Assembly: GCA_030583785.1 (NCBI GenBank)
Contig: CP129475.1
Coordinates: forward strand, 543,559-607,558
Direction of reading: 5' to 3'
Origin: Candidatus Dojkabacteria bacterium
Lineage (GTDB): Bacteria > Patescibacteriota > Dojkabacteria > B142 > OLB20
Length of the DNA: 64,000 nt
Below the pieces are notes generated by a model. The model saw only the letters and a list, made by a program, of their open reading frames with translations, ran no database searches and was not told the DNA's origin. A program made the translations under genes and the position numbers. Below are positions 1-64,000 of the stretch, piece after piece; within the stretch, counting starts at the first letter, position 1; the number at the start of each line of letters is the position of its first letter.

Positions 1-40
1 AGTAAATGATACACTATGCCAGTTGAACTATCAAAAGACC

Positions 41-496
41 TCAATCGCTATGAGTTCTTTGTTTAAGGAGCCTATCTAGAAGGACTGCTATCCATGTCGA
101 AGCCTCTGCAGGATTACCTTTACCCTTCATCTGCATTATTTTTTCGGGACTGGATAAATGTCGAGGAATTGTATAGCCAAAAATTCTTGGCCCTGACGGT
201 TGCTGGGGCTTAGGCTTTGCTTCGACCTTTGCCGGCTGCTGAGGACTTTGAACCACAGGTGGCTGTTGCACTTCTTTTTGTTCTCCTGTTCGTTCAGTTG
301 CTGCTTCAATCTGATTAAGCAACTCATCACCATATTCAGGTGATCCTTCTGCAGCTGCCGGTGCTGATTCAAAAGATGCAGGGACCTCTGGACTTCCTCT
401 ATACGGGGCGGACTGTGCAGCAACTAACGGCTGACCTGTTCCAGTTTGCTGGTCATTATAAGGACTATATTGTTGATCGTTTGCGTTCGAAGACAA
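41..496 (-). CDS. hypothetical Pro/Gln/Ala-rich low-complexity protein
   Basis: 151-aa ORF with low-complexity P/Q/A/E-rich sequence. Its ATG abuts the smpB stop (497), suggesting co-transcription. No recognisable domain. Confidence 0.4.
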   Translation of the reverse strand: MSSNANDQQYSPYNDQQTGTGQPLVAAQSAPYRGSPEVPASFESAPAAAEGSPEYGDELLNQIEAATERTGEQKEVQQPPVVQSPQQPAKVEAKPKPQQPSGPRIFGYTIPRHLSSPEKIMQMKGKGNPAEASTWIAVLLDRLLKQRTHSD

Positions 497-952
497 TTAT
501 TTCAAGTTGTAATATTTAATATCTCTAGCAATACTTCTTTTTTGCTCTGTCTCTTTTATCTTGGCTCTCTTGTCATGGAGTTTTTTTCCCCTTGCTAGAG
601 CCAGGCTTAATTTTACATTATTCCTTTGTAAATGCATATCCAAAGGGACAATTGTGCTTCCTCTCTCTTTTACTCCTCTGGCAAGTTGTTTTAATTCTGA
701 AGCATTTAACAATAATTTTCGATCCCTTGTCTCTGATTTTAGTTGTGCATCAGACATTCCTGGCCACTTAGCAATATGTGCACCTGTCAAAAAAGCCTCG
801 CCTTTTCTCATGGTGATAAAGCTTTCTTTAAGGCTGATTCTTCCTGTTTTTACAGATTTAACCTCCCAGCCTTCTAAGACAATACCCGCAGTATATGTTG
901 CTACTGGCTCAAAATTGAAGAGTGCCTTTTTATTTTTAGCTAAGATCTTCAT
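497..952 (-). CDS. smpB: SsrA-binding protein SmpB (tmRNA trans-translation)
   Basis: Motifs typical of SmpB: KNKKALFNFE..VATYTAGIVL.GWEVKS..G..SL, then a basic C-terminal tail KKLHDKRAKIKETEQKR. I moved the start to the internal Met (MKILAKNKK) at 952, which also removes overlap with the upstream gene ending at 954. The ORF track gives 497..1039. Confidence 0.85.
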   Translation of the reverse strand: MKILAKNKKALFNFEPVATYTAGIVLEGWEVKSVKTGRISLKESFITMRKGEAFLTGAHIAKWPGMSDAQLKSETRDRKLLLNASELKQLARGVKERGSTIVPLDMHLQRNNVKLSLALARGKKLHDKRAKIKETEQKRSIARDIKYYNLK

Positions 953-953
953 T

Positions 954-3296
954 CTAAAACTTTTCAAGCTGAGCAAGTGAGAGTTCGTAGACCTTTGTTC
1001 CGTCAAGAACATATAGCTTTCCGTTTTGTCTGTTTGCAATTATTTCTTTGATATTGGTAAAGACCGAATTGCTTTCTCCTCTGTAGACATATTGAGCTCG
1101 CAAATTAATTTGGTTTACATCCTTTGGAAATATGAGGATTCTCTTTTTTGACGGATCGGCAATATATACATTAACTTCATCGACAAATAAGGCTGTAGCA
1201 GAAAATAGATTCTCGCCTGAATTCAATCCTGTCAAAACCGGAGTGTCGTCGACATTATTAAGCGCTCTGTATAATCCCTGTTTAATATTAGCCAATAAGT
1301 AAATTTTTAAGTCAGAAATAGCAATATCTGTTCCGCTCGCGAGTTCGTCGAATGAGAATCGTCTTTCTGGAATTCCGTATGACTCCCCTGATCTTTGCAA
1401 CATTATTACTGATTTTATGCTCTGATCAACTCCATATATTCTTCCACCAAAGATATCTGCGAATTCAATTTGTGCAACATTGCCTAGCCTAAAAGCACTT
1501 GTGCCGGCATGACGGGTTATCGTTCCGTCTTCTCGGTTAACTGTGGCAAGCCTTCTGTCTCCATCTTCGTCTAAGAGAACGATGTTGCCATTATTGTCTG
1601 CAGTAATGCTTCTTGGTCGTGTTAGTCCTGATGCGAATTCTTTAAGATCAGCTCCGCTGAGAGATGATCGGTAGATTTTTCCATATTCGGAGTCCGAAAT
1701 AAACAACTCGTTTTTACTGATAACTATGTCGCTTGGATTAGCTCCTGGGAACAACCCTGCAATATCTACAACCACATTCGGATCAACAACTGCTACTGTC
1801 TTATTCAAAAGATCGCGGATGCCTTCGAGCTTCTTCAGATTTTCTTCAACTTGTTCAGCAAATTTTTCTACTTCTTTAGCCTTGTTTAGTTCAGATTCAG
1901 CTGTTGAAAGTTTTTCTAGAGAAGCCTGCTTTCTTTCTTCCCCGCTAGTTGCCCTAGATATAATTTCTGCAACCTTATCGACCTCTTCAATTAGTTCAAC
2001 TGCCTTGTTAAGATGCATTTCAGCCTCGTTTTCTCTGGCAATGGTAGCATTTCGCTCTTGGATACTAGTTACACTAAAGTACAAGAGCATGACCAATGCA
2101 AAAACGGCTATTAATATAACCCTCCAGTTTCTGCCCGGCCCTTTGCCTTTTAAGTAAAGCTGATCTTTCTTTACACCAAGAATATCTTCTAATAATAATT
2201 TTTTAATCGACAGAAATGCTTTCTTTAATATTAGGAAAATTTTATCAAAGACTACTTTATATGTCGGTTGATCATAATTTACATCGGTTGTCTGAGCCTT
2301 GGCCCTAACTTCTGCAGGGGTAACTGCCAATGGTGCTTTGCCTCTGACTCTTCTTCGGGATTTAGCTAAAGCAGAAGATAATTTTAGTTTTAGTTCAGAA
2401 ACCTTTGCCTTTAAAGATCCTATTGGAGAAACACTTTTATTATCTTGTTCATTTTCGCGTTCGTCTAGGTTTTCGCGTTCCGATTCTGTTTCTGATTCCA
2501 TTTCTGATTCCGTCTCGGATTCAATATCTGCTTCGGGTTCGACTTCTGCATTCTCTTGTTCAACAAGATCTGCCAATGTAAGGTCTTCATCTTCTAGTTC
2601 ATTTTTTCCAGAACTCACAACAAGCTCTCTTTCTGCTCTAGCACTTTGACGATCTACTTCGTAACCAACCATTATTGCTGAGACAAGGGCGTTATTATCA
2701 AAAACTCTTTTCTTAAATAGATCATCTGAGAAATTAACGCATACCTCAACAATGTCGTCTCTAGTTAACTCTTTAACGACAATAGGTGAACTTAGAATAA
2801 TTATGTCGTTTCTTTTAAGTAGCATACTGCCAATTTTTATTTGTGCTCTTCCGGTAGGGTCCTTAAGAGCCGGAGCAATATCGGTAAGTATTCCATCTCT
2901 ATAGATATGAGCATGGCATTGGCCCATACTTACAAAACTGGCTACTCTTTTGTGCACGACTAATGCAAGCAAATCAATATCTATGCCTGTTTCGGCTGCT
3001 TGATCGTTCTCTAGAATCTTTTGCAAGTAAGCCTGAGTGGATATAATTGCCTTTTCTAAGGCAAGCAAAGGTTTATCTGTAGGATTCTCGAAATAAGTTT
3101 CGTGCAAATGGTCTAGAAGTAGATTTCCTGCGGTACTAACATTGAATGTTTCAGGACCTGTCATAGAAATTGCCGCAAAGATTTCTCCGCGTTTGCGCAT
3201 GAATTCTTCGTTCATAGGTTTGTAGGCATAAACGCTGGCCCACTTCCCCTTTGCCGGTGTTCCTATATAGTATTTTTTTTGAATATTGCTTTTCAT
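954..3296 (-). CDS. multidomain membrane protein: N-terminal PP2C/PPM-like (probably degenerate) domain, acidic repeat linker, single TM, coiled coil, C-terminal NHL-type beta-propeller
   Basis: N-terminal ~200 aa resemble the PPM phosphatase core (LALVVHKRVASFVSMGQCHAHIYRDGIL, compare TALLLxxxLxVAxVGDSRAYLLRDGEL), but the GDS metal-binding Asp is replaced (GQC). A Glu/Ser/Thr acidic repeat follows (ESETESEMESETESE). One hydrophobic helix is present (RVILIAVFALVMLLYFSVTSI). A heptad-like coiled coil follows. The C-terminus carries repeated NGNIVLLD / GKLYVLDG units typical of NHL repeats. Confidence 0.5.
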   Translation of the reverse strand: MKSNIQKKYYIGTPAKGKWASVYAYKPMNEEFMRKRGEIFAAISMTGPETFNVSTAGNLLLDHLHETYFENPTDKPLLALEKAIISTQAYLQKILENDQAAETGIDIDLLALVVHKRVASFVSMGQCHAHIYRDGILTDIAPALKDPTGRAQIKIGSMLLKRNDIIILSSPIVVKELTRDDIVEVCVNFSDDLFKKRVFDNNALVSAIMVGYEVDRQSARAERELVVSSGKNELEDEDLTLADLVEQENAEVEPEADIESETESEMESETESERENLDERENEQDNKSVSPIGSLKAKVSELKLKLSSALAKSRRRVRGKAPLAVTPAEVRAKAQTTDVNYDQPTYKVVFDKIFLILKKAFLSIKKLLLEDILGVKKDQLYLKGKGPGRNWRVILIAVFALVMLLYFSVTSIQERNATIARENEAEMHLNKAVELIEEVDKVAEIISRATSGEERKQASLEKLSTAESELNKAKEVEKFAEQVEENLKKLEGIRDLLNKTVAVVDPNVVVDIAGLFPGANPSDIVISKNELFISDSEYGKIYRSSLSGADLKEFASGLTRPRSITADNNGNIVLLDEDGDRRLATVNREDGTITRHAGTSAFRLGNVAQIEFADIFGGRIYGVDQSIKSVIMLQRSGESYGIPERRFSFDELASGTDIAISDLKIYLLANIKQGLYRALNNVDDTPVLTGLNSGENLFSATALFVDEVNVYIADPSKKRILIFPKDVNQINLRAQYVYRGESNSVFTNIKEIIANRQNGKLYVLDGTKVYELSLAQLEKF
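2470..2560. repeat. imperfect short tandem repeat (gattc/ttctg units) encoding acidic SETE repeat inside CDS 954..3296
   Basis: Visible reiteration of ttccgattctgtttctgattccatttctgattccgtctcggattc in the sequence. It translates on the minus strand to ESETESEMESETESE. Confidence 0.5.
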
Positions 3297-3529
3297 CTTG
3301 CGGGATTAACAACTACTGCAAGAATTAGTATCAGAAATAAAAGTATAACATGCAACGCTGCATATATCATGATTGGAACTCGCAACTTTGTTTTAACTAA
3401 TCTACCCACAACTAGTGTTTGTTTAGAGATTACGAGCATAGTTAATAAGTGAAGAAGCGTATATACTATCGCTCCGATCTTGAGGATTGCTAGTATTATT
3501 GTGTATTCTGCCGAGGCAAGATCGTTCAT
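3293..3529 (-). CDS. small two-helix membrane protein (hypothetical)
   Basis: 78-aa ORF with two strongly hydrophobic segments. It sits in 4-nt-overlap operon arrangement with its neighbours. Confidence 0.35.
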   Translation of the reverse strand: MNDLASAEYTIILAILKIGAIVYTLLHLLTMLVISKQTLVVGRLVKTKLRVPIMIYAALHVILLFLILILAVVVNPAR

Positions 3530-4185
3530 GGTTCTTCCCTTCTTCCGCCACCACGGCGATTCATAAATTTACTTAGGTCTGTTAATACATTTCTAAACCA
3601 AGTTGGGTCAGGAACAGATTCAAAAAGAAATTTTCCGCGATCAGAAGCAGTTGTAACAATAATGTCACCATAGTCAAATAAAGCAGGAAGGATTCCGACA
3701 ACATTTTGTCTTATGTCTTCAATATTTTTTAACGAAGCCTCTGAAACAAATTTACCGGTAAGGATTCTAAATTCGATATGAATAAATCTTTGGCTGGTAA
3801 TTAAATAAATGTCGAAATACCAATCTAAAAGTTTAGCGAACGCGTAACTAATGACAGTTGAGTAATAAATAAGTGCCAACAAAACCCAAGAGCCAACTGA
3901 CACAAAATCCCAAAGATTAAAACCTCTGGGTAGAAATTCGGGAAACGAAGCGATAGCCCATTCAATTGCTGCAATAACGATTATTGGCGTGATTAGGAAT
4001 GCTAAAACTCTTAACATCCATCCAAGATTAGTAATTACATGTCTACGCACAAGAATATAAACAGATTCTCCCCTGTCTTGTGTGGCAAATTCAACACCTT
4101 TCGGATATACATCGAGAGTACCAAGCAAACTCTTGCGAGGCTTGGGAAGGATTTCACGAATAGATTGAGGTTCTGGACCTGCCAT
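3526..4185 (-). CDS. membrane protein with bacterial PH-like (bPH_2/YdbS-like) domain
   Basis: Two TM helices (LAFLITPIIVIAAIEWAI ; VLLALIYYSTVISYAFAKLL) are followed by a beta-rich region (YLITSQRFIHIEFRILTG...GDIIVTTAS...FLFESVPDP). The arrangement resembles membrane-flanked bPH_2 domains. Assignment is by pattern only. Confidence 0.4.
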   Translation of the reverse strand: MAGPEPQSIREILPKPRKSLLGTLDVYPKGVEFATQDRGESVYILVRRHVITNLGWMLRVLAFLITPIIVIAAIEWAIASFPEFLPRGFNLWDFVSVGSWVLLALIYYSTVISYAFAKLLDWYFDIYLITSQRFIHIEFRILTGKFVSEASLKNIEDIRQNVVGILPALFDYGDIIVTTASDRGKFLFESVPDPTWFRNVLTDLSKFMNRRGGGRREEP

Positions 4186-4222
4186 AATTCATTTTAACAG
4201 GAGCAATGGCAGAATAAAATGC

Positions 4223-5962
4223 CTAACCTGTTTTCAAAAACCAGGTTAAACTATATATGTAATCGGTGGTGCCTTTTGGCTTAACATTGGCTACCCAGCT
4301 ATTCCAAACAGCTTTATACAGCCAGCCTGACATAACTTTGGTGCCATTTGATCCGGTTAATCTGACCTGTTTGACACGGTTAGAGCCATCTCTGACAAAG
4401 GCAATGCTCTGCAGTTCTCCGACTCCATTTTTAACCCCTTTTAAGAAGTTATTTGAGCCTCCGGTAGTATAGTTGTTAGCCGCCCAAGTCAAAAATCCAT
4501 TTAGATCCGACAAGCTGTAGCTGTTTGTTTTCCATTTCCAGTTTGTATATGAAAACTTGGCTGCTATGTGGTTGTCATTTACATGTCTTAAGTATGAATA
4601 AGGAGTACCTACACCTTCAAAGTTAGACCAAACAGTATCGTTATTTGCGGTTCCATAACCTTGACTATTGTCAGAAGAATAAAGTGCCCTAATTATTTGA
4701 TTCGTATGTGTGCTTCCACTTGAAATGATCACTTTGTTAAGGGTTTCATCGGCTGCCCACCTTTTGGCATTCCCACCTTTGTATACCTGACAAGATGCAG
4801 TTGTGCAGATTGTTCCGCTGTAACTTGCGGCATAAGACCTGGCAGCAATAACCTGAGCCTTAATAGCCTCTTCAGGCCAACAATCCCAAACAGTGTTTGG
4901 ATTATCAATTACATACTTTTGTGGATTTTGCGTTACTTGCTCTTGATTACCACAGGCTTTGTCTGGAACTTCTCCAAGACCTGCGACATAGTCGTTAAGA
5001 TCCATGACACCATAACCTTGCACAGATATTGTTCCAGATCGCTCTTCAACTCTGGTTTGGGTGTAATAAAAATTTAATATCTGCTCTGCGGTCCAGCCTT
5101 TTTGTGCTGCACCATAAGCACCAAATTGAGACAAACCGACTCCGTGACCTTGATACAAATCTCTGCCGGTACCTTCAAAAAACAGTTCTCCGCTAATGAT
5201 GACGACATCATCGACCGGTCCACCACCGACTAGTTTATTTTCTTCGGCTAGAATTGCTTTTTGTTCTTCGGTTAATTGTTCGATTCTTTGTTGAACCTGA
5301 CCCATATGTCCGCGAATTGATCCGGCATTAGAAGATGACGAGGCAATGGTGTTGTTTAAACTGGCAATCTTTTGTTCTAAGGACTTCTTTTTTTCGGCCA
5401 GCGCAGTTTTATCTTTCTCTAATTCACCGATCTGAACAGCGTAAGTTTCGCTTGTTTGTTCAAGATCGTTTAGCTCGGCCGAAATCCCAAGTATCTGTCG
5501 CCTTGATTCTTCGGCAATATATTCTTGATAAACAGCCGTTTTTAAAAAATCATCAGATCCGATAATTTGGGTGGTTGTTGAATTTGTTTTCCAGATAATA
5601 TACGACTGAGTAATTTCTTGATCTTGCACTTTTTGCATCTCCTCTTTTTGTAAACTTTTAAGGGAAATTGTCTGTTCAAGGTTCTGGCTCTCGAGTTCGT
5701 TTATCTCTAGCTGAGTTTCAACATCAGTAAGTTCAGCTTTTACTCGTTCAATTTCTGAAAGTGTAGAACTTTTGTTTGCCTCGCTAGCTTTGAGAGTGTC
5801 TTGCGCTTTTTTTAGCTTGGCAGCTAGTTCTTCGAGTTCTTTTTGTTTAGCGATTATTTCTTGGTTGATCTCGTCGGATGTTTTTGCATAAACGGCTATA
5901 GGAGAATAGACTCCTGCCAGCAGAACGAATATTAAACTGAAGATCACAAATTTGCTTTTCAT
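4223..5962 (-). CDS. secreted coiled-coil protein with C-terminal SpoIID/LytB-type domain (peptidoglycan remodelling)
   Basis: Signal peptide (MKSKFVIFSLIFVLLAGVYSPIAVYA). A long heptad coiled coil follows, like EnvC/NlpD activators. The segment EEAIKAQVIAARSYA...CTTASCQVYKG matches the conserved SpoIID/LytB core (xAxKAQAVAARTYA...CQVY). Confidence 0.65.
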   Translation of the reverse strand: MKSKFVIFSLIFVLLAGVYSPIAVYAKTSDEINQEIIAKQKELEELAAKLKKAQDTLKASEANKSSTLSEIERVKAELTDVETQLEINELESQNLEQTISLKSLQKEEMQKVQDQEITQSYIIWKTNSTTTQIIGSDDFLKTAVYQEYIAEESRRQILGISAELNDLEQTSETYAVQIGELEKDKTALAEKKKSLEQKIASLNNTIASSSSNAGSIRGHMGQVQQRIEQLTEEQKAILAEENKLVGGGPVDDVVIISGELFFEGTGRDLYQGHGVGLSQFGAYGAAQKGWTAEQILNFYYTQTRVEERSGTISVQGYGVMDLNDYVAGLGEVPDKACGNQEQVTQNPQKYVIDNPNTVWDCWPEEAIKAQVIAARSYAASYSGTICTTASCQVYKGGNAKRWAADETLNKVIISSGSTHTNQIIRALYSSDNSQGYGTANNDTVWSNFEGVGTPYSYLRHVNDNHIAAKFSYTNWKWKTNSYSLSDLNGFLTWAANNYTTGGSNNFLKGVKNGVGELQSIAFVRDGSNRVKQVRLTGSNGTKVMSGWLYKAVWNSWVANVKPKGTTDYIYSLTWFLKTG

Positions 5963-6024
5963 CTAATAGATGTAGCGTTTATCTACATCTATTGTTACAC
6001 ATAATCGCAAGTATATACAACGAA

Positions 6025-8133
6025 CTAAACATGCAAGATGTTGTCGCCCCATTCTTCGTACTCAAGATAATGCGAAAAAAACAATATTTGATGATTTTGC
6101 ATGAGCTCTTTTAAAATAACACCCGCCTGCTCTCTGCGTTTGGCGTCAAAGGTGACAAATGGGTCGTCAAGGATTATTGGTAGAGAATCTGCAGGATGGA
6201 GCGTTTTAATTAACGCTAACCTTGTGACGAAATATATCTGATCAACTGTTCCGGCTGACAATGCAGATGTAGGGTCGAGCCAATCATTTTTTTCGCTACT
6301 GAATACCTCGAGAGAAAAGTTTTCTAAGAGCCTAGCGTCTTTGTATCTACCTGCTGTGATAACAGGAAGATACTTTTCAATATATTCTGATACTTTGCTT
6401 TGCACAGATTTTGCAGTGTGGGAAATTGCCTCTTTAAGTTTTTGCAGGGCCAGATTATAAACTTGTTCTTGACGCAGATAATAATCTAACCTTGATTTTG
6501 CAGTTCCAAGTTTTTCTTCAAGTACGGCTATCATTTCTGAATCAACCTGCGCGTCTTGGCTTCGAATCTTTGAGGCTGTGCTTTCTTCTTTAAGTTTGCC
6601 TTGTTCAAGAAGAAGCAGATCTAACTCTCTTCGTTTAGCCAAGAATGCTTGCGAATCTAATTTAGCTGCCCTGACTTTTTCGTCTAAGACATTGTGTTCG
6701 ATGGATTTTATCTCGGTTAGGATTTCTATCTGTTCTTTATTAATGTCATCGATTTTTTTGTTTCCAAGCAGGCCACTAATGCGATTTTCTAACTCCTTTT
6801 TTTGCTCATGCAACGCTTTGTAATCTGCTTTGCGAGTGTAGAAATCTTGCTCACTGTCTACGGAAAATTTTGAAAGTAGATTTTGCAGATGAAGTTGCGA
6901 CTTTTCGAGCATTTCGTTTTTATGAGCGATCTGGTTTTCAATTCTGATTCTTGCGGATTCGTCTGTTTGTTGATCAGGTTCTTTTGTTTTTAGTGCAAAG
7001 AATAAAACCAGCGCTAAAGCAAGCCCGACCAGTAAAAGAACTGGCGAATTTAGACTTAACGCCAGAGCCAACGAAACAAAAATAATAACTGCAGACGAAA
7101 GTATTTGTTTGCTATTTATTGATGCTTGCTTTTTAACCTGTTGCGGTTTTGGAATTAGTGGCATTTCTTGAAGTTCGATTTCTGTGTTTTTTATATATGT
7201 TGCAACCTCGGTAATCTCGCGGGCAACGGCATCTAGATCTGAAACTTTTACAAATGCTGAAAACTGCTGAAGCTGAATATCGAACTGCTTAATTTTAATG
7301 TTTGATTCTTCGACAGTTTTAAGCTGAGATTCAGTTTCGTTAAGTCTTTCTTTAAGTTCTGCAATTTTTGCTTCTGCCTCTTCTCTTTTTTTATGATTTT
7401 CTATTAGCTCTCTTAAGGCAGTGATTTTGTTTTCGACATCTTCAAGCTTTCCAGTGCTTTCTTTTCCGCTTTTTTTAGCTTCGAGCAGTAAAGCAAATTC
7501 TGATTTCTTTTCTTGTAACTGAGCTTCTAATGATGCGACCAGTTCTTCTGTCTGTTTAATTTCTCCGGGATTCTTTGCCAAGCGATCTAAACCTTTTCTA
7601 AGATCTTTTATTCTATTCTCTAGTTCAGCAATTACCGCCTGAGCACCACCTTCGTTTGATGAACTGACAGCATTTTGAAGTGCTGCAGAAAATTCTTTGT
7701 AGCTTTTAAAATTCAGTAAATCCTTATGACGAATAAACGAGGTTGATAAGTATATATCTTGAGCAGGAATGCCAAGAAGCCTTTGAAGTTCGTTACTGAC
7801 CTGTAGAAAACCTTCTATAGATGTGTTTTTATCAAGATTAATAAGAACAACACTTCCTTGGGCAAAGTCCTTTTCGAGCCTGTACAACTTGCTTTCGGTT
7901 TCAAATTCTAGAGCAAGAAACGCTTTATTCTGACCCTGCCAAGACTGAATTCTTTGCGCTGTATTCTTGGACTTGGTTGCAGGATCGGTAAAGAGAGCAT
8001 CTAGAATCGCGTCGGCAATTGTAGATTTTCCTTGTTCGTTTTGCCCGGTAATAACATTTAAGCCTGATGAAAAATTAAATGTTTTATCTGCGAACCGCTT
8101 ATAGTTTTTTAGGTATAGGCTTTTAATGATCAT
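6025..8133 (-). CDS. SbcC/Rad50-family SMC-like ATPase with internal hydrophobic hairpin (YhaN/SbcE-like)
   Basis: N-terminal AAA_23 with Walker A GQNEQGKST. C-terminal signature and Walker B region (IILDDPFVTFD). A short coiled coil is present. No CxxC zinc hook. In its place are two adjacent hydrophobic helices (VIIFVSLALALSLNSPVLLLVGLALALVLFFAL). Start moved to the Met of MIIKSLYLKNY (8133); the ORF track gives 8184. Confidence 0.65.
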   Translation of the reverse strand: MIIKSLYLKNYKRFADKTFNFSSGLNVITGQNEQGKSTIADAILDALFTDPATKSKNTAQRIQSWQGQNKAFLALEFETESKLYRLEKDFAQGSVVLINLDKNTSIEGFLQVSNELQRLLGIPAQDIYLSTSFIRHKDLLNFKSYKEFSAALQNAVSSSNEGGAQAVIAELENRIKDLRKGLDRLAKNPGEIKQTEELVASLEAQLQEKKSEFALLLEAKKSGKESTGKLEDVENKITALRELIENHKKREEAEAKIAELKERLNETESQLKTVEESNIKIKQFDIQLQQFSAFVKVSDLDAVAREITEVATYIKNTEIELQEMPLIPKPQQVKKQASINSKQILSSAVIIFVSLALALSLNSPVLLLVGLALALVLFFALKTKEPDQQTDESARIRIENQIAHKNEMLEKSQLHLQNLLSKFSVDSEQDFYTRKADYKALHEQKKELENRISGLLGNKKIDDINKEQIEILTEIKSIEHNVLDEKVRAAKLDSQAFLAKRRELDLLLLEQGKLKEESTASKIRSQDAQVDSEMIAVLEEKLGTAKSRLDYYLRQEQVYNLALQKLKEAISHTAKSVQSKVSEYIEKYLPVITAGRYKDARLLENFSLEVFSSEKNDWLDPTSALSAGTVDQIYFVTRLALIKTLHPADSLPIILDDPFVTFDAKRREQAGVILKELMQNHQILFFSHYLEYEEWGDNILHV

Positions 8134-9238
8134 CGGTAATTGGTCTAAGCATAGATACACCAAGTCTGAGCGCATCGTCGGCAAGGTCTGGATCGGAACT
8201 AGTTTGTTTGTACTCTTGAACTAGACGAATGTATCTGCCAATAATAGTATCGGCCGGAAACGAAGCCAACTCGGAATCGCTGAGCTGAAATTCTGTTTTA
8301 TCAGATATTTTTGCGTAGAAACAAATGTCTGCAAGCAGGGTTTTTATAGCATCGATATCGGGTGCATTATCTAAGCCGACATTGCCTTCGAGAGTAAGAT
8401 CTAAGAAGTCATGCTTATTAACTTTTGTATTAATATGAGTTATAAGTTCGGCTGTGTTTAACTCTGAATTGATTGAGTACTTTTCTGTATGGACTGACCT
8501 GTGACCAATTCTGATTGGTTCTACCGAAACAGTTTCGCCAAGTTCGACCTTAAGAATGCTACCTGCACCTGTTTGATCTGCTTGCAAAACCTCTGGCGAG
8601 CCACAGTACCAAGCCTTGGTTTTGACAGTACCGACATTTAGGCTACTATGCCAATCGCCTAAAGCCACATATGCTAAGCCTGAATCTTCGATGTTTTGCT
8701 TGTAGATTGGTGAGTTTTCTGGCTTTGCCATTAGATCTACGGAACCGTGAAATACTCCAATAGCAGGTAGAGATTTATCTACGCTTAGTTCTGCAAGCGG
8801 AGAAACTTTTGTAACTCTGTCTTTGGTTGCTGTTCCATAAACATTAATGCCTAGCTCTGGAAAAGTTTTTAATGTCGGTTTGTGCTCGCGAAAAATATGG
8901 AGCCCCTGCTCTTCGAGTTTTGCAAAAGCATCTGAAGCAAATATTGAACCCGTTTCGAGACGATCGTGATTACCCGGAATAAGTGCAATTTTTACACCTG
9001 CGCCAAGCAACTGTGAAAAAACTACCTGAACTTGTGTGACATCGGCACTAGATGGATAGGGAGAATCGAAGAGATCGCCGGCAAGAACCAGTAGATCGGC
9101 TTTTTGGGCTTGTGCAACTTCTGGAATTTTGGCAAAAGTTCTGCGAAGAAGATCTCGTTGCTCGCCAGCCTTACCTGCAAGAAAGCCGAACTTGGAACCT
9201 AAATGAATATCGCTTGTATGTAGTATTGTGATTGCCAT
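8123..9238 (-). CDS. sbcD: SbcD/Mre11-family calcineurin-like phosphoesterase nuclease
   Basis: Metallophosphoesterase motifs HTSDIHLG, GDLFD, GNHD, GDWH. It lies upstream of, and overlaps, the SbcC-like gene, the classic sbcDC arrangement. Confidence 0.8.
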   Translation of the reverse strand: MAITILHTSDIHLGSKFGFLAGKAGEQRDLLRRTFAKIPEVAQAQKADLLVLAGDLFDSPYPSSADVTQVQVVFSQLLGAGVKIALIPGNHDRLETGSIFASDAFAKLEEQGLHIFREHKPTLKTFPELGINVYGTATKDRVTKVSPLAELSVDKSLPAIGVFHGSVDLMAKPENSPIYKQNIEDSGLAYVALGDWHSSLNVGTVKTKAWYCGSPEVLQADQTGAGSILKVELGETVSVEPIRIGHRSVHTEKYSINSELNTAELITHINTKVNKHDFLDLTLEGNVGLDNAPDIDAIKTLLADICFYAKISDKTEFQLSDSELASFPADTIIGRYIRLVQEYKQTSSDPDLADDALRLGVSMLRPITDDH

Positions 9239-9836
9239 AAAACAAGTTTACTTGAATACAATGTTAAATAAAAGTGTAGCTAGGTAAACGCACTTTCACC
9301 ATGCTATAATCTATTATAAATTTATTAAGTCTATCTTAATAACAGAATGAATCCAGAAACGACTCCCACAATAAAGGATAATGATAGATTTATCTTGATA
9401 TCAACTCTAAGATTAATTGGCATAACTTATGCAGGTAGCCTTGTTGCGATAACCATTTTCCCTCCAATAATTACTGGAATCAGATTTGTTGCAGCAATTG
9501 CAGAGCTTCAACAAGGAAACCCACTTGCCGCTGCTGAATTTCCCAACTTAATTGGTGGCTACCAGCCATAATAGTTATAGGCTTATAATCAACTAAGACA
9601 CCTACACTCTTAGGCTAATTTCAAGCACGAATTATAAAGCGCGCATAATTTTCGCAACAAACAGTCAACACCTTCGTAGTTATTTATTAAGAACATACGA
9701 TAGTTATCCACACAAATGCCTAATTACGATATTATTAAATATTTCTTAATAGATGATATATATACTTAAGATATATTTACTATAGGTTTACTTTTTATGC
9801 GATTCGTTATATAATTGCAGTGTAGATATAACAGCT

Positions 9837-11057
9837 ATGCAAGAAACAGCTCTTGGTCTTCCACATTCTGGGAAAACTGGCCCCCTAGACCCATCTCGCC
9901 TGGAGAGCAGTTCAACCACCTACACCAACGGAAACAACCATGCAACCCCCCCTACTACTAATACCGCAGAAGCGACCGAAAGAGTTGCAACTGTCGATGA
10001 GATAGAGGCATATATTAACGGAAGACTATCAGAACACAACTTAACACCCGAAAGGGTTGTAAGAATACAAGATAGAATAACTCAAGATTTTCTCTCTGGA
10101 AGAAATGTAGTAAGTTATCCACTTGGACGACTTACCAACTCTTCAGAGCAACCATTACTTAGTTTAGGTGATCAGGATTTTACTGAACTTATGCACCAAG
10201 AAATCGAAAGATTCTTTCATGGTCACGAGCATCCTTTGTCTCTATCCTTCCTTAATTGGTCAACTATGAGTTCTATTATTAGGAAAGTAGGTGACGAACG
10301 ATACGGTACTTTCGTAGAGAAGAAAGGATGGGCTATTCCAACTTTTTCTGGACTAGATGTGGATCCCGGTGACCTAAACGCCATTCACGCAGTACTAATG
10401 CTGGCACCAAACGGAGGAGACCCTGTGGAGTTAAAGCACGCAGGCAGTATGCGTATAGTTTTCAGCGATATTCCAGAAAACCCAAATGCTGATCTATTAA
10501 GTATTATCGAAAACTGGCCATTCCTAGCTACTACGCACATCAAAAACGGTCGCGACGGAGAAATTACTGTCCCACAAGCAATTCGTGACGCCTGCAAGAT
10601 ACCTGACCTTACTGGACTAGAAAGAGCAATTCGACAAGGCAATGTCGTCACCTACGAAAGACTTATTGGAGCAAATTATAAAGAGATATTCGGAGAGAAT
10701 AAAAAAGTCGGCTTCAGAAATGGCACCCTCGCAGCTATGGGTGTAATAACACTACTTGCCTCGGCAAGATTACTTAGCAGAAGATCAAGACAGCAAGATC
10801 CGATTAGATATGTTGTTCTACAGGCCGACTCTCTTAACCACGAAATATACAAAGCAAACTTTGGCGAAGGCATGGGCATATTTACAATACATGAACATGC
10901 AGAAGCGCTCAAAAAGGACAATGGCACCGATTATCGATCTGACAAAACCTTCACTTCAATTATCGACCTTAAGCAAGCACAAAAGTATATACGAGAGAAT
11001 GTACCAACCCTTGCTGGATTTGCCGAATATGCACTTAACCTAGTAAGAGAGCCCTAG
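9837..11057 (+). CDS. hypothetical soluble protein (no recognisable domain)
   Basis: 406-aa ORF after a ~600-nt AT-rich non-coding stretch. It has no TM or signal peptide, and its composition looks less AT-biased than the neighbouring genes. I recognise no motif. Confidence 0.4.
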   Translation: MQETALGLPHSGKTGPLDPSRLESSSTTYTNGNNHATPPTTNTAEATERVATVDEIEAYINGRLSEHNLTPERVVRIQDRITQDFLSGRNVVSYPLGRLTNSSEQPLLSLGDQDFTELMHQEIERFFHGHEHPLSLSFLNWSTMSSIIRKVGDERYGTFVEKKGWAIPTFSGLDVDPGDLNAIHAVLMLAPNGGDPVELKHAGSMRIVFSDIPENPNADLLSIIENWPFLATTHIKNGRDGEITVPQAIRDACKIPDLTGLERAIRQGNVVTYERLIGANYKEIFGENKKVGFRNGTLAAMGVITLLASARLLSRRSRQQDPIRYVVLQADSLNHEIYKANFGEGMGIFTIHEHAEALKKDNGTDYRSDKTFTSIIDLKQAQKYIRENVPTLAGFAEYALNLVREP

Positions 11058-11109
11058 TTTGCTTAGTTGCAAGGTTGAGACTATTATAGTAATCAATAAT
11101 ATCTAAGTT

Positions 11110-13431
11110 ATGATTACTGTTCTTTATACAGTTACAATTCTTCACTTTGTACTTGCTGCTTTTGTTATCTTCAAAGACAAGAAAAATCCTGTAAACATCA
11201 CCTTTTCGCTGTTCCTCGTGGGTGGAGCTTTATGGTCGCTCACAAATGCCTTTTTTCAGGAAGCATTAACCGAGCAGGAAATGTTTGGCTGGGCCGCAGC
11301 ATCTTACTCTGCGGCAACGGTGATGCTCTTCTTTCTGGCACTTTTTTCCAAACTTATGATCGCAGGCAGCCTAGGCAAGAAGACTGCAATTGCTCTGGCT
11401 CTAACAGGATTAATATCTTTCATAGTTGTTTACATTCCCGATTTCGTTCTAAAAGGTGTCAATTTTGAGGGGAAAGCAATTATCGGAGGCCCTGCCCTGC
11501 CGTTATTGTTTGCGACATATATTGCTCTAATGTTCTTTACACTAATCACTCTATATAGAGGAATGATTTTAGCAACTGCTCGCAGAAAAATGCAGCTTAA
11601 ACTGGTGTTCTATGGAATCCTAGTAGTTGTTCTTATCGGAAATACTACCAACCTGATACTGCCTTCATTGAATGTATACTCGTTGGTTGCATTTGGCCCG
11701 TCATTCTCTTTGGTATTCCTGTCGCTTGTAGCCGTAGCGATTCTAAAGTACCAACTGTTAGACATCCGTTTCTTGCTAGGTCGCGTGATTTACTACACCC
11801 TACTTGCAGCACTCGTATATATTGCCTTTTACTTCTTTGTTAATTTTTACGAACTTACTTTCGGTTCAACAACCTCAATTCCGACTCTTATAGTTGGCGT
11901 ACCGATTGCTTATGCATTTGTACTTGCCTTCTCTGCCTTTGACTCGATCGTAAAAAACTACACTGATACACAACTGATCAATCCGGGATACAATCCTTTA
12001 GAAACAATAGACCAGCTGACTAGAGCAACTAATCAGATGCTTGATCTTCAGGACATTGCTGAAATATCTTTGGCCACAATTGCCAAAACTATTCGTCCAT
12101 CAATTGCAGGTTTGGTTATCGACACAAAAGGATCTGCCTGGAAAACCTTTTCGCATAAAACGGAACTGGATCTTAACTCAAAGGATTATAGTTTCATTGC
12201 ATCGCTTTTTAAGGTAGACGAGTTCAAACCGATTTTGCTTGATCTGTTAGATATCGACATCACCAATTCCCCTAATCTGACTAATCAGGCGATCCTGAAA
12301 ATTATGCATCGAGACAACATACATGCAATAGTACCTATTAAAGACAACGAAAACATAATTGGACTTCTCGCTCTGGGCGCAAAAGATGGAAACAGTCCAT
12401 ACAACATGCAAGATATTCGCCTACTAGAGGGAATATCAGGAAACCTAGGTTTGGCTATTAATCGATCGCTTTTATACAGAGAGATTCAGCAATTCAACAA
12501 AGACCTGCAAAGAAAAGTTGAACAGGCAACATCAGAACTTAAAGAGAAAAACAGTAATCTCGAAGTAGCACTTGCCAAGATAGAAGAAATCCGCAGACAA
12601 GAAAGAGACATGATAGATGTTATGGGTCACGAACTACGCACTCCTATCTCGATTGTCAGAAATGCCCTAATGGTTCTTGATGGCAAGTTTAAAAAGAATG
12701 CAGGAGAAATCCCTAAAGAGATGCTTGGAAAATATCTGGAAATGGCGATTGAATCAGTCAAACGCGAACTGATTCTTATTGAAACTTTTCTATCTGCAAC
12801 AAAAGTTGAAGGTAATAGAATCCAGCTTCGACTACAAAAGATTGACCTAAACGATGTGGTTAATGACTCGCTTGAAGCTCTTGGTAGAGACGCCAAGACC
12901 AAAGGATTAAACATTATTCACAAACCAAGCAAAGAACCGATTTACGCTTATGCAGACAGAGTCCGCACCCAAGAAATTATGGATAATTTTGTAAGTAATG
13001 CCATTAAATACACACCCAGAGGGAGTATAACAATCGATGTTAAGGCAGATAAGAAATGGGTAACGGCAACTGTTAAAGATACGGGCGTAGGAATTTCCAG
13101 ACAGGATCTGGAAAAACTCGGCAAAAAGTTCTTTAGGGCTCAACCGCACTACAGCGCAACAGATGGCGCCAGACCAAGCGGAACAGGACTTGGTCTTTAT
13201 GTAACCTTTGAACTGATCGATATAATGAACGGAAAGAGAATTATTACAAGCGAGCTCGGAAAAGGTTCTACCTTCGGATTTGCTCTGCCAATATTTGATG
13301 GACAAGAAGAAAAACAGATCGATCAGACATTTATGACCGATCCAAGCCTTGCCAGTGAAACAGTAGACAACTATGCAGGTAAGCCAATCAATAGAGCCTT
13401 AAACAGGTTTATGAACAGAGAAGAAATCTAG
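11110..13431 (+). CDS. multi-pass membrane sensor histidine kinase (TM sensor, GAF-like, HisKA, HATPase_c)
   Basis: About 8-9 N-terminal TM helices. H-box MGHELRTPISIVRNAL. N/G boxes: NAIKYT, DTGVGI, GTGLGLYV, GKGSTFGF. Confidence 0.8.
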   Translation: MITVLYTVTILHFVLAAFVIFKDKKNPVNITFSLFLVGGALWSLTNAFFQEALTEQEMFGWAAASYSAATVMLFFLALFSKLMIAGSLGKKTAIALALTGLISFIVVYIPDFVLKGVNFEGKAIIGGPALPLLFATYIALMFFTLITLYRGMILATARRKMQLKLVFYGILVVVLIGNTTNLILPSLNVYSLVAFGPSFSLVFLSLVAVAILKYQLLDIRFLLGRVIYYTLLAALVYIAFYFFVNFYELTFGSTTSIPTLIVGVPIAYAFVLAFSAFDSIVKNYTDTQLINPGYNPLETIDQLTRATNQMLDLQDIAEISLATIAKTIRPSIAGLVIDTKGSAWKTFSHKTELDLNSKDYSFIASLFKVDEFKPILLDLLDIDITNSPNLTNQAILKIMHRDNIHAIVPIKDNENIIGLLALGAKDGNSPYNMQDIRLLEGISGNLGLAINRSLLYREIQQFNKDLQRKVEQATSELKEKNSNLEVALAKIEEIRRQERDMIDVMGHELRTPISIVRNALMVLDGKFKKNAGEIPKEMLGKYLEMAIESVKRELILIETFLSATKVEGNRIQLRLQKIDLNDVVNDSLEALGRDAKTKGLNIIHKPSKEPIYAYADRVRTQEIMDNFVSNAIKYTPRGSITIDVKADKKWVTATVKDTGVGISRQDLEKLGKKFFRAQPHYSATDGARPSGTGLGLYVTFELIDIMNGKRIITSELGKGSTFGFALPIFDGQEEKQIDQTFMTDPSLASETVDNYAGKPINRALNRFMNREEI

Positions 13432-14498
13432 TATTCTCTGTTAATCATATAATCAGCAACACCATCTAAGAATTCTCTGCCCTCCCCTTGCCACTCGAGT
13501 CTAGTTTCTAGTGCAGCTTTTGCCTGGGCTACAAACTTTCTTGTTTGTTCTTGTGAGTATTCCAAAGAACCTGTATCGCGGATAATCTGTCTGACCTTGT
13601 CGGCATCTTTCTGAGTTATATTATGATTACCAAGTGCCTGAGTTATTGTTTTCACCTGTTTTGGAGTTCCGTTTTCTAAAGCCTTGATTATTAAAAGTGT
13701 GTGTTTTCCCTCTCGCAAGTCAGAAGTATTTGCTTTGCCTAGCTTTTCTTCGTCTCCAAACATGCCAAGGATATCGTCTTGGATTTGAAAAGCTATCCCA
13801 GCAGGAATAGCATAGTCTGTTAAGACTTTCACATCATCGTCAGTCGCACCTGCAAGAATTGCACCAACCGAGATCGGAGTTTCGTAGGTATATGTTGCGG
13901 TCTTAAACTCATGAACCAAAAAGACATCTTCCTCGCTAACACTTTTTCTTACAGAGCCTACTACATCTAGCATTTGTCCATAACCTACGGTTACAATCTG
14001 CTTATGAAGTTTGCTTAGTGCTTTAACCTTTAGCGGAGCATCAAAGTCTGAATCGGTTAAAATATCACAAGCAAGATGACAGGCAATATCTCCAAGATTA
14101 ATCGCCATACTTTCTCCAAAATGGACCGGATCTTGCATTCCATACTGTTGCCTATGGACATCTGCGTATATTGTATGAATTGTCGCTCCTCCTCTGCGTA
14201 AAGCGTCCTGATCCATAACATCATCGTGAATCAATAGGTACGACTGGATGATTTCGATAAAGGCAGATACTCGCAGAGCCTCTTCTGAATTCTTGCCACG
14301 AAGCATAAGATAGGTATAATACATTAAGGCTGCACGCAAACGCTTGGCTTTTCTGAGAGTATATTCTTTTAGATAAGTCACCGCAGAATGTGCCACCGGA
14401 GATATATTCTTAGCTTGCGGGACAACTTGGTCAAAATATTCATCTAGAAGTGGTTCAAGTTTATTTCTAAACTGCTCTAGTGTTTGTTTTGCGTCCAT
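13428..14498 (-). CDS. trans-polyprenyl diphosphate synthase (FPP/GGPP synthase family)
   Basis: First and second Asp-rich motifs: LIHDDVMDQDALRRG and FQIQDDILGMFGDEEKLGK. Product chain length cannot be read from the sequence. Confidence 0.8.
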   Translation of the reverse strand: MDAKQTLEQFRNKLEPLLDEYFDQVVPQAKNISPVAHSAVTYLKEYTLRKAKRLRAALMYYTYLMLRGKNSEEALRVSAFIEIIQSYLLIHDDVMDQDALRRGGATIHTIYADVHRQQYGMQDPVHFGESMAINLGDIACHLACDILTDSDFDAPLKVKALSKLHKQIVTVGYGQMLDVVGSVRKSVSEEDVFLVHEFKTATYTYETPISVGAILAGATDDDVKVLTDYAIPAGIAFQIQDDILGMFGDEEKLGKANTSDLREGKHTLLIIKALENGTPKQVKTITQALGNHNITQKDADKVRQIIRDTGSLEYSQEQTRKFVAQAKAALETRLEWQGEGREFLDGVADYMINREY

Positions 14499-14573
14499 AT
14501 TGATGTAAAGTGATGATGGATATATTTTCCACGATTATATAGCAGAAACTGGGTTAGGTCTAACATTTCAGAT

Positions 14574-16124
14574 ATGAACTCAAGTAAAATTAAAGATACC
14601 ATAAGTGGATGTAATACTTATCCTCACACAACTTTCTCAATATATGGTCTGACAATTATCCTTATAGACAACCTTGAATCTTTCAAAGATCTTGAGCTCA
14701 CAGTTGTTGACCATATTCTTAATAATGCTAGATCTATTTGTATAAGTGGTAAAGATTATCGTTTAATTATCGAAGGCAAAGAATCGAACTATTATCAATC
14801 ACATTTCTTCAACTTCCAGCTAAATCTCATGGTATATGTTGGTTTAAATCGGTTTACGAAAAGAAGTGATTATCGCAAGAGAGAGATTAAGCAATTAGGT
14901 AGAGATATTATTCACTTTCTTGAGCATGAGATAAATAAGCTAACGGACTTCAACGAAAAAACTGTTGGCTTTGAATTAGTTGTAGGGAAATACATAAATC
15001 AGATACCAAAGCTATATAGAAACAAGAACTACGCGAAAATAATAAGCAAAAGAAGAGAGAGACTATCAAGGAAGTCACCTATACTTATATATACTGCTGA
15101 AGGGCTCGATAAGGATATACTATCACAAATTGATATAGCTCCCTTTATCGACAGTATTCCATCAAGATCAATGATTGCAAATTCACCAGAGGCCTCGATT
15201 CTGCTTGCCGAGAGAGCAACACACTCAAAAGAAATTATAGTTAATAAAATAAAAGATACGATAAATGAGCATGGAGGACTCCCTGCATTCTGGCAGTCAG
15301 AGTATTTCAATCTCTTTTGGATGACAGAAATCCTTTCCGTCTCAAATCAAATCGACAGTGAAACAAATAAATTACTATTTGATAAGCTTAAATTAACAAC
15401 CCTAATTAGTGATGGCATGGAAGGATCTATGAATAAGAAGAAGGGTTTCAGTATCGCAAAAGGTTTTAGCTTATACGATCTTGATACAACCGCAATGGGT
15501 ATAAGAGCATTGGCGTATATTGGAATTGATAACCACCAATTGGAAGAATTTAACTATAATTACTATCTATCTAATGGCGGTAAGTATCAAACCTATCCCA
15601 ACGACAATAGAGAATCTGTAACAACAATCGCACATACTTTATCTGCACAGATTATTCAAAGAAATGTCGATCCCAATATTGTAAACCAATTATTAAATCT
15701 AATTAATCGCAATCAATTAAGTGATAAATGGCATACATCAAGAGTATATGTATTGTTTACGATTCTACACAGCTTAATTGAATTAAGAAAGTTTACAAAT
15801 GATTATGTAGATGTTACAGAACTGGTATTACGAAAACTAATGACATATAAAAGTAAAAATTCAATGTCATTTACTTCTTTGAATTTACCTGGTGGTGGGA
15901 CTATTGAAGAGACATGTTGGGCGATTCTATCAATCTATCATTACTTAAAATCTTCAGAGAAACAAGACAAATATCTAACTCAAATACTAAAGGGTGCAAT
16001 TGAATTTATTAAAGAGGAGAGAGAAAGGTACCTAACCGAGAAACTCTGGGTAGTCAAGATCCCCTACAGGCCCTATTATGTTGTAGATACTTTAATTAAT
16101 TGTTGTTTAGGTATTAATATCTGA
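14574..16124 (+). CDS. alpha/alpha-toroid protein resembling class II terpene cyclase / prenyltransferase-squalene oxidase repeat family (DxDTTA variant motif)
   Basis: C-terminal ~300 aa carry repeated helical-hairpin signatures: HGGLPAFW, SNGGKYQ, NLPGGGTIEETCWAILSI (compare GGWGE...TAWALLAL). A YDLDTTAMGIRALAYIG segment is close to the class II cyclase DxDDTA(M/V) motif with its third Asp replaced by Thr. The N-terminal ~200 aa are of unknown fold. The gene is very AT-rich and divergent from the polyprenyl synthase. Confidence 0.35.
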   Translation: MNSSKIKDTISGCNTYPHTTFSIYGLTIILIDNLESFKDLELTVVDHILNNARSICISGKDYRLIIEGKESNYYQSHFFNFQLNLMVYVGLNRFTKRSDYRKREIKQLGRDIIHFLEHEINKLTDFNEKTVGFELVVGKYINQIPKLYRNKNYAKIISKRRERLSRKSPILIYTAEGLDKDILSQIDIAPFIDSIPSRSMIANSPEASILLAERATHSKEIIVNKIKDTINEHGGLPAFWQSEYFNLFWMTEILSVSNQIDSETNKLLFDKLKLTTLISDGMEGSMNKKKGFSIAKGFSLYDLDTTAMGIRALAYIGIDNHQLEEFNYNYYLSNGGKYQTYPNDNRESVTTIAHTLSAQIIQRNVDPNIVNQLLNLINRNQLSDKWHTSRVYVLFTILHSLIELRKFTNDYVDVTELVLRKLMTYKSKNSMSFTSLNLPGGGTIEETCWAILSIYHYLKSSEKQDKYLTQILKGAIEFIKEERERYLTEKLWVVKIPYRPYYVVDTLINCCLGINI

Positions 16125-16128
16125 AAAT

Positions 16129-16683
16129 ATGAAAGCAATCTCAATTATTACAGAGCCTAAACTTACATTCACCATTCTACTTATATACATATCGATCTTC
16201 AGAAACAATAATTTGATTGAATTCTTTGTATATCTGCTAGTTATAATTATTTCACTATTATTGGTAAAGAGAACGAAAGATAAAAACCTTGTTGAAGAAA
16301 CTTATGAATATAAAACTAAACCTGAGAAATCTCTTCGAATAAGCACATATTTATTGACAATCATAATGTCGATTCTTATGTTTTTATTCGCGGTAATAAA
16401 CAGCCGACAATCAGACCTATCATTTTCATTAATTCTGATTGTGTTAACAATTATTATGCTTGTCTTTGCCATACTAGGCACAAAACTAAGCGCACATTTA
16501 ATGTATACAGCGCTCATTATTCTCTATTTCTTTGAAGGTGTGACTAGTTTCATCATAATGTTGTTAGTTTTGCCTTTCGTTGCATTCTCACGAGTAAAGT
16601 TAAAGAAGCATAGTATTAAGCAAATTTTTATGACAGCAATATTAATAGTAATAGTTTCGATAATCAGGGCATTAATAAAATGA
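16129..16683 (+). CDS. polytopic small membrane protein (hypothetical)
   Basis: 184 aa with 5-6 hydrophobic helices. Sits in the very AT-rich island, translationally coupled to the flanking genes. Confidence 0.4.
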   Translation: MKAISIITEPKLTFTILLIYISIFRNNNLIEFFVYLLVIIISLLLVKRTKDKNLVEETYEYKTKPEKSLRISTYLLTIIMSILMFLFAVINSRQSDLSFSLILIVLTIIMLVFAILGTKLSAHLMYTALIILYFFEGVTSFIIMLLVLPFVAFSRVKLKKHSIKQIFMTAILIVIVSIIRALIK

Positions 16684-18671
16684 ATCAAAAATACACAGAT
16701 AACAATCTCCAGACAGATATTGATCGACTATTTGTAGCTCAAGATATCATTAAGGAGTTATCAGCAAAAAATTCATTTGAAGAAGTTGCGGTTAGTGCTC
16801 TAACTTTAATCGAGAAAAGAATGGGTTACTCTGCCGCATCGATATCTATGGTTAATAATGAAAAAGACACGATTCAATTAAAATATGTTTCAGATACATA
16901 TCTTTCGAAGATCCTTAAAAGCCTTGTATTAAACGAAAGGGTTATGGGTCAATATAGTATGAAAAAAGGGATAAAGACATTAACAATGCGAGCAGCACTT
17001 GAAGGTGAAGTAAAGATTGATAACGATATAACAAAATTCACAGTACCACCATTAACAAGAACAATTGCTCAAGCAATTCAGTTATTTACTAGGACAAAAT
17101 GTATGGTAGCTGTACCAATAAGATCGAAAGCTAGGGTAATTGCTGTACTAAACTTTACTGTTCCTAAAGACAAAACTGAAATTGGGGTAAACGAACAGAA
17201 GACATTAAAACTTTTTGTTGACCAGATAGGTCTAATTATAGATAACATTATCAACAACGAAGAGATAAAGAGCTTCAACAAACAACTTGAGGAAAAGGTC
17301 GCAATCGCAACAAAAGACCTCGAAAAAAGAAATACGAACCTTGAAACCTTATACAACTTGACTAGTAATATATCTCAAACACTCAATCCCGATCAAGTAC
17401 TGCAAACTTCTGTGAACACGATCCCCATCGATGAGGAACTTATAGGTGTTACCGTTTCAACATATGACCAAATCACAAAGAAGATCTCCATAAAAGCAAC
17501 AACCCAGAGTTTACTTGCAGAAAAGGCACTTGAAATAATCGGAAATTTCTCAAAGTATGAACTCAATTTATCGAACCCATTACATAGAAAGAATCTCCTA
17601 GTAAGAGCTTTGAAAGAAGGAACACCAAAGGAAACAAAGGATTTGTATGATTTTGTTAGACCAATCCTTAACAAATCAATGTCTGAAGGTTTAAACAGAT
17701 TATTAAAAATTGAGAACATACTTATTTACCCATTGTTAGCCCGTGGTGAACCTATTGGTGCAATCGTCTTCTATCTTAAAAAAGTCGGGGAGACAAGTAT
17801 TACAACCGAAAAACAACAGCTTTATTCTACTTATGCGTCACAGCTAAGTATCGCACTTGAGAACGCACTCCTATTTAGCAAATCACAAGAAATTACTACC
17901 AATTTGCAAGAAGCCAGGCAAAGAGAAAGGGATATGGTTGATGTCATGGGGCATGAACTAAGAACACCTATTTCTATTGTCAGAAATGCTCTATTAACAC
18001 TTGAGAAAGATTACAAAGCAGATAAGAAGATTGAAGATCAAGAAAAACTTGGTAGGTATTTAGACATGGCAATTGAATCAACAAAAAGAGAGATTCGTTT
18101 GATAGAAACCCTTCTCTCAGCTACGAAAGTTGAAGGAAACAAGGTTCAACTTGACCTAACGAAAGTTGATTTGACAGATGTGATCAACGACTCAATAGAA
18201 GCGATGAAAGGATACTTTGATGACAAGCCCAGAGTCAAACTTATCTACAATGCACCCAAAAGGCCAGTCTATATATATTCCGATCGAGTGAGGATACAAG
18301 AAATTACAGACAATTTATTAAGTAATGCTATTAAATATACTGCAGAAGGTTATGTAAAGATTGATTTACAAAAAAATAGCGATGAGGCTTGGATCACTAT
18401 TAAGGACACAGGCATCGGAATCGATGAACCTGACTTAAAAAACCTGGGCCATAAGTTCTTTAGAGCCAAAGGTATGCTAACTGAAGATCCAAATATTGTG
18501 CAGCCTAGTGGGACAGGACTTGGTCTTTTTGTATCGTTTAATCTACTGAAGCTTCTAAACGGCAGAAAACAAATTAAGAGTAATCGAGGAAAAGGATCAA
18601 CATTCAGCTTTTCGCAACCAATCTATAGAAATCAAAGGAATTCAAGAATTGAAGGGTCGATGGTAGGCTGA
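16680..18671 (+). CDS. soluble GAF-domain sensor histidine kinase, paralog of 11110..13431
   Basis: The HisKA/HATPase_c region is nearly collinear with HK1 (RERDMVDVMGHELRTPISIVRNAL ; LIETLLSATKVEGN ; NAIKYT ; GTGLGLFV ; GKGSTFSF). No TM segment. The N-terminus has GAF-like repeats. Confidence 0.75.
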   Translation: MNQKYTDNNLQTDIDRLFVAQDIIKELSAKNSFEEVAVSALTLIEKRMGYSAASISMVNNEKDTIQLKYVSDTYLSKILKSLVLNERVMGQYSMKKGIKTLTMRAALEGEVKIDNDITKFTVPPLTRTIAQAIQLFTRTKCMVAVPIRSKARVIAVLNFTVPKDKTEIGVNEQKTLKLFVDQIGLIIDNIINNEEIKSFNKQLEEKVAIATKDLEKRNTNLETLYNLTSNISQTLNPDQVLQTSVNTIPIDEELIGVTVSTYDQITKKISIKATTQSLLAEKALEIIGNFSKYELNLSNPLHRKNLLVRALKEGTPKETKDLYDFVRPILNKSMSEGLNRLLKIENILIYPLLARGEPIGAIVFYLKKVGETSITTEKQQLYSTYASQLSIALENALLFSKSQEITTNLQEARQRERDMVDVMGHELRTPISIVRNALLTLEKDYKADKKIEDQEKLGRYLDMAIESTKREIRLIETLLSATKVEGNKVQLDLTKVDLTDVINDSIEAMKGYFDDKPRVKLIYNAPKRPVYIYSDRVRIQEITDNLLSNAIKYTAEGYVKIDLQKNSDEAWITIKDTGIGIDEPDLKNLGHKFFRAKGMLTEDPNIVQPSGTGLGLFVSFNLLKLLNGRKQIKSNRGKGSTFSFSQPIYRNQRNSRIEGSMVG

Positions 18672-18792
18672 CTCAACCTTCTCTTTATTCTATATTCTCT
18701 TAGCTTTCTACCTAATCTGGACATTCGTAGATGATAACTGAGAAATCATAGCAATGTTGCACTTGCTGGCATTGTATTCTAATACAAACCGC

Positions 18793-19650
18793 TCAAATCA
18801 GTGTCCACCAGAAGTCCCCTGTATTAACAGGATGAGCAGTGCATTTATACCTTCTAGTTGTTCCGTTAGGTAGGTTGAACTTATATTCTCTTCCTTCCTC
18901 AACACATGGACTATTAGGGATTCCATAATCTTCGGGAAAACCATTTACTTCAGACGGTGCACAACTCAAGCCACTCTGACATGCTACATTACTGACAGTA
19001 CAAGTTTCCGGAGGCAGTCCACCATCGGTTCCATAACAACCGTTTGAAGAACCGGCCGCAGAACCTATATCACAACAACCGCCTACCCCATCACTTACAG
19101 ATGATATCAGTGAGGATGTTGGAGTTGCTGTTGCACCCGTAGGTGCTACTGAATCATCGCCCTGATTCTGTGATCCGGTTTCTGAACACACCGTACTGAA
19201 AAAAAATGTAAACCCAGGATCTCTGAGGTTGGCATAACATTCTGCCTCGTTGGATATGAGCCCTCGCATGATAGTTGCCACCACTGGCTGCGAAAGAAAA
19301 TACAAAAGCACACCTATCACCCATTGGCCTCCTCTTTTTTTTGCCTGCTCTGCTTTTTGTTCATCACCGGCACTTGTAAGGTAGATAAACCCGATAACAA
19401 CAAGCAGAAGCATAAAAACTATTCCTCCAAAAGCCCAGGCAGCATAAATAAACCTGATAACAACATATTGAAGCTCTCTGAGTTGAGGAGGTTCGCAATT
19501 TGGATCGTTAAGATCACATGGTGGTGTTAATCCTTGGGCATTGACTGAATCAAAAGAACCTACTAGCAAAGGTAACAAGAGCATAGTCAAAACGACCAGC
19601 AATACACCAAGTCTTTTTAATAACAAGATTAATGAATCGATTCTTTTCAT
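18793..19650 (-). CDS. VirB2/TrbC-like pilin-fold protein with C-terminal Cys/Gly/Ser-rich ectodomain (paralog 1)
   Basis: Signal peptide (MKRIDSLILLLKRLGVLLVVLTMLLLPLLVG). Two Cys in the short pre-core segment (PPCDLNDPNCEPP). Hydrophobic helix, charged loop (TSAGDEQKAEQAKKRG), second helix. A ~160-aa C-terminal domain with ~12 Cys follows. Start moved to the internal Met (19650); the ORF track gives 19722. Confidence 0.5.
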   Translation of the reverse strand: MKRIDSLILLLKRLGVLLVVLTMLLLPLLVGSFDSVNAQGLTPPCDLNDPNCEPPQLRELQYVVIRFIYAAWAFGGIVFMLLLVVIGFIYLTSAGDEQKAEQAKKRGGQWVIGVLLYFLSQPVVATIMRGLISNEAECYANLRDPGFTFFFSTVCSETGSQNQGDDSVAPTGATATPTSSLISSVSDGVGGCCDIGSAAGSSNGCYGTDGGLPPETCTVSNVACQSGLSCAPSEVNGFPEDYGIPNSPCVEEGREYKFNLPNGTTRRYKCTAHPVNTGDFWWTLI

Positions 19651-19735
19651 GTTTATAGTATAGGTCAGCTGTAAACAAAGTTCCAGAAAAAAAAGATCCG
19701 CACTAGGCGGATCTTTAAGCACATTTTAGTAATAA

Positions 19736-20278
19736 TTACTTACAATTCACACTAATTTGGCCTTGCCCTTTTGCAAATGCTTCGTACTCTGCCTCACAAC
19801 CAGTACAAACTGAATCAGCTGGATCTGCTAAACAAGCTTTACAGCCTACGCTGTTTGGTGCCGATAAACAGGTCTGGAATAAGTTTGGATCTGGTCTTGA
19901 AGCGCCAAAAAAGACAAAGACTAATACTATACCGACTATTGCCAAAAGCATTGCTGCAATACCCATGAAGATGGCAGTTATTGATTTTTGCGCTTCTTCG
20001 ATTTTACCGGAATCACCTTGAGACTGAATATACTTGATAGCTGCCATAATTGCATATACAACTGCAATTAGAACAACAATACCAAGAGCAATAACTAAAG
20101 CAAGTTGCACTCGACTGGTAACAAACTGTGCAGAACCGCTACCGTCTGGACCAGTAAGATTGAATATATCAGCTATTTGCGCAGGCAATAAACTTTGTGC
20201 AGCAACAACATTGACAAGACCTACTACAACAAAGAATGCCATTAATGCAAAAGCAACTGGAAAGAATCGTTTGGACAT
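19736..20278 (-). CDS. VirB2/TrbC-like pilin-fold protein with C-terminal Cys-rich tail (paralog 2)
   Basis: Signal peptide. Helix (LALVIALGIVVLIAVVYAIMAAI), loop (QSQGDSGKIEEAQKS), helix (AIFMGIAAMLLAIVGIVLVFVFF). Tail has 7 Cys (CLSAPNSVGCKACLADPADSVCTGCEAEY). Confidence 0.55.
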   Translation of the reverse strand: MSKRFFPVAFALMAFFVVVGLVNVVAAQSLLPAQIADIFNLTGPDGSGSAQFVTSRVQLALVIALGIVVLIAVVYAIMAAIKYIQSQGDSGKIEEAQKSITAIFMGIAAMLLAIVGIVLVFVFFGASRPDPNLFQTCLSAPNSVGCKACLADPADSVCTGCEAEYEAFAKGQGQISVNCK

Positions 20279-20362
20279 AAATATTAAATAATAATTAATG
20301 ACTAATACTCTCTATTTACAATTAGTTTAGCCTATCTGGTTATAAATGTTAAGTATTAACAA

Positions 20363-20914
20363 TTAAAACCAGCGCGAACTGATATTTTCACAAGATTGTT
20401 CCCATCTTCTGTACTCATTAAGAGTAATATCGTTGACTACAAGACTCTGCCATTCTTGACCATCGCGTACCTTGCAACAGCCTATGGCTACATTCTGTCT
20501 GAAATCATCTTCGCTATAGCCTTTTAATGTTTCGTCTGTTTCAAGATATTGAAACATGAATTGTCCGCTTGTTCCACCACACTGTGCAAGATTTGTATGC
20601 CAAGAATAAATATCCCCTATTCCTGTGAAAGCTCCAACCACAGATAAAACGACTAGAAAACCGAGGAACATAGCAATTCCAATCCAGATATTGGTAATTG
20701 TCTTTTTGCCTGCTTCGATCCCATCCGGTTCTGCCGCACTGGTAATAATTCGGATGCCTGCATAAATCGACAATGCAACCCAGACCACCACCATAACAGT
20801 GAAGACCATACTAATTCCAAAAGCGATTACCGATAGAACTCCTCCCGTAGCGATTCCTCCAACATTGGGAATTAGTAATTGAATGCCGCCGATTGTTGTT
20901 TGTAGATTGAACAT
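20363..20914 (-). CDS. VirB2/TrbC-like pilin-fold protein with C-terminal Cys-containing domain (paralog 3)
   Basis: Helix - SAAEPDGIEAGKKT loop - helix core. A ~80-aa C-terminal domain has 4 Cys, including a CC pair. Confidence 0.5.
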   Translation of the reverse strand: MFNLQTTIGGIQLLIPNVGGIATGGVLSVIAFGISMVFTVMVVVWVALSIYAGIRIITSAAEPDGIEAGKKTITNIWIGIAMFLGFLVVLSVVGAFTGIGDIYSWHTNLAQCGGTSGQFMFQYLETDETLKGYSEDDFRQNVAIGCCKVRDGQEWQSLVVNDITLNEYRRWEQSCENISSRWF

Positions 20915-20927
20915 GCTAATTATAATT

Positions 20928-21665
20928 TTACGGAATTAACTGCCATACTCCAGAAATGGAAGTTGGTGTCTCACGATTACAAATATAATTTTCAATTTCT
21001 CCATTAGTTAGAGCCCGATATGCTTTCTTCCCTATAGGTGAACATGCTTGGTTTGTTACCGTACCAATTAGCCTTTCTGGAGGGACCAAATCAAAATCAA
21101 AGAGGTTTTCGGCAAGACCAAGCAACATAGCCAACAACTGAATAATGATTATGCCAAATACAGATATAACTACTCCGATAAGAGCGTTCTTAAAAATTTT
21201 AACAGAGAGTTCGACTTTGTCTGCATTGTCTGCGGCCGTTGTTCGAACAATCATTCCGTACACTGCCATAAGTACAGTAACAACAGCAATAACACCCATT
21301 ACTGCAGAAAGTAATAACCGAGTTATTCGCGGGATAGCCATCTGAGGAGGACCGAAATCTATTCCAGAGAAATTGACACTGTTAACAACTTCGTCTGTGG
21401 CTTGATCCTCTCTTTCTTTCGGTTCTGAAGGATCTCCTTTTTTGCAGCTACGACCCTCTGCAATAATCCAATACTGACAAACATCATTGCAATCAGCTGC
21501 AGGATCGGTGAATTTAAGCACAGAACAAGCCGGATCAACAACTAGGTCAGTACGATTTGGTTCACTAACGGGCCCGGAATCCGGATCATCTTGGTCAATA
21601 ATGGCGCAACCAGAAAGTACAGTTAAAGCAACTGCAAATATAAATAGATTGAGTAATTTCTTCAT
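20928..21665 (-). CDS. lipoprotein with N-terminal Cys-rich domain, central VirB2/TrbC-like core and C-terminal Cys pair (paralog 4)
   Basis: Lipobox LTVLSGC. N-terminal domain with 5 Cys. Core IAVVTVLMAVYGMIV - RTTAADNADKVELSVK - ALIGVVISVFGIIIIQLLAMLLG. Confidence 0.5.
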   Translation of the reverse strand: MKKLLNLFIFAVALTVLSGCAIIDQDDPDSGPVSEPNRTDLVVDPACSVLKFTDPAADCNDVCQYWIIAEGRSCKKGDPSEPKEREDQATDEVVNSVNFSGIDFGPPQMAIPRITRLLLSAVMGVIAVVTVLMAVYGMIVRTTAADNADKVELSVKIFKNALIGVVISVFGIIIIQLLAMLLGLAENLFDFDLVPPERLIGTVTNQACSPIGKKAYRALTNGEIENYICNRETPTSISGVWQLIP

Positions 21666-21668
21666 TTG

Positions 21669-22022
21669 TTAATTACCAATTAACTGGATTCCGAAAATTG
21701 CCCCAATTAAACCAACTACTACAGGTGCAACAATGATAATAACAAAACCAATAACAGCATATGTCAATATTTTGTTTGCCTTTGCCTCTTGGTCTGCGTT
21801 ACCGGCAGCCGTGAGCTTGGTAAAACCCCCCAGAATGATCATAGCCAGCAAAGCCAAAGTTGCAGCAGGAAGGATAAACGCACTTAGCGAAGAAACAATG
21901 CTACTAATGTTTCCGAAAGCAGGATTGACAGGGTTTTGAATTGGATTCTGCGCTAAAACTTTTGTCGCTGCCACGAAAAAGATAACTATTGAAAGTACGA
22001 ATGTGCTTAATTGCTTTTTCAT
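21669..22022 (-). CDS. minimal VirB2/TrbC-like pilin (paralog 5, no Cys domain)
   Basis: Signal peptide MKKQLSTFVLSIVIFFVAATKVLA. Helix, AAGNADQEAKANK loop, helix (AVIGFVIIIVAPVVVGLIGAIFG). Size and topology are those of a canonical T-pilin/TrbC subunit. Start moved to the internal Met (22022); the ORF track gives 22043. Confidence 0.6.
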   Translation of the reverse strand: MKKQLSTFVLSIVIFFVAATKVLAQNPIQNPVNPAFGNISSIVSSLSAFILPAATLALLAMIILGGFTKLTAAGNADQEAKANKILTYAVIGFVIIIVAPVVVGLIGAIFGIQLIGN

Positions 22023-22064
22023 ATTCTTAGAATAGCAGAGCAAATAAATTGATTCAAATTACTC

Positions 22065-23207
22065 TTATCCTCCCAGGAAGTTTTCAGGAAGGATGCCAAG
22101 TACATTTATTCCCAAGAATCTTAGTATCACGACTGCGCCAACCAAAACCACCAAAGCAATTAGCGCAGAAGTAATCAGTTCCTTTGCCTCTCTTATTTGT
22201 TCGGGATTATCTGTCTGCATCATTATTGCAGCCTGCAGAAATCTGATTATCATGACACCACCGATTATTCCTATTCCTATTTGAAACAGCCTGGTAATGA
22301 TTCCATCTCTTGAATAATCAACGCAACCGATTGCAGTCCAAATTGTATTTGGACTGCTTGTGCATTCAATACAAAGGTTTTTTTCAGCATCGTTTCCTAC
22401 TATTGTTTCGCAACCGGTTGCTCCCGGAGCACCTTGTCGCCTTTCATACTCTTCTTCTGTAATCCAACTACCACTGTAACATCGTTTTTCTTTTAGTGTG
22501 TATCCTGGCGGATAGCAATTTTGTTCACAGCCAGACCTTGTTGTTGGAACTAGTGAGGACTTATCTGGATCTTCATCTACTGCCACACAGTTGTTGGGCT
22601 GGCATGAATAGCTTTGTTCAGGCGCCCGACCATGAGGATCTGTCAACAACAATAGATTATATAGACCTTCTCCGGGAGACCGTCCCTGGTCGTTAGCATT
22701 CTTGCAAGAGATCGGTCCTGGATTACCAGGTACTTGTGCCGGTGTGTATAGATTATTCACAACATTTACGACTCGATTATAGTTTCCTTCAAAGTCATTC
22801 TGATATCCCTGCGGGCAACAGACTATATACTTGGTAAAGCCCACCTGCTTCCAGATTGGATCCATATTTACGGGACAACAATAGAATTCGTTCCAATCAC
22901 CAAAATTTCCGTCGGTTCCTTTAACTCGTGCGATTCTCTCTTCGGCCAAACAAACCTCTACCCTATCGCCAGATCTTCTGCCTTGTACCGGATTTCCAAA
23001 AATACCTTCAGCAGGCTCTGTTAAACAAACTTTTTCTATTGTAGGTTGCTGCCTTCCATTGGTCATGTTCCTTTCGGTTAAACCATCTGGACAGACTGGT
23101 GTTGGAACACAGACGGCGCTTCCCACAGCAGAGACATTTTCGGATACTAAAGAAGCAAAGGTTACGAAAGAAGCAATGATTATGAATAAACGGACAATGT
23201 GAATCAC
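22065..23207 (-). CDS. secreted protein with large N-terminal Cys-rich ectodomain (~24 Cys) fused to C-terminal VirB2/TrbC-like core (paralog 6)
   Basis: Signal peptide. A ~280-aa domain dense in Cys/Pro/Gly. C-terminal core IGIGIIGGVMIIRFLQAAIMM - QTDNPEQIREAKE loop - LITSALIALVVLVGAVVILRFLG. Confidence 0.5.
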   Translation of the reverse strand: MIHIVRLFIIIASFVTFASLVSENVSAVGSAVCVPTPVCPDGLTERNMTNGRQQPTIEKVCLTEPAEGIFGNPVQGRRSGDRVEVCLAEERIARVKGTDGNFGDWNEFYCCPVNMDPIWKQVGFTKYIVCCPQGYQNDFEGNYNRVVNVVNNLYTPAQVPGNPGPISCKNANDQGRSPGEGLYNLLLLTDPHGRAPEQSYSCQPNNCVAVDEDPDKSSLVPTTRSGCEQNCYPPGYTLKEKRCYSGSWITEEEYERRQGAPGATGCETIVGNDAEKNLCIECTSSPNTIWTAIGCVDYSRDGIITRLFQIGIGIIGGVMIIRFLQAAIMMQTDNPEQIREAKELITSALIALVVLVGAVVILRFLGINVLGILPENFLGG

Positions 23208-25783
23208 TTTGGCACATTAGCTAAACTAGAAATATGAATCTCACCGCCTGCAGATAGTGTTCCGCCTACGATCTGCTTGGCAATATGGTTTTCTATATCA
23301 TCTTGAATAACTCTTCTTAATTCTCTGGCACCATATAAAGGATTGTAACCTTTTTTGGCAAGCTCGGCCAACAGGGTTGGAGCATAAGAAAAGGTGATAC
23401 CTTTTTCTTCCAGCTTCTCTTCAAGCTCTTTGAGCATGAGTGCTGCAATTTGTTGTACCTCGATGGGAACAAGTGGTTTGAACAGAACAACTTTATCGAA
23501 ACGATTAATAAATTCGATGCGTAGATAGTTTCTCAGCCTAGGCATTATTTCTGTTCGAAGCTTTTGGTAGTCGTAACCTTTTGCAGTGTAATCTGCAATC
23601 TCTTTTGATCCAAGATTTGATGTAGCAATAATAATTGTATTCGAAAAATCGACCTTTCTGCCCGCGCCATCTGTTAGTGATCCTTCGTCAAGAACCTGTA
23701 AGAACAGATCAAGAACTTTTGCATTAGCTTTCTCGATTTCATCAAGAAGAAGTAACGAATAAGGCTTTGTCCTAACGGCTTCTGTTAAATAGCCACCCTG
23801 AAATGTTCCTTTCACTTCTTTGCCAAGGAGTCTATCTAAATTTTCTGCCTCCTGATACTCAGACATGTCTAGCCTCAGCATTAGTTTTTCATCGCCGTAA
23901 TAGACTTTTGTTAATGCTTTAGCAAGTTCTGTTTTACCAACTCCAGTAGGCCCGAAGAACAGAAACGAGGCAATTGGCCTTTTGCCACTCATAAGCCCCG
24001 CTCTTGACCTGCGTAAAGCGTCTGCAACAGCAATAACAGCTTCTTCTTGTCCAACTATCCTTTTGTTGATTTCTTCTTCAAGGTTTACAAGTAACTTGGA
24101 CTCCTCTGTACTAATTGCACCAACTTTTACGCCTACTTTCGCCGACACGACTTCTTCGATCAACTGTTCATCTGCAAAATTAATACCTCGGTTTTGTGCT
24201 TCGACCATTACTTCTTCGAGCAAGTCTATTCCTTTGTCGGGCATGACTTTTTCAAAAGAGAACGAACCGGATAACTTGATAAGTCTTACAAGCGCATCAA
24301 AACTGACTTTAACCTTAAATTTATCTTCAAGCTTCGGCAGAACATCCATTAAGATTTGTTGACTAACAGATTCGGATGGGACTTTAAGCTCGACCTGTTT
24401 GAACTTTGCAGATAACGACCGTTCCGGCTTTATTCGGCGCTCGTATCCTGAAGTTGTTGCGACAGCAACTGTTCTTATTTTGTAACGATCAAGAGCATTT
24501 ATAATTAGGCCAACTATTTCTTCGGTAACATCTCTTCTACCGCTTAAAATTTGCTCAAAGTCATCTAACACTAAAATTATGTTCTTGGCTGCTGCTGATT
24601 CTTCAAAAACGCTTTGAACTCTTTCTTTGAACTTTTCAATATTCTGCGACAGAGCAAAGGCTCTACTAAAATCAAAACCGACAAGGCGCATATCTTTTAA
24701 AGATTTAGGGACATCTTCAACCACCATACGGACTGCGAGACTCTTGACTAGGGTCGTTCTTCCAACACCTGGGTTTCCGGTCAAAATTACTGCGCTATCT
24801 TCGCCTTCAACCAGATACGAAATCATTTGCTCCAGCTCTTCTTCTCGGGCAAGAGAATAACTAAAATCACCTTGTGCAACTTCGGCAGTATAGTCTCTTT
24901 GGAATTGAACAAGGATCGGTGAAAACCTTGAGGTAAAAGCTCTATTTACAGTAGAAACAGGTTTTAATGCTCTCTTTTGTTTAAACAATTTCTTGTAGCG
25001 AGCAATATCGCTTTTGTTCTGGATCCACAGACCTAAAGAAGCCACTTCTTCTGGAAGAACATTTACACTTTTCAATTTCTGCTTCAAAGGTTCTTTAAGT
25101 AAGAAGAGGAAAAAGGCGAGTTCATCGACACTATTTGTATGCAGTTCGTAAGCAAGTTCAAAAGACTCTTTTAGAACTTTCACCAACCATTCATCGACAT
25201 GGGTATTATTCATTCTGGAATGCGTGCTGCTAATTTTTTGTAACATTTCCTGATTCAAACCGAGCCTTTTTGCTGCGGCCATAACCTTTGGAAAAGAATA
25301 AAGCTCGTGCATTAATAGTGGTAAAAAGTTGTGGTCATCCATGCGCAACAAGTCATCTATAACATTGAGCAAATCATGATCAATAAATGAGCTCAATTCT
25401 ATCTGCTTGGGAAGGTCACCCTTGTTCAAAGATGCACGCAAATCGCTTAGCTGTTTGATACGCAACGAGTCGATAAATCTTGTCCTATTTCTGCGTAAAA
25501 ATAAAGCATATAAAAAAGGCAGAACAGAAAAGACTGCCAGTACATCTTTAATTCTGTCGGGATTAAGGATTTCAAATAGCAGAATCTTTCCTTCTTGCAA
25601 ATCTGTGAAGAAAAGAATAAATAAGGTGATCGCCGAAATGACAGTCAGAAAAAGTCCTAACGACCTATCAAATAATTCGAACTCTCTTCGTAGCCCATAT
25701 TCCTTTAATAAGTAGTCCCAATCAAGGAATAGAGGGATGCTTTTAAACAGTCCGATATTTTCTTTACCTTTACGCAACTGCAT
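23204..25783 (-). CDS. membrane-anchored Clp/Hsp100-family double AAA+ ATPase (ClpC/ClpA-like, no M-domain, no obvious ClpP-docking loop)
   Basis: Two N-terminal TM helices. Two Clp_N-like repeats (LPLLMHELYSFPKVMAAAKRLGLNQEML ; FFLFLLKEPLKQKLKSVNVL). D1 Walker A GNPGVGRTTL and Walker B ILVLDDFE. D2 Walker A GPTGVGKTELAK, Walker B LLLLDEIEKA, sensor IIIATSNLG. Its last 4 nt overlap the pilin-like paralog 6. Confidence 0.7.
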   Translation of the reverse strand: MQLRKGKENIGLFKSIPLFLDWDYLLKEYGLRREFELFDRSLGLFLTVISAITLFILFFTDLQEGKILLFEILNPDRIKDVLAVFSVLPFLYALFLRRNRTRFIDSLRIKQLSDLRASLNKGDLPKQIELSSFIDHDLLNVIDDLLRMDDHNFLPLLMHELYSFPKVMAAAKRLGLNQEMLQKISSTHSRMNNTHVDEWLVKVLKESFELAYELHTNSVDELAFFLFLLKEPLKQKLKSVNVLPEEVASLGLWIQNKSDIARYKKLFKQKRALKPVSTVNRAFTSRFSPILVQFQRDYTAEVAQGDFSYSLAREEELEQMISYLVEGEDSAVILTGNPGVGRTTLVKSLAVRMVVEDVPKSLKDMRLVGFDFSRAFALSQNIEKFKERVQSVFEESAAAKNIILVLDDFEQILSGRRDVTEEIVGLIINALDRYKIRTVAVATTSGYERRIKPERSLSAKFKQVELKVPSESVSQQILMDVLPKLEDKFKVKVSFDALVRLIKLSGSFSFEKVMPDKGIDLLEEVMVEAQNRGINFADEQLIEEVVSAKVGVKVGAISTEESKLLVNLEEEINKRIVGQEEAVIAVADALRRSRAGLMSGKRPIASFLFFGPTGVGKTELAKALTKVYYGDEKLMLRLDMSEYQEAENLDRLLGKEVKGTFQGGYLTEAVRTKPYSLLLLDEIEKANAKVLDLFLQVLDEGSLTDGAGRKVDFSNTIIIATSNLGSKEIADYTAKGYDYQKLRTEIMPRLRNYLRIEFINRFDKVVLFKPLVPIEVQQIAALMLKELEEKLEEKGITFSYAPTLLAELAKKGYNPLYGARELRRVIQDDIENHIAKQIVGGTLSAGGEIHISSLANVPK

Positions 25784-26108
25784 AGTTTAAATAGCGGATG
25801 AGCTGGATAAATGGCACTAAAGGTAAGACAAGATAAAATACAAAAATGGCCAACAACGGCAAAGTGAAGATAGTAAGAATAATGGAACCAGTTACAACCC
25901 AAACGAGTCGTATAGGAATGCTAATAAATACCCCGATCATTGAGTAGTCTTGATACAGGGGTACCAATATATTGGTTGCCATCGGTAAAATATTTAGGTA
26001 GCCAAGGGCAAAACTCCATATTGCAGATAGTTCCTGCAAGACTTGCCTAGACTGAACAAAATACCACCAGATCCAAAAATTAAGCAGATATTTTTTTATC
26101 AGCACCAC
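25770..26108 (-). CDS. small polytopic membrane protein (hypothetical)
   Basis: 112 aa with 3 hydrophobic helices. Overlaps the start of the Clp-like gene, so may lead the operon. Coding status is uncertain. Confidence 0.3.
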   Translation of the reverse strand: MVLIKKYLLNFWIWWYFVQSRQVLQELSAIWSFALGYLNILPMATNILVPLYQDYSMIGVFISIPIRLVWVVTGSIILTIFTLPLLAIFVFYLVLPLVPFIQLIRYLNYAVA

Positions 26109-26217
26109 AGAAGTGATAAATCTTAAAAAAGTTTAACACAGCGAAAGATTGCCGTCATGGGTTAACTGCTTTATAGATGATATAATTCGGCTGAAGTATT
26201 TTAGGCCATAACTTCGC

Positions 26218-27882
26218 ATGAAAAATGCGCTTAAAAGGTTATCAAGGTACGCCGCAGAGATCTATTTCTTGTTTGTGGCATTAGTCATTATGCTCCCCCT
26301 TTTAAGAGAGGGATACATATTGCTACTGGACATGACCTTTACCCCTAAAATGAACTACAGTTTTCAAAGTCCTTTCGGTTTATATAACGAGGCCGCTAGA
26401 GACGCAGTCCTTAACATTGCATCGCAAATAATAGGTTCGCAGTTACTCGAAAAGCTATTATTGCTCACCTTGTTATTCATGACCGGCTACTTCATGTTTC
26501 AACTTCTTAAACATTTAAAAGTGAATGCAGATGCAGCCCTTGTTGGCGCAACTCTATATTTATGGAATCCCTTTATTTATAGTCGATTACTTGCCGGTCA
26601 CTGGGCTTTTATATTTGGATATGCATTGCTACCAATCTTCCTGATTTTTTTTAACAAATACTTAAGTAGGAAAAGATTCTCGAATACTTATCTTATTTCT
26701 GCTGCGCTCCTTTGGTTTGCGGCCAGCCTAATAAGTATTCATCATCTATTCATATATTTTATTCCATCTGTTGCCATTACCTTTGCCCACATGCTGCAAA
26801 CCAAAAACTGGGAAGGTAAAATCGCAAGATTGGTTTCAATTTGTGCATTTGTGACTCTTTTCTCTTTTAGTTGGTTCTTACCCACAATCCTTTCTGGAGA
26901 AGTTTCTAGAATCGATAATAATAATCTGCAATTCTTTGCCTCCACTCCTGACCTAAAATATGGACTCTCTACAAACTTACTTGGAATGTATGGGTTTTGG
27001 GCAGAGAATACAATTGGCGAAACAATAAAACCCTATCTGTCGATCTGGCCAGTTATTTCCATATCTTTAGTGATTATCTCGGCTGCTTCTTTACTGCTGG
27101 CAAAACAATGCTGTAAAAAAAATCAGTATTTATTCATCGTTGCTCTGGCAGGAACTGGTTTTATTGGATTTGTTCTTGCTCACGGATCATATGGAATAAT
27201 GCAACCTTTTTGGGACTTCTTCTTTGTAAAGATTCCCTTGTTGCAAATGTTTAGAGACTCACAAAAGTTTCTTAGTTTATATGTCTTAGCATTGAGTATT
27301 CTTCTTCCTTTCAGTATAGGCGCCATCGCTGATTCAGTTAAGATATATAAATTGAGTAAAGAGTCGAAGATAAGAGGATTGAGCATTTTATTGGTTTTGT
27401 TAATAATTCTGGTCAATCCTTTTATGGGATTTGCGGCTGCTGGTCAGATGAAAATATCTGATTATCCAGACAGTTGGTATCAACTTGAGGATAAAGTTAT
27501 TAGTGAACAGAGACCCTCTAAGATTCTGATGCTTCCATGGTTAGCCTATGCCAAGTTCGGGTTCAGTGATAAACAAATTGCCAACCCTGGATCAAAATTC
27601 TTTAGTGCCTATGTTATCGCAGAAAGGATTCCTGCCCTTCTAAAGCAACCTACAAACTGCGAGATCGAATTTAAAGAATATTATAGAGGCGAGATTATTA
27701 GTCTCTGCTTAAACAGCAATAGTGCAAACGCTGACTGGATTAACCAGATTAAAAGCAATGGAATTGACTATGTTGTCATCAATAAAATAAAAGGCTTTGA
27801 AGTAAATGATTTTTACAACGACAAAGAACACTTTCAGAAATTATTTACAGACGACTATACAGAAATATACGAGGTGCTTTAG
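26218..27882 (+). CDS. polytopic membrane protein, GT-C-like glycosyltransferase candidate (paralog of N-domain of 32595..36314)
   Basis: About 10+ TM helices. Pattern shared with the larger neighbour: AALVGATLYLWNPFIYSRLLAGHWAFIFGYALLPIF versus AALIAGFVYTLNTYSIVLFAEAGHINILVAYGFVPLAI. The architecture resembles YfhO/arabinosyltransferase-type GT-C enzymes. Confidence 0.4.
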   Translation: MKNALKRLSRYAAEIYFLFVALVIMLPLLREGYILLLDMTFTPKMNYSFQSPFGLYNEAARDAVLNIASQIIGSQLLEKLLLLTLLFMTGYFMFQLLKHLKVNADAALVGATLYLWNPFIYSRLLAGHWAFIFGYALLPIFLIFFNKYLSRKRFSNTYLISAALLWFAASLISIHHLFIYFIPSVAITFAHMLQTKNWEGKIARLVSICAFVTLFSFSWFLPTILSGEVSRIDNNNLQFFASTPDLKYGLSTNLLGMYGFWAENTIGETIKPYLSIWPVISISLVIISAASLLLAKQCCKKNQYLFIVALAGTGFIGFVLAHGSYGIMQPFWDFFFVKIPLLQMFRDSQKFLSLYVLALSILLPFSIGAIADSVKIYKLSKESKIRGLSILLVLLIILVNPFMGFAAAGQMKISDYPDSWYQLEDKVISEQRPSKILMLPWLAYAKFGFSDKQIANPGSKFFSAYVIAERIPALLKQPTNCEIEFKEYYRGEIISLCLNSNSANADWINQIKSNGIDYVVINKIKGFEVNDFYNDKEHFQKLFTDDYTEIYEVL

Positions 27883-28247
27883 AATAGAATAGTATTATTG
27901 CGAAAATTTACTGGAATCACTAGCCACATATTATATAGGTCAGTTACTTGCAGCAGAGATAATCGCTGAAGATGAATCAGCAGACCGACTTAACGGCGAG
28001 ATCCATAGAATAAATCCCCTACACTATGACGCAGCCGCAATTCTTGTGGGTTCCAAAGAAAGAAATCTACCTCTAGAAAAATATTCTATAAGTATCGAAG
28101 GCATAGACTGCAACTTTCGAATAGCGGCTGCGTATTATTTGGCAAAGCATATGCGTGATAAGCGCTGATATTTGTTGTTTAGTGCTGCAATAAGTTATAA
28201 TCAAGCACCTCTGCCCAGGTAGCAATAACACCAAAATTATAATAACC

Positions 28248-29729
28248 ATGATATATGAACCTAGACTAGATACTGCTCATAGGCAGGAGCTGAAAGGAAC
28301 AGGTAACAGGAAATTAGTATTATTGTTACTGGCTGGCACTTTGGTTGTGTCTGCAAGCGGATGCTTTCAAAACGCGGGTCAACCACTCGAGATAACACCT
28401 AGTAACCCAGTTGTTAGAACTTTTACACCTACCCCCACTCCAACAATGGAGGTATTAGCGACTGCAACTCTGCCGCCAACCGCAACTTTACCACCAACTG
28501 AAACAGTGGGAGCAGGTGACCCACCAGAAGACGACCCAGAAGATGACAATAATGACCCTCTACCAACAGCAGGCCCCGATGGAGTAATTCGTATCACAGC
28601 AACACCAAATCCAACAGAGGCTCAGACATTAACTCCAACAACAAGGCCTACTGAAACCGAAACTGCAACAGCACAACCTACTTTGGATAGCGATGCAGTT
28701 CTGTTTGATGCAGATGGAAAAACACTAAATTGGCAGCCGGCTGGATTTATACCAGCATTATCAAACCTTGAAGGTAACCAATATGGATTTCTTAACCCTG
28801 ATGGTACAACTACTATCAGAGAAGATGGGGCAATAATCCTCGAATATTTCTCTAGACTCTTTGCAGGAGAGAATATAAGCCAAAGTGCGATAGACATCTG
28901 GTCTCTGGCAGAGACAGATATTAGTAATATCCCAGCGGATTTCTTGGCAGATCAGCATAACAAGATTCGCGAATTAGTAGCTGAGCAGGTTGGATATTCT
29001 TCCAGAGTGGGAGAAAGCAGAATCGACGAAGATCAATTAGCTGCAACTATGAACTACCTGCACGAAGTTTTTGCCGCAATGGCTTCAACTGGATCGCTTC
29101 CCCAATCCGGAAACAATGCAACAGTCTTTTATGTGCCTGTTCAAGAACTTGTGACTTCATATAACGGCGACATGCTTGATTTATCTGAATATCAAATATT
29201 TCAGACAGGTAGGCAAGAACCACAGAATCCGGCAGAAGCGATGTCGGCTATTAACCAAATTGCAAGAAACCAAAACAGTCGCCAAATGCAAATTGGAGGA
29301 GCTGACGGGATAATAAGACGACTCTCGGCACCCTTCAGAAGATTCTTTACTAACAGTAACAGACCTACGAGTCTTTCTGCAGAAAACTACAACGGTCATG
29401 TATTTGTTGTTAGAATGACTGTTGGTGGAAATTCTTACCGCATTAGCCTTGGTGCAGACTCCATTGTGAATTTGTACACATCCAGCGAAGCAACCAGTAC
29501 ACCTTTTATGCTGGCGACGGGAACAGCAACAATGCCAGCGCCGACATCTACAGATAGCTGGAACGAAACAAGACCAACCGAAACACAACCAACAAGAGAG
29601 GCTACAGCAATTGTGCCACCAACTGACGAACCTCCACCACCAACTGATCTGCCTATTCCACCAACGGATGTTGTGCCACCGACTGACATGCCACCTCAGC
29701 CGACTTTAACAAGTGTACCGAATAATTAA
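28248..29729 (+). CDS. lipoprotein with Pro/Thr-rich repeat linkers (putative glycosylated surface protein)
   Basis: Signal plus lipobox-like SASGC. N-terminal TPTPTPT and TATLPPTATLPPTET repeats. C-terminal PPTDEPPPPTDLPIPPTDVVPPTDMPPQPT repeats. The globular middle part is of unknown function. Confidence 0.5.
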   Translation: MIYEPRLDTAHRQELKGTGNRKLVLLLLAGTLVVSASGCFQNAGQPLEITPSNPVVRTFTPTPTPTMEVLATATLPPTATLPPTETVGAGDPPEDDPEDDNNDPLPTAGPDGVIRITATPNPTEAQTLTPTTRPTETETATAQPTLDSDAVLFDADGKTLNWQPAGFIPALSNLEGNQYGFLNPDGTTTIREDGAIILEYFSRLFAGENISQSAIDIWSLAETDISNIPADFLADQHNKIRELVAEQVGYSSRVGESRIDEDQLAATMNYLHEVFAAMASTGSLPQSGNNATVFYVPVQELVTSYNGDMLDLSEYQIFQTGRQEPQNPAEAMSAINQIARNQNSRQMQIGGADGIIRRLSAPFRRFFTNSNRPTSLSAENYNGHVFVVRMTVGGNSYRISLGADSIVNLYTSSEATSTPFMLATGTATMPAPTSTDSWNETRPTETQPTREATAIVPPTDEPPPPTDLPIPPTDVVPPTDMPPQPTLTSVPNN

Positions 29730-29747
29730 TTTTTTATTTAAATTCGT

Positions 29748-32546
29748 ATGAAAATAAAAAAGACAGTAACAGCAATAGTTATAAGCTGTTTGCTTCTCTC
29801 TTTGTTTCCGATTCAAAAAACAGAAGCCACAGTCGGAGAATGCGTAATTGGGACTGTATGCGCATACAAAGATGTATATGATTTCCAAACCTCTACTTAT
29901 CACCCCGAAATTGCAAACGGCGTTGAACTAGAACAAAACATCTTCAGAATTGGAATCTGGAATACATCAGGAAGTCCAATCCACAATGTCAGGGTTCATG
30001 ATGTTCTTCCTTCTGGTCTAACTTATATACCCACAACCGTTGTCGTTGCTGGTTATACAGGGACATATAATGATCAGGATCTTTTTAACGGAACTGGAAT
30101 AAATTTTGGAACAGTTGCCAATTCCGGATCAATACAACTTAATTTTCTGGTAAGAGTCGACGACTTGCCTGAAGGCAATTACACTTTAACTAACAACGCA
30201 ACAATAACCTGGGACGGAGGATCAATTTCAGATACAGCTTCTGTGTATGTCGAAGCACAAGATCCACCTGTAAACGAAGGAATATTATTGGTGAACGAAA
30301 TTAACCATGCACCAAGAGCCGATTACAGTGCAGGATCTTCATATGCTTTAAAGAATCGAACTGCAGTAAACGCTGATGATCAATGGATTGAAGTCTTTAT
30401 ACGACAGAACGGTCTTGACCTTAGCGATTCACGCTGGGAAATGACAATTACCAACAACGGAGGCAGTACTGACACAAGAAACCTATTAACCATTGGATCA
30501 AGCTATGAATATTTCGGATCAGGATCTGTAACAAATACAGTTAATGGTGCCTATCTTCTTCTTGCTAATCCTTATCTAGAAATCTCAAACGATGCAATAA
30601 TCAGCATTAAATACAACGGAATCACAGTCGATGATATGACCGTTAGTGGTTCAAACACAGGTCTTTTAGATGAAACCATAGGAAGGAACGAAAGCAGCAC
30701 AGACACAAACAGTAACTCAGATTTCAGTAGGAATCACGGAACTCCAGGTAGAGCTAATGAACAAAGAAGCCAAGCACGCTATGAGGCAGAAATCTATATT
30801 GACTCCCAAGCTGGCAACGAAAGAGGTATCGATGTCATTGATGCTGGCGCCAGTAGAGGCATAGCCAAAAAGCTTGAACCGGCATTTGATCTAGCTGGAA
30901 ATATAATGAATGTATCTTCATCTGCCCAGAATGCAGCAGGATACTACAAAGCAATACTTAGACTGAAAGCAGAAAATGCCGATCTTAATAGTTCTGATCA
31001 TTTTGCAGAGTTTAACATCAACTACGATAACGGCACAGGTGGATACCATACAATTGGCTATGCTATCCGCGGTAGAGATATCGTATCTAATGGCGTATAC
31101 CAAAACTTTGAGATCGAATTCCGAAAAGGCCCGTCAACAACAAATTCAGTCTTTGAGCTTAGCTTTATACCATCAGCAGGTACAACAGTAATTGTCGACT
31201 ATATCGAAGTTGCTCCATTTTCTCCCAACAATTCTCTACCCCGAGTATACGAGGCCGAAAATATGCACTTCAAAACAGGCTATAGAGCCGACGATGCTGG
31301 TACAGCAGTTGCTTTTGGACCTAAATCTGAAGCTAATGCAGACTCCTTCATGAGCTTCGGTCCATTTACCGCAAGTCACATTACAGGAATCGGTTCAGGA
31401 CAATTCCTAGCAACATATAGAATGCGCTTTGCCAATATTACAGGATCAGCATCCGATTTGGCAGTCCGCATTGATGTTCATAACAAAGCAACAGGAATCT
31501 ATCGAGAGAGATTCTTAAGAGTGGCAGACTTATCTGGAAGTTATAAAGACTTCGAGATTTCATTCCCGGCAACCGGTCAAGGTTCAATCGAATTTCGAGT
31601 TATTAACCTTGGGGCAGCTGACATCTACTTTGACAAAGTAACAGTAACCTCAACAAGTTCTGCCAGCATCAGTTATGAGGCAGAGAGTGATTTCGAGTAT
31701 CCAATAGCTCCTGTTGCAACACTAATCAATGCAGGGGCTTCTGGAACACAGGAGGTAAAGGCAGATACAGCAATCAACGCTGAAGGATTCTTAATCAGAG
31801 GTCCTCATGCTTTTGACCAAACAGAAACCAGCAAATACTATGAAGCAAGTTTCAGATTAAGAACAGACTCACCTGCAAGTGGAAACAGCCTACCCGCCGC
31901 ATTACTGTTTATCAGAAACATTGATACAGGACAAATTCTTACAAGTCAGATAGTACATGCCAACACGCTGGTTGAAGATTACAGATCATTCAAGCTGGTC
32001 TTCAACTCTCCAATCGAGGGCAGACTATCTTATGAGGTCTACTTTTTGAGGACAACAAATGTGATTGCCGATAATGTGGTCGTAACAGAACTGCCAGGCA
32101 ATCCAAATCCAAGAGTAAGTCAGGCTGAACAGCTTAGAAGATGGAATAATAACGGCTCAATCGTTGAAGACAGCAAGGCTTCAAACAGCATCGGTCACAC
32201 AAGTGGCTATGCGGTGCAAGCTCTAAGCGGAATTAATAACAATCAAGTTGTCTTGTTTAGTGATTCCCAAGAAGTATTCCCTTCGGGAAACTATGAAGCC
32301 AAATTCCATGTTCGCGGAACTCTCTCCGGAGGATCATCACAAGATATTGCCTATCTTGAGGTATGGAACGAGTTCGGACACCTTAACTATTACCCTCTAA
32401 AGGAATCAGAATTAGACACCGAATATGGTGTATTCACAGTTCCTTTCACAAAAGTCTCTAACGGAAGAATCTACTTTAAAGTGTTCTACCGCGGAGGTCT
32501 TTCTAACAGCATGTTAATCGATAAAATCGAAGTGAACATGTTATAA
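29748..32546 (+). CDS. large secreted surface protein: signal peptide, DUF11-type conserved repeat domain, lamin-tail (LTD)-like domain, four ~140-aa internal repeats
   Basis: Signal MKIKKTVTAIVISCLLLSLFPIQKTEA. DUF11-like segment (NVRVHDVLPSGLTYIP...YTLTNNATITWDGG). LTD-like segment (ILLVNEINHAPRAD...DQWIEVF). Repeat units open with RYEAEIYID / VYEAENMHF / SYEAESDFE / SQAEQLRRW. Confidence 0.55.
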   Translation: MKIKKTVTAIVISCLLLSLFPIQKTEATVGECVIGTVCAYKDVYDFQTSTYHPEIANGVELEQNIFRIGIWNTSGSPIHNVRVHDVLPSGLTYIPTTVVVAGYTGTYNDQDLFNGTGINFGTVANSGSIQLNFLVRVDDLPEGNYTLTNNATITWDGGSISDTASVYVEAQDPPVNEGILLVNEINHAPRADYSAGSSYALKNRTAVNADDQWIEVFIRQNGLDLSDSRWEMTITNNGGSTDTRNLLTIGSSYEYFGSGSVTNTVNGAYLLLANPYLEISNDAIISIKYNGITVDDMTVSGSNTGLLDETIGRNESSTDTNSNSDFSRNHGTPGRANEQRSQARYEAEIYIDSQAGNERGIDVIDAGASRGIAKKLEPAFDLAGNIMNVSSSAQNAAGYYKAILRLKAENADLNSSDHFAEFNINYDNGTGGYHTIGYAIRGRDIVSNGVYQNFEIEFRKGPSTTNSVFELSFIPSAGTTVIVDYIEVAPFSPNNSLPRVYEAENMHFKTGYRADDAGTAVAFGPKSEANADSFMSFGPFTASHITGIGSGQFLATYRMRFANITGSASDLAVRIDVHNKATGIYRERFLRVADLSGSYKDFEISFPATGQGSIEFRVINLGAADIYFDKVTVTSTSSASISYEAESDFEYPIAPVATLINAGASGTQEVKADTAINAEGFLIRGPHAFDQTETSKYYEASFRLRTDSPASGNSLPAALLFIRNIDTGQILTSQIVHANTLVEDYRSFKLVFNSPIEGRLSYEVYFLRTTNVIADNVVVTELPGNPNPRVSQAEQLRRWNNNGSIVEDSKASNSIGHTSGYAVQALSGINNNQVVLFSDSQEVFPSGNYEAKFHVRGTLSGGSSQDIAYLEVWNEFGHLNYYPLKESELDTEYGVFTVPFTKVSNGRIYFKVFYRGGLSNSMLIDKIEVNML

Positions 32547-32594
32547 TTATAGGATATTATCCCCTCTATCGCTCTGCGGTAGAGGGGTCCTATA

Positions 32595-35500
32595 ATGCAA
32601 TCGAATCTGATTAGATCAATAAAATCTTCAGTTTTTAGCTCAACTGCCGTTTTAGCAGTAATCTTTTTGGGCGTCCTTTCTTTTGTATTTGTTAAGGAAT
32701 GGATTAATTCTTTGCCACAATTTGGCGGAGACTGGCACTATGTATTCCAAGAACATATACAAGAAGAAAACCGATTTCCTCAACTCTGGGAACATTCAGA
32801 GAATCTAGGTTCAAGCCAAGCAGGTAGAATTGCTTTAGGATTACTCGATCTTATCCAAGCTCGAATAGCCGATGCTACTGGAGCAGACTTTGCACAAACA
32901 GAAGTTATTATCTGGTTTCTGCCTTTTGTGATGTCTTCCTTTCTTGGAATCTTTTTACTCTCAAAGAAGCTTTTTAAGAACAACAAAGCCGCACTTATTG
33001 CCGGATTTGTTTATACATTAAATACATACAGTATTGTCTTGTTTGCCGAAGCGGGACATATTAATATTCTCGTGGCTTACGGCTTTGTACCTCTTGCGAT
33101 CAATAGTTTTATTTCACTAATCGGTAAGCCAAATTTCTGGAATGCATTTTTGTTCACATTGCTGCAAAGTGTCGTATTTATATTTGATATCCGCATCGGT
33201 TTTATTGGACTGATCCCGCTAGTTATCCTCTTGTTCAGTAAATTCTTCTTTATAAGGAAATCATTAAGCACAAAGTTACTATTGTCTCTTTTTTTTGGCG
33301 GCTTTTTATTTATTATAATTAACCTATTCTGGCTGATACCAATAATTACAACTCCGCAGGAGCAAATACTTGCTAGTGGTCAAGCCGATAGCGTCTGGGT
33401 AGAGAGATTAAGCTATCAAGAATTATCTCATGCACTTACACTAAGTCACCCATTTTTCAGTCAAGAGGGAATCTCTTACTTTTCTGCAAATCCCGTTAGT
33501 CCTTTTGCAATTATTTTGTCTGTTTTTATAATCTTTGGTGTTATCAAGGCAGTTAAAAAAGATAAAAAAACTGTCTTTGTCTTACTTGGTATTCTGCTTA
33601 TCGGATCATTTTTTGTGAAAGGAGCAAATGAGCCTTTTGGAAGCGTCTATATTTGGATGTTTGAAAACATCCCGGGTTTTACGATGTTTAGGGAGCCGCA
33701 AAAATTTTATGTCCTTTCTGCCCTGCCATACTCATTACTATTAGGTTACGGTGTTGTCCGCTTTGCCTCTTTTCTTTCTGAGCTTAATCTACGCAAGCAA
33801 AAACAATTAAAACTGATCTCGTATTCACTGTTCCTACTGATATACTTTATGATTCTCTTGCCGGTGTTTTCCGGAAAGATCGAAGGGAACCTAAAAGCCC
33901 GAGAGCTGCCTGAGTATTCACACAGAATTGAAGAAATAATTGCGAATAATAAAGATTTTTACCGTGTACTCTGGATTCCTCAAGTAACAAGCTCCGCTTT
34001 CCGCAGCGATAGTAATCCCAGATTAGATTTTAATGTGGCTATTAGCGAACTTGTGGGATCAGATAATTATAACTCTGCATCTATTTATGAATATGTAACC
34101 AGCAACCAGTTTCAATATATTCTAAGCTCTATGTCTGTTAAGTATATTGTTTTTGCCAACGATCCCGAAGTAAACCGCTGGTATTCATCAGGTGTTAAAG
34201 AAGCTGAGAATTATCTTATCAACAGCGGGGATTACACTGTAGTTCAGGACGAAACTTATACTATTTTAGAAAACAAAAGATTCGACAGTCTTTTTACAAG
34301 GCTTAATAGACCGTTAATCACAAATTCTGAAATTGCCGATCTTAATCTGCCCGAAAATACATTTAATGTCGGTAGAAGTTATATTTTCCCTGAAGGCACA
34401 GACTTAACAGGCGACATCTATGGTAAAACAGATAAAAGACTTTACCTTACTGTTAATAACAGTATCGTAAGCGTTGACGAAGGTAGTATCTCTACACTTG
34501 TCAAACTTGAAGAAAACGACATATTCAATATAAACAATACCGCTTCTCCTTATGTCAAAGTTAATTTTCAAAGACAATCCGATGGTAGTTATATAATTCA
34601 TGCAGTCGGAAACAAAGAGAATATTCTTATCGGAGATCAGGAGATCGATCTAAATAATGTTCAATTTAAAAGTACTACTCGCACATATATTGATCCAAAT
34701 CTAGAATATTTTGTTCGTGGTGAAGCTGGAGGTATTTCGTTTATGCCAGAAGAAATCGTAGCAGGCACAACTAAAGGCTTTGTTAAGATTAATACTAATC
34801 AGCCTGTGCTAGAGGTTTTTGCAGAAAATTCTCAACAATATGTTGCAGAAAGTTTTAGGGAGGACTCTGTTTTGGAAATTGGTGACTGTAACAACTATGA
34901 CAACACAAGTCTTGAAGACAATCAAATACTGTATAGATTATCAAACGACAGTCCAGATGGTTCAAAGTCGTTTCTGTTATCAGCGAATAACCACATAGCT
35001 TGTTTTAATAAGTCTTTCTTTCCAAGTCCTGAAGATCAAATTGCTCTACTCAGTTTAAATTACAAACAGATAAGCGGTTCGTTGCCCGAAATCTGCATTT
35101 TCGATCATGAAAAAGATAGCTGTGTGTATAGAACAGAGCTGGCTCAAGCTTCTGCGGTTGAATGGAAACGACTGGAACTACCATTTCTTCTAGATAAAGA
35201 AACTACAAGATACAGTGTTTATCTGTATACAAATGCTCTGGAATCTCCAAGCAGAAACCTATACGATAATCTGTCCGTAAAGGGATTTAGAAGTATAGAT
35301 CGGCTTTCATTAGATAAGATTCCTGCCAACCAACCAGCAGATAGTATTTTTGTGGCCGGTCGCGAACAGACAATTAAGTATAACTCTGAACTGGTGCAAA
35401 GAATTCCGATTTATAATTCATCTTTTGATATGCCCATAGATCATCGTCTGTTTGTTAAGGACTGTAATAACAAAGACAAAAGTGAACTGGAAGCTAATGG

Positions 35501-36314
35501 AATAAATGCCTGGCTAGATAATGAATCTGTAGACGGTCGCTATAGCTTAGCTCTAGAGGGTAATAGGCATAGCGCCTGCTATTCTGTGCCAATAGGACTC
35601 TTAAACAAGGTTGTGCAGAATCATTTCACTTTTAGCTACAAAAGTAATAACAATAGCTATGTGAAGTATTGTCTTCTTAATACAAATACCGGGCAGTGCG
35701 ACTTGCAAGAAGTTCTCAAGCCATCATCAAAATGGACAGAATACAGCTTTATATTTCGTGCCCGCTCAGAGGCAAATTATGAGCTTTATATTTCTACATT
35801 TGCAGAACAAGGTGACGATCATTACTACTTGGCAAAAATTGACAATCTTAGAGTCTATTCAATACCAGTGGATTATAACCATAAGCTCTATTTGTCTGCA
35901 GAAATTGCAGGCAATATTGAAAACTCCCCTATTAATTATCAGCGTCTAGGGCATGCAAGCTATTTATTAGATGTTAAGGAATACAAAGGTCAGGATTTGC
36001 TTCTAAAGTTTTCGCAACAAAAGAACCAAGGCTGGATAGTTTATAAAACCAACGATGCTAGTCTTGAAACGGGATTCTTTTCTCGACTGGGCAGACTGCT
36101 GGGAAATGTCGTAACTTATGATGTGCAAAATTTCAAAGTTGATGGCTTTGCAAATGCTTGGTTGCTTGAAGAGATTGATTCAGATTACATTCTGATTGAA
36201 TATCGACCACAAACTCAAGCAGATTTGTATTTACTTGTATCGCTTAGCTCAATGGTATTGATATTACCATCAATTGTATTGATGAGGGTTGTTAAGAGAG
36301 TTGGGAAAAGATAG
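32595..36314 (+). CDS. very large membrane protein: N-terminal polytopic GT-C-like domain plus ~800-aa extracytoplasmic domain and C-terminal TM anchor
   Basis: About 13 TM helices in the first ~430 aa (see the paralog at 26218). A long soluble region has scattered Cys. The final hydrophobic helix (LYLLVSLSSMVLILPSIVLM) is followed by the basic tail RVVKRVGKR. Confidence 0.4.
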   Translation: MQSNLIRSIKSSVFSSTAVLAVIFLGVLSFVFVKEWINSLPQFGGDWHYVFQEHIQEENRFPQLWEHSENLGSSQAGRIALGLLDLIQARIADATGADFAQTEVIIWFLPFVMSSFLGIFLLSKKLFKNNKAALIAGFVYTLNTYSIVLFAEAGHINILVAYGFVPLAINSFISLIGKPNFWNAFLFTLLQSVVFIFDIRIGFIGLIPLVILLFSKFFFIRKSLSTKLLLSLFFGGFLFIIINLFWLIPIITTPQEQILASGQADSVWVERLSYQELSHALTLSHPFFSQEGISYFSANPVSPFAIILSVFIIFGVIKAVKKDKKTVFVLLGILLIGSFFVKGANEPFGSVYIWMFENIPGFTMFREPQKFYVLSALPYSLLLGYGVVRFASFLSELNLRKQKQLKLISYSLFLLIYFMILLPVFSGKIEGNLKARELPEYSHRIEEIIANNKDFYRVLWIPQVTSSAFRSDSNPRLDFNVAISELVGSDNYNSASIYEYVTSNQFQYILSSMSVKYIVFANDPEVNRWYSSGVKEAENYLINSGDYTVVQDETYTILENKRFDSLFTRLNRPLITNSEIADLNLPENTFNVGRSYIFPEGTDLTGDIYGKTDKRLYLTVNNSIVSVDEGSISTLVKLEENDIFNINNTASPYVKVNFQRQSDGSYIIHAVGNKENILIGDQEIDLNNVQFKSTTRTYIDPNLEYFVRGEAGGISFMPEEIVAGTTKGFVKINTNQPVLEVFAENSQQYVAESFREDSVLEIGDCNNYDNTSLEDNQILYRLSNDSPDGSKSFLLSANNHIACFNKSFFPSPEDQIALLSLNYKQISGSLPEICIFDHEKDSCVYRTELAQASAVEWKRLELPFLLDKETTRYSVYLYTNALESPSRNLYDNLSVKGFRSIDRLSLDKIPANQPADSIFVAGREQTIKYNSELVQRIPIYNSSFDMPIDHRLFVKDCNNKDKSELEANGINAWLDNESVDGRYSLALEGNRHSACYSVPIGLLNKVVQNHFTFSYKSNNNSYVKYCLLNTNTGQCDLQEVLKPSSKWTEYSFIFRARSEANYELYISTFAEQGDDHYYLAKIDNLRVYSIPVDYNHKLYLSAEIAGNIENSPINYQRLGHASYLLDVKEYKGQDLLLKFSQQKNQGWIVYKTNDASLETGFFSRLGRLLGNVVTYDVQNFKVDGFANAWLLEEIDSDYILIEYRPQTQADLYLLVSLSSMVLILPSIVLMRVVKRVGKR

Positions 36315-36317
36315 ACA

Positions 36318-37163
36318 TTAGCGAAAAGTCTGATCTGAGTTTTCTGAAGCGATTTTACCGAAGACATAACCAAATGCAGCACTTGTGTAACGAACTATTT
36401 GGTAGATAATAAACCCGATCGATAAAATCGGATGCTTGATGAAACGAGGTAAGTTACGAACATATGCCGGTTTTATTGGGACTTTTTGCCAAAAGGTTAG
36501 CTTTCTTGGTGTGCCAGCACTACTTTTATTTGCCAAAGTAGACCCGTAAAAGAAGTGTTTCTTGGCAATATCGGCAAGTCTTTTTGGCTCTCCTAAATGC
36601 GTTTCTTCGCTGTTAATAAACGACATTTTAAAACCAGCTTCTTGCAGCCTATTGAAGATATCATAATCTTCTCCTGCGACCATATTCTCGTTAAAGCCGT
36701 TAACGCTCATGAATGCCTTTCTTGTTAGAAATCTAGGGGAAATGCCTGAATGCGCAAATTTGAGCATGTCTCGCTCAAATTTGCGCACCTTGGCCCAAAA
36801 ACTTACGCTACCATCTGAAGTATTATGTACTGCGACCATGTCAAAGCCCTGCTTAATCTGTTCAATCGCTTCTTCAACAATGCGTTCATCGAGAACAAAG
36901 TCATCGTCTACAAAATAAAGGCAATCACCAAAACTGTGTTTGGCTCCATAATTTTTTTGTTTAGATCTGCCCCTATCACATTTTAAAAACTTCGCCTCAA
37001 AACTTTTTACAATAGATTGGGTGCCGTCAGTTGAGCCACCATCAACTATTATGATCTCATCTACTTTCTGAGTCTGTTTAGAGATAGACTGCAAAGTATC
37101 GGCAAGATATCTTTCGGAATTCAAAGTTGGAATAACGATGCTTACTGTTAACTTCTTATCCAT
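36318..37163 (-). CDS. family 2 glycosyltransferase
   Basis: VSIVIPTLNSERYL...IIVDGGSTDGT...YFVDDDF, the GT-A DxD pattern. Confidence 0.7.
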   Translation of the reverse strand: MDKKLTVSIVIPTLNSERYLADTLQSISKQTQKVDEIIIVDGGSTDGTQSIVKSFEAKFLKCDRGRSKQKNYGAKHSFGDCLYFVDDDFVLDERIVEEAIEQIKQGFDMVAVHNTSDGSVSFWAKVRKFERDMLKFAHSGISPRFLTRKAFMSVNGFNENMVAGEDYDIFNRLQEAGFKMSFINSEETHLGEPKRLADIAKKHFFYGSTLANKSSAGTPRKLTFWQKVPIKPAYVRNLPRFIKHPILSIGFIIYQIVRYTSAAFGYVFGKIASENSDQTFR

Positions 37164-38257
37164 TTCTGCAACTGCTTATTAACGAATTTATAGCTATTAT
37201 CCCAGGTCAGCTTATTTGCAAATAATTTTGCGGAACTGCTCATGTTATCTCTTAATTTAAGATCTTCAAATATCCTGCTTATTGCTAGAGCTAGCTTTTC
37301 TGGACTTTCATCTATTGTATGTAAACCTGTTTGGTAGTGAATAACAGCATCAACACTACCTGCGACCGGATAGACAACGGCCGGAACACCAAGTGCTGCA
37401 GATTCTAATACGGCTAATCCCCAACCCTCTTTTATTGAGGTACTTAGTGTAACCCAACTCTCTGCAACAATAATGTGTTTCTCTTGCTCACTTAAGTAAC
37501 CGAGAAATTGAACATTGTCTTTAAGATGATTTTTATTCACGAATTTCTGGATTCTATGGAAGTATTTCCCTTCTGTCTTTCCAAGTACTCGATATTTAAT
37601 AAATGGATATTTCTTTCTTAGAATTGATATTGCCCTAAGCTGATCTTCTACCCGTTTCAGTGGTCTTAATCCTCCAAAGTAAACAATGCTGGGATATTTT
37701 GTTTTTTGCAAATTAGAAGGGATTATCGGCTGATCTGTTCCTTCGGGAACAATTGCGATATTTTTTTCAGAAATTCCTAGCTTAATTAACTCTTCAGCAG
37801 TAGATTTACTCACTGTCAAGATTCGTTCGTTTCTGTATATGAATCTAAGTACCAATTGCTCCATAACTAATCCAATTATCGATAGCGGAAATGGCAACAT
37901 GTAAAGCCAAATCTTGCCTGCGACTTCATGAATAAGCGTCACCCTCTTTGCTTTGTCAACATAAAGTGGCGTAAAAAACTGAAGAGCATGTATCTCATCC
38001 ACTACAATATCTATGCTTGATTTGTTTTTCAAATAGTAACGCAGTGCATGCCAGATAACCGACAATCTATTGCCCTTTCTAATATAGTTGATCCCGTCTT
38101 CTATACTTGCTTCTCGAAACTCCTTTGGTTTCGACGAAATCCAGGTTACAACATGACCTGCCTTCACAAAACGACTCATGATTTCACCGCTAAACCTCTC
38201 TGCGCCACCGGCCCTCACATTATATGGATCGTATCTGTTGAGAATAAGTATGTGCAT
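37148..38257 (-). CDS. family 1/4 (GT-B) glycosyltransferase
   Basis: C-terminal EGWGLAVLESAALGVPAVV matches the GT4 E(x7)E motif region. N-terminal MHILILN...AGGAERF start. Confidence 0.7.
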   Translation of the reverse strand: MHILILNRYDPYNVRAGGAERFSGEIMSRFVKAGHVVTWISSKPKEFREASIEDGINYIRKGNRLSVIWHALRYYLKNKSSIDIVVDEIHALQFFTPLYVDKAKRVTLIHEVAGKIWLYMLPFPLSIIGLVMEQLVLRFIYRNERILTVSKSTAEELIKLGISEKNIAIVPEGTDQPIIPSNLQKTKYPSIVYFGGLRPLKRVEDQLRAISILRKKYPFIKYRVLGKTEGKYFHRIQKFVNKNHLKDNVQFLGYLSEQEKHIIVAESWVTLSTSIKEGWGLAVLESAALGVPAVVYPVAGSVDAVIHYQTGLHTIDESPEKLALAISRIFEDLKLRDNMSSSAKLFANKLTWDNSYKFVNKQLQKWIRS

Positions 38258-39069
38258 TAGTTTATCAACCTAAGGGAAGCAACCTCGCGTTTAATAGAAT
38301 CTTTGAAGTAAATCTGTGATTTTCCGTAATAGTCAAGAATCCTGAGCCTATAAAAGACTGCAGTCGTATCCCAGAATGAACGGAGTCCTTCAAAAAAAGT
38401 AATGGTGCTGTTCTTTTTGTCCTCTTGAAGCAAAATTGGAACTTCTGCAATAGAAGTAAATCCAAGTTTGCTCGCAACTGCAAGAAATTCAATTTCAAAG
38501 GCAAATCTCTTCACGAGAAGTCTGGGTAATACCGCAGCAACCACTTCTTTCGTATAGAATTTGATCCCCACTTGAGTATCAGACACTTTGACTCCTGTAA
38601 GGAGTCCTGCATATTTATTGTAAAATCTGCTAAATAATTTTCTAGAAGGCGAATACGAAACCTCTGATTGCTTGTGCCATTTAGAAGGCACAACTAAATC
38701 GAACTGACCACTTCTAATCGTATTTATAATTGTCGTCAGATTACCGGGCAGAATATCTGCTCCAGCATCAACATAGCCTATGTAGTCTCCTTTAGCCCTC
38801 ATCATACCGAAACGCACCGCAAATCCTTTTCCTCTATTTTGTTCATAATGATAAATTCGCACTATGTCTTCTGGAAAAGAAGATAAAGCTTTAACAGTTG
38901 CCGGGGCATATCCATCTACTACAACAATTATTTCGTAACTTATGTTCAGGCTGTTTAATTCAGCTACTCTGCTGTTAATCGTGTCCAGAATAAAAGAATC
39001 TGCCTTGTAAGCAGGGATAACAATCGAAAATAATGGCCTATTTTGTATATTGGTCTGCTTTTTGTTCAC
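38257..39069 (-). CDS. family 2 glycosyltransferase (polyprenyl-phosphate sugar transferase-like)
   Basis: FSIVIPAYKA...IIVVVDGYAP...GKGFAVRFGMMRAKGDYIGYVDAGADI. Confidence 0.7.
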   Translation of the reverse strand: MNKKQTNIQNRPLFSIVIPAYKADSFILDTINSRVAELNSLNISYEIIVVVDGYAPATVKALSSFPEDIVRIYHYEQNRGKGFAVRFGMMRAKGDYIGYVDAGADILPGNLTTIINTIRSGQFDLVVPSKWHKQSEVSYSPSRKLFSRFYNKYAGLLTGVKVSDTQVGIKFYTKEVVAAVLPRLLVKRFAFEIEFLAVASKLGFTSIAEVPILLQEDKKNSTITFFEGLRSFWDTTAVFYRLRILDYYGKSQIYFKDSIKREVASLRLIN

Positions 39070-40261
39070 GCCTAAAAGTAAGTAAGAAATATACAGAAAT
39101 AAGAAATAGAAAAGACATTACTACCATCTGGATATTAAGCACAGCGGCAATTGAATTTCCAAAATAATGTATTAATCCGATCTGCATTAACAAAGATAGG
39201 AACAAAAAAGGATTAATTTTATTATAATCCCTTGAGATTAGATAAAGCACGATATTATTGGCAAGAACAAATATTGTCATGATAACCGTCTGCATGGCTA
39301 AATATGATGCTGCTTCGATGAATTCTAAACCAAAAACACTTTGAACAAGAAAGGTTCCAAGAAAAGCAAAGGCGATCGTTGCAAAAAGTCCTATTCCTGA
39401 ACTGATTATAAGACTTTGCTTAAGATCCTTTAACGAACCGTTGCCGGAAGCGCTTATAGGGAAGAGAGCTATGGAGATAGATCCTGCCAAGAAAAATACC
39501 AACTTACCGAAGGTAATAACAGCACCATAAATTCCTGCGTCATATGCCGCAAGTGATGATCTTGCCATTACCCCATCGACGATGAACATAAGATTGATCA
39601 CAATAAATCCTATTGAAACTGCAGTTACAGATTTAATACTAAAGACTTCTAGAACATCCACTTCCTTTTCACTAACTGTTAAGCGAGTAGATAATAATTT
39701 GGCGACAATTAATGTTATTAAGGAACCTACAGCCAGTCCAAATAATATCCCGTTAATACCAAGTCCTAAGGCAATAGCAGTTACAGCAAATATCAACTTT
39801 AATACTGATTCAATTATCTGTGTAATAGCTGTATCAGCAAATGACATTGATCCACGCAGAATGCCTCGATACATTGCCAGAAACAGAGAACTTAAAGCTA
39901 GCAAGGCCAACATAGCGAAAGGTGTGATATCTGAAATATTCAAATAACTTCTGAGAAATATCGTGCCAAGTAGAATAAAGCTAATTGCTAGTAGTATCTG
40001 AGCAATTAATAATATCTTAAGAAGATGCTGTTCTACCTGCTTGCTTGAAAGTTTATGTGTTGCCACTACTTTTGTGACAACATTAAAAACAACTGTCTGA
40101 GCAATACTGATAACAAACGAAAGCGACAGAAGCGATACAAGAACACCAAAGTCTTCTGGGCCAATGAACCTGCCTAAGGTATAGAACAAGAAATTCAAGC
40201 CCGCAGTCAGCACTGCCGCAAATGTAAATATCAGCGTTCCTTGTATAAGTTTGTTTGACAT
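39038..40261 (-). CDS. Wzx-type oligosaccharide/polysaccharide flippase (MOP superfamily)
   Basis: 12-14 predicted TM helices, with size and topology typical of a polysaccharide biosynthesis flippase. Start moved to the Met of MSNKLIQG (40261) to avoid overlapping the upstream gene; the ORF track gives 40360. Confidence 0.55.
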   Translation of the reverse strand: MSNKLIQGTLIFTFAAVLTAGLNFLFYTLGRFIGPEDFGVLVSLLSLSFVISIAQTVVFNVVTKVVATHKLSSKQVEQHLLKILLIAQILLAISFILLGTIFLRSYLNISDITPFAMLALLALSSLFLAMYRGILRGSMSFADTAITQIIESVLKLIFAVTAIALGLGINGILFGLAVGSLITLIVAKLLSTRLTVSEKEVDVLEVFSIKSVTAVSIGFIVINLMFIVDGVMARSSLAAYDAGIYGAVITFGKLVFFLAGSISIALFPISASGNGSLKDLKQSLIISSGIGLFATIAFAFLGTFLVQSVFGLEFIEAASYLAMQTVIMTIFVLANNIVLYLISRDYNKINPFLFLSLLMQIGLIHYFGNSIAAVLNIQMVVMSFLFLISVYFLLTFRREQKADQYTK

Positions 40262-40284
40262 TGCTCCAGCGCGACTACAATTTA

Positions 40285-40941
40285 CTAGCTCTGGGATTTT
40301 CTTCGTGATGAGAATGCGAATGCTATTAACAGAACCAAGAGCAATAATAATAAGCAACACAATAACAGTACCCCGGCATTAAGGGAACCTAGAATGCTTG
40401 TGCTTTGTTGTCCAACTGCTAAATAAGGGAAATTATTTGCTTCTGCTGAATAGAAGTAATAAATTGAGCTTTCTGTTTTTTGTGCAGTGTTTTCTCTTAC
40501 CCATGCATTGTCTGAATTATTGTGGGTGAACAAAGAAATATCGTTCTGATTCAGAGATTTTTCGTTTAACCAACTCTTTCGAACTTTAAGATCAAGGCTT
40601 GTTTTTTTAATATCGTTTTCGTTTATTCCATTAAACTCAAATTCGCAATACTCAAAGGCATTGTCTATCTGTGCAGAGTCCTTTTTTGGGTTATCTGAAA
40701 GTTTTCTTAAGATAATTTCACCTTTTATATTGGTCTTTGCCTCTATTGTAACCTTATCGATTGATTCACAACCTGTAGGATAAAAAGAAATTCTATCTGA
40801 GGCAGCAATATCGATTCCATAAACTTCACCATTATCTCTATAAATTGGTGTTACTTGATTTGTATCATATTGGGCAAATGCAAGCGAAGGACTTAACAAT
40901 ATGGACAGTGAAAGAATTATTGAAACAAAATACTTGGTCAT
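40285..40941 (-). CDS. secreted protein with C-terminal hydrophobic anchor and basic tail (sorting-signal-like)
   Basis: Signal peptide MTKYFVSIILSLSILLSPSLAFA. C-terminal LLLCCLLLLLLVLLIAFAF followed by SSRRKSQS. Confidence 0.4.
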   Translation of the reverse strand: MTKYFVSIILSLSILLSPSLAFAQYDTNQVTPIYRDNGEVYGIDIAASDRISFYPTGCESIDKVTIEAKTNIKGEIILRKLSDNPKKDSAQIDNAFEYCEFEFNGINENDIKKTSLDLKVRKSWLNEKSLNQNDISLFTHNNSDNAWVRENTAQKTESSIYYFYSAEANNFPYLAVGQQSTSILGSLNAGVLLLCCLLLLLLVLLIAFAFSSRRKSQS

Positions 40942-41044
40942 GTTCTGGTTAATAAAATTAAAACAGGATAGGTTATTATATCAAATATATAGCCTATATC
41001 ATAACGCTAATGCGTTGAATCCTACTGCCAGATAATACGAAAAA

Positions 41045-41072
41045 GGCCCCGCCGGGTTTCGCCGGCGGGGCC
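41045..41072 (-). terminator. rho-independent terminator downstream of groEL
   Basis: Perfect 11-bp GC stem, ggccccgccgg / ccggcggggcc, with a 6-nt loop. An A-run on the plus strand (41038-41044) gives a T-tract after the hairpin on the minus strand. Confidence 0.7.
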
Positions 41073-41086
41073 CTTTTACTAAATAA

Positions 41087-42736
<1,650 letters not shown>

Positions 42737-42743
42737 TTAAAAA

Positions 42744-43043
42744 TTATTTAATAATCGCTAAGATTGCGTCTTCGCCCATTATTAGAAAGTCTTCCCCATC
42801 AACCTCTATCTCCTCTGGGGAATACTTCTTAAACAGAACTTTGTCGCCGACTTTGACATTAAATGGAATGAGTTTGCCATCTGCGTTTAATTTTCCTGAG
42901 CCTAAGGCAACTATTTCGCCTTTTTGTGACTTTTCTTTGTCTACAGTGTCTGGTAAGACTATACCAGAAGCAGTTAGATTCTCTTCACTAACAGGCTTAA
43001 CCAAGATGTTCCCTCCGATTGGGGTTAATTTTGCTTTTGCCAT
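42744..43043 (-). CDS. groS: co-chaperonin GroES (Cpn10)
   Basis: KLTPIGGNILVKPVSEE..TASGIVLPDT...GEIVALGSG. Confidence 0.9.
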   Translation of the reverse strand: MAKAKLTPIGGNILVKPVSEENLTASGIVLPDTVDKEKSQKGEIVALGSGKLNADGKLIPFNVKVGDKVLFKKYSPEEIEVDGEDFLIMGEDAILAIIK

Positions 43044-43131
43044 ATTTGCAATTTATTTAAGAAATAAAATTATAAATTAGAATTATTAAAATCCTAACTA
43101 AAGGATCAATAAGAATAGTCTAAGATGATTA

Positions 43132-43160
43132 TTGGCAGCTGAGTGCTTACACTGCTAAAT
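43132..43160 (-). promoter_or_regulatory. degenerate CIRCE-like inverted repeat upstream of groES
   Basis: The minus-strand sequence reads TTAGCAGTGTAAGCACTCAGCTGCCAA. It contains TTAGCA and a TAAGCACTC half-site resembling CIRCE (TTAGCACTC-N9-GAGTGCTAA), but there is no clean second half-site. Confidence 0.2.
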
Positions 43161-43207
43161 AATATTCTATGCTGACACATATTGTCAAGCGAAATCCCGA
43201 TAACGTC

Positions 43208-45220
43208 TTATTGATTAGCGTTTTCAAAAATCTTTTCTACTTCAATCTTTGCCGAGTCAGTAGGCACTCTTTGCAGAAAGAAAGGAATATAGATTGGTGT
43301 GTATTTAATTCGATACTCGCTGATTCCTTCAAGTGAAGATATATACTCATGAGCCTCAGAAAGACTGACTCCTGCGATCTTTTCGATCAGATCATCTTCT
43401 GAAATGTCTGCTGTTACACCTGCATTTGAACTAAGAGAGAAAGTAACCTCGGAGTTGTCGTCATTAACAGAAATATCCCGAATAACGGGATCAGACAGAT
43501 TTATTGAGCCACCAGCCTGAGTTTCGTTATTTTTTACAACCTCTTCTGCAACAGTTGTCAGATCAGATTTTAATACAGTAATGGCACTTATGGTAAGTTT
43601 CAAGTCTACTGTAAAAGTATCTGCTTCTTTGTCCACTTCAACCGAAGTCTTGAGTTCATCTTGCTTAAACTTTTGACTTCCATCGAGCAAAATATCTTCT
43701 TGAGAAATTAGACCTTTAAGGCTATCTACCAATTGCTGCTTCAATTCATCTTCGGCTGATCCCTTGATGGAATCGATATCTTGTTGGGTCACAATAATGA
43801 TCTCTTTTGTTGTTCCTCCAGTAATATCGTAGTAACTGTTTGCAGTCATCTGGCTGGTTGTATAGCCTGATATAACATAAGTAGAATTAACATTTACGAT
43901 ATTGTAGTTTGATCCAAACGATGAGGCTTCGACAGGAACATCACGAACTGCACCGTTATTGATTAATGGTGGAACCGTTACATCTCTGGTGATGACATAT
44001 TGAAGATCGGTATTGATATTTGTTACCGATGTACCCTTTTTAAGCTGGATTGGAGAATCCGTCAGATTACTAATATCAATTAATCCTTTTGCCTTGTCTC
44101 CGGATTCACCTTTGCCTGTTGCCTGTCCTTCTTTAGTGATTGAACTTGTCTTACTTAGCAGATTGGCAGGAATTATTAGTTGTTCGGTATCGATTTCGTC
44201 AACCTTAGTTGATGCTGTAACCTTTTCGTTAACTTTCACTTTGTTTTCGGCAAATATGAGTGTGATGCTGACAAAGGGAAAGAACAGATACGATATTAAA
44301 AAGAAGATTATTATTCCGACACTAAAAGACTGCAACAGTTTCTTGTTGCCTCCGGCAGCATAAAACTGGGCAACAAATCTTTTTACTTTGCCAAAAAAGG
44401 CATTGTCGTTAACCTGCCTTCTGCTAGTTCTTTTAACCTGACTTGTTTGTTTTTGTTGCAACATCGAAGTTAAATCCTTTCCTAAAAGACCCGCTTTGTT
44501 TCTTGGTTCTGGCGCATTATGCGAAACTGAACTGTTGCTCTTTGCGTTTTCAGCTTGCTGTTTTAGATAGTTTAGATTCTTATCTTGATGCTTAAAGACA
44601 GCTTGATCGACCTGATTATCTGCAAGAGCAACTCCAGATATGTCTGGTTCTGTTTCGAGTCTTTTCCTTTCTTCATCCATGAGTGAGAGATCGTCTGTAA
44701 TATCACCGCCGGCATAAACCATAATATTGCCAAGTTCGACCGCTTTGGCCTCGAGTCTTTTGGGCTCGTTTGCGACTTCTTCTTCTGGTTCTTCTTCAAT
44801 TACTGCCTTGACAGTTGTAGATTGATCAACCTCGAGCTCGTCTTCGGCGACAATCTTTTCATCTTTGCGATCCCCGACCAGTTCGTTTTTGAGTCTAAGC
44901 TTTTCGTTTAACAAAACTTCTTTAAGTTCTTTGGCTCTAATCCATATTTCTTTAGTGACATTGCTTATTTTGTCGACTGCCACTAACGAAGCTTTGTCTG
45001 CTAGTTTTCTTCCGATCTCATCTTCTGTAACAAGGACAAGTAGCTTATCGGTTTGAAGCATTTGTTTAGTTAGGAGCTTTAAACTTACAGCGCTGCTAAC
45101 CAAGGCAGCATGTTTAGGAATAACAAGTATTGCCCTATTGCTCTGTGAAAGAAGGACCTTTTCAATAGTAAAGACAATTTCTTCTTCTGTATCAATAAAT
45201 ATTTTGTTTGCGTTTGCCAT
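43208..45220 (-). CDS. hypothetical bitopic membrane protein (acidic cytoplasmic N-domain, one TM, ~340-aa external domain)
   Basis: 670-aa ORF with a single hydrophobic segment (LLQSFSVGIIIFFLISYLFFPFVSITLIF). It lies immediately downstream of the FtsA-like gene, with a 2-nt gap. Confidence 0.4.
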   Translation of the reverse strand: MANANKIFIDTEEEIVFTIEKVLLSQSNRAILVIPKHAALVSSAVSLKLLTKQMLQTDKLLVLVTEDEIGRKLADKASLVAVDKISNVTKEIWIRAKELKEVLLNEKLRLKNELVGDRKDEKIVAEDELEVDQSTTVKAVIEEEPEEEVANEPKRLEAKAVELGNIMVYAGGDITDDLSLMDEERKRLETEPDISGVALADNQVDQAVFKHQDKNLNYLKQQAENAKSNSSVSHNAPEPRNKAGLLGKDLTSMLQQKQTSQVKRTSRRQVNDNAFFGKVKRFVAQFYAAGGNKKLLQSFSVGIIIFFLISYLFFPFVSITLIFAENKVKVNEKVTASTKVDEIDTEQLIIPANLLSKTSSITKEGQATGKGESGDKAKGLIDISNLTDSPIQLKKGTSVTNINTDLQYVITRDVTVPPLINNGAVRDVPVEASSFGSNYNIVNVNSTYVISGYTTSQMTANSYYDITGGTTKEIIIVTQQDIDSIKGSAEDELKQQLVDSLKGLISQEDILLDGSQKFKQDELKTSVEVDKEADTFTVDLKLTISAITVLKSDLTTVAEEVVKNNETQAGGSINLSDPVIRDISVNDDNSEVTFSLSSNAGVTADISEDDLIEKIAGVSLSEAHEYISSLEGISEYRIKYTPIYIPFFLQRVPTDSAKIEVEKIFENANQ

Positions 45221-45222
45221 AC

Positions 45223-46476
45223 TTATACTAATTCAAGAATCATTCTAGCTAAAGCCAAAGGTGTGACATCTGAAGGATCAATTATTCTACCTGTCTGATC
45301 TTCGATATCTACCAATTGATTTGGAAACAACATTGATGTTTTTGGATATTTTCTGAAAGGTAAAACCTGTAACCAAGGATGCTCGAGTAGCACTTGTCTA
45401 ACCTCTGGTAAAGCAGAGCCTCCACCACATAAGTAAAACTGAGTCGGGTACTTGTCGAGATCATCAAGTTCTTCTAAAGAAAGCTCTACTCCTTCGGCCC
45501 AAATGTTTATATCTTTCTTAAGTGCTTTTCTAATTTGAATTTCTTTGTCTTTGGTAAGTTTTCCGTCTGCATATTCAATCTTCATTTGCTCTGCGTCATG
45601 AAGCTCAAGATCTAGGTCTTTTTGAATTCTTCGTGAAAATACTCTGCCCCCGAAAGCAAACATTTTTGTTCCGACTATTCCACCTTGGTCAACAACCGCC
45701 ACATCTGTTGTTCCTCCTCCGACATCGATTATGACTGCGCTAAATTCTTTACTGCGTGCTCCTTTTATTGCTCTGGCAATTGCGTATGGTTGAACCTCGA
45801 TGCTTAGAACTTCTAGTCCAAGACTGGCTGCAATCTCTTTGAGAGAATTAACATGCAGCGAAGGTGCAAAAGTCGAAAAAACACGATAGGTAACTTCTGA
45901 ACCGGTAAAGCCAAGTGGATTGTCAACTTTTACTCCGTCAATATATGTAGCATTAATTTTGCTGTTCAGCTCCTGCAAGGCAGCAACTGGAATCCCAATA
46001 TCTTCTGCAATATCTGTTGCGGCATCGGCAAAGGCTTGTTGCTTAACATGGGCAATAACTTCTGCCATCTCTGTTTCGTCAATCTTGCTGTCGGGATCTT
46101 CTCTGGTATAGTCAGCCATAATTGTGATTCCCTGCACAAGTTCTCCGGCAATACCCATAACTGTTCTAGTTGGGATAGGCGTTCGGTAGGGCTCTTCGCC
46201 CTCTGGTAAGTTTTTATTGGCAATGGCATCCGCATCAAGAAGAGCTTCGCCAATAGCACGATCACAGGCGCTGATTACATTCTCGAGATTAACAATCATG
46301 GCACCCTGCATGGCACTGCTATGCTGTCTGACTTTTGAATATCCTTTGATGGCAATCTTAAGGCTAGTGAAATCCACCGAAAACAAAGCAGCCTTAACAA
46401 ATTCGGTTCCGATATCTAGAGCTAGATATATGTCTTCTTGTTGAGTTTTTGGGCTTTTGCGAAAAAAAGGCAACAT
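45223..46476 (-). CDS. actin-family ATPase, FtsA-like (FtsA/PilM superfamily)
   Basis: Phosphate-1 YLALDIGTEFVKAAL. Phosphate-2 VIIDVGGGTTDVAVV. Adenosine motif YLCGGGSALPEV. Its 417-aa length fits FtsA better than PilM. Confidence 0.55.
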   Translation of the reverse strand: MLPFFRKSPKTQQEDIYLALDIGTEFVKAALFSVDFTSLKIAIKGYSKVRQHSSAMQGAMIVNLENVISACDRAIGEALLDADAIANKNLPEGEEPYRTPIPTRTVMGIAGELVQGITIMADYTREDPDSKIDETEMAEVIAHVKQQAFADAATDIAEDIGIPVAALQELNSKINATYIDGVKVDNPLGFTGSEVTYRVFSTFAPSLHVNSLKEIAASLGLEVLSIEVQPYAIARAIKGARSKEFSAVIIDVGGGTTDVAVVDQGGIVGTKMFAFGGRVFSRRIQKDLDLELHDAEQMKIEYADGKLTKDKEIQIRKALKKDINIWAEGVELSLEELDDLDKYPTQFYLCGGGSALPEVRQVLLEHPWLQVLPFRKYPKTSMLFPNQLVDIEDQTGRIIDPSDVTPLALARMILELV

Positions 46477-46755
46477 AACAACTGTATTATGTACAGTTAT
46501 TATAATACAGGATTAGAGCAAATGTGTCTTGACCAGATAAGATCCTCTCGAAGTGAAATAATATAGGCCCTTCATGAATCTAAAAGAATACTCTTATCTG
46601 TATTCTCTAGATATTAATCCCCTCCATTATAAGCTAATTCAATCAAGACTATATTGCCGTAACTGTTATATAGAAATCGTCCTTAATGATATAATCTAGG
46701 CAGAATTTGGAATTTCGAACATTATTGTATATAATTGATATAGATATATACATTC

Positions 46756-47814
46756 ATGGGATCACCAGATATTACACCAGGAATAATAATTGGAAAATTA
46801 GAAGCACCACAAGAGACAATTGCTTCTCAACGACCCGATGAAGATCAAGCTTCAAGGGTTAATATTCTGGGACAGTTACATGGTATTACCCCTGAGCAGA
46901 TAAGAAATTTTAAAGAAGCAATTCCTCTTGCTAATTATTACAATGGCGTTGACCCAGTAATAATGCTTGATCTTGCAGCAGGAACAGGTTTTGTTGCCGA
47001 ACAAATTGCTCAACATGCCATAGATACAGGTATACCGGTAACCATGCATACAATCGAGATTAATCATGCTATGAATGCAGTAGCAAGAGCAAGAATAGAA
47101 TCCTTTCTTGGAGTAGATCCAAGTAGGCGAGATCTCTTTTCTATGCTAGCTCACGATGGAGATATTACAACACAAGGCGGAATTGAGAGATTAGCAAAAC
47201 TGCGGGAAGCGAGTGTTGATATAGTCAGCATTAAAATGGGTTTGCATGAAATGCCGATGGCAAACAAGAGGGAATTATTAAAAGATGTTTATCGTGTTTT
47301 AAAACCGGGAGGCAGATTGGTTTCTTGGGATGTCTTTGTTCCAGAGAGGACTAATGGCACACCTGCCATTGAATATACACGCTTTATTGCGGAAAAAGAT
47401 CGAATTGCAGGTAGAGGGTCAATGGCAATAAGAAGAGAGTTCCATACAAAAGGTGAATTAAAAAGATTACTTACTCAGGCAGGATTTAATCAAGAGATGA
47501 TTAGTATGTCGCAGTACAGTTGGGTCAGAACCTGGGACACCATAGAAAGGTGGTTCTTTGAGCTGGGAAACGAAAATCCGTCAAACTTAATAAGATTAAA
47601 CCAGGCAGCAACGGATTATATTGGACGCTATGACGAATCAATGCTAGGTGATTCAGCTTTTACTGGCACTCTTCGGGAGTATATGGATTTGCATTATACC
47701 AATGGTGGCTTTGACGGAACAGGTATTGATCCAATATTGGCGGATAGACAATATGTAGTCACTGGCTATAGTTTTGAAATTGGAAGCGGAATAAGTATCG
47801 CTATCAAGAAATAG
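46756..47814 (+). CDS. class I SAM-dependent methyltransferase
   Basis: Motif I VIMLDLAAGTGFVAEQIA. Motif post-II/III VLKPGGRLVSWDVF. Confidence 0.65.
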   Translation: MGSPDITPGIIIGKLEAPQETIASQRPDEDQASRVNILGQLHGITPEQIRNFKEAIPLANYYNGVDPVIMLDLAAGTGFVAEQIAQHAIDTGIPVTMHTIEINHAMNAVARARIESFLGVDPSRRDLFSMLAHDGDITTQGGIERLAKLREASVDIVSIKMGLHEMPMANKRELLKDVYRVLKPGGRLVSWDVFVPERTNGTPAIEYTRFIAEKDRIAGRGSMAIRREFHTKGELKRLLTQAGFNQEMISMSQYSWVRTWDTIERWFFELGNENPSNLIRLNQAATDYIGRYDESMLGDSAFTGTLREYMDLHYTNGGFDGTGIDPILADRQYVVTGYSFEIGSGISIAIKK

Positions 47815-47887
47815 TTAACAAATACTGCTATTTACTTACTATATACATTGTTATATAATAATACTCAATATATATTAACTCTTCATT

Positions 47888-48478
47888 ATGAAGGCAGCAA
47901 TAATTGGAGCAAAACTTAACAATAAGTCAAATATAGAGGCTCAAATAATAAAAAAGGCACTACAAGAAAAAGGCGTATCTGTTGACTTCTCTTATTACGA
48001 AACCAATACCGATCACGATGCAATTAATCTCGAAGAAACACACAAAAGAAACCAAAAGTTAATAAAAAATGCTGACTTCTTAATTGCAGAGGCAACCGAA
48101 TACAGCAGCGGAATCGGATACCTAATTGCTAATGCCCTTAGCCAGAAAAAACCAGTACTGGCTTTGCATAACATTGATAAAAACCCTAATCCTTCAAATA
48201 TTATTAAAGCAAGTGCATCTTCAAAACTATTAACTTTTGCTGAGTATAAAGACAATACAACAATAGAAAAAGCAACAGTTGATTTTGTATACTCAGTAAA
48301 ATCAATGCTTGATACCAAATTCATCCTCATCATCTCTCCAGAGATTGAGAGATATCTAGAATGGGTATCAGATAACCGCAGAATGCATAAGGCACAAGTC
48401 GTGCGCAGAGCCGTTGAAGACACTATGGAAAAAGACAAAGAGTACAAGGACTATTTGAAGAAGGAATACGGAATTTAA
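47888..48478 (+). CDS. nucleoside 2-deoxyribosyltransferase-like (SLOG-type Rossmannoid) domain fused to C-terminal ribbon-helix-helix-like segment
   Basis: The N-terminus runs MKAAIIGAKL...ADFLIAEATEYSSGIGYLIANALSQKKPVLALHN, compare NDT-like MKIYLAGP...ADxVVAxLDG...GTxxEIGYAxAxGKPV. The C-terminus ISPEIERYLEWVSDNRRMHKAQVVRRAVEDTMEK is a beta-strand plus helices of CopG/RHH type. Confidence 0.4.
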   Translation: MKAAIIGAKLNNKSNIEAQIIKKALQEKGVSVDFSYYETNTDHDAINLEETHKRNQKLIKNADFLIAEATEYSSGIGYLIANALSQKKPVLALHNIDKNPNPSNIIKASASSKLLTFAEYKDNTTIEKATVDFVYSVKSMLDTKFILIISPEIERYLEWVSDNRRMHKAQVVRRAVEDTMEKDKEYKDYLKKEYGI

Positions 48479-48491
48479 GTTATGTGATTAA

Positions 48492-48518
48492 GGGCGGGGC
48501 CTTTGGCCCCGCCCTTTT
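48492..48518. terminator. bidirectional rho-independent terminator between convergent genes
   Basis: Stem gggcggggcc / ggccccgccc with a 3-nt loop, followed by TTTT (48515-48518) on the plus strand. Confidence 0.7.
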
Positions 48519-48523
48519 CGTTC

Positions 48524-49603
48524 TTAGGATACAATACCTATCTCTTCTGGAATGTATTCCCTGAAATTGGCAACAGTTATTTCAAATCTTTCACCTTCTC
48601 CCATTACTATTCTTTTAGCAACTTTGCGCACCAAAGTGGTAAGAGTTCTTTCAAGCTCACGAATACCAGCATCGAACCCCAAAGGCCTAATTAAAAGTGG
48701 CCAGACATCTTCTGCAAACACAATCCTGTCTGCCTCTAACCCTGAATTCTCTAAAACCTTTGGAAGCAGGTAGTCTCTGGCAATATGCATTTTTTCGTCG
48801 TCACTGTAACTAATCATTCTAACTACTTCAAGACGATCAAGTAGAGCTGCACTAATTCCGCCAAGGTTATTTGCGGTAGCCACAAAAATAACATTTGATA
48901 AATCAATCGGATAATCAAGATAATTATCTCTGAATGTTGAGTTCTGCTCTGGATCAAGGATCTCTAGTAGTGCGGCCATTACATCTGCTCTTGAATTTTC
49001 ACTAACTTTATCAACCTCATCCATAAGAATCATTGGATTCATGACGCCGGTTCTAGTTAATGCCTTTATTACCTGACCTGGCTCTGCGTCTGGTTCACCT
49101 CTAGATCGACCCCTAAGTTCGGTTACCCCAGACAAACCTCCTAAAGATATTCTGACAAACTTTCTGCCCAAAGCCACCGAAATAGACTTTGCAATAGAAG
49201 TTTTACCGATACCTTGAATACCAACTAAACAAAGAATCGGTGCATGTGAAGAACTACCTTGCAGTCTGGCCATTTCTTCAGGGTGTCCACCTTGACTGGC
49301 AGCCATGGCCTGCTCTTTTCGAAGCCTTAAATTAAGCATGGCCACATATTCAAGCATCCTTTCTTTAATATTTTCTACACCGTAATGCGTCTTGTCTAAC
49401 TGTGCCTTAACTCTCTTTAGATCTAGATCATCGGTTGTGTACTTGCCCCAAGGCACATTTGTAATCCAGCCTATATATTTTTCTACTGTTTCGTACTCTT
49501 TGGAAAAAGATCCATACTTAACCATCTTGTGCAATCTTTGCAACATTCCCATACCCTTCTCGAACAATTCTCGAGGCATCGGAGTCTCGGAGATCCTTTT
49601 CAT
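48524..49603 (-). CDS. Lon-family AAA+ ATPase module only (no LonN, no S16 protease domain)
   Basis: YIGWITNVPWGKYTTDDLDLKRVKAQLDKTHYGVENIKERMLEYVA matches the Lon pre-AAA helix. Walker A ILCLVGIQGIGKTS. Walker B ILMDEVDK. LEILDPEQNSTFRDNYLDYPIDLSNVIFVATAN matches the Lon sensor region. The ORF ends at the end of the AAA+ small domain and is followed by a terminator. Confidence 0.7.
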   Translation of the reverse strand: MKRISETPMPRELFEKGMGMLQRLHKMVKYGSFSKEYETVEKYIGWITNVPWGKYTTDDLDLKRVKAQLDKTHYGVENIKERMLEYVAMLNLRLRKEQAMAASQGGHPEEMARLQGSSSHAPILCLVGIQGIGKTSIAKSISVALGRKFVRISLGGLSGVTELRGRSRGEPDAEPGQVIKALTRTGVMNPMILMDEVDKVSENSRADVMAALLEILDPEQNSTFRDNYLDYPIDLSNVIFVATANNLGGISAALLDRLEVVRMISYSDDEKMHIARDYLLPKVLENSGLEADRIVFAEDVWPLLIRPLGFDAGIRELERTLTTLVRKVAKRIVMGEGERFEITVANFREYIPEEIGIVS

Positions 49604-49746
49604 GAGGAGATTTATTTCTTCGATATCACTTATCGCTTGGTTGTTTTGGGTGGGTTGTACTATTGGTGCGACTGGCGCTACTGGGTTGCTGCATATAAAA
49701 AAGCCATATACAACAGTATATGGCTTTTAGCAACAAGTCTCAATTA

Positions 49747-50400
49747 TTAGCTCTCAGCTTTTGCAGTTTCTTCTGCAGGGGCTGCTTCTGCACCTTCTCC
49801 TTCAGCAACTTCACCTTCTATCTCTGTAGCCTCTTCTTCAAGAGTCTTTTGAGGTGCTGCAATATAAGCTATGACCGAAGATTCAAGGTCTGCAGCGTCA
49901 AGTTCCACTCCCTTTGGTAGTTCGATATCCTTAGCATGAATTGAATCACCAACCTGCTCTAATTTTGAGATATCAACAACAAATTCAGAAGGAAGGTCGT
50001 CTGGAAGACAGTAAACTGTAAGTTCGTCTACCTGATTAACAAGCAATCCTAGGTTATTTTTTACTGCAGGTGATTCACCGGTAATCACAACAGGAATATC
50101 GGCCATAATTGGCTTGGTCATATCTACCTGATACAGAGATACACTGATCACCTCTTGAAAAAGAGGATCAGTTTGCACCTCTTTAACGAGTGCTCGACCC
50201 GACTTCTTATCGTCTACGCTAAGATCGATTAGGTTGCTGTATCCAACTTTGTCGAATAGCTTATTAAACACCTTTGCATCGATTTCGAAAGAAATCGGCT
50301 CAGTTTTTGGTCCATAAACAGACCCAGGAATTTTTCCTTCTTTTCTTAGGTGCTTTACCTTTTTGCCGCTCACCTTACGGCTTGAAACATTTAGCTTCAT
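49747..50400 (-). CDS. rplY: 50S ribosomal protein L25 (Ctc/general stress form with acidic C-terminal extension)
   Basis: MKLNVSSRKVSGKKVKHLRKEGKIPGSVYG, typical L25 N-terminus. Acidic tail. Confidence 0.8.
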   Translation of the reverse strand: MKLNVSSRKVSGKKVKHLRKEGKIPGSVYGPKTEPISFEIDAKVFNKLFDKVGYSNLIDLSVDDKKSGRALVKEVQTDPLFQEVISVSLYQVDMTKPIMADIPVVITGESPAVKNNLGLLVNQVDELTVYCLPDDLPSEFVVDISKLEQVGDSIHAKDIELPKGVELDAADLESSVIAYIAAPQKTLEEEATEIEGEVAEGEGAEAAPAEETAKAES

Positions 50401-50428
50401 GAATTCTTCTTAACAATAATGATAAAAA

Positions 50429-50961
50429 CTAGGCAGCCTTTTTAATAATAATTCTTCTGTCTTCACCTTCTCCGACACTTTCTGTAACTATCCCTTCTTC
50501 TTGTTTTAAACACATATGCACCACTCTGCGTTCAGATGGTTTCATAGGAGGAAGTTCCATTTCTTGACCTGACTCCTTAACCTGATCTGCCGCTCTGAGA
50601 GCATAGCTTTTTAGATATCGTTCTCTGCTTTCTTTATAATCGTTTACCTCGAGCAGAATTCTAATATCGTCTTCTACCTGTAATTCTTTTGATAACATCA
50701 AGCCGAGAATTACCTGTATTGATTCAAGGTTTTTTCCGTGATGACAATCAGCTCGTTAAGATTGTCTCCCAGAAACTGAATGTTCACATAAGTTACATTG
50801 CGTCCGTTATCGTCGTCTCCGAAAGAAACTTTAACTTCTGCATCGAGACCCAACTGCGTAAGAAAATCTTCTGCCAGACTCTTAGCTATGCTTAATATCT
50901 GCTCATCCTTCATGTTCAGGTGATTTAGATTTAGAACTAAAATGCGCAAAAACTTTATCAC
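50429..50961 (-). pseudogene. khpB: khpB/jag (KH + R3H RNA-binding protein) interrupted by an apparent +1/-1 frameshift
   Basis: Upstream ORF (50710..50961) gives AEDFLTQLGLDAEVKVSF...VNIQFLGDNLNELIVI, the start of the KH domain. The frame of the downstream ORF (50429..50701) reads ..DCHHGKNLESIQVILGL.., the continuation of the KH motif (LIGRxGxTLDALQ). It continues into R3H (LPPMKPSERRVVHMCL...GEGEDRRIII). The KH domain is therefore split across two frames near 50740-50750. Confidence 0.55.
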
Positions 50962-52192
50962 GATTAGTGATAAGCTGCTCGATTATAGCAAATGCGCTCT
51001 GTCCAGTCCAGAAGAGGCTTACACCAGTAGGAAATATACTCGCCCCACCCAGAAAGCCCAAGGACATAAGTATTGTTATGACAGGGAAAATAAACATCAT
51101 CTGTTTTGTTGAAGACTGCATCAGCTCTGCGAAATCAGGCTCCTCTTCCTTGCCGTCTTCTTTCTTTTTATTTTTTTTGTCTGGTTTATCGCTCTTCTCT
51201 TCTTCTGGCTTGGCAAATGTAGAAAAGCCCATCTGAATTCTTGATGAGATGTATTGAGTCACACCTACAGCAACCGATATAACAATATACGGCATGACGA
51301 CAGCAAGATTAGAAAAACCGTAATCTGTTGCCACCCTAGATAGATCTGCCCCAATGAATTCGAGATTGAGAGCGATTCCCTGAGTGTAGGAGTATTCATC
51401 GTTCTCTAGTTCTATTCCATTTATAGAAATGACCAGCTTGTCGTATTCAATGGTTTGCATTGATGGCGGCCTTAGAAAAACATTAAGCTCTTTAACATCT
51501 GCGGATAAAACTTGGCCATTTTGGAAGTTTTTTACAAAGATGGCAATATTTGCCAACCTTTGCTCGGCAAGTTTTTTGTCTTTCTCTGCTCTTTGCTCCT
51601 CGTTCAAATTATTAGTTTTGTCGTTGATGCTTTCTTGTAAATCTTTAGTCCTGTCAGTGTCGTTTGTCCTTGCAAATGTGAACGATTGCTCAAGAACCGC
51701 GCCATCAGAGGCAGTAACCTTAAAATCAATAGTTTGTAGATCTTCTGTAAATTCTTCGGGCAACTTTATTGTAACTGAGTCTTCTGGGAGTTTAAGAGCT
51801 TCGACATAGGCGACCTCGTTATAAGCATGAACACCTTGATTAACAAGATTAATAATCACATTTCTAACTTGGACAAGTAGAATGATGACAATTATCAGGT
51901 TTAGACATCCGCCAAGTTGCCCCGGAAGAAATTCTGCCTGAAGCTTTGCCATCTCTTTTGCTAATGCTTCTTGATCGTTCTTATATTTATCTTTTACTTC
52001 TTTTGTTTTCTTCTGAAATTCTTTGCTTTTCTCTGCTGACTTCATTTGCTTTCTTGTCAGCGGAAATGTGATCAGCTTAGCAATTAAAGCGACAAGCAGA
52101 ATCGCGATGCCTAGATTCTCTACTAATAGCTGATAGATCAGCATCAGCAGATTAAATATCGGAACATAAAAAAAGTTGTGAAATATATCCAT
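50903..52192 (-). CDS. yidC: membrane protein insertase YidC/Oxa1 family
   Basis: GIAILLVALIAKLITFPLTRKQMKS..K..KEV...Y..D...L..EM..LQ.EF.P.Q.LGGCL..I matches the YidC core TM2-loop-TM3 pattern. It lies immediately upstream of khpB/jag, the conserved yidC-jag arrangement. Confidence 0.8.
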   Translation of the reverse strand: MDIFHNFFYVPIFNLLMLIYQLLVENLGIAILLVALIAKLITFPLTRKQMKSAEKSKEFQKKTKEVKDKYKNDQEALAKEMAKLQAEFLPGQLGGCLNLIIVIILLVQVRNVIINLVNQGVHAYNEVAYVEALKLPEDSVTIKLPEEFTEDLQTIDFKVTASDGAVLEQSFTFARTNDTDRTKDLQESINDKTNNLNEEQRAEKDKKLAEQRLANIAIFVKNFQNGQVLSADVKELNVFLRPPSMQTIEYDKLVISINGIELENDEYSYTQGIALNLEFIGADLSRVATDYGFSNLAVVMPYIVISVAVGVTQYISSRIQMGFSTFAKPEEEKSDKPDKKNKKKEDGKEEEPDFAELMQSSTKQMMFIFPVITILMSLGFLGGASIFPTGVSLFWTGQSAFAIIEQLITNRDKVFAHFSSKSKSPEHEG

Positions 52193-52241
52193 TAATTGGG
52201 ATTAAACGATAGATTCTAACAGATTTGCTTATTATACACAT

Positions 52242-52616
52242 CTACGCAAGTTTCTTTTGGTATTCGATCGCTTTGTTTGTAAGATCGAGAGCCTCGTCGA
52301 TTTGCCCGTTTTCTATAAGTTTTTTCACTTTATCTTCAACGGCTTGTTTTAACTTTTGTTCATATTCAATCATAATGGGGACAACCGCCCTGCTTAGTTC
52401 TTCGAAATGATCGTCGAGTGTGGGAATTACTTCGATTAACCTTTGATAGTCAATGCCTTTTGGTAGCTTTTCTAAAACCAGCTTTGCAATATCTGTTGCC
52501 CTTTGCTCGGTCATTTCTCCTCCTTCTACCTGCTTAGAGATAATTTCTAGAATAGATTGCTGAACTCTTTCTCTAAGTTGATCGGCTTTTTGTTGTTCGT
52601 TGTTTTGATTATCCAT
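52242..52616 (-). CDS. hypothetical helical protein
   Basis: 124-aa ORF, charged/helical, no motif recognised. Confidence 0.35.
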   Translation of the reverse strand: MDNQNNEQQKADQLRERVQQSILEIISKQVEGGEMTEQRATDIAKLVLEKLPKGIDYQRLIEVIPTLDDHFEELSRAVVPIMIEYEQKLKQAVEDKVKKLIENGQIDEALDLTNKAIEYQKKLA

Positions 52617-52619
52617 AGT

Positions 52620-52967
52620 TTATTGTGTTTGTCTGTTAGGAACCATGACATCTTCAATTTCGTCAACATTCTTGTAGATTAGAGCTAGTGCCTTCATGAT
52701 TTCTTTAACATTAACATCATTATACTCTACAAGTTTTTTTGTGTGCTCAACTTCTCGCAGAATTCTATTAATTAATTCTTCTCTTTTTACAGATTGATTC
52801 AAAACATCGGTGACTTGCTCATGCAAGAGTTTTCCTTGCGAAATACCCAATTCTCGTTTTAATTCCTCAACGGTTCTTTTTAGTTCACGCAATTCTGGAA
52901 AAACTGTGTCCCACTGTCTTTTTAGATTATTAAAGTCATTGATTAATTGTTGAAGTTTTGGATCCAT
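52620..52967 (-). CDS. hypothetical coiled-coil protein
   Basis: 115-aa ORF with heptad-like K/E/L pattern. Confidence 0.35.
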   Translation of the reverse strand: MDPKLQQLINDFNNLKRQWDTVFPELRELKRTVEELKRELGISQGKLLHEQVTDVLNQSVKREELINRILREVEHTKKLVEYNDVNVKEIMKALALIYKNVDEIEDVMVPNRQTQ

Positions 52968-52969
52968 TT

Positions 52970-53914
52970 TTAATCTATTAGTTGCTGGTCTAAATAATTG
53001 CGCATCTCTTGAGCAATTTTAGCTAAATCTGAATTAGCCGGCAAAGCGAATCCACAGGCGCCCTTGTGTCCTCCTGCACTACTAGGACTAATACTCTTTG
53101 CCATATTTAGTAGGTCGTATTCTTTTGCTTCTGGGTTAATGGCATTTCTATACAAACCAATCTTTACACGATTATCTTTTGCGGGCTTTGCTATGGCAAT
53201 GGCTGATACATCTTTGTGTCTTGAGACAAACAAATAGCTATGTAGCTTTAAATCTTCGGCGTAAGAGCTAAAGTCAATAAACAATAGGTCTCCCAGCAAT
53301 GTTTCGTGCTTGCTGGCATAACTTTGTGCCTGTTCTTGTTTGGATCTTGTTTCTTGCAGATAAGTTTTAATCGCTTGGTTATTCCAAACGGTTTGGGGTG
53401 AATATTTGCTGAATAATTGAACAAGCAACTGGTTAATTGCATGGTTATTTCGATCAATTGACAGGGCAATATCTAATAAGGGTGATCTCTGCTCAATATC
53501 TGCCAAACTGATTTTACCTCCGTCGATTTTATCGACTTCTTGAATATAGTCTGCAAACAACGACAGATCAGAAACATGCTTAAAATACTCATATACTATC
53601 CGTGAGGCACTGTCTGCAACTTGCCATCTCCCCGGGAAAGATTCGGTTTCGGGCTTATTGCTGTCATGATGGTCAAAATACAGTCCGCAGCCTTCAATAT
53701 ACATTAGGTCAGAAATTACTGTTTTGCTGTCAATACTGGTTACAAGTTCACCAGCTCGTATTTGCGCTGATTCGGTTAGATAAACTTCTGCCTGTTGATA
53801 GACATTAAGAAGGATTGCCGCACAAACGATTCCGTCAAGATCACTATCTGAAAGAATCTTGTTGATTTCATACATTCCTGGGGCTGCTGGATCGTATCCG
53901 TAAACTTTACTCAA
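52970..53914 (-). CDS. nrnA: DHH-family phosphoesterase (NrnA-like oligoribonuclease/pAp phosphatase)
   Basis: DHH motifs DSDLDGIVCAAIL and FDHHD. DHHA1 GGH motif AGGHKGACGF. Confidence 0.7.
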   Translation of the reverse strand: MSKVYGYDPAAPGMYEINKILSDSDLDGIVCAAILLNVYQQAEVYLTESAQIRAGELVTSIDSKTVISDLMYIEGCGLYFDHHDSNKPETESFPGRWQVADSASRIVYEYFKHVSDLSLFADYIQEVDKIDGGKISLADIEQRSPLLDIALSIDRNNHAINQLLVQLFSKYSPQTVWNNQAIKTYLQETRSKQEQAQSYASKHETLLGDLLFIDFSSYAEDLKLHSYLFVSRHKDVSAIAIAKPAKDNRVKIGLYRNAINPEAKEYDLLNMAKSISPSSAGGHKGACGFALPANSDLAKIAQEMRNYLDQQLID

Positions 53915-53953
53915 TTTAAATCAATAATCTGTTAGATTATAACATTCAAATCT

Positions 53954-54514
53954 TTAGGCAACTAAACTTTCGCGTCCGGATTTAAGAATCTTTGCTTTCT
54001 TTACAAGATCTAGGACTGCTTTCTCGACTTCAGTTGCAATTTGAGGGTTAAGTAGCTCTCCAGACTCATCAAATTGTTCTTGTACTTTGTAAAAATGGAT
54101 GTCTCTGGAGCCGACATAAATATCAAGAGCCCGAAGTACTGGCAACAATGCTTCAATTACCCGAACTCCACCCCACATACCGCTAGACACACCTGCGATT
54201 ATTGCCGGCTTAATTCGATAAGGGGACAAATCCTTCTCTGCATCAAGGATTCGTTTCAATGATGGAGGAAAACTGTGGTTGTATTCTGGAGTAACAAAAA
54301 TAAAACCATCTGCCTGTTTTATCTTCTCTTGAAAGTCTGGATTAAGAGAAGCGGTTCCATCTTCGGGTAGATTAAGATTACGCGGGTCGATAATTTCGGT
54401 TGTAATATCTTCTGAGATTTGTACAACAATCTTTTCTACAGCCTTGGCTGCAAGCTCTGACATTCTACCTTCTCTAGTTGTTCCAAGTATTATTGGGAGA
54501 TAAATCTTATTCAT
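53954..54514 (-). CDS. NAD(P)H-dependent FMN reductase (flavodoxin-like fold)
   Basis: MNKIYLPIILGTTREG...ADGFIFVTPEYNHSFPPSLKRILD, a pattern typical of the SsuE/ArsH-type FMN reductase family. Confidence 0.6.
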   Translation of the reverse strand: MNKIYLPIILGTTREGRMSELAAKAVEKIVVQISEDITTEIIDPRNLNLPEDGTASLNPDFQEKIKQADGFIFVTPEYNHSFPPSLKRILDAEKDLSPYRIKPAIIAGVSSGMWGGVRVIEALLPVLRALDIYVGSRDIHFYKVQEQFDESGELLNPQIATEVEKAVLDLVKKAKILKSGRESLVA

Positions 54515-55304
54515 TTGTTCTGGTATTTAATGGTTCGATGAATTCGATGCTTGCCAGCATATCATCAATTAAGGCCTTTTGCTTAAGCGAATCAGTGCCG
54601 CCAATTGCAATTACATAATCTCTTCCAGCCACGGAATAAAATATATAGTCTGCTATTCCGCTATTTTTTCTTTCAATTCTTGCCTGCGTTATGTCCTTCC
54701 CGTTCAATTTTCTAGTCTGCACATCATCAAGAAGGAAATCATTGCCGAAACTAAATGTACCCCTAAAATCTAGGTTACTTATATAGTCTTTACTATTTTC
54801 TCTGTCGAAAGCAAAGAGCGACTCACTGGTTTTACTGCTTAGAAAGGGCATGAAAAAGATCGCAAGTCCCTCGTAGGTAGTGAAATCAGTGAATGAATCC
54901 GTTCCTGCTTTAAAGCTACCACATGTATCGAATTCGCCTCTTTTACCGGGTTGCCATTCAGCAGGTGCTTTTAGCCTAATCTGACAATCCGACAGAATAT
55001 AACTGATCCATCCCTCGTATGTATCTGGATCTTGTGCAGTTTCAGTTGGAGTAACGGTTACAGTTATGGTTGCGACAGGTGTATTTGTGACTAGCGCAGG
55101 AGTAGGCGAAACTACTCCATTTGCTGATCCGTCACCCCGAAGAACGAATCCGCTCACAAAGCCAACGCTGCCACACAGACATCCAAATAATATGGTTACG
55201 AGTAGTAGAAGTTTTGGCGAAAGCCCTTTTTTGATTTGGATCTGCTGAGCTGGCAATTGTGGATTGTTTATTTCGTTCATAATATCAAGGATAACACATT
55301 GCAA
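54507..55304 (-). CDS. hypothetical membrane-anchored/secreted protein with Thr/Val/Pro linker
   Basis: N-terminal hydrophobic segment (LLLLVTILFGCLCGSVGFVSGFVL). A TPVATITVTVTPTETAQDP linker. No recognisable domain. Confidence 0.35.
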   Translation of the reverse strand: MQCVILDIMNEINNPQLPAQQIQIKKGLSPKLLLLVTILFGCLCGSVGFVSGFVLRGDGSANGVVSPTPALVTNTPVATITVTVTPTETAQDPDTYEGWISYILSDCQIRLKAPAEWQPGKRGEFDTCGSFKAGTDSFTDFTTYEGLAIFFMPFLSSKTSESLFAFDRENSKDYISNLDFRGTFSFGNDFLLDDVQTRKLNGKDITQARIERKNSGIADYIFYSVAGRDYVIAIGGTDSLKQKALIDDMLASIEFIEPLNTRTNE

Positions 55305-55348
55305 AGTAGATGTTTAACTGGCACAATTTTACTTATAGATTCAATTAA

Positions 55349-57709
55349 ATGACTGCCCTGCCCAAGTACTTAAACAACGAAGACCTTGTCGCCTTAAATA
55401 AATACCTGCGTCTTGCAGATTATATAGGTGCAGCACAGCTATACCTCAAAGACAACCAGCTGCTAGAAGAAGAACTTAAGCCAGAACATATTAAAGAAAG
55501 AATACTTGGCCACTGGGGAACAGTTCCCGGGCTAAACTTCATCTATGCTTGTTTGAACTTAGTCATAAAGCATAGAAAACAAGAAACAATGTTTATTGCT
55601 GGTCCCGGTCATGGGTATCCGTCATTACTGGCAAATCTATATCTCGAAGAATCGCTGGCAAACTTTTATCCGGACTATCGAGTCGGCAAAGAAAGCTTAA
55701 AAAGACTTATCAGAGAATTTAGCTGGCCCGGAGGTTTCCCTAGCCATTCAAACCCAGAAACGCCTGGTGCAATCCACGAAGGAGGCGAGCTTGGCTACGC
55801 ACTTTCAACTGCATTTGGAGCGGCTTTTGATAACCCAAACCTCGTTGTTGCCTGTGTTGTTGGAGATGGAGAAGCAGAAACGGGTCCAACAGCAGCAGCC
55901 TGGCACAGCACAAAATTCTTAAATCCTCTTACTGATGGAGCGGTCCTTCCGATTCTGCACATCAACAAATTCAAGATTTCTGGTCCAACAATATTTGGCA
56001 CAATGGATGACGAAGAACTTGAAAACTTGTTTAAAGGATACGGATACAAGCCATACATCGTTTCTGGAGACATTCTATACGAACCTATGCTTTCTGCCCT
56101 CGATTCTGCGATTACTGATATTAAAGACATTCAAAGCCAGGCAATTTCTGGAAGCTATCCGCTAAAACCGAAATGGCCAGTCATTCTTCTAAGATCAAAA
56201 AAAGGATGGAATGGGCCAAAAGAATTAAAGGGACTTCCGATCGAGGATTCGTTTCGATCACACGGAATACCTTTAGAAAAAGTTAAAAAAGACGAAACAG
56301 AGTTCTCTGTTTTAAAAAACTGGCTCGAAAGCTACGAACTATCAGAACTGCTAGATGCTGAATTTAAACCCATTCCAGAAATTCTCGACATTCTGCCGGA
56401 AAAAGACCTGCGCATGGGTATGACTAAACACGGCAATGGCGGAGCAATAGCTAAAGAACTTATTCTACCAGACCTACAAATATACGAATACAGTTCGTTT
56501 GAGCCGGCAAAAGAATATGCCAGTAGTATGGGTCGACTTGGTGAATATCTGCGCGATGTAATCAAGCTCAACCCTCGCAACTTCAGAATCATGTCACCCG
56601 ACGAAACCGAATCCAACAAACTTCATTCACTTTTTGAAGTTACAGACAGAGGATATATGTGGCCTGTTCCTTTTGGATCAGAGAATATCGGTCCCGAAGG
56701 CAGAGTCATGGAAATATTAAGCGAACACACTCTGCAAGGTTGGCTTCAGGGATATACACTCACCGGTCGCCATGGTGTATTTATTTCCTACGAGGCATTT
56801 ATGATGATTGTCGCCAGTATGGTAGATCAATACAGCAAATTCCTTAAGCAATCAGATCTTATAAGCTGGAGATCCCCTGTTCCATCAATGAATATTGTGT
56901 TAACCAGCAATGCATGGAGACAAGATCATAATGGCTTTTCGCATCAAAACCCGGGATTTATCAGTTCAGTTTTAAATGACCAGTGCAACAAAGTGAATGT
57001 TCACTTCCCTGCCGATGCGAATATGTTACTGGCAACTATGGAAGACTGTTTGAGGACTAAAAACATGGTGAATGTGATAATCACCGGCAAGCGAGAACTT
57101 CCGCAGTATATGTCTATTCAAGAAGCCAGACTGCAAATCAAATCAGGAATAAATCGATGGGTTTGGGCGGGGAATCATGATTCTGACCCAGATGTCGTGT
57201 TTGTTGCAACAGGAGACTACATGACACAAGAAACTCTTGCTGCCATAAAGATCCTTAAAGAGATTGCGCCCGAAATGCGAACTCGCTTTATAAATATTAG
57301 CGAACTTACCTGCTTTGGAATTGGAGATAATCGCAATTTATGCAGAATTAGCCTTAGAGAATTTCGAGAATTGTTTACAGCAGATCGTGAAATAATCTAT
57401 AACTACCATGGTTATCCAGAAGACATCAAGCATCTAATTTACAATCATCCCGATGCTCATAGATTCCACATCAAAGGCTATGTTGAGAAAGGCACAACAA
57501 CAACCCCATTTGATATGGTCGTGCAAAATGGAACAGATCGTTACTCCTTGGCGATCGAAGCGATTGAATACGCATCGGCTGTTAACAACGAGATCCTCAT
57601 AAAGAAAGGAACGCTACAAAAACAACTTGAAGATATACTTGAAAAACATAGGCACTTTATAAAAGAGCACGGAGAAGATATACCCGAAGTTACAGAATTT
57701 AAGCTCTAA
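55349..57709 (+). CDS. xfp: xylulose-5-phosphate/fructose-6-phosphate phosphoketolase
   Basis: Canonical XFP N-terminus (LRLADYIGAAQLYLKDN...GHWGTVPGLNFIYACLN...IAGPGHGYPSLLANLYLE). The 786-aa length is also typical. Confidence 0.9.
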   Translation: MTALPKYLNNEDLVALNKYLRLADYIGAAQLYLKDNQLLEEELKPEHIKERILGHWGTVPGLNFIYACLNLVIKHRKQETMFIAGPGHGYPSLLANLYLEESLANFYPDYRVGKESLKRLIREFSWPGGFPSHSNPETPGAIHEGGELGYALSTAFGAAFDNPNLVVACVVGDGEAETGPTAAAWHSTKFLNPLTDGAVLPILHINKFKISGPTIFGTMDDEELENLFKGYGYKPYIVSGDILYEPMLSALDSAITDIKDIQSQAISGSYPLKPKWPVILLRSKKGWNGPKELKGLPIEDSFRSHGIPLEKVKKDETEFSVLKNWLESYELSELLDAEFKPIPEILDILPEKDLRMGMTKHGNGGAIAKELILPDLQIYEYSSFEPAKEYASSMGRLGEYLRDVIKLNPRNFRIMSPDETESNKLHSLFEVTDRGYMWPVPFGSENIGPEGRVMEILSEHTLQGWLQGYTLTGRHGVFISYEAFMMIVASMVDQYSKFLKQSDLISWRSPVPSMNIVLTSNAWRQDHNGFSHQNPGFISSVLNDQCNKVNVHFPADANMLLATMEDCLRTKNMVNVIITGKRELPQYMSIQEARLQIKSGINRWVWAGNHDSDPDVVFVATGDYMTQETLAAIKILKEIAPEMRTRFINISELTCFGIGDNRNLCRISLREFRELFTADREIIYNYHGYPEDIKHLIYNHPDAHRFHIKGYVEKGTTTTPFDMVVQNGTDRYSLAIEAIEYASAVNNEILIKKGTLQKQLEDILEKHRHFIKEHGEDIPEVTEFKL

Positions 57710-57711
57710 CA

Positions 57712-58869
57712 ATGGCAATACTTGTTGTTAACGCTGGCAGTACAACAATCAAATACAAGCTGTTTAGTAAAGATCTTACAGAGATTTTATCTGGAGTATT
57801 AGATAAAACTGATAACGATGTAGAATCCACCCTGAAAAAAGACGGAAGTAAGTACGAATGGGTTGTTAATCAAGAAGTATTTCAAAGCCCTGCAAGCACG
57901 ATATTAAACGAGGTGAAAGAACATCAACTCGATTTTATTGCATTTCGTGTAGTGCATGGTGGAGAAGATTTTAGAGAACCTCAACTTATTAGTACTGAAG
58001 TGCTAGAAAAGCTGGAGAAACTAAACAATCTGGCTCCGCTTCACAATCCACCTGCAATACGGGTAATTAGAGACTTCACTTCCAGTATTAATCTGCCGAT
58101 GTACGCTGTTTTTGACACTGCTTATCATGCAACAATGCCACCTGAATCATATCTGTATTCGATCCCCTTTGAATTCTATAGCAAGCATAAGATCAGAAAG
58201 TACGGTTTTCATGGAACCTCTCATAAATATGTGCACAACAGAATCAAATCATTAGAGACAAGAAGCTCTAAGATAGTTAGCTGCCACCTTGGCGGAGGTG
58301 CAAGTATAACCGCTATAGATAATGGAATAGTCATGGATACATCAATGGGCTTTACACCACTAGAAGGCTTAACAATGGCCACCAGAAGTGGAGACATTGA
58401 TGCCGGAGTTGTAATGTATATGGCAAGGGAGTTAAAGATTCCTATAGAAGAAATCAACGAGATTCTCAATAAGAAAAGTGGATTACTTGGTATTAGCGGA
58501 ATGACTTCTGATATGCGTGTTCTTCTGCAAGAGGAAGCAGCCGGCAACGAACGGGCACATCAAGCTATAGAAACATATATATACGATGTGCGCAGATATA
58601 TCGGAAGTTACATTGCCCTGCTCGGTGGCATTGATGTTCTCGCATTCACGGCCGGGATAGGACAAGGTTCTGATGTTATCAGGACAAGAGTCTGCGCCAA
58701 CCTCGAAAATTTCGGAATTATTTTAGACGAAACTATTAACACCGGAAAGATAAATGTATCCGAAGACCTCAAAATAAGTCTGCCTGCTTCTGTTCCTGTT
58801 TGGGTAATAGCAACAAATGAAGAATGGCAGATAGCAACGGAGGCAAGAGATTTATTCTCTTCTAGATAG
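57712..58869 (+). CDS. ackA: acetate kinase
   Basis: MAILVVNAGSTTIKYKLF N-terminus. AFRVVHGG, HLGGGASITAI and FTAGIG motifs. Begins 3 nt after the xfp stop. Confidence 0.9.
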   Translation: MAILVVNAGSTTIKYKLFSKDLTEILSGVLDKTDNDVESTLKKDGSKYEWVVNQEVFQSPASTILNEVKEHQLDFIAFRVVHGGEDFREPQLISTEVLEKLEKLNNLAPLHNPPAIRVIRDFTSSINLPMYAVFDTAYHATMPPESYLYSIPFEFYSKHKIRKYGFHGTSHKYVHNRIKSLETRSSKIVSCHLGGGASITAIDNGIVMDTSMGFTPLEGLTMATRSGDIDAGVVMYMARELKIPIEEINEILNKKSGLLGISGMTSDMRVLLQEEAAGNERAHQAIETYIYDVRRYIGSYIALLGGIDVLAFTAGIGQGSDVIRTRVCANLENFGIILDETINTGKINVSEDLKISLPASVPVWVIATNEEWQIATEARDLFSSR

Positions 58870-59587
58870 ACTTCTTTCGTTTTTGATGAAAGTATAGAGC
58901 AATTCTGAGAACGAACACCAAAATGACAAACACCATTAGAATTAAACTATGCGGTGGAAGTCCATTTGGTTCGGAAAGCCAGTTCGTCCAAACATTAAAT
59001 CTCTTTAGTCCGAAATGAATAACGATTAATGCATAAGCAAAATAGCCAAGATATCTAAGCTGTTTTCGCCACATTAGTCCCCCAAGTTCAAGCATTGAGT
59101 ATTTATTTGAAATGATTGTCATATAGGCAAAAATTCCAAGCGAGGCCAAGGCAGAAAGGAAGGCCCAAGAATTCGAGATTAGCATTTCCCCCACTCGCCA
59201 ATTGTATTCTAAATCAAAACTTGGCTGAGGAGCTGATGGAATCAATAAATAGTTAACTAATGAGAACAGTGAATGACTGAAAACATAGTAAAAACCTACA
59301 AGACCTAGGTATTTTCGGTAGACAACTTTTGTATCTACAAAATTCCAAAAGTAAGTGAGTCCGGAAAGTGCAAAAGACAAACCAATTAAATACATGCCGG
59401 TAAAAGAAAACACTATGTTGAGTTGATAAACATCGAGCCTTATCCCTTTTACAGTTTGGTATGCTGCAAGGAGAAAAACGAGCACAAACGAAAAAAGTAT
59501 TGTGTTAACCCAATAACGGTTATCGTTGGGTTGAGTTATTTTCGCGGTGATTTTGTTGTGCTTTTCAGCAAAAGTACCGGTAGCCAT
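58862..59587 (-). CDS. polytopic membrane protein (hypothetical)
   Basis: 241 aa with ~6 TM helices. No motif recognised. Confidence 0.35.
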   Translation of the reverse strand: MATGTFAEKHNKITAKITQPNDNRYWVNTILFSFVLVFLLAAYQTVKGIRLDVYQLNIVFSFTGMYLIGLSFALSGLTYFWNFVDTKVVYRKYLGLVGFYYVFSHSLFSLVNYLLIPSAPQPSFDLEYNWRVGEMLISNSWAFLSALASLGIFAYMTIISNKYSMLELGGLMWRKQLRYLGYFAYALIVIHFGLKRFNVWTNWLSEPNGLPPHSLILMVFVILVFVLRIALYFHQKRKKSI

Positions 59588-59592
59588 ATTTA

Positions 59593-60312
59593 TTAGTACA
59601 TTAAAATTCCGGAGACGACAACCCCTGCAGTTTCTGTACGCATGATTGGAAGATCTAAATGGATTGGCACATATCCTGTAGCAACAGCCTTGCCGATTTC
59701 GGTTTGACTAAACCCTCCTTCTGGTCCAACCATGGCAATTACCCTATCTTGATTCTGTATTGATTCTTTGAACTTTGCAATGTCCACAGATCCTTCGTGC
59801 TCTCTTGAAACAAGCACTGCTTTATGATCTGCTTTGGTATTTAGTACCTTTACTATGTCGTCAGCAATTGCTAGTTCGGGAACATAAAGCCTTTCACTTT
59901 GCCTTGAGGCTTCTTGCAGAATTTTATTTTTTCTGACTATTTTATCGGGGTGATTATCTGGTTTTCCTTGGCTTCGTTCTGCCTCAAAAACAATAAATGC
60001 CGAAACTCCAACTTCTGTATTCATGCGCAAAATATCGTCGATCTTGCCAGCTTTTGGTCTTGCTTGCGCAAGTATTAATGTTGGTGAATTGGGTCTGTCA
60101 AAAAATGTTGATGCAGAGATTGAAAACTCCACTTCTCTCTTTGTAGCTTTGGTGACTTGTGCGTTAAAGAGATTGCCTAATCCATCAAAGAGTTCGATAT
60201 TTTCACCAACCCTAATTCTTAATACAGAGCCTAAGTAATAAACAGTTTGAGGATCAGATATTATTCCTGAGTTGTCGTTTAGTTCGTCTGGCGAAACATA
60301 TATTCTATGCAT
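59593..60312 (-). CDS. rsmE: 16S rRNA (uracil1498-N3)-methyltransferase RsmE
   Basis: MHRIYV...VLRIRVGENIELFDGLGNLFNAQV N-terminal PUA-like region. GPEGGFSQTEI and IMRTETAG SPOUT motifs. Confidence 0.75.
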   Translation of the reverse strand: MHRIYVSPDELNDNSGIISDPQTVYYLGSVLRIRVGENIELFDGLGNLFNAQVTKATKREVEFSISASTFFDRPNSPTLILAQARPKAGKIDDILRMNTEVGVSAFIVFEAERSQGKPDNHPDKIVRKNKILQEASRQSERLYVPELAIADDIVKVLNTKADHKAVLVSREHEGSVDIAKFKESIQNQDRVIAMVGPEGGFSQTEIGKAVATGYVPIHLDLPIMRTETAGVVVSGILMY

Positions 60313-60317
60313 CTAGT

Positions 60318-60725
60318 TTATTTGATCATTGAAGCAAATAGACCTCCGGATATTATCAACCAAAAAGCCGGATAGAGCGCATCAATAAATAGAAGCTTCC
60401 AGGATTTTTTAGAGAATAAAAATTGGGTCATCATTGCAAAAAAGACAGGAATGGAAAGCAGGAAGCCAATAAATAATCCCTGTCCAAAATCTTTAGCTTG
60501 TAAAAAGATTACAAAGTTTGCCAAAACAAGCGCACTAAGAATAGAGCCGATAAAAACTAAGGCCAATGTTGAAGGCTTTAGCTCAAGTTCTGAGCTTGAG
60601 AACTTAAGTTCTTTCATCCAAGCTTTTCCGAAAAGTCCTTCTGAGTACCAAATAAAACCTAGTACCTGCGCAATTATTGCCGAGCCTAGAATTAATAACC
60701 AGTTAACTTCTAGCGTGAACTCCAT
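60318..60725 (-). CDS. DUF1761-like small membrane protein
   Basis: N-terminus INWLLILGSAIIAQVLGFIWYSEGLFGKAW resembles the DUF1761 family opening. 4 TM helices. Confidence 0.4.
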   Translation of the reverse strand: MEFTLEVNWLLILGSAIIAQVLGFIWYSEGLFGKAWMKELKFSSSELELKPSTLALVFIGSILSALVLANFVIFLQAKDFGQGLFIGFLLSIPVFFAMMTQFLFSKKSWKLLFIDALYPAFWLIISGGLFASMIK

Positions 60726-60755
60726 AGGTAGGTATTAAAAAATAAATTTTACGGA

Positions 60756-61163
60756 CTATTGTTCGATAAAATCGGCAATAGTTGTAGCTTCCATTTTATC
60801 CGAAATATAGTCACGAATCTCTTTAAAAACAGAAGTTAGTTTCTTTTCTTTTTCGATTGGGCTATTTGAGAAGAAGAACTGTGATACTGATTCAATAGGT
60901 GCAAGGGCACCATCCATAAGTCGAATAATTTCTGCCAGAGTGATTTTTTCTGCGGGCTTAGCAAGTTCATGGCCTCCGCTGTAACCCCTTTTCGATCTTA
61001 AGTATCCAGCTCTACTTAAGGCAACCAAGATTTGTTCCAGATACTTTTTCGATAGGTCATATTGATCAGAAATTTCTTGCGACCTTACGGGTCCGTCTTT
61101 CTGTTCTCTGGCAATTTTAATTAGGGACAGAAGCGCATACTCGCTCTTTGTCGTTAGACGCAT
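60756..61163 (-). CDS. Rrf2-family transcriptional regulator
   Basis: MRLTTKSEYALLSLIKIA...VRSQEISDQYDLSKKYLEQILVALSRAGYLRSKRGYSGGHELAKP, an Rrf2 wHTH. No Cys triad is visible, so it is likely not an Fe-S-binding member. Confidence 0.7.
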   Translation of the reverse strand: MRLTTKSEYALLSLIKIAREQKDGPVRSQEISDQYDLSKKYLEQILVALSRAGYLRSKRGYSGGHELAKPAEKITLAEIIRLMDGALAPIESVSQFFFSNSPIEKEKKLTSVFKEIRDYISDKMEATTIADFIEQ

Positions 61164-61174
61164 GAAAGTATTAA

Positions 61175-62425
61175 CTAATGTAAATGTGCATGTGCGTGCC
61201 CAGCGTCTTTACCTACACCCGACTTGGAAAAGATCCATGCGGCAAGCACTGTTGTAATTGGTACTGCAAGCACCAAGGCGCTACTTCCAACTAAGGTTCT
61301 AATCACTTCTTCGATAATGAACTCACTATTAAAGGTTAACCAAAGCGGAACGCCGTTATTTAGGGAGAAAAGCAGTAGTATCGGGAAAGATGAGCCAATA
61401 TAGGCAAGAACCAGAGTATTGACTAGAGACACAATATGTTCTCTACCGATAGATATTCCGCTTTCGTAAAGTTTCTTGAAGTTCATTTTGGGATTGGCGC
61501 GCTTGAGTTCTTCGATTGCAGCAGACTGAGCTGTGGTTACATCATCAAGAACTCCAAGCGCGCCAAAGATTATTCCCCCAAGCAACAGGCCTTTTAGATT
61601 TATCCCATTTGAACTACTAATGGTTAGAAGAATAGCCTCTTCGGATCCTGTACCAAAAAGTCTTGCCACATCAACAAATAATACTGCCAAGAAAGCAGCG
61701 ATACCTATAGAGATTAATGTTCCCGCAAGAGCAACAGTGATCCTTTTATTTACTCCATGAGCAAGATACATAGAAACTGAGGCTATCATAAGCGCACCTA
61801 TCAGGCTAATGGTCATTGGATCATCTCCAAGCACAATAGAAGGCACAACATAGGTAATAAGCACATATATTGTGAATCCAAGACCGATAATAGAAGTTAT
61901 CCCTTTCCAACCTGCAAAAACTACAGTCAGTCCAAAGAAGACTACAAAAAGGAGCATTATCGAGGGGAATCGATATTTATCAGAGATGAAATAAAGTTGT
62001 TCCTCTCCTTCGCCTGTTGAGGTAATGACAAGTTCTTCACCTACAAAAACAGTTTGTGCCTGTTCTGAACCAAATTGAATATCATTGCGGATCTCAATGG
62101 TGTCTCCCTTTCTGTCTCCGCTGTTGACCTTAACCTTAATTTCTTGAAATGGATACCTTGTTCCTCCAACCTCTATACTCCCTTCGTTCGTAATTTCTGT
62201 TACGACTGCGGTTTCAAATTTACTACCGGTTGAATCGGCAATCTCTGTTCGCATTCCCGATTCTTTTTCACGACGGGCAATATCTGCCTGAGAGAAAGCC
62301 AAGAAACTGAAAACAGCAACAAACAGGATTGCTATCACGGCCATTGGGTGTTTTAGTTTTGAGATAAGCACAGACTCGAGCGTAATAATGCTTTCTTCCT
62401 GTTTTATCTCCTTTTCTTCTGCCAT
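61175..62425 (-). CDS. YibE/F-family membrane protein with His-rich C-terminal tail
   Basis: Single N-terminal TM helix, then a soluble domain, then a ~7-TM C-terminal domain typical of YibE/F. Ends with GHAHAHLH. Start moved to the Met of MAEEKEIKQ (62425); the ORF track gives 62500. Confidence 0.55.
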   Translation of the reverse strand: MAEEKEIKQEESIITLESVLISKLKHPMAVIAILFVAVFSFLAFSQADIARREKESGMRTEIADSTGSKFETAVVTEITNEGSIEVGGTRYPFQEIKVKVNSGDRKGDTIEIRNDIQFGSEQAQTVFVGEELVITSTGEGEEQLYFISDKYRFPSIMLLFVVFFGLTVVFAGWKGITSIIGLGFTIYVLITYVVPSIVLGDDPMTISLIGALMIASVSMYLAHGVNKRITVALAGTLISIGIAAFLAVLFVDVARLFGTGSEEAILLTISSSNGINLKGLLLGGIIFGALGVLDDVTTAQSAAIEELKRANPKMNFKKLYESGISIGREHIVSLVNTLVLAYIGSSFPILLLFSLNNGVPLWLTFNSEFIIEEVIRTLVGSSALVLAVPITTVLAAWIFSKSGVGKDAGHAHAHLH

Positions 62426-62472
62426 AAAGCAATGATAACAGAAACATGCTACTTTGTTACACCCTAGATTAA

Positions 62473-63165
62473 ATGTATAATCTGAACATGAAACCAGCAA
62501 TCGAATTCCATAAGGTTAATATCAGCAGGAACCAGCAAAGAATTCTTTCCGGTGTTAATTTTCAAATTGATACAGGACATTTTGTATACATTATTGGTAC
62601 AAACGGCTCTGGGAAAAGCACGCTTATTCACGCTTTATTAGGACTTACAGAAATCGAATCCGGTGACATTAGAATCTTCGGAAAACTAAATACTCAAGAT
62701 AATGTTGCAGCTCATATAGGTTATGTACCTCAATACTCCGGCATAGATAGAAACTTTCCGATATCCGTAACAGAAATGATTGATCTAACCTGCACCAAGG
62801 GTTCGGGCTGTCCAACTGATGCTAAGGGCCACCTAGAATTCTTTAATGCCGGACACTTGGCAGACAGGCCAATCAGAAACCTCTCCGGAGGAGAATTTCA
62901 AAAAGTGCTGATAGCCAGAGCCTTAGTAAACAATCCAGACATTGTTATACTTGATGAACCCGTCAATAATCTAGATCAGCAAAGTCAAAAGAACTTGCTA
63001 CATAAACTGAAAGAGCTTTCACAAAAGCAAAATAAAACAATAATCATCATATCGCATGACCATCACTTGATCGAAGGCGAAGACTACATTCTCAGTATAT
63101 GTGAAGGCTCGGTTAAACCGTTAAACGGATCTATAGTCGAAAAAACAAATCATAAACATGAATGA
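62473..63165 (+). CDS. ABC transporter ATP-binding protein (metal/Zn-Mn uptake type)
   Basis: Walker A GTNGSGKST. Signature LSGGEFQKVLIARAL. Walker B ILDEP. Small size and pairing with an ABC-3 permease. Confidence 0.8.
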   Translation: MYNLNMKPAIEFHKVNISRNQQRILSGVNFQIDTGHFVYIIGTNGSGKSTLIHALLGLTEIESGDIRIFGKLNTQDNVAAHIGYVPQYSGIDRNFPISVTEMIDLTCTKGSGCPTDAKGHLEFFNAGHLADRPIRNLSGGEFQKVLIARALVNNPDIVILDEPVNNLDQQSQKNLLHKLKELSQKQNKTIIIISHDHHLIEGEDYILSICEGSVKPLNGSIVEKTNHKHE

Positions 63166-63973
63166 ACTACTTGAAGTAATACAGCTACCTTTTATGCAAA
63201 GAGCAATTATAGGCGGAATCATCGTCTCTATTCTCTGCGCAATTGTTGGTGTATTTGTTACACTTCGGAAAGAATCATTCCTTGCAGATGCCGTATCTCA
63301 TGCATCTTTAGCAGGAGTAGCTTTAGCTTTCTTAGTTGCCGGTCAACCAACTGTATTTGCCTTAATCACCGGAATAATCATGTCTACAGGAATAGTTTTT
63401 CTAAAGAAAAGGACTACCGTATCGAGCGATGCACTAATTGGAATTGTTTACTCCTTCTTGTTTGCCCTAGGTATAATTATTATAAGCGCCGTTCCCGGAT
63501 ACAAACCTGAACTGACAACTTATCTGTTCGGCTCGCTATTATCTGTCGGCAAAGATGACATTACACTGTCACTAATAGTATTTGTAATAGCAATCTCGAT
63601 CTTCTCGATCTTCTATAGGCAATTTCTTTTTCTAACCTTTGACTCCGAATCTGCTTATCTGCATGGAATACGAACCAGTAAACTTGAATACCTGCTTGCG
63701 ATTTTAACCAGTATAACAATAATTATTTCTATCAAAATTGTTGGAATTATTTTGGTAACTGCAATGTTGCTCATTCCGGCAACTTCCGCACGAATGCTTT
63801 CTAAGTCTTTTAAAACTATGATTCCATTTTCAATTGTACAAAGTGTTTGCTCAGTTATAGTCGGAATTGCATTTGCCTTCTTCTTTAACCTTCCAATCGG
63901 AGCAACAATTGTTGTAGTCTCTGGATTAATAATTGCCTTAATCTTCTTGGCAAAGATGCTTACTACAAGATAG
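63158..63973 (+). CDS. ABC-3 family metal ABC transporter permease (ZnuB/MntB-like)
   Basis: MNELLEVIQLPFMQRAIIGGIIVSILCAIVGVFVTLRKESFLADAVSHASLAGVA matches the ABC-3 permease N-terminus. 8 TM helices. Overlaps the upstream ATPase gene by 8 nt. Confidence 0.8.
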   Translation: MNELLEVIQLPFMQRAIIGGIIVSILCAIVGVFVTLRKESFLADAVSHASLAGVALAFLVAGQPTVFALITGIIMSTGIVFLKKRTTVSSDALIGIVYSFLFALGIIIISAVPGYKPELTTYLFGSLLSVGKDDITLSLIVFVIAISIFSIFYRQFLFLTFDSESAYLHGIRTSKLEYLLAILTSITIIISIKIVGIILVTAMLLIPATSARMLSKSFKTMIPFSIVQSVCSVIVGIAFAFFFNLPIGATIVVVSGLIIALIFLAKMLTTR

Positions 63974-64000
63974 ACATTTGTAACAATTCTCCTATATCTA

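What the first reader, a model, noticed from the sequence alone, without database searches (positions are those of the whole stretch)
26218..40941. About 15-kb cell-surface glycosylation locus with two paralogous GT-C-like membrane proteins and candidate glycoprotein substrates
Contiguous genes encode a 554-aa polytopic GT-C-like protein, a Pro/Thr-repeat lipoprotein, a 932-aa surface protein, and a 1239-aa protein whose N-terminal polytopic domain is a paralog of the 554-aa protein. GT2, GT4 and GT2 genes, a Wzx flippase and a secreted protein with a C-terminal anchor follow.

The PPTD/TPTPT repeats of the lipoprotein, and the long external domains of the others, are plausible O-glycosylation targets. 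The two GT-C paralogs could be oligosaccharyl- or glycosyl-transferases acting on different acceptors.
Basis: inference. Interest (0 to 1): 0.55.

Follow-up and report, generated by a model that had tools for sequence, protein, structure and literature searches.

The report
Dojkabacteria surface glycosylation gene cluster
This is a conserved ten-gene block in an uncultured, ultra-small bacterium (Candidatus Dojkabacteria) that pairs two membrane sugar-transferases related to the mycobacterial cell-wall enzyme AftD with sugar-donor genes and three exported surface proteins; it very probably decorates the cell surface with sugars, but what it decorates is still open.

Summary
All nine ORFs sit at the stated coordinates, and I found a tenth small conserved ORF.

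**What the genes are**
- The 554-aa and 1239-aa proteins are true paralogs (hhalign 99.8%, E 9e-30).
- AlphaFold models of both (pLDDT 83) match only GT-C glycosyltransferases. AftD is the top hit for each.
- The large protein also carries CBM-like beta-sandwich modules and a single C-terminal TM.
- The small protein is a sub-threshold relative of MmpA (Rv0226c). It keeps an invariant loop-1 Asp and an R-[DE]-x-[QH]-K motif across 160 relatives.
- It does not belong to YfhO, PMT, ArnT or STT3.
- One GT2 resembles the polyprenyl-phosphate sugar synthases GtrB, DPMS and ArnC. A MOP flippase, a GT4 and a second GT2 complete the cluster.
- No priming transferase lies in the 64-kb window.

**Conservation.** The block recurs, in the same order, in at least three other Dojkabacteria, one with different flanks. 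The Pro/Thr-rich protein keeps only its position and composition.

**Best reading.** This is a GtrB/flippase/GT-C type extracytoplasmic glycosylation module. Whether the acceptor is protein or glycan is unresolved.

**Verdict.** It is a new variant of a known kind, of moderate interest.

The parts
26218..27882 (+). Small GT-C paralog (554 aa). It has about 11 TM helices plus a C-terminal extracytoplasmic alpha/beta domain. It is MmpA-like and belongs to the AftD clan.
   Evidence: NCBIfam NF053599 MmpA: 8.8e-50, 169.8 bits, below the cut-off of 210. No Pfam hit at E<=0.1. AF2 model: pLDDT 82.9, pTM 0.88. Foldseek PDB: AftD 6w98 first (2.9e-7, TMq 0.59), followed only by GT-C enzymes. D38, W261, R346 and K350 are invariant in 156-160 of 160 relatives.
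27914..28168 (+). Conserved small ORF (about 85 aa, no TM). It has no ATG/GTG/TTG start before the GTG at 28046.
   Evidence: tblastn of the 92-aa gene at the same position in WS6 OLB20: 46% identity over 83 aa, E 2.4e-15. It is absent from locus L003.
28248..29729 (+). Membrane-anchored Pro/Thr-rich protein (493 aa). It has a lipobox-like VSASGC, P/T tracts at both ends and a non-conserved acidic core.
   Evidence: One N-terminal hydrophobic segment at 23-41. P+T is 35-45% at residues 41-160 and 46-55% at 441-493. No family hit. The genes at the same position in OLB20 (627 aa, TM anchor) and L003 (353 aa, lipobox LLAAC) share this architecture but no BLAST-detectable similarity.
29748..32546 (+). 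Exported 932-aa protein. It has a signal peptide, a DUF11 domain, an LTD-like 'NEINHAP...DEWIEV' region and four homologous repeats of about 145 aa (341-495, 496-640, 641-790, 791-932).
   Evidence: PF01345 4.4e-7 and TIGR01451. Orthologs are 48, 40 and 55% identical over the full length. Repeats: five of the six hhalign pairs give 86-97.5% probability, E 5e-7 to 2e-11; R1-R2 is weak at 17%. The LTD-like label is my reading of the motif and was not tested.
32595..36314 (+). Large GT-C paralog (1239 aa). It has an N-terminal GT-C domain (1 to about 600), beta-sandwich CBM-like modules (about 613-1190, with 755-915 and 935-1100 duplicated) and a single C-terminal TM (1211-1229).
   Evidence: Sub-threshold Pfam hits: DUF6541 3e-6 and GT-C_AftD 1.3e-3. 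UniRef names the identical protein 'DUF3367 domain'. AF2 model of residues 1-1200: pLDDT 83.3. Foldseek: AftD 6w98 at 7.8e-15, then CBM22 tandem, Vip3 and GH101 CBM-type domains. Module duplication: hhalign 99.3%, E 2e-19. Relatives hit CBM_4_9.
36318..37163 (-). GT2a (281 aa), a soluble GT-A. It is the most variable enzyme of the block.
   Evidence: PF00535 9e-26. Best PDB relatives are chondroitin synthase and generic GT-A enzymes. Only 30% identity to the OLB20 counterpart and 22% to the L003 counterpart.
37148..38257 (-). GT4 (369 aa), a cytoplasmic GT-B enzyme.
   Evidence: PF00534 2e-31 and PF13439 6e-13. 45-53% identity in Dojkabacteria orthologs. A homolog at about 29% identity sits directly upstream of the MmpA-like GT-C in the unrelated loci L007, L012 and L013.
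38257..39069 (-). GT2b (270 aa), a candidate polyprenyl-phosphate sugar synthase.
   Evidence: PF00535 2e-19. Best solved relatives: GtrB sll0501 (7e-9, residues 14-181), DPMS 5mlz (14-213) and ArnC. NCBIfam gives weak hits to ArnC, PgfS, AglJ and PpgS, but equally strong hits to other GT2 models such as PgaC. 57% identity to the OLB20 ortholog. No TM helices.
39038..40261 (-). MOP/PST-family (Wzx-like) flippase. The probable true start is the ATG at 40261; the mechanical ORF start is the GTG at 40360.
   Evidence: PF01943 2.4e-9 and PF13440. About 12-14 hydrophobic segments. Orthologs align from residue 34 onward.
40285..40941 (-). Exported 218-aa protein with a PGF-pre-PGF domain, a C-terminal TM (191-209, conserved 'LLCC') and a basic tail. 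It is the most conserved gene of the block.
   Evidence: TIGR04213 6.3e-11, 42.5 bits, above the cut-off of 28. 68% identity to the OLB20 ortholog and 34% to L003. Signal-like segment at 5-23.
40975..41077 (-). Right boundary of the cluster. A strong bidirectional terminator hairpin follows groEL, and a promoter-like site lies ahead of the minus-strand operon.
   Evidence: Hairpin at 41040-41077: 16 pairs, 11 G-C, followed by a T run. Promoter-like site at 41002-40975: 10 of 12 matches with an extended TG. These are consensus matches only.

Best explanation
This locus is a self-contained envelope-glycosylation module of Candidatus Dojkabacteria (candidate division WS6, CPR). It is built on the 'lipid-linked donor + flippase + GT-C' principle.

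**Shown**
- Two convergent operons form one block that is inherited together.
- The two polytopic proteins are paralogs with the GT-C fold of the AftD/MmpA clan.
- They keep a strictly conserved Asp in the first extracytoplasmic loop and an R-[DE]-x-[QH]-K motif.
- The large paralog carries CBM-like beta-sandwich modules.
- GT2b is most similar to the polyprenyl-phosphate sugar synthases GtrB, DPMS and ArnC.
- A MOP-family flippase, a GT4 and a second GT2 are present.

**Inferred**
- GT2b loads a sugar from a nucleotide sugar onto polyprenyl phosphate at the cytoplasmic face.
- GT4 and GT2a make either a second lipid-linked donor or a short lipid-linked glycan or primer.
- The MOP protein flips the lipid-linked sugar.
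- The two GT-C enzymes transfer sugars outside the membrane.

**Favoured acceptor model.** I assign the division of labour as follows. The small, CBM-less paralog adds the first sugars to Thr/Ser in the Pro/Thr-rich tracts of the co-encoded anchored protein, and perhaps to the other two exported proteins. The large paralog holds the nascent glycan with its CBM-like modules and extends or branches it, as AftD does on arabinan. The product would be a glycosylated surface coat. This step is weakly supported.
For: **Fold**
- AF2 models have pLDDT 82.9 and 83.3.
- AftD is the first Foldseek hit for both models.
- For the small model, ranks 1-25 are exclusively GT-C enzymes: STT3, AglB, PglB, DPY19, AftA, AftB, ArnT, Pmt4 and GPI-MT.

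**Family links**
- 11 of 29 relatives hit PF11847 GT-C_AftD, best E 2.5e-11.
- NF053599 MmpA hits the small protein at 9e-50.

**Catalytic-type residues**
- D38 is present in 156 of 160 relatives. W261, R346 and K350 are present in 160 of 160. Position 347 is always D or E.
- The same residues occur in the large family: D46, R366, E367 and K370.
- They are numerically close to the AftD residues D41, W272 and K361, which are essential or fully conserved (bioRxiv 10.1101/2019.12.22.885152).

**Donor side**
- GT2b's best solved homologs are GtrB, DPMS and ArnC.
- A MOP flippase is present.
- No WecA/WbaP-type priming enzyme lies anywhere in the 64-kb window. This favours monophosphate-linked sugar donors.

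**Functional unit**
- Order and orientation are conserved in OLB20, L003, L005 and L008.
- L003 has unrelated flanks.
- Gene spacing is tight: 18-48 bp in the window, and the genes abut in L003.
- A terminator and a promoter-like site mark the right boundary.

**Protein acceptor**
- The gene in position 2 keeps its anchor and its P/T tracts at both ends in three genomes, although sequence similarity has been lost.
- Streptococcal GT-A plus GT-C systems glycosylate Ser/Thr-rich disordered regions, including those of a lipoprotein. The Pgf cluster co-encodes its adhesin substrates and two GT-C proteins (PMC12041528).

**Glycan handling**
- CBM-like modules occur in the large paralog.
- CBMs in AftD, EmbC and GT136 bind the acceptor glycan.
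Against: - No biochemical data exist for any member outside Actinobacteria.
- The only phenotype for the small protein's closest named relative, MmpA, concerns acetylation and export of a trehalose lipid, and its authors proposed a scaffold role.
- Neither paralog reaches the curated cut-off of any family: 169.8 < 210, 26.3 < 29 and 17.2 < 26.
- Profile searches did not find AftD in the PDB by sequence.
- I equated residues with AftD by position only. I could not read the model coordinates, so I did not superpose structures.
- GT2b lacks the TM helices of GtrB and ArnC, and its similarity to them is modest (about 39 bits).
- The assignment of small paralog as initiator and large as extender is pure inference.
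- P/T tracts may simply be wall-spanning linkers.
- The fold of the four repeats in the 932-aa protein is unknown.
Confidence: 0.5

Rival explanations
1. The locus builds a free cell-envelope glycopolymer or lipoglycan (LM/LAM-like or a secondary wall polymer), and no protein is glycosylated. GT4 (with GT2a) builds a glycolipid or lipid-linked primer in the cytoplasm and the MOP protein flips it. The two GT-C enzymes then extend and branch it outside using polyprenyl-phosphate sugars made by GT2b. The three exported proteins would be accessory factors that bind, anchor or regulate the polymer. The 932-aa multi-repeat protein could be a glycan-binding surface protein, and the lipoprotein could act like LpqW.
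For: - AftD, the best structural match of both paralogs, acts on arabinogalactan and LAM.
- The large paralog has CBM-like modules, which bind glycan acceptors in AftD, EmbC and GT136.
- The GT4 + GT2 + flippase + GT-C gene set mirrors the logic of PIM/LM/LAM synthesis. That comparison rests on my knowledge of the pathway, not on a test here.
- A GT4 lies directly upstream of the MmpA-like GT-C in the distant loci L007, L012 and L013. L007 also carries methyltransferases, an acyltransferase and CBM_4_9 proteins, which is a polysaccharide-type context.
Against: - It does not explain why a Pro/Thr-rich anchored protein is kept between the GT-C genes while only its composition is conserved.
- It does not explain why three exported proteins are embedded in the operons.
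- The cluster has no polymerase, ligase, LCP-type or chain-length genes.
- No glycolipid anchor enzyme has been identified.
Confidence: 0.3
2. The small paralog, and perhaps both, is not a transferase. Instead it is a membrane scaffold or lipid-delivery factor, as proposed for MmpA, helping to export or modify a glycolipid made by GT4 and GT2.
For: - NCBIfam's closest model is 'MmpA family trehalose lipid delivery protein', at 9e-50.
- The MmpA paper suggests a membrane-anchor or complex-organiser role and found no catalytic domain.
Against: - The hit is below the equivalog cut-off.
- Proteins that pass the MmpA cut-off (P0011, P0012 and P0013, at 372-428 bits) keep the same invariant Asp and R-D-x-Q-K motif. 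AftD has essential residues at similar sequence positions.
- 160 of 160 relatives conserve these polar residues in extracytoplasmic loops. That pattern is what one expects of an active site.
- Dojkabacteria are not known to make mycolates or trehalose lipids (my own knowledge).
Confidence: 0.1
3. This is a classical Wzx/Wzy-type or oligosaccharyltransferase pathway. A repeat unit is built on undecaprenyl diphosphate, flipped by Wzx, and transferred en bloc to protein or polymerised, with the GT-C-like proteins acting as OTase or polymerase.
For: - A Wzx-like MOP protein and three cytoplasmic GTs are present.
- STT3, AglB and PglB are among the structural neighbours of the small paralog.
Against: - No phosphoglycosyltransferase (WecA/MraY-type or WbaP-type) lies in the 64-kb window.
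- There is no Wzy or Wzz.
- No Pfam STT3 hit appears at E<=0.1.
- AftD-type enzymes transfer single sugars from monophosphate donors.
- Caveat: a priming enzyme could be encoded elsewhere in the 1.17-Mb genome, which I could not read.
Confidence: 0.08

Closest known systems
AftD (Rv0236c / M. abscessus AftD, PDB 6W98), the GT-C arabinofuranosyltransferase of mycobacterial arabinogalactan and LAM
   Same: - AftD is the best structural match for both paralogs.
- It shares the N-terminal 11-TM GT-C core plus a soluble extracytoplasmic domain.
- Both keep a loop-1 Asp and a later Lys at similar sequence positions.
- The large paralog shares the overall architecture of GT-C core, several CBM-like beta-sandwiches and a C-terminal membrane anchor.
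   Different: - Sequence identity is only about 10-12%.
- The Pfam GT-C_AftD hit is below threshold for the large paralog and absent for the small one.
- The large paralog has one C-terminal TM, whereas AftD has a five-TM bundle that binds acyl carrier protein.
- The host is a CPR bacterium, which has no arabinogalactan.
- No DPA-pathway genes (DprE1/E2, UbiA-type synthase) lie in the window, so the donor sugar is unknown.
MmpA (NCgl2761 / Rv0226c; NCBIfam NF053599)
   Same: - It is the closest named sequence family of the 554-aa protein: 9e-50, covering residues 17-467.
- It has the same size class and topology: about 11 TM helices plus one extracytoplasmic domain.
- Proteins that pass the MmpA cut-off share the invariant D, W and R-D-x-Q-K residues.
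   Different: - The score of 169.8 is below the cut-off of 210.
- MmpA's known phenotype concerns acetyl-trehalose monocorynomycolate, a lipid not expected in Dojkabacteria.
- The gene neighbourhoods differ: TmaT and MtrP around MmpA, versus GT2, GT4, a flippase and surface proteins here.
Three-component extracytoplasmic glycosylation systems (GtrA/GtrB/GtrC; ArnC/ArnEF/ArnT; CsbB/GtcA/YfhO; the GT136 pentofuranose system)
   Same: These systems have a GT2 lipid-phosphate sugar synthase, a flippase and a GT-C transferase. In GT136 the flippase is of the MATE family rather than GtrA-type, and the GT-C carries a CBM (PMC11127046).
   Different: - This locus has two GT-C paralogs of a different GT-C family.
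- It adds a GT4 and a second GT2.
- Three exported proteins are embedded in it.
- GT2b lacks TM helices.
Streptococcal Pgf and GtrB-PgtC2 protein O-glycosylation (PgfS, PgfM1, PgfE, PgfM2 with Cnm, CnaB and CbpA)
   Same: These clusters contain a GT-A enzyme, two GT-C membrane proteins and Thr-rich surface proteins that are the substrates. They glycosylate extracytoplasmic Ser/Thr-rich disordered regions, including those of a lipoprotein (PMC12041528).
   Different: - PgfM1, PgfM2 and PgtC2 belong to the YfhO family. The proteins here have no YfhO hit and are AftD/MmpA-clan.
- There is no epimerase here.
- Glycosylation of the proteins here is untested.

Membership tests
GT-C fold superfamily | Polytopic membrane core (7-13 TM) with an extracytoplasmic domain, and overall fold similarity to solved GT-C enzymes | tested here: met
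   AF2 models have pLDDT 82.9 and 83.3. The Foldseek PDB top 25 for the small model are all GT-C enzymes, with E down to 2.9e-7. The large model hits AftD at 7.8e-15. The models and the hydropathy scan show about 11 TM helices.
GT-C fold superfamily | Conserved acidic residue in the first extracytoplasmic loop after TM1 | tested here: met
   D38 lies in 'LDMTF' just after TM1 (helix 12-28), and the N-terminus is rich in K/R. D38 is present in 156 of 160 relatives. D46 in 'GGDWHY' is invariant in the large family.
AftD family (Pfam PF11847 GT-C_AftD / DUF3367) | Sequence match above the Pfam gathering score | tested here: not met
   Large paralog: 17.2 bits against a cut-off of 26. Small paralog: no hit at E<=0.1. 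However, 11 of 29 relatives do hit the model, best 2.5e-11, and UniRef labels the identical 1239-aa protein DUF3367.
AftD family | Periplasmic carbohydrate-binding modules after the GT-C domain | tested here: met
   This holds for the large paralog only. Beta-sandwich modules span about 613-1190 and match CBM22 tandem, Vip3 and GH101 CBM-type domains. Two modules are duplicated. Two relatives hit CBM_4_9.
AftD family | Sixteen TM helices, with a C-terminal five-TM bundle that binds acyl carrier protein | tested here: not met
   Only one C-terminal hydrophobic segment (1211-1229) follows the soluble region. The small paralog has no C-terminal TM at all.
AftD family | Essential active-site residues K39, D41, E251, K361 and D474 | tested here: inconclusive
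   D38/D46 and K350/K370 lie at similar sequence positions and are invariant. W261 lies near the position of W272. The D474 counterpart may be N456, which is N in 109 and D in 17 of 160 relatives. I identified no clear E251 counterpart. No structural superposition was possible.
AftD family | Uses decaprenyl-phospho-arabinose (requires DprE1/E2 and the UbiA-type DPPR synthase) | tested here: not met
   None of these genes lies in the 64-kb window. The rest of the genome was not available.
MmpA family (NCBIfam NF053599, equivalog) | Score at or above the curated cut-off of 210 bits | tested here: not met
   Small paralog: 169.8 bits. Large paralog: 39.4 bits. Controls P0011, P0012 and P0013 score 372-428 bits.
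YfhO, PMT, ArnT (PMT_2) and STT3 families | Pfam profile match | tested here: not met
   Neither paralog hits any of these models at E<=0.1. They appear only as more distant structural neighbours.
Three-component (lipid-P-sugar synthase / flippase / GT-C) glycosylation system | GT2 polyprenyl-phosphate sugar synthase encoded with the GT-C | tested here: inconclusive
   GT2b's best solved homologs are GtrB (7e-9), DPMS and ArnC. Scores are low, the protein has no TM helices, and the activity is untested.
Three-component (lipid-P-sugar synthase / flippase / GT-C) glycosylation system | Dedicated flippase encoded with the GT-C | tested here: met
   A MOP/PST-family protein (PF01943, 2.4e-9) is conserved in the block in OLB20 and L003. 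It is of the MOP type, not the GtrA/SMR type.
Wzx/Wzy-dependent or OTase pathway | Initiating phosphoglycosyltransferase and Wzy polymerase or OTase in the locus | tested here: not met
   No PF00953, PF02397 or Wzy-type hit occurs in the cluster or elsewhere in the window.
Pgf-type protein O-glycosylation | Glycan demonstrated on co-encoded Ser/Thr-rich proteins | not testable with these tools
   Only the composition and position of the P/T-rich protein could be examined.

The most novel reading that the evidence does not exclude
Dojkabacteria, and perhaps other CPR bacteria, use AftD/MmpA-clan GT-C enzymes to O-glycosylate a dedicated set of co-encoded surface proteins: a mucin-like Pro/Thr-rich anchor protein, a DUF11 multi-repeat protein and a bacterial protein with an archaeal-type PGF-pre-PGF domain. 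Together these would build a glycoprotein coat. That would be the first protein-directed activity for this GT-C clan. By extension it would mean the whole MmpA-like family (about 9,600 clusters at 50% identity), including essential Rv0226c, consists of active glycosyltransferases rather than scaffolds.
Probability: 0.22. Interest if true: 0.68.

Novelty: new variant of a known kind. Interest (0 to 1): 0.45.

Why it matters
- **CPR envelope biology.** CPR bacteria are uncultured episymbionts, and their envelope chemistry is almost unknown. A compact, conserved operon pair that couples donor synthesis, flipping, two GT-C transferases and three surface proteins can be moved as one piece into a tractable host. 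That would show what coats these cells.
- **The MmpA question.** The analysis links a very large uncharacterised family (9,619 clusters at 50% identity with E<=1e-3) to AftD through fold and invariant loop residues. Proteins that pass the MmpA cut-off keep these residues. This makes it directly testable whether essential MmpA/Rv0226c of M. tuberculosis is a catalyst rather than a scaffold, for example by a D-to-A substitution in the loop-1 Asp.

Tried and rejected
- **Sequence searches against the PDB.** I searched with both proteins, with profiles A1, A2 and A3, and with relative P0009. None found a GT-C. Only the fold search made the link.
- **Profile search for the 932-aa family.** Profile A5 against the PDB gave no hit. 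Pfam scans of its orthologs found only DUF11.
- **BLAST self-comparison.** It showed no repeats in the 932-aa or 1239-aa proteins. hhalign on ortholog alignments did show them.
- **Shared modules.** I tested whether the 932-aa repeats are related to the CBM-like modules of the large GT-C. They are not detectably related.
- **Third homolog search.** Searching with profile A2 added one protein only.
- **Collection scans.** The genome and metagenome scans returned few orthologous loci: 3 and 6.
- **Rejected: transporter or non-GT family.** The 'transp_MmpA' name is only a label for an AftD-homologous family.
- **Rejected: YfhO, PMT, ArnT or STT3 membership.** There are no profile hits.
- **Rejected: chance adjacency.** Synteny is conserved with different flanks.
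- **Literature.** Searches for Dojkabacteria glycosyltransferases, DUF3367, GT-C in Patescibacteria and PGF-pre-PGF found nothing describing this cluster.

Full report
**Observation**

Pfam confirms four of them:
- GT2 at 36318-37163 (PF00535, 9e-26)
- GT4 at 37148-38257 (PF00534, 2e-31)
- GT2 at 38257-39069 (2e-19)
- a Polysacc_synt/MOP flippase at 39038-40360 (2e-9)

The 218-aa protein has a signal-like N-terminus, a C-terminal TM and a basic tail. It also carries a PGF-pre-PGF domain (TIGR04213, 6e-11, above cut-off).

The 493-aa protein has one N-terminal hydrophobic segment ending in VSASGC. Its Pro/Thr tracts reach 35-55% P+T at residues 41-160 and 441-493.

The two polytopic proteins are paralogs. 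BLASTP gives 24% identity over 387 aa, E 7e-12. Profile-profile comparison gives 99.8%, E 9e-30, aligning small residues 60-554 with large residues 83-579.

**Source organism**

The 1239-aa protein is 100% identical to QY330_02695 of a Candidatus Dojkabacteria MAG, on a 1.17-Mb contig. The best homolog of the 554-aa protein (49%) is from candidate division WS6 OLB20. The window also carries T4SS_pilin-type genes, ClpB, GroES/EL and FtsA.

**Is it one unit?**

The same genes in the same order and orientation occur in four other places:
- WS6 OLB20 (L001/L006)
- a JGI metagenome contig (L003)
- a third Dojkabacteria MAG (L005)
- partially, L008

Identity to OLB20 is 49% for the small GT-C, 47% for the 932-aa protein, 33% for the large GT-C, 30% for GT2a, 53% for GT4, 57% for GT2b, 48% for the flippase and 68% for the PGF-pre-PGF protein.

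In L003 the flanks are entirely different. Upstream lie Ldh_2, UbiA and a CoA-disulfide-reductase-like gene; downstream lie a sigma factor and a FecR-like gene. The block therefore travels as a module.

On the right, a strong hairpin terminator (41040-41077) ends the groESL operon. A promoter-like site (41002-40975) precedes the minus-strand operon (consensus matches only).

Between the small GT-C and the lipoprotein gene I found a further conserved ORF at about 27914-28168. It is 46% identical over 83 aa to the 92-aa OLB20 gene at the same place (E 2e-15). It has no canonical start codon before 28046.

**The polytopic proteins**

*Sequence profiles*
- Pfam gives nothing for the small protein. 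For the large one it gives only sub-threshold DUF6541 (3e-6) and GT-C_AftD (1.3e-3).
- No YfhO, PMT, ArnT or STT3 hit appears at E<=0.1.
- NCBIfam's nearest model is NF053599, 'MmpA family trehalose lipid delivery protein'. The small protein scores 9e-50 and 169.8 bits, below the 210 cut-off. The large one scores 3e-10.
- MmpA (NCgl2761/Rv0226c) is itself reported to be homologous to the N-terminal 668 residues of AftD. It has only a genetic phenotype, not a defined activity (PMC8698533).
- Among 29 relatives of both paralogs, 11 hit GT-C_AftD (best 2.5e-11) and 2 hit CBM_4_9.

*Structure*
- The AlphaFold model of the small protein is confident: pLDDT 82.9, pTM 0.88.
- Foldseek against the PDB returns AftD 6W98 first (E 2.9e-7, TMq 0.59). 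It is followed exclusively by GT-C enzymes through rank 25: STT3, AglB, PglB, DPY19, AftA, AftB, ArnT, Pmt4 and GPI-MT-I.
- The model of residues 1-1200 of the large protein has pLDDT 83.3. It hits full-length AftD at 7.8e-15. It then hits CBM22 tandems and the CBM-type domains of Vip3 toxins, GH101 enzymes and a Bacteroides surface glycan-binding protein.
- Two of its beta-sandwich modules (755-915 and 935-1100) are duplicates (hhalign 99.3%).
- Unlike AftD, it ends in a single TM helix (1211-1229), not a five-helix ACP-binding bundle.

*Catalytic-type residues*
- A profile of the small family finds 9,619 cluster representatives at E<=1e-3 and 1,914 at E<=1e-30 among 1.84 billion proteins.
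- In an alignment of 160 of them, D38 (in 'LDM', just after TM1) is present in 156. W261, R346, K350, G127, G259 and P440 are present in all 160. Residue 347 is always D or E.
- The large family has the same features: GGD46WHY and FR366E367PQK370F.
- In AftD, K39, D41, E251, K361 and D474 are essential, and W272 is 100% conserved (bioRxiv 10.1101/2019.12.22.885152).
- D38, W261 and K350 sit at similar sequence positions to D41, W272 and K361. I could not superpose coordinates, so this equivalence is an inference.
- P0011, P0012 and P0013 pass the MmpA cut-off (372-428 bits). P0011 and P0012, which are in alignment A2, keep the same residues. This argues that the whole family, MmpA included, is catalytic.

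**The cytoplasmic enzymes**
- GT2b's best solved homologs are the polyprenyl-phosphate glycosyltransferases GtrB (sll0501, 7e-9), DPMS and ArnC.
- GT2a resembles generic GT-A enzymes such as chondroitin synthase. It is the least conserved enzyme of the block (30% and 22% identity), as one might expect of a specificity determinant.
- No WecA/MraY-type or WbaP-type priming enzyme, Wzy or chain-length regulator occurs anywhere in the window.
- A GT4 about 29% identical to the one here sits directly upstream of an MmpA-like GT-C in three unrelated loci (L007 from an Actinomycetota MAG, L012 and L013). So the GT4/GT-C pairing extends beyond Dojkabacteria.

**The exported proteins**
- *932-aa protein.* It is conserved along its whole length: 48, 40 and 55% identity. 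It consists of a signal peptide, a DUF11 domain, a region whose 'NEINHAP...DEWIEV' motif recalls lamin-tail domains (my reading, untested) and four homologous repeats of about 145 aa. Five of the six repeat pairs give 86-97.5% hhalign probability, and R1-R2 is weak at 17%. The fold of the repeats is unknown.
- *Position-2 protein.* It is not detectably conserved in sequence. In all three genomes, however, it is membrane-anchored and has P/T-rich tracts at both ends. That is the pattern expected when composition rather than sequence is under selection.

**Mechanism**

The gene set fits the widespread scheme in which three steps follow one another. A GT2 charges polyprenyl phosphate with a sugar, a flippase exports it, and a GT-C enzyme transfers it outside the membrane (PMC11127046).

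I commit to that scheme at confidence about 0.5, with GT2b as synthase, the MOP protein as flippase and both paralogs as transferases.

The acceptor is the open point.
- *For a glycan acceptor:* the AftD resemblance; the CBM-like modules, which bind the acceptor polysaccharide in AftD, EmbC and GT136; and the extra GT4 and GT2a.
- *For a protein acceptor:* the embedded exported proteins and the compositionally conserved P/T tracts. There is also a close precedent. Streptococcal GtrB-PgtC2 and PgfS-PgfM1/M2 systems glycosylate extracytoplasmic Ser/Thr-rich disordered regions, including those of the lipoprotein PrsA, and the Pgf cluster co-encodes its adhesin substrates (PMC12041528).

My favoured synthesis is inference only. 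The CBM-less small paralog initiates on Thr/Ser, and the CBM-bearing large paralog extends the glycan.

The rivals are:
- a free glycopolymer or lipoglycan pathway (0.3)
- an MmpA-like non-catalytic role (0.1)
- a Wzx/Wzy or OTase pathway (0.08)

**Comparison and novelty**

The locus works like a three-component or Pgf-type system. It is not a member of the GtrC, YfhO, PMT, ArnT or STT3 families. Its GT-C proteins fall below the curated thresholds of both AftD (Pfam) and MmpA (NCBIfam), although they clearly belong to that clan.

I found no paper describing this cluster or any AftD-clan system in CPR bacteria.

I rate it a new variant of a known kind. A glycosylation locus is ordinary in itself. 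What adds value is the CPR context, the paired AftD-clan enzymes with embedded putative substrates, and the implication for the essential mycobacterial protein MmpA.

Noticed in passing
window 27914-28168 (+): A conserved ORF of about 85 aa lies between the small GT-C gene and the lipoprotein gene. It is 46% identical over 83 aa to a 92-aa gene at the same position in WS6 OLB20. In this window it has no ATG/GTG/TTG start before 28046, so it may use a non-canonical start. It has no family hit and is absent from locus L003.
   Followed up: partly
window 40285-40941 (-): A bacterial (CPR) protein matches the PGF-pre-PGF domain (TIGR04213, 6e-11, above cut-off). To my knowledge that domain is otherwise described from archaeal surface proteins that precede the PGF-CTERM archaeosortase signal. 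Here it is followed by a TM with a conserved 'LLCC' and a basic tail, but no PGF motif. It is the most conserved gene of the block (68% identity to OLB20). No exosortase or archaeosortase was seen in the window.
   Followed up: partly
proteins P0011, P0012, P0013 (alignment A2): Proteins that pass the NCBIfam MmpA equivalog cut-off keep the invariant loop-1 Asp, the Trp and the R-D-x-Q-K motif shared with the AftD clan (checked for P0011 and P0012). One of the three passing proteins, P0013, is from Janibacter melonis. As far as I know that genus has no mycolic acids. This suggests that MmpA-family proteins are enzymes, and that the 'trehalose lipid delivery' name is too narrow.
   Followed up: partly
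L007 8352-11902; L012 7867-10477; L013 4672-7291: In three loci outside Dojkabacteria (one from an Actinomycetota MAG), a GT4 about 29% identical to the window's GT4 lies immediately upstream of an MmpA-like GT-C. This points to a conserved GT4/GT-C gene pair. L007 also has methyltransferases, a hexapeptide acyltransferase and two CBM_4_9 proteins of about 1040 aa.
   Followed up: partly
window 18793-23207 (-): A run of genes encodes small membrane proteins with T4SS_pilin (PF18895) matches just below the Pfam gathering score, directly upstream of clpB. The same arrangement occurs in WS6 OLB20.
   Followed up: no
window 39038-40360 (-): The mechanical ORF of the flippase starts at a GTG that overlaps the upstream gene by 76 nt. 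Orthologs align only from residue 34, so the true start is probably the ATG at 40261 (407 aa).
   Followed up: yes
window 14574-16124 (+), 43208-45220 (-), 954-3296 (-), 9837-11057 (+): Several long ORFs (516, 670, 780 and 406 aa) have no Pfam hit. The 670-aa ORF also has no NCBIfam hit and lies next to the ftsA-like gene.
   Followed up: no
L003 585-1484 (-): In the JGI locus a UbiA-family prenyltransferase gene lies about 3 kb upstream of the conserved block. The mycobacterial decaprenyl-phosphoribose synthase belongs to this family. The gene is outside the conserved block and has no counterpart in the window, so the link is probably coincidental.
   Followed up: no
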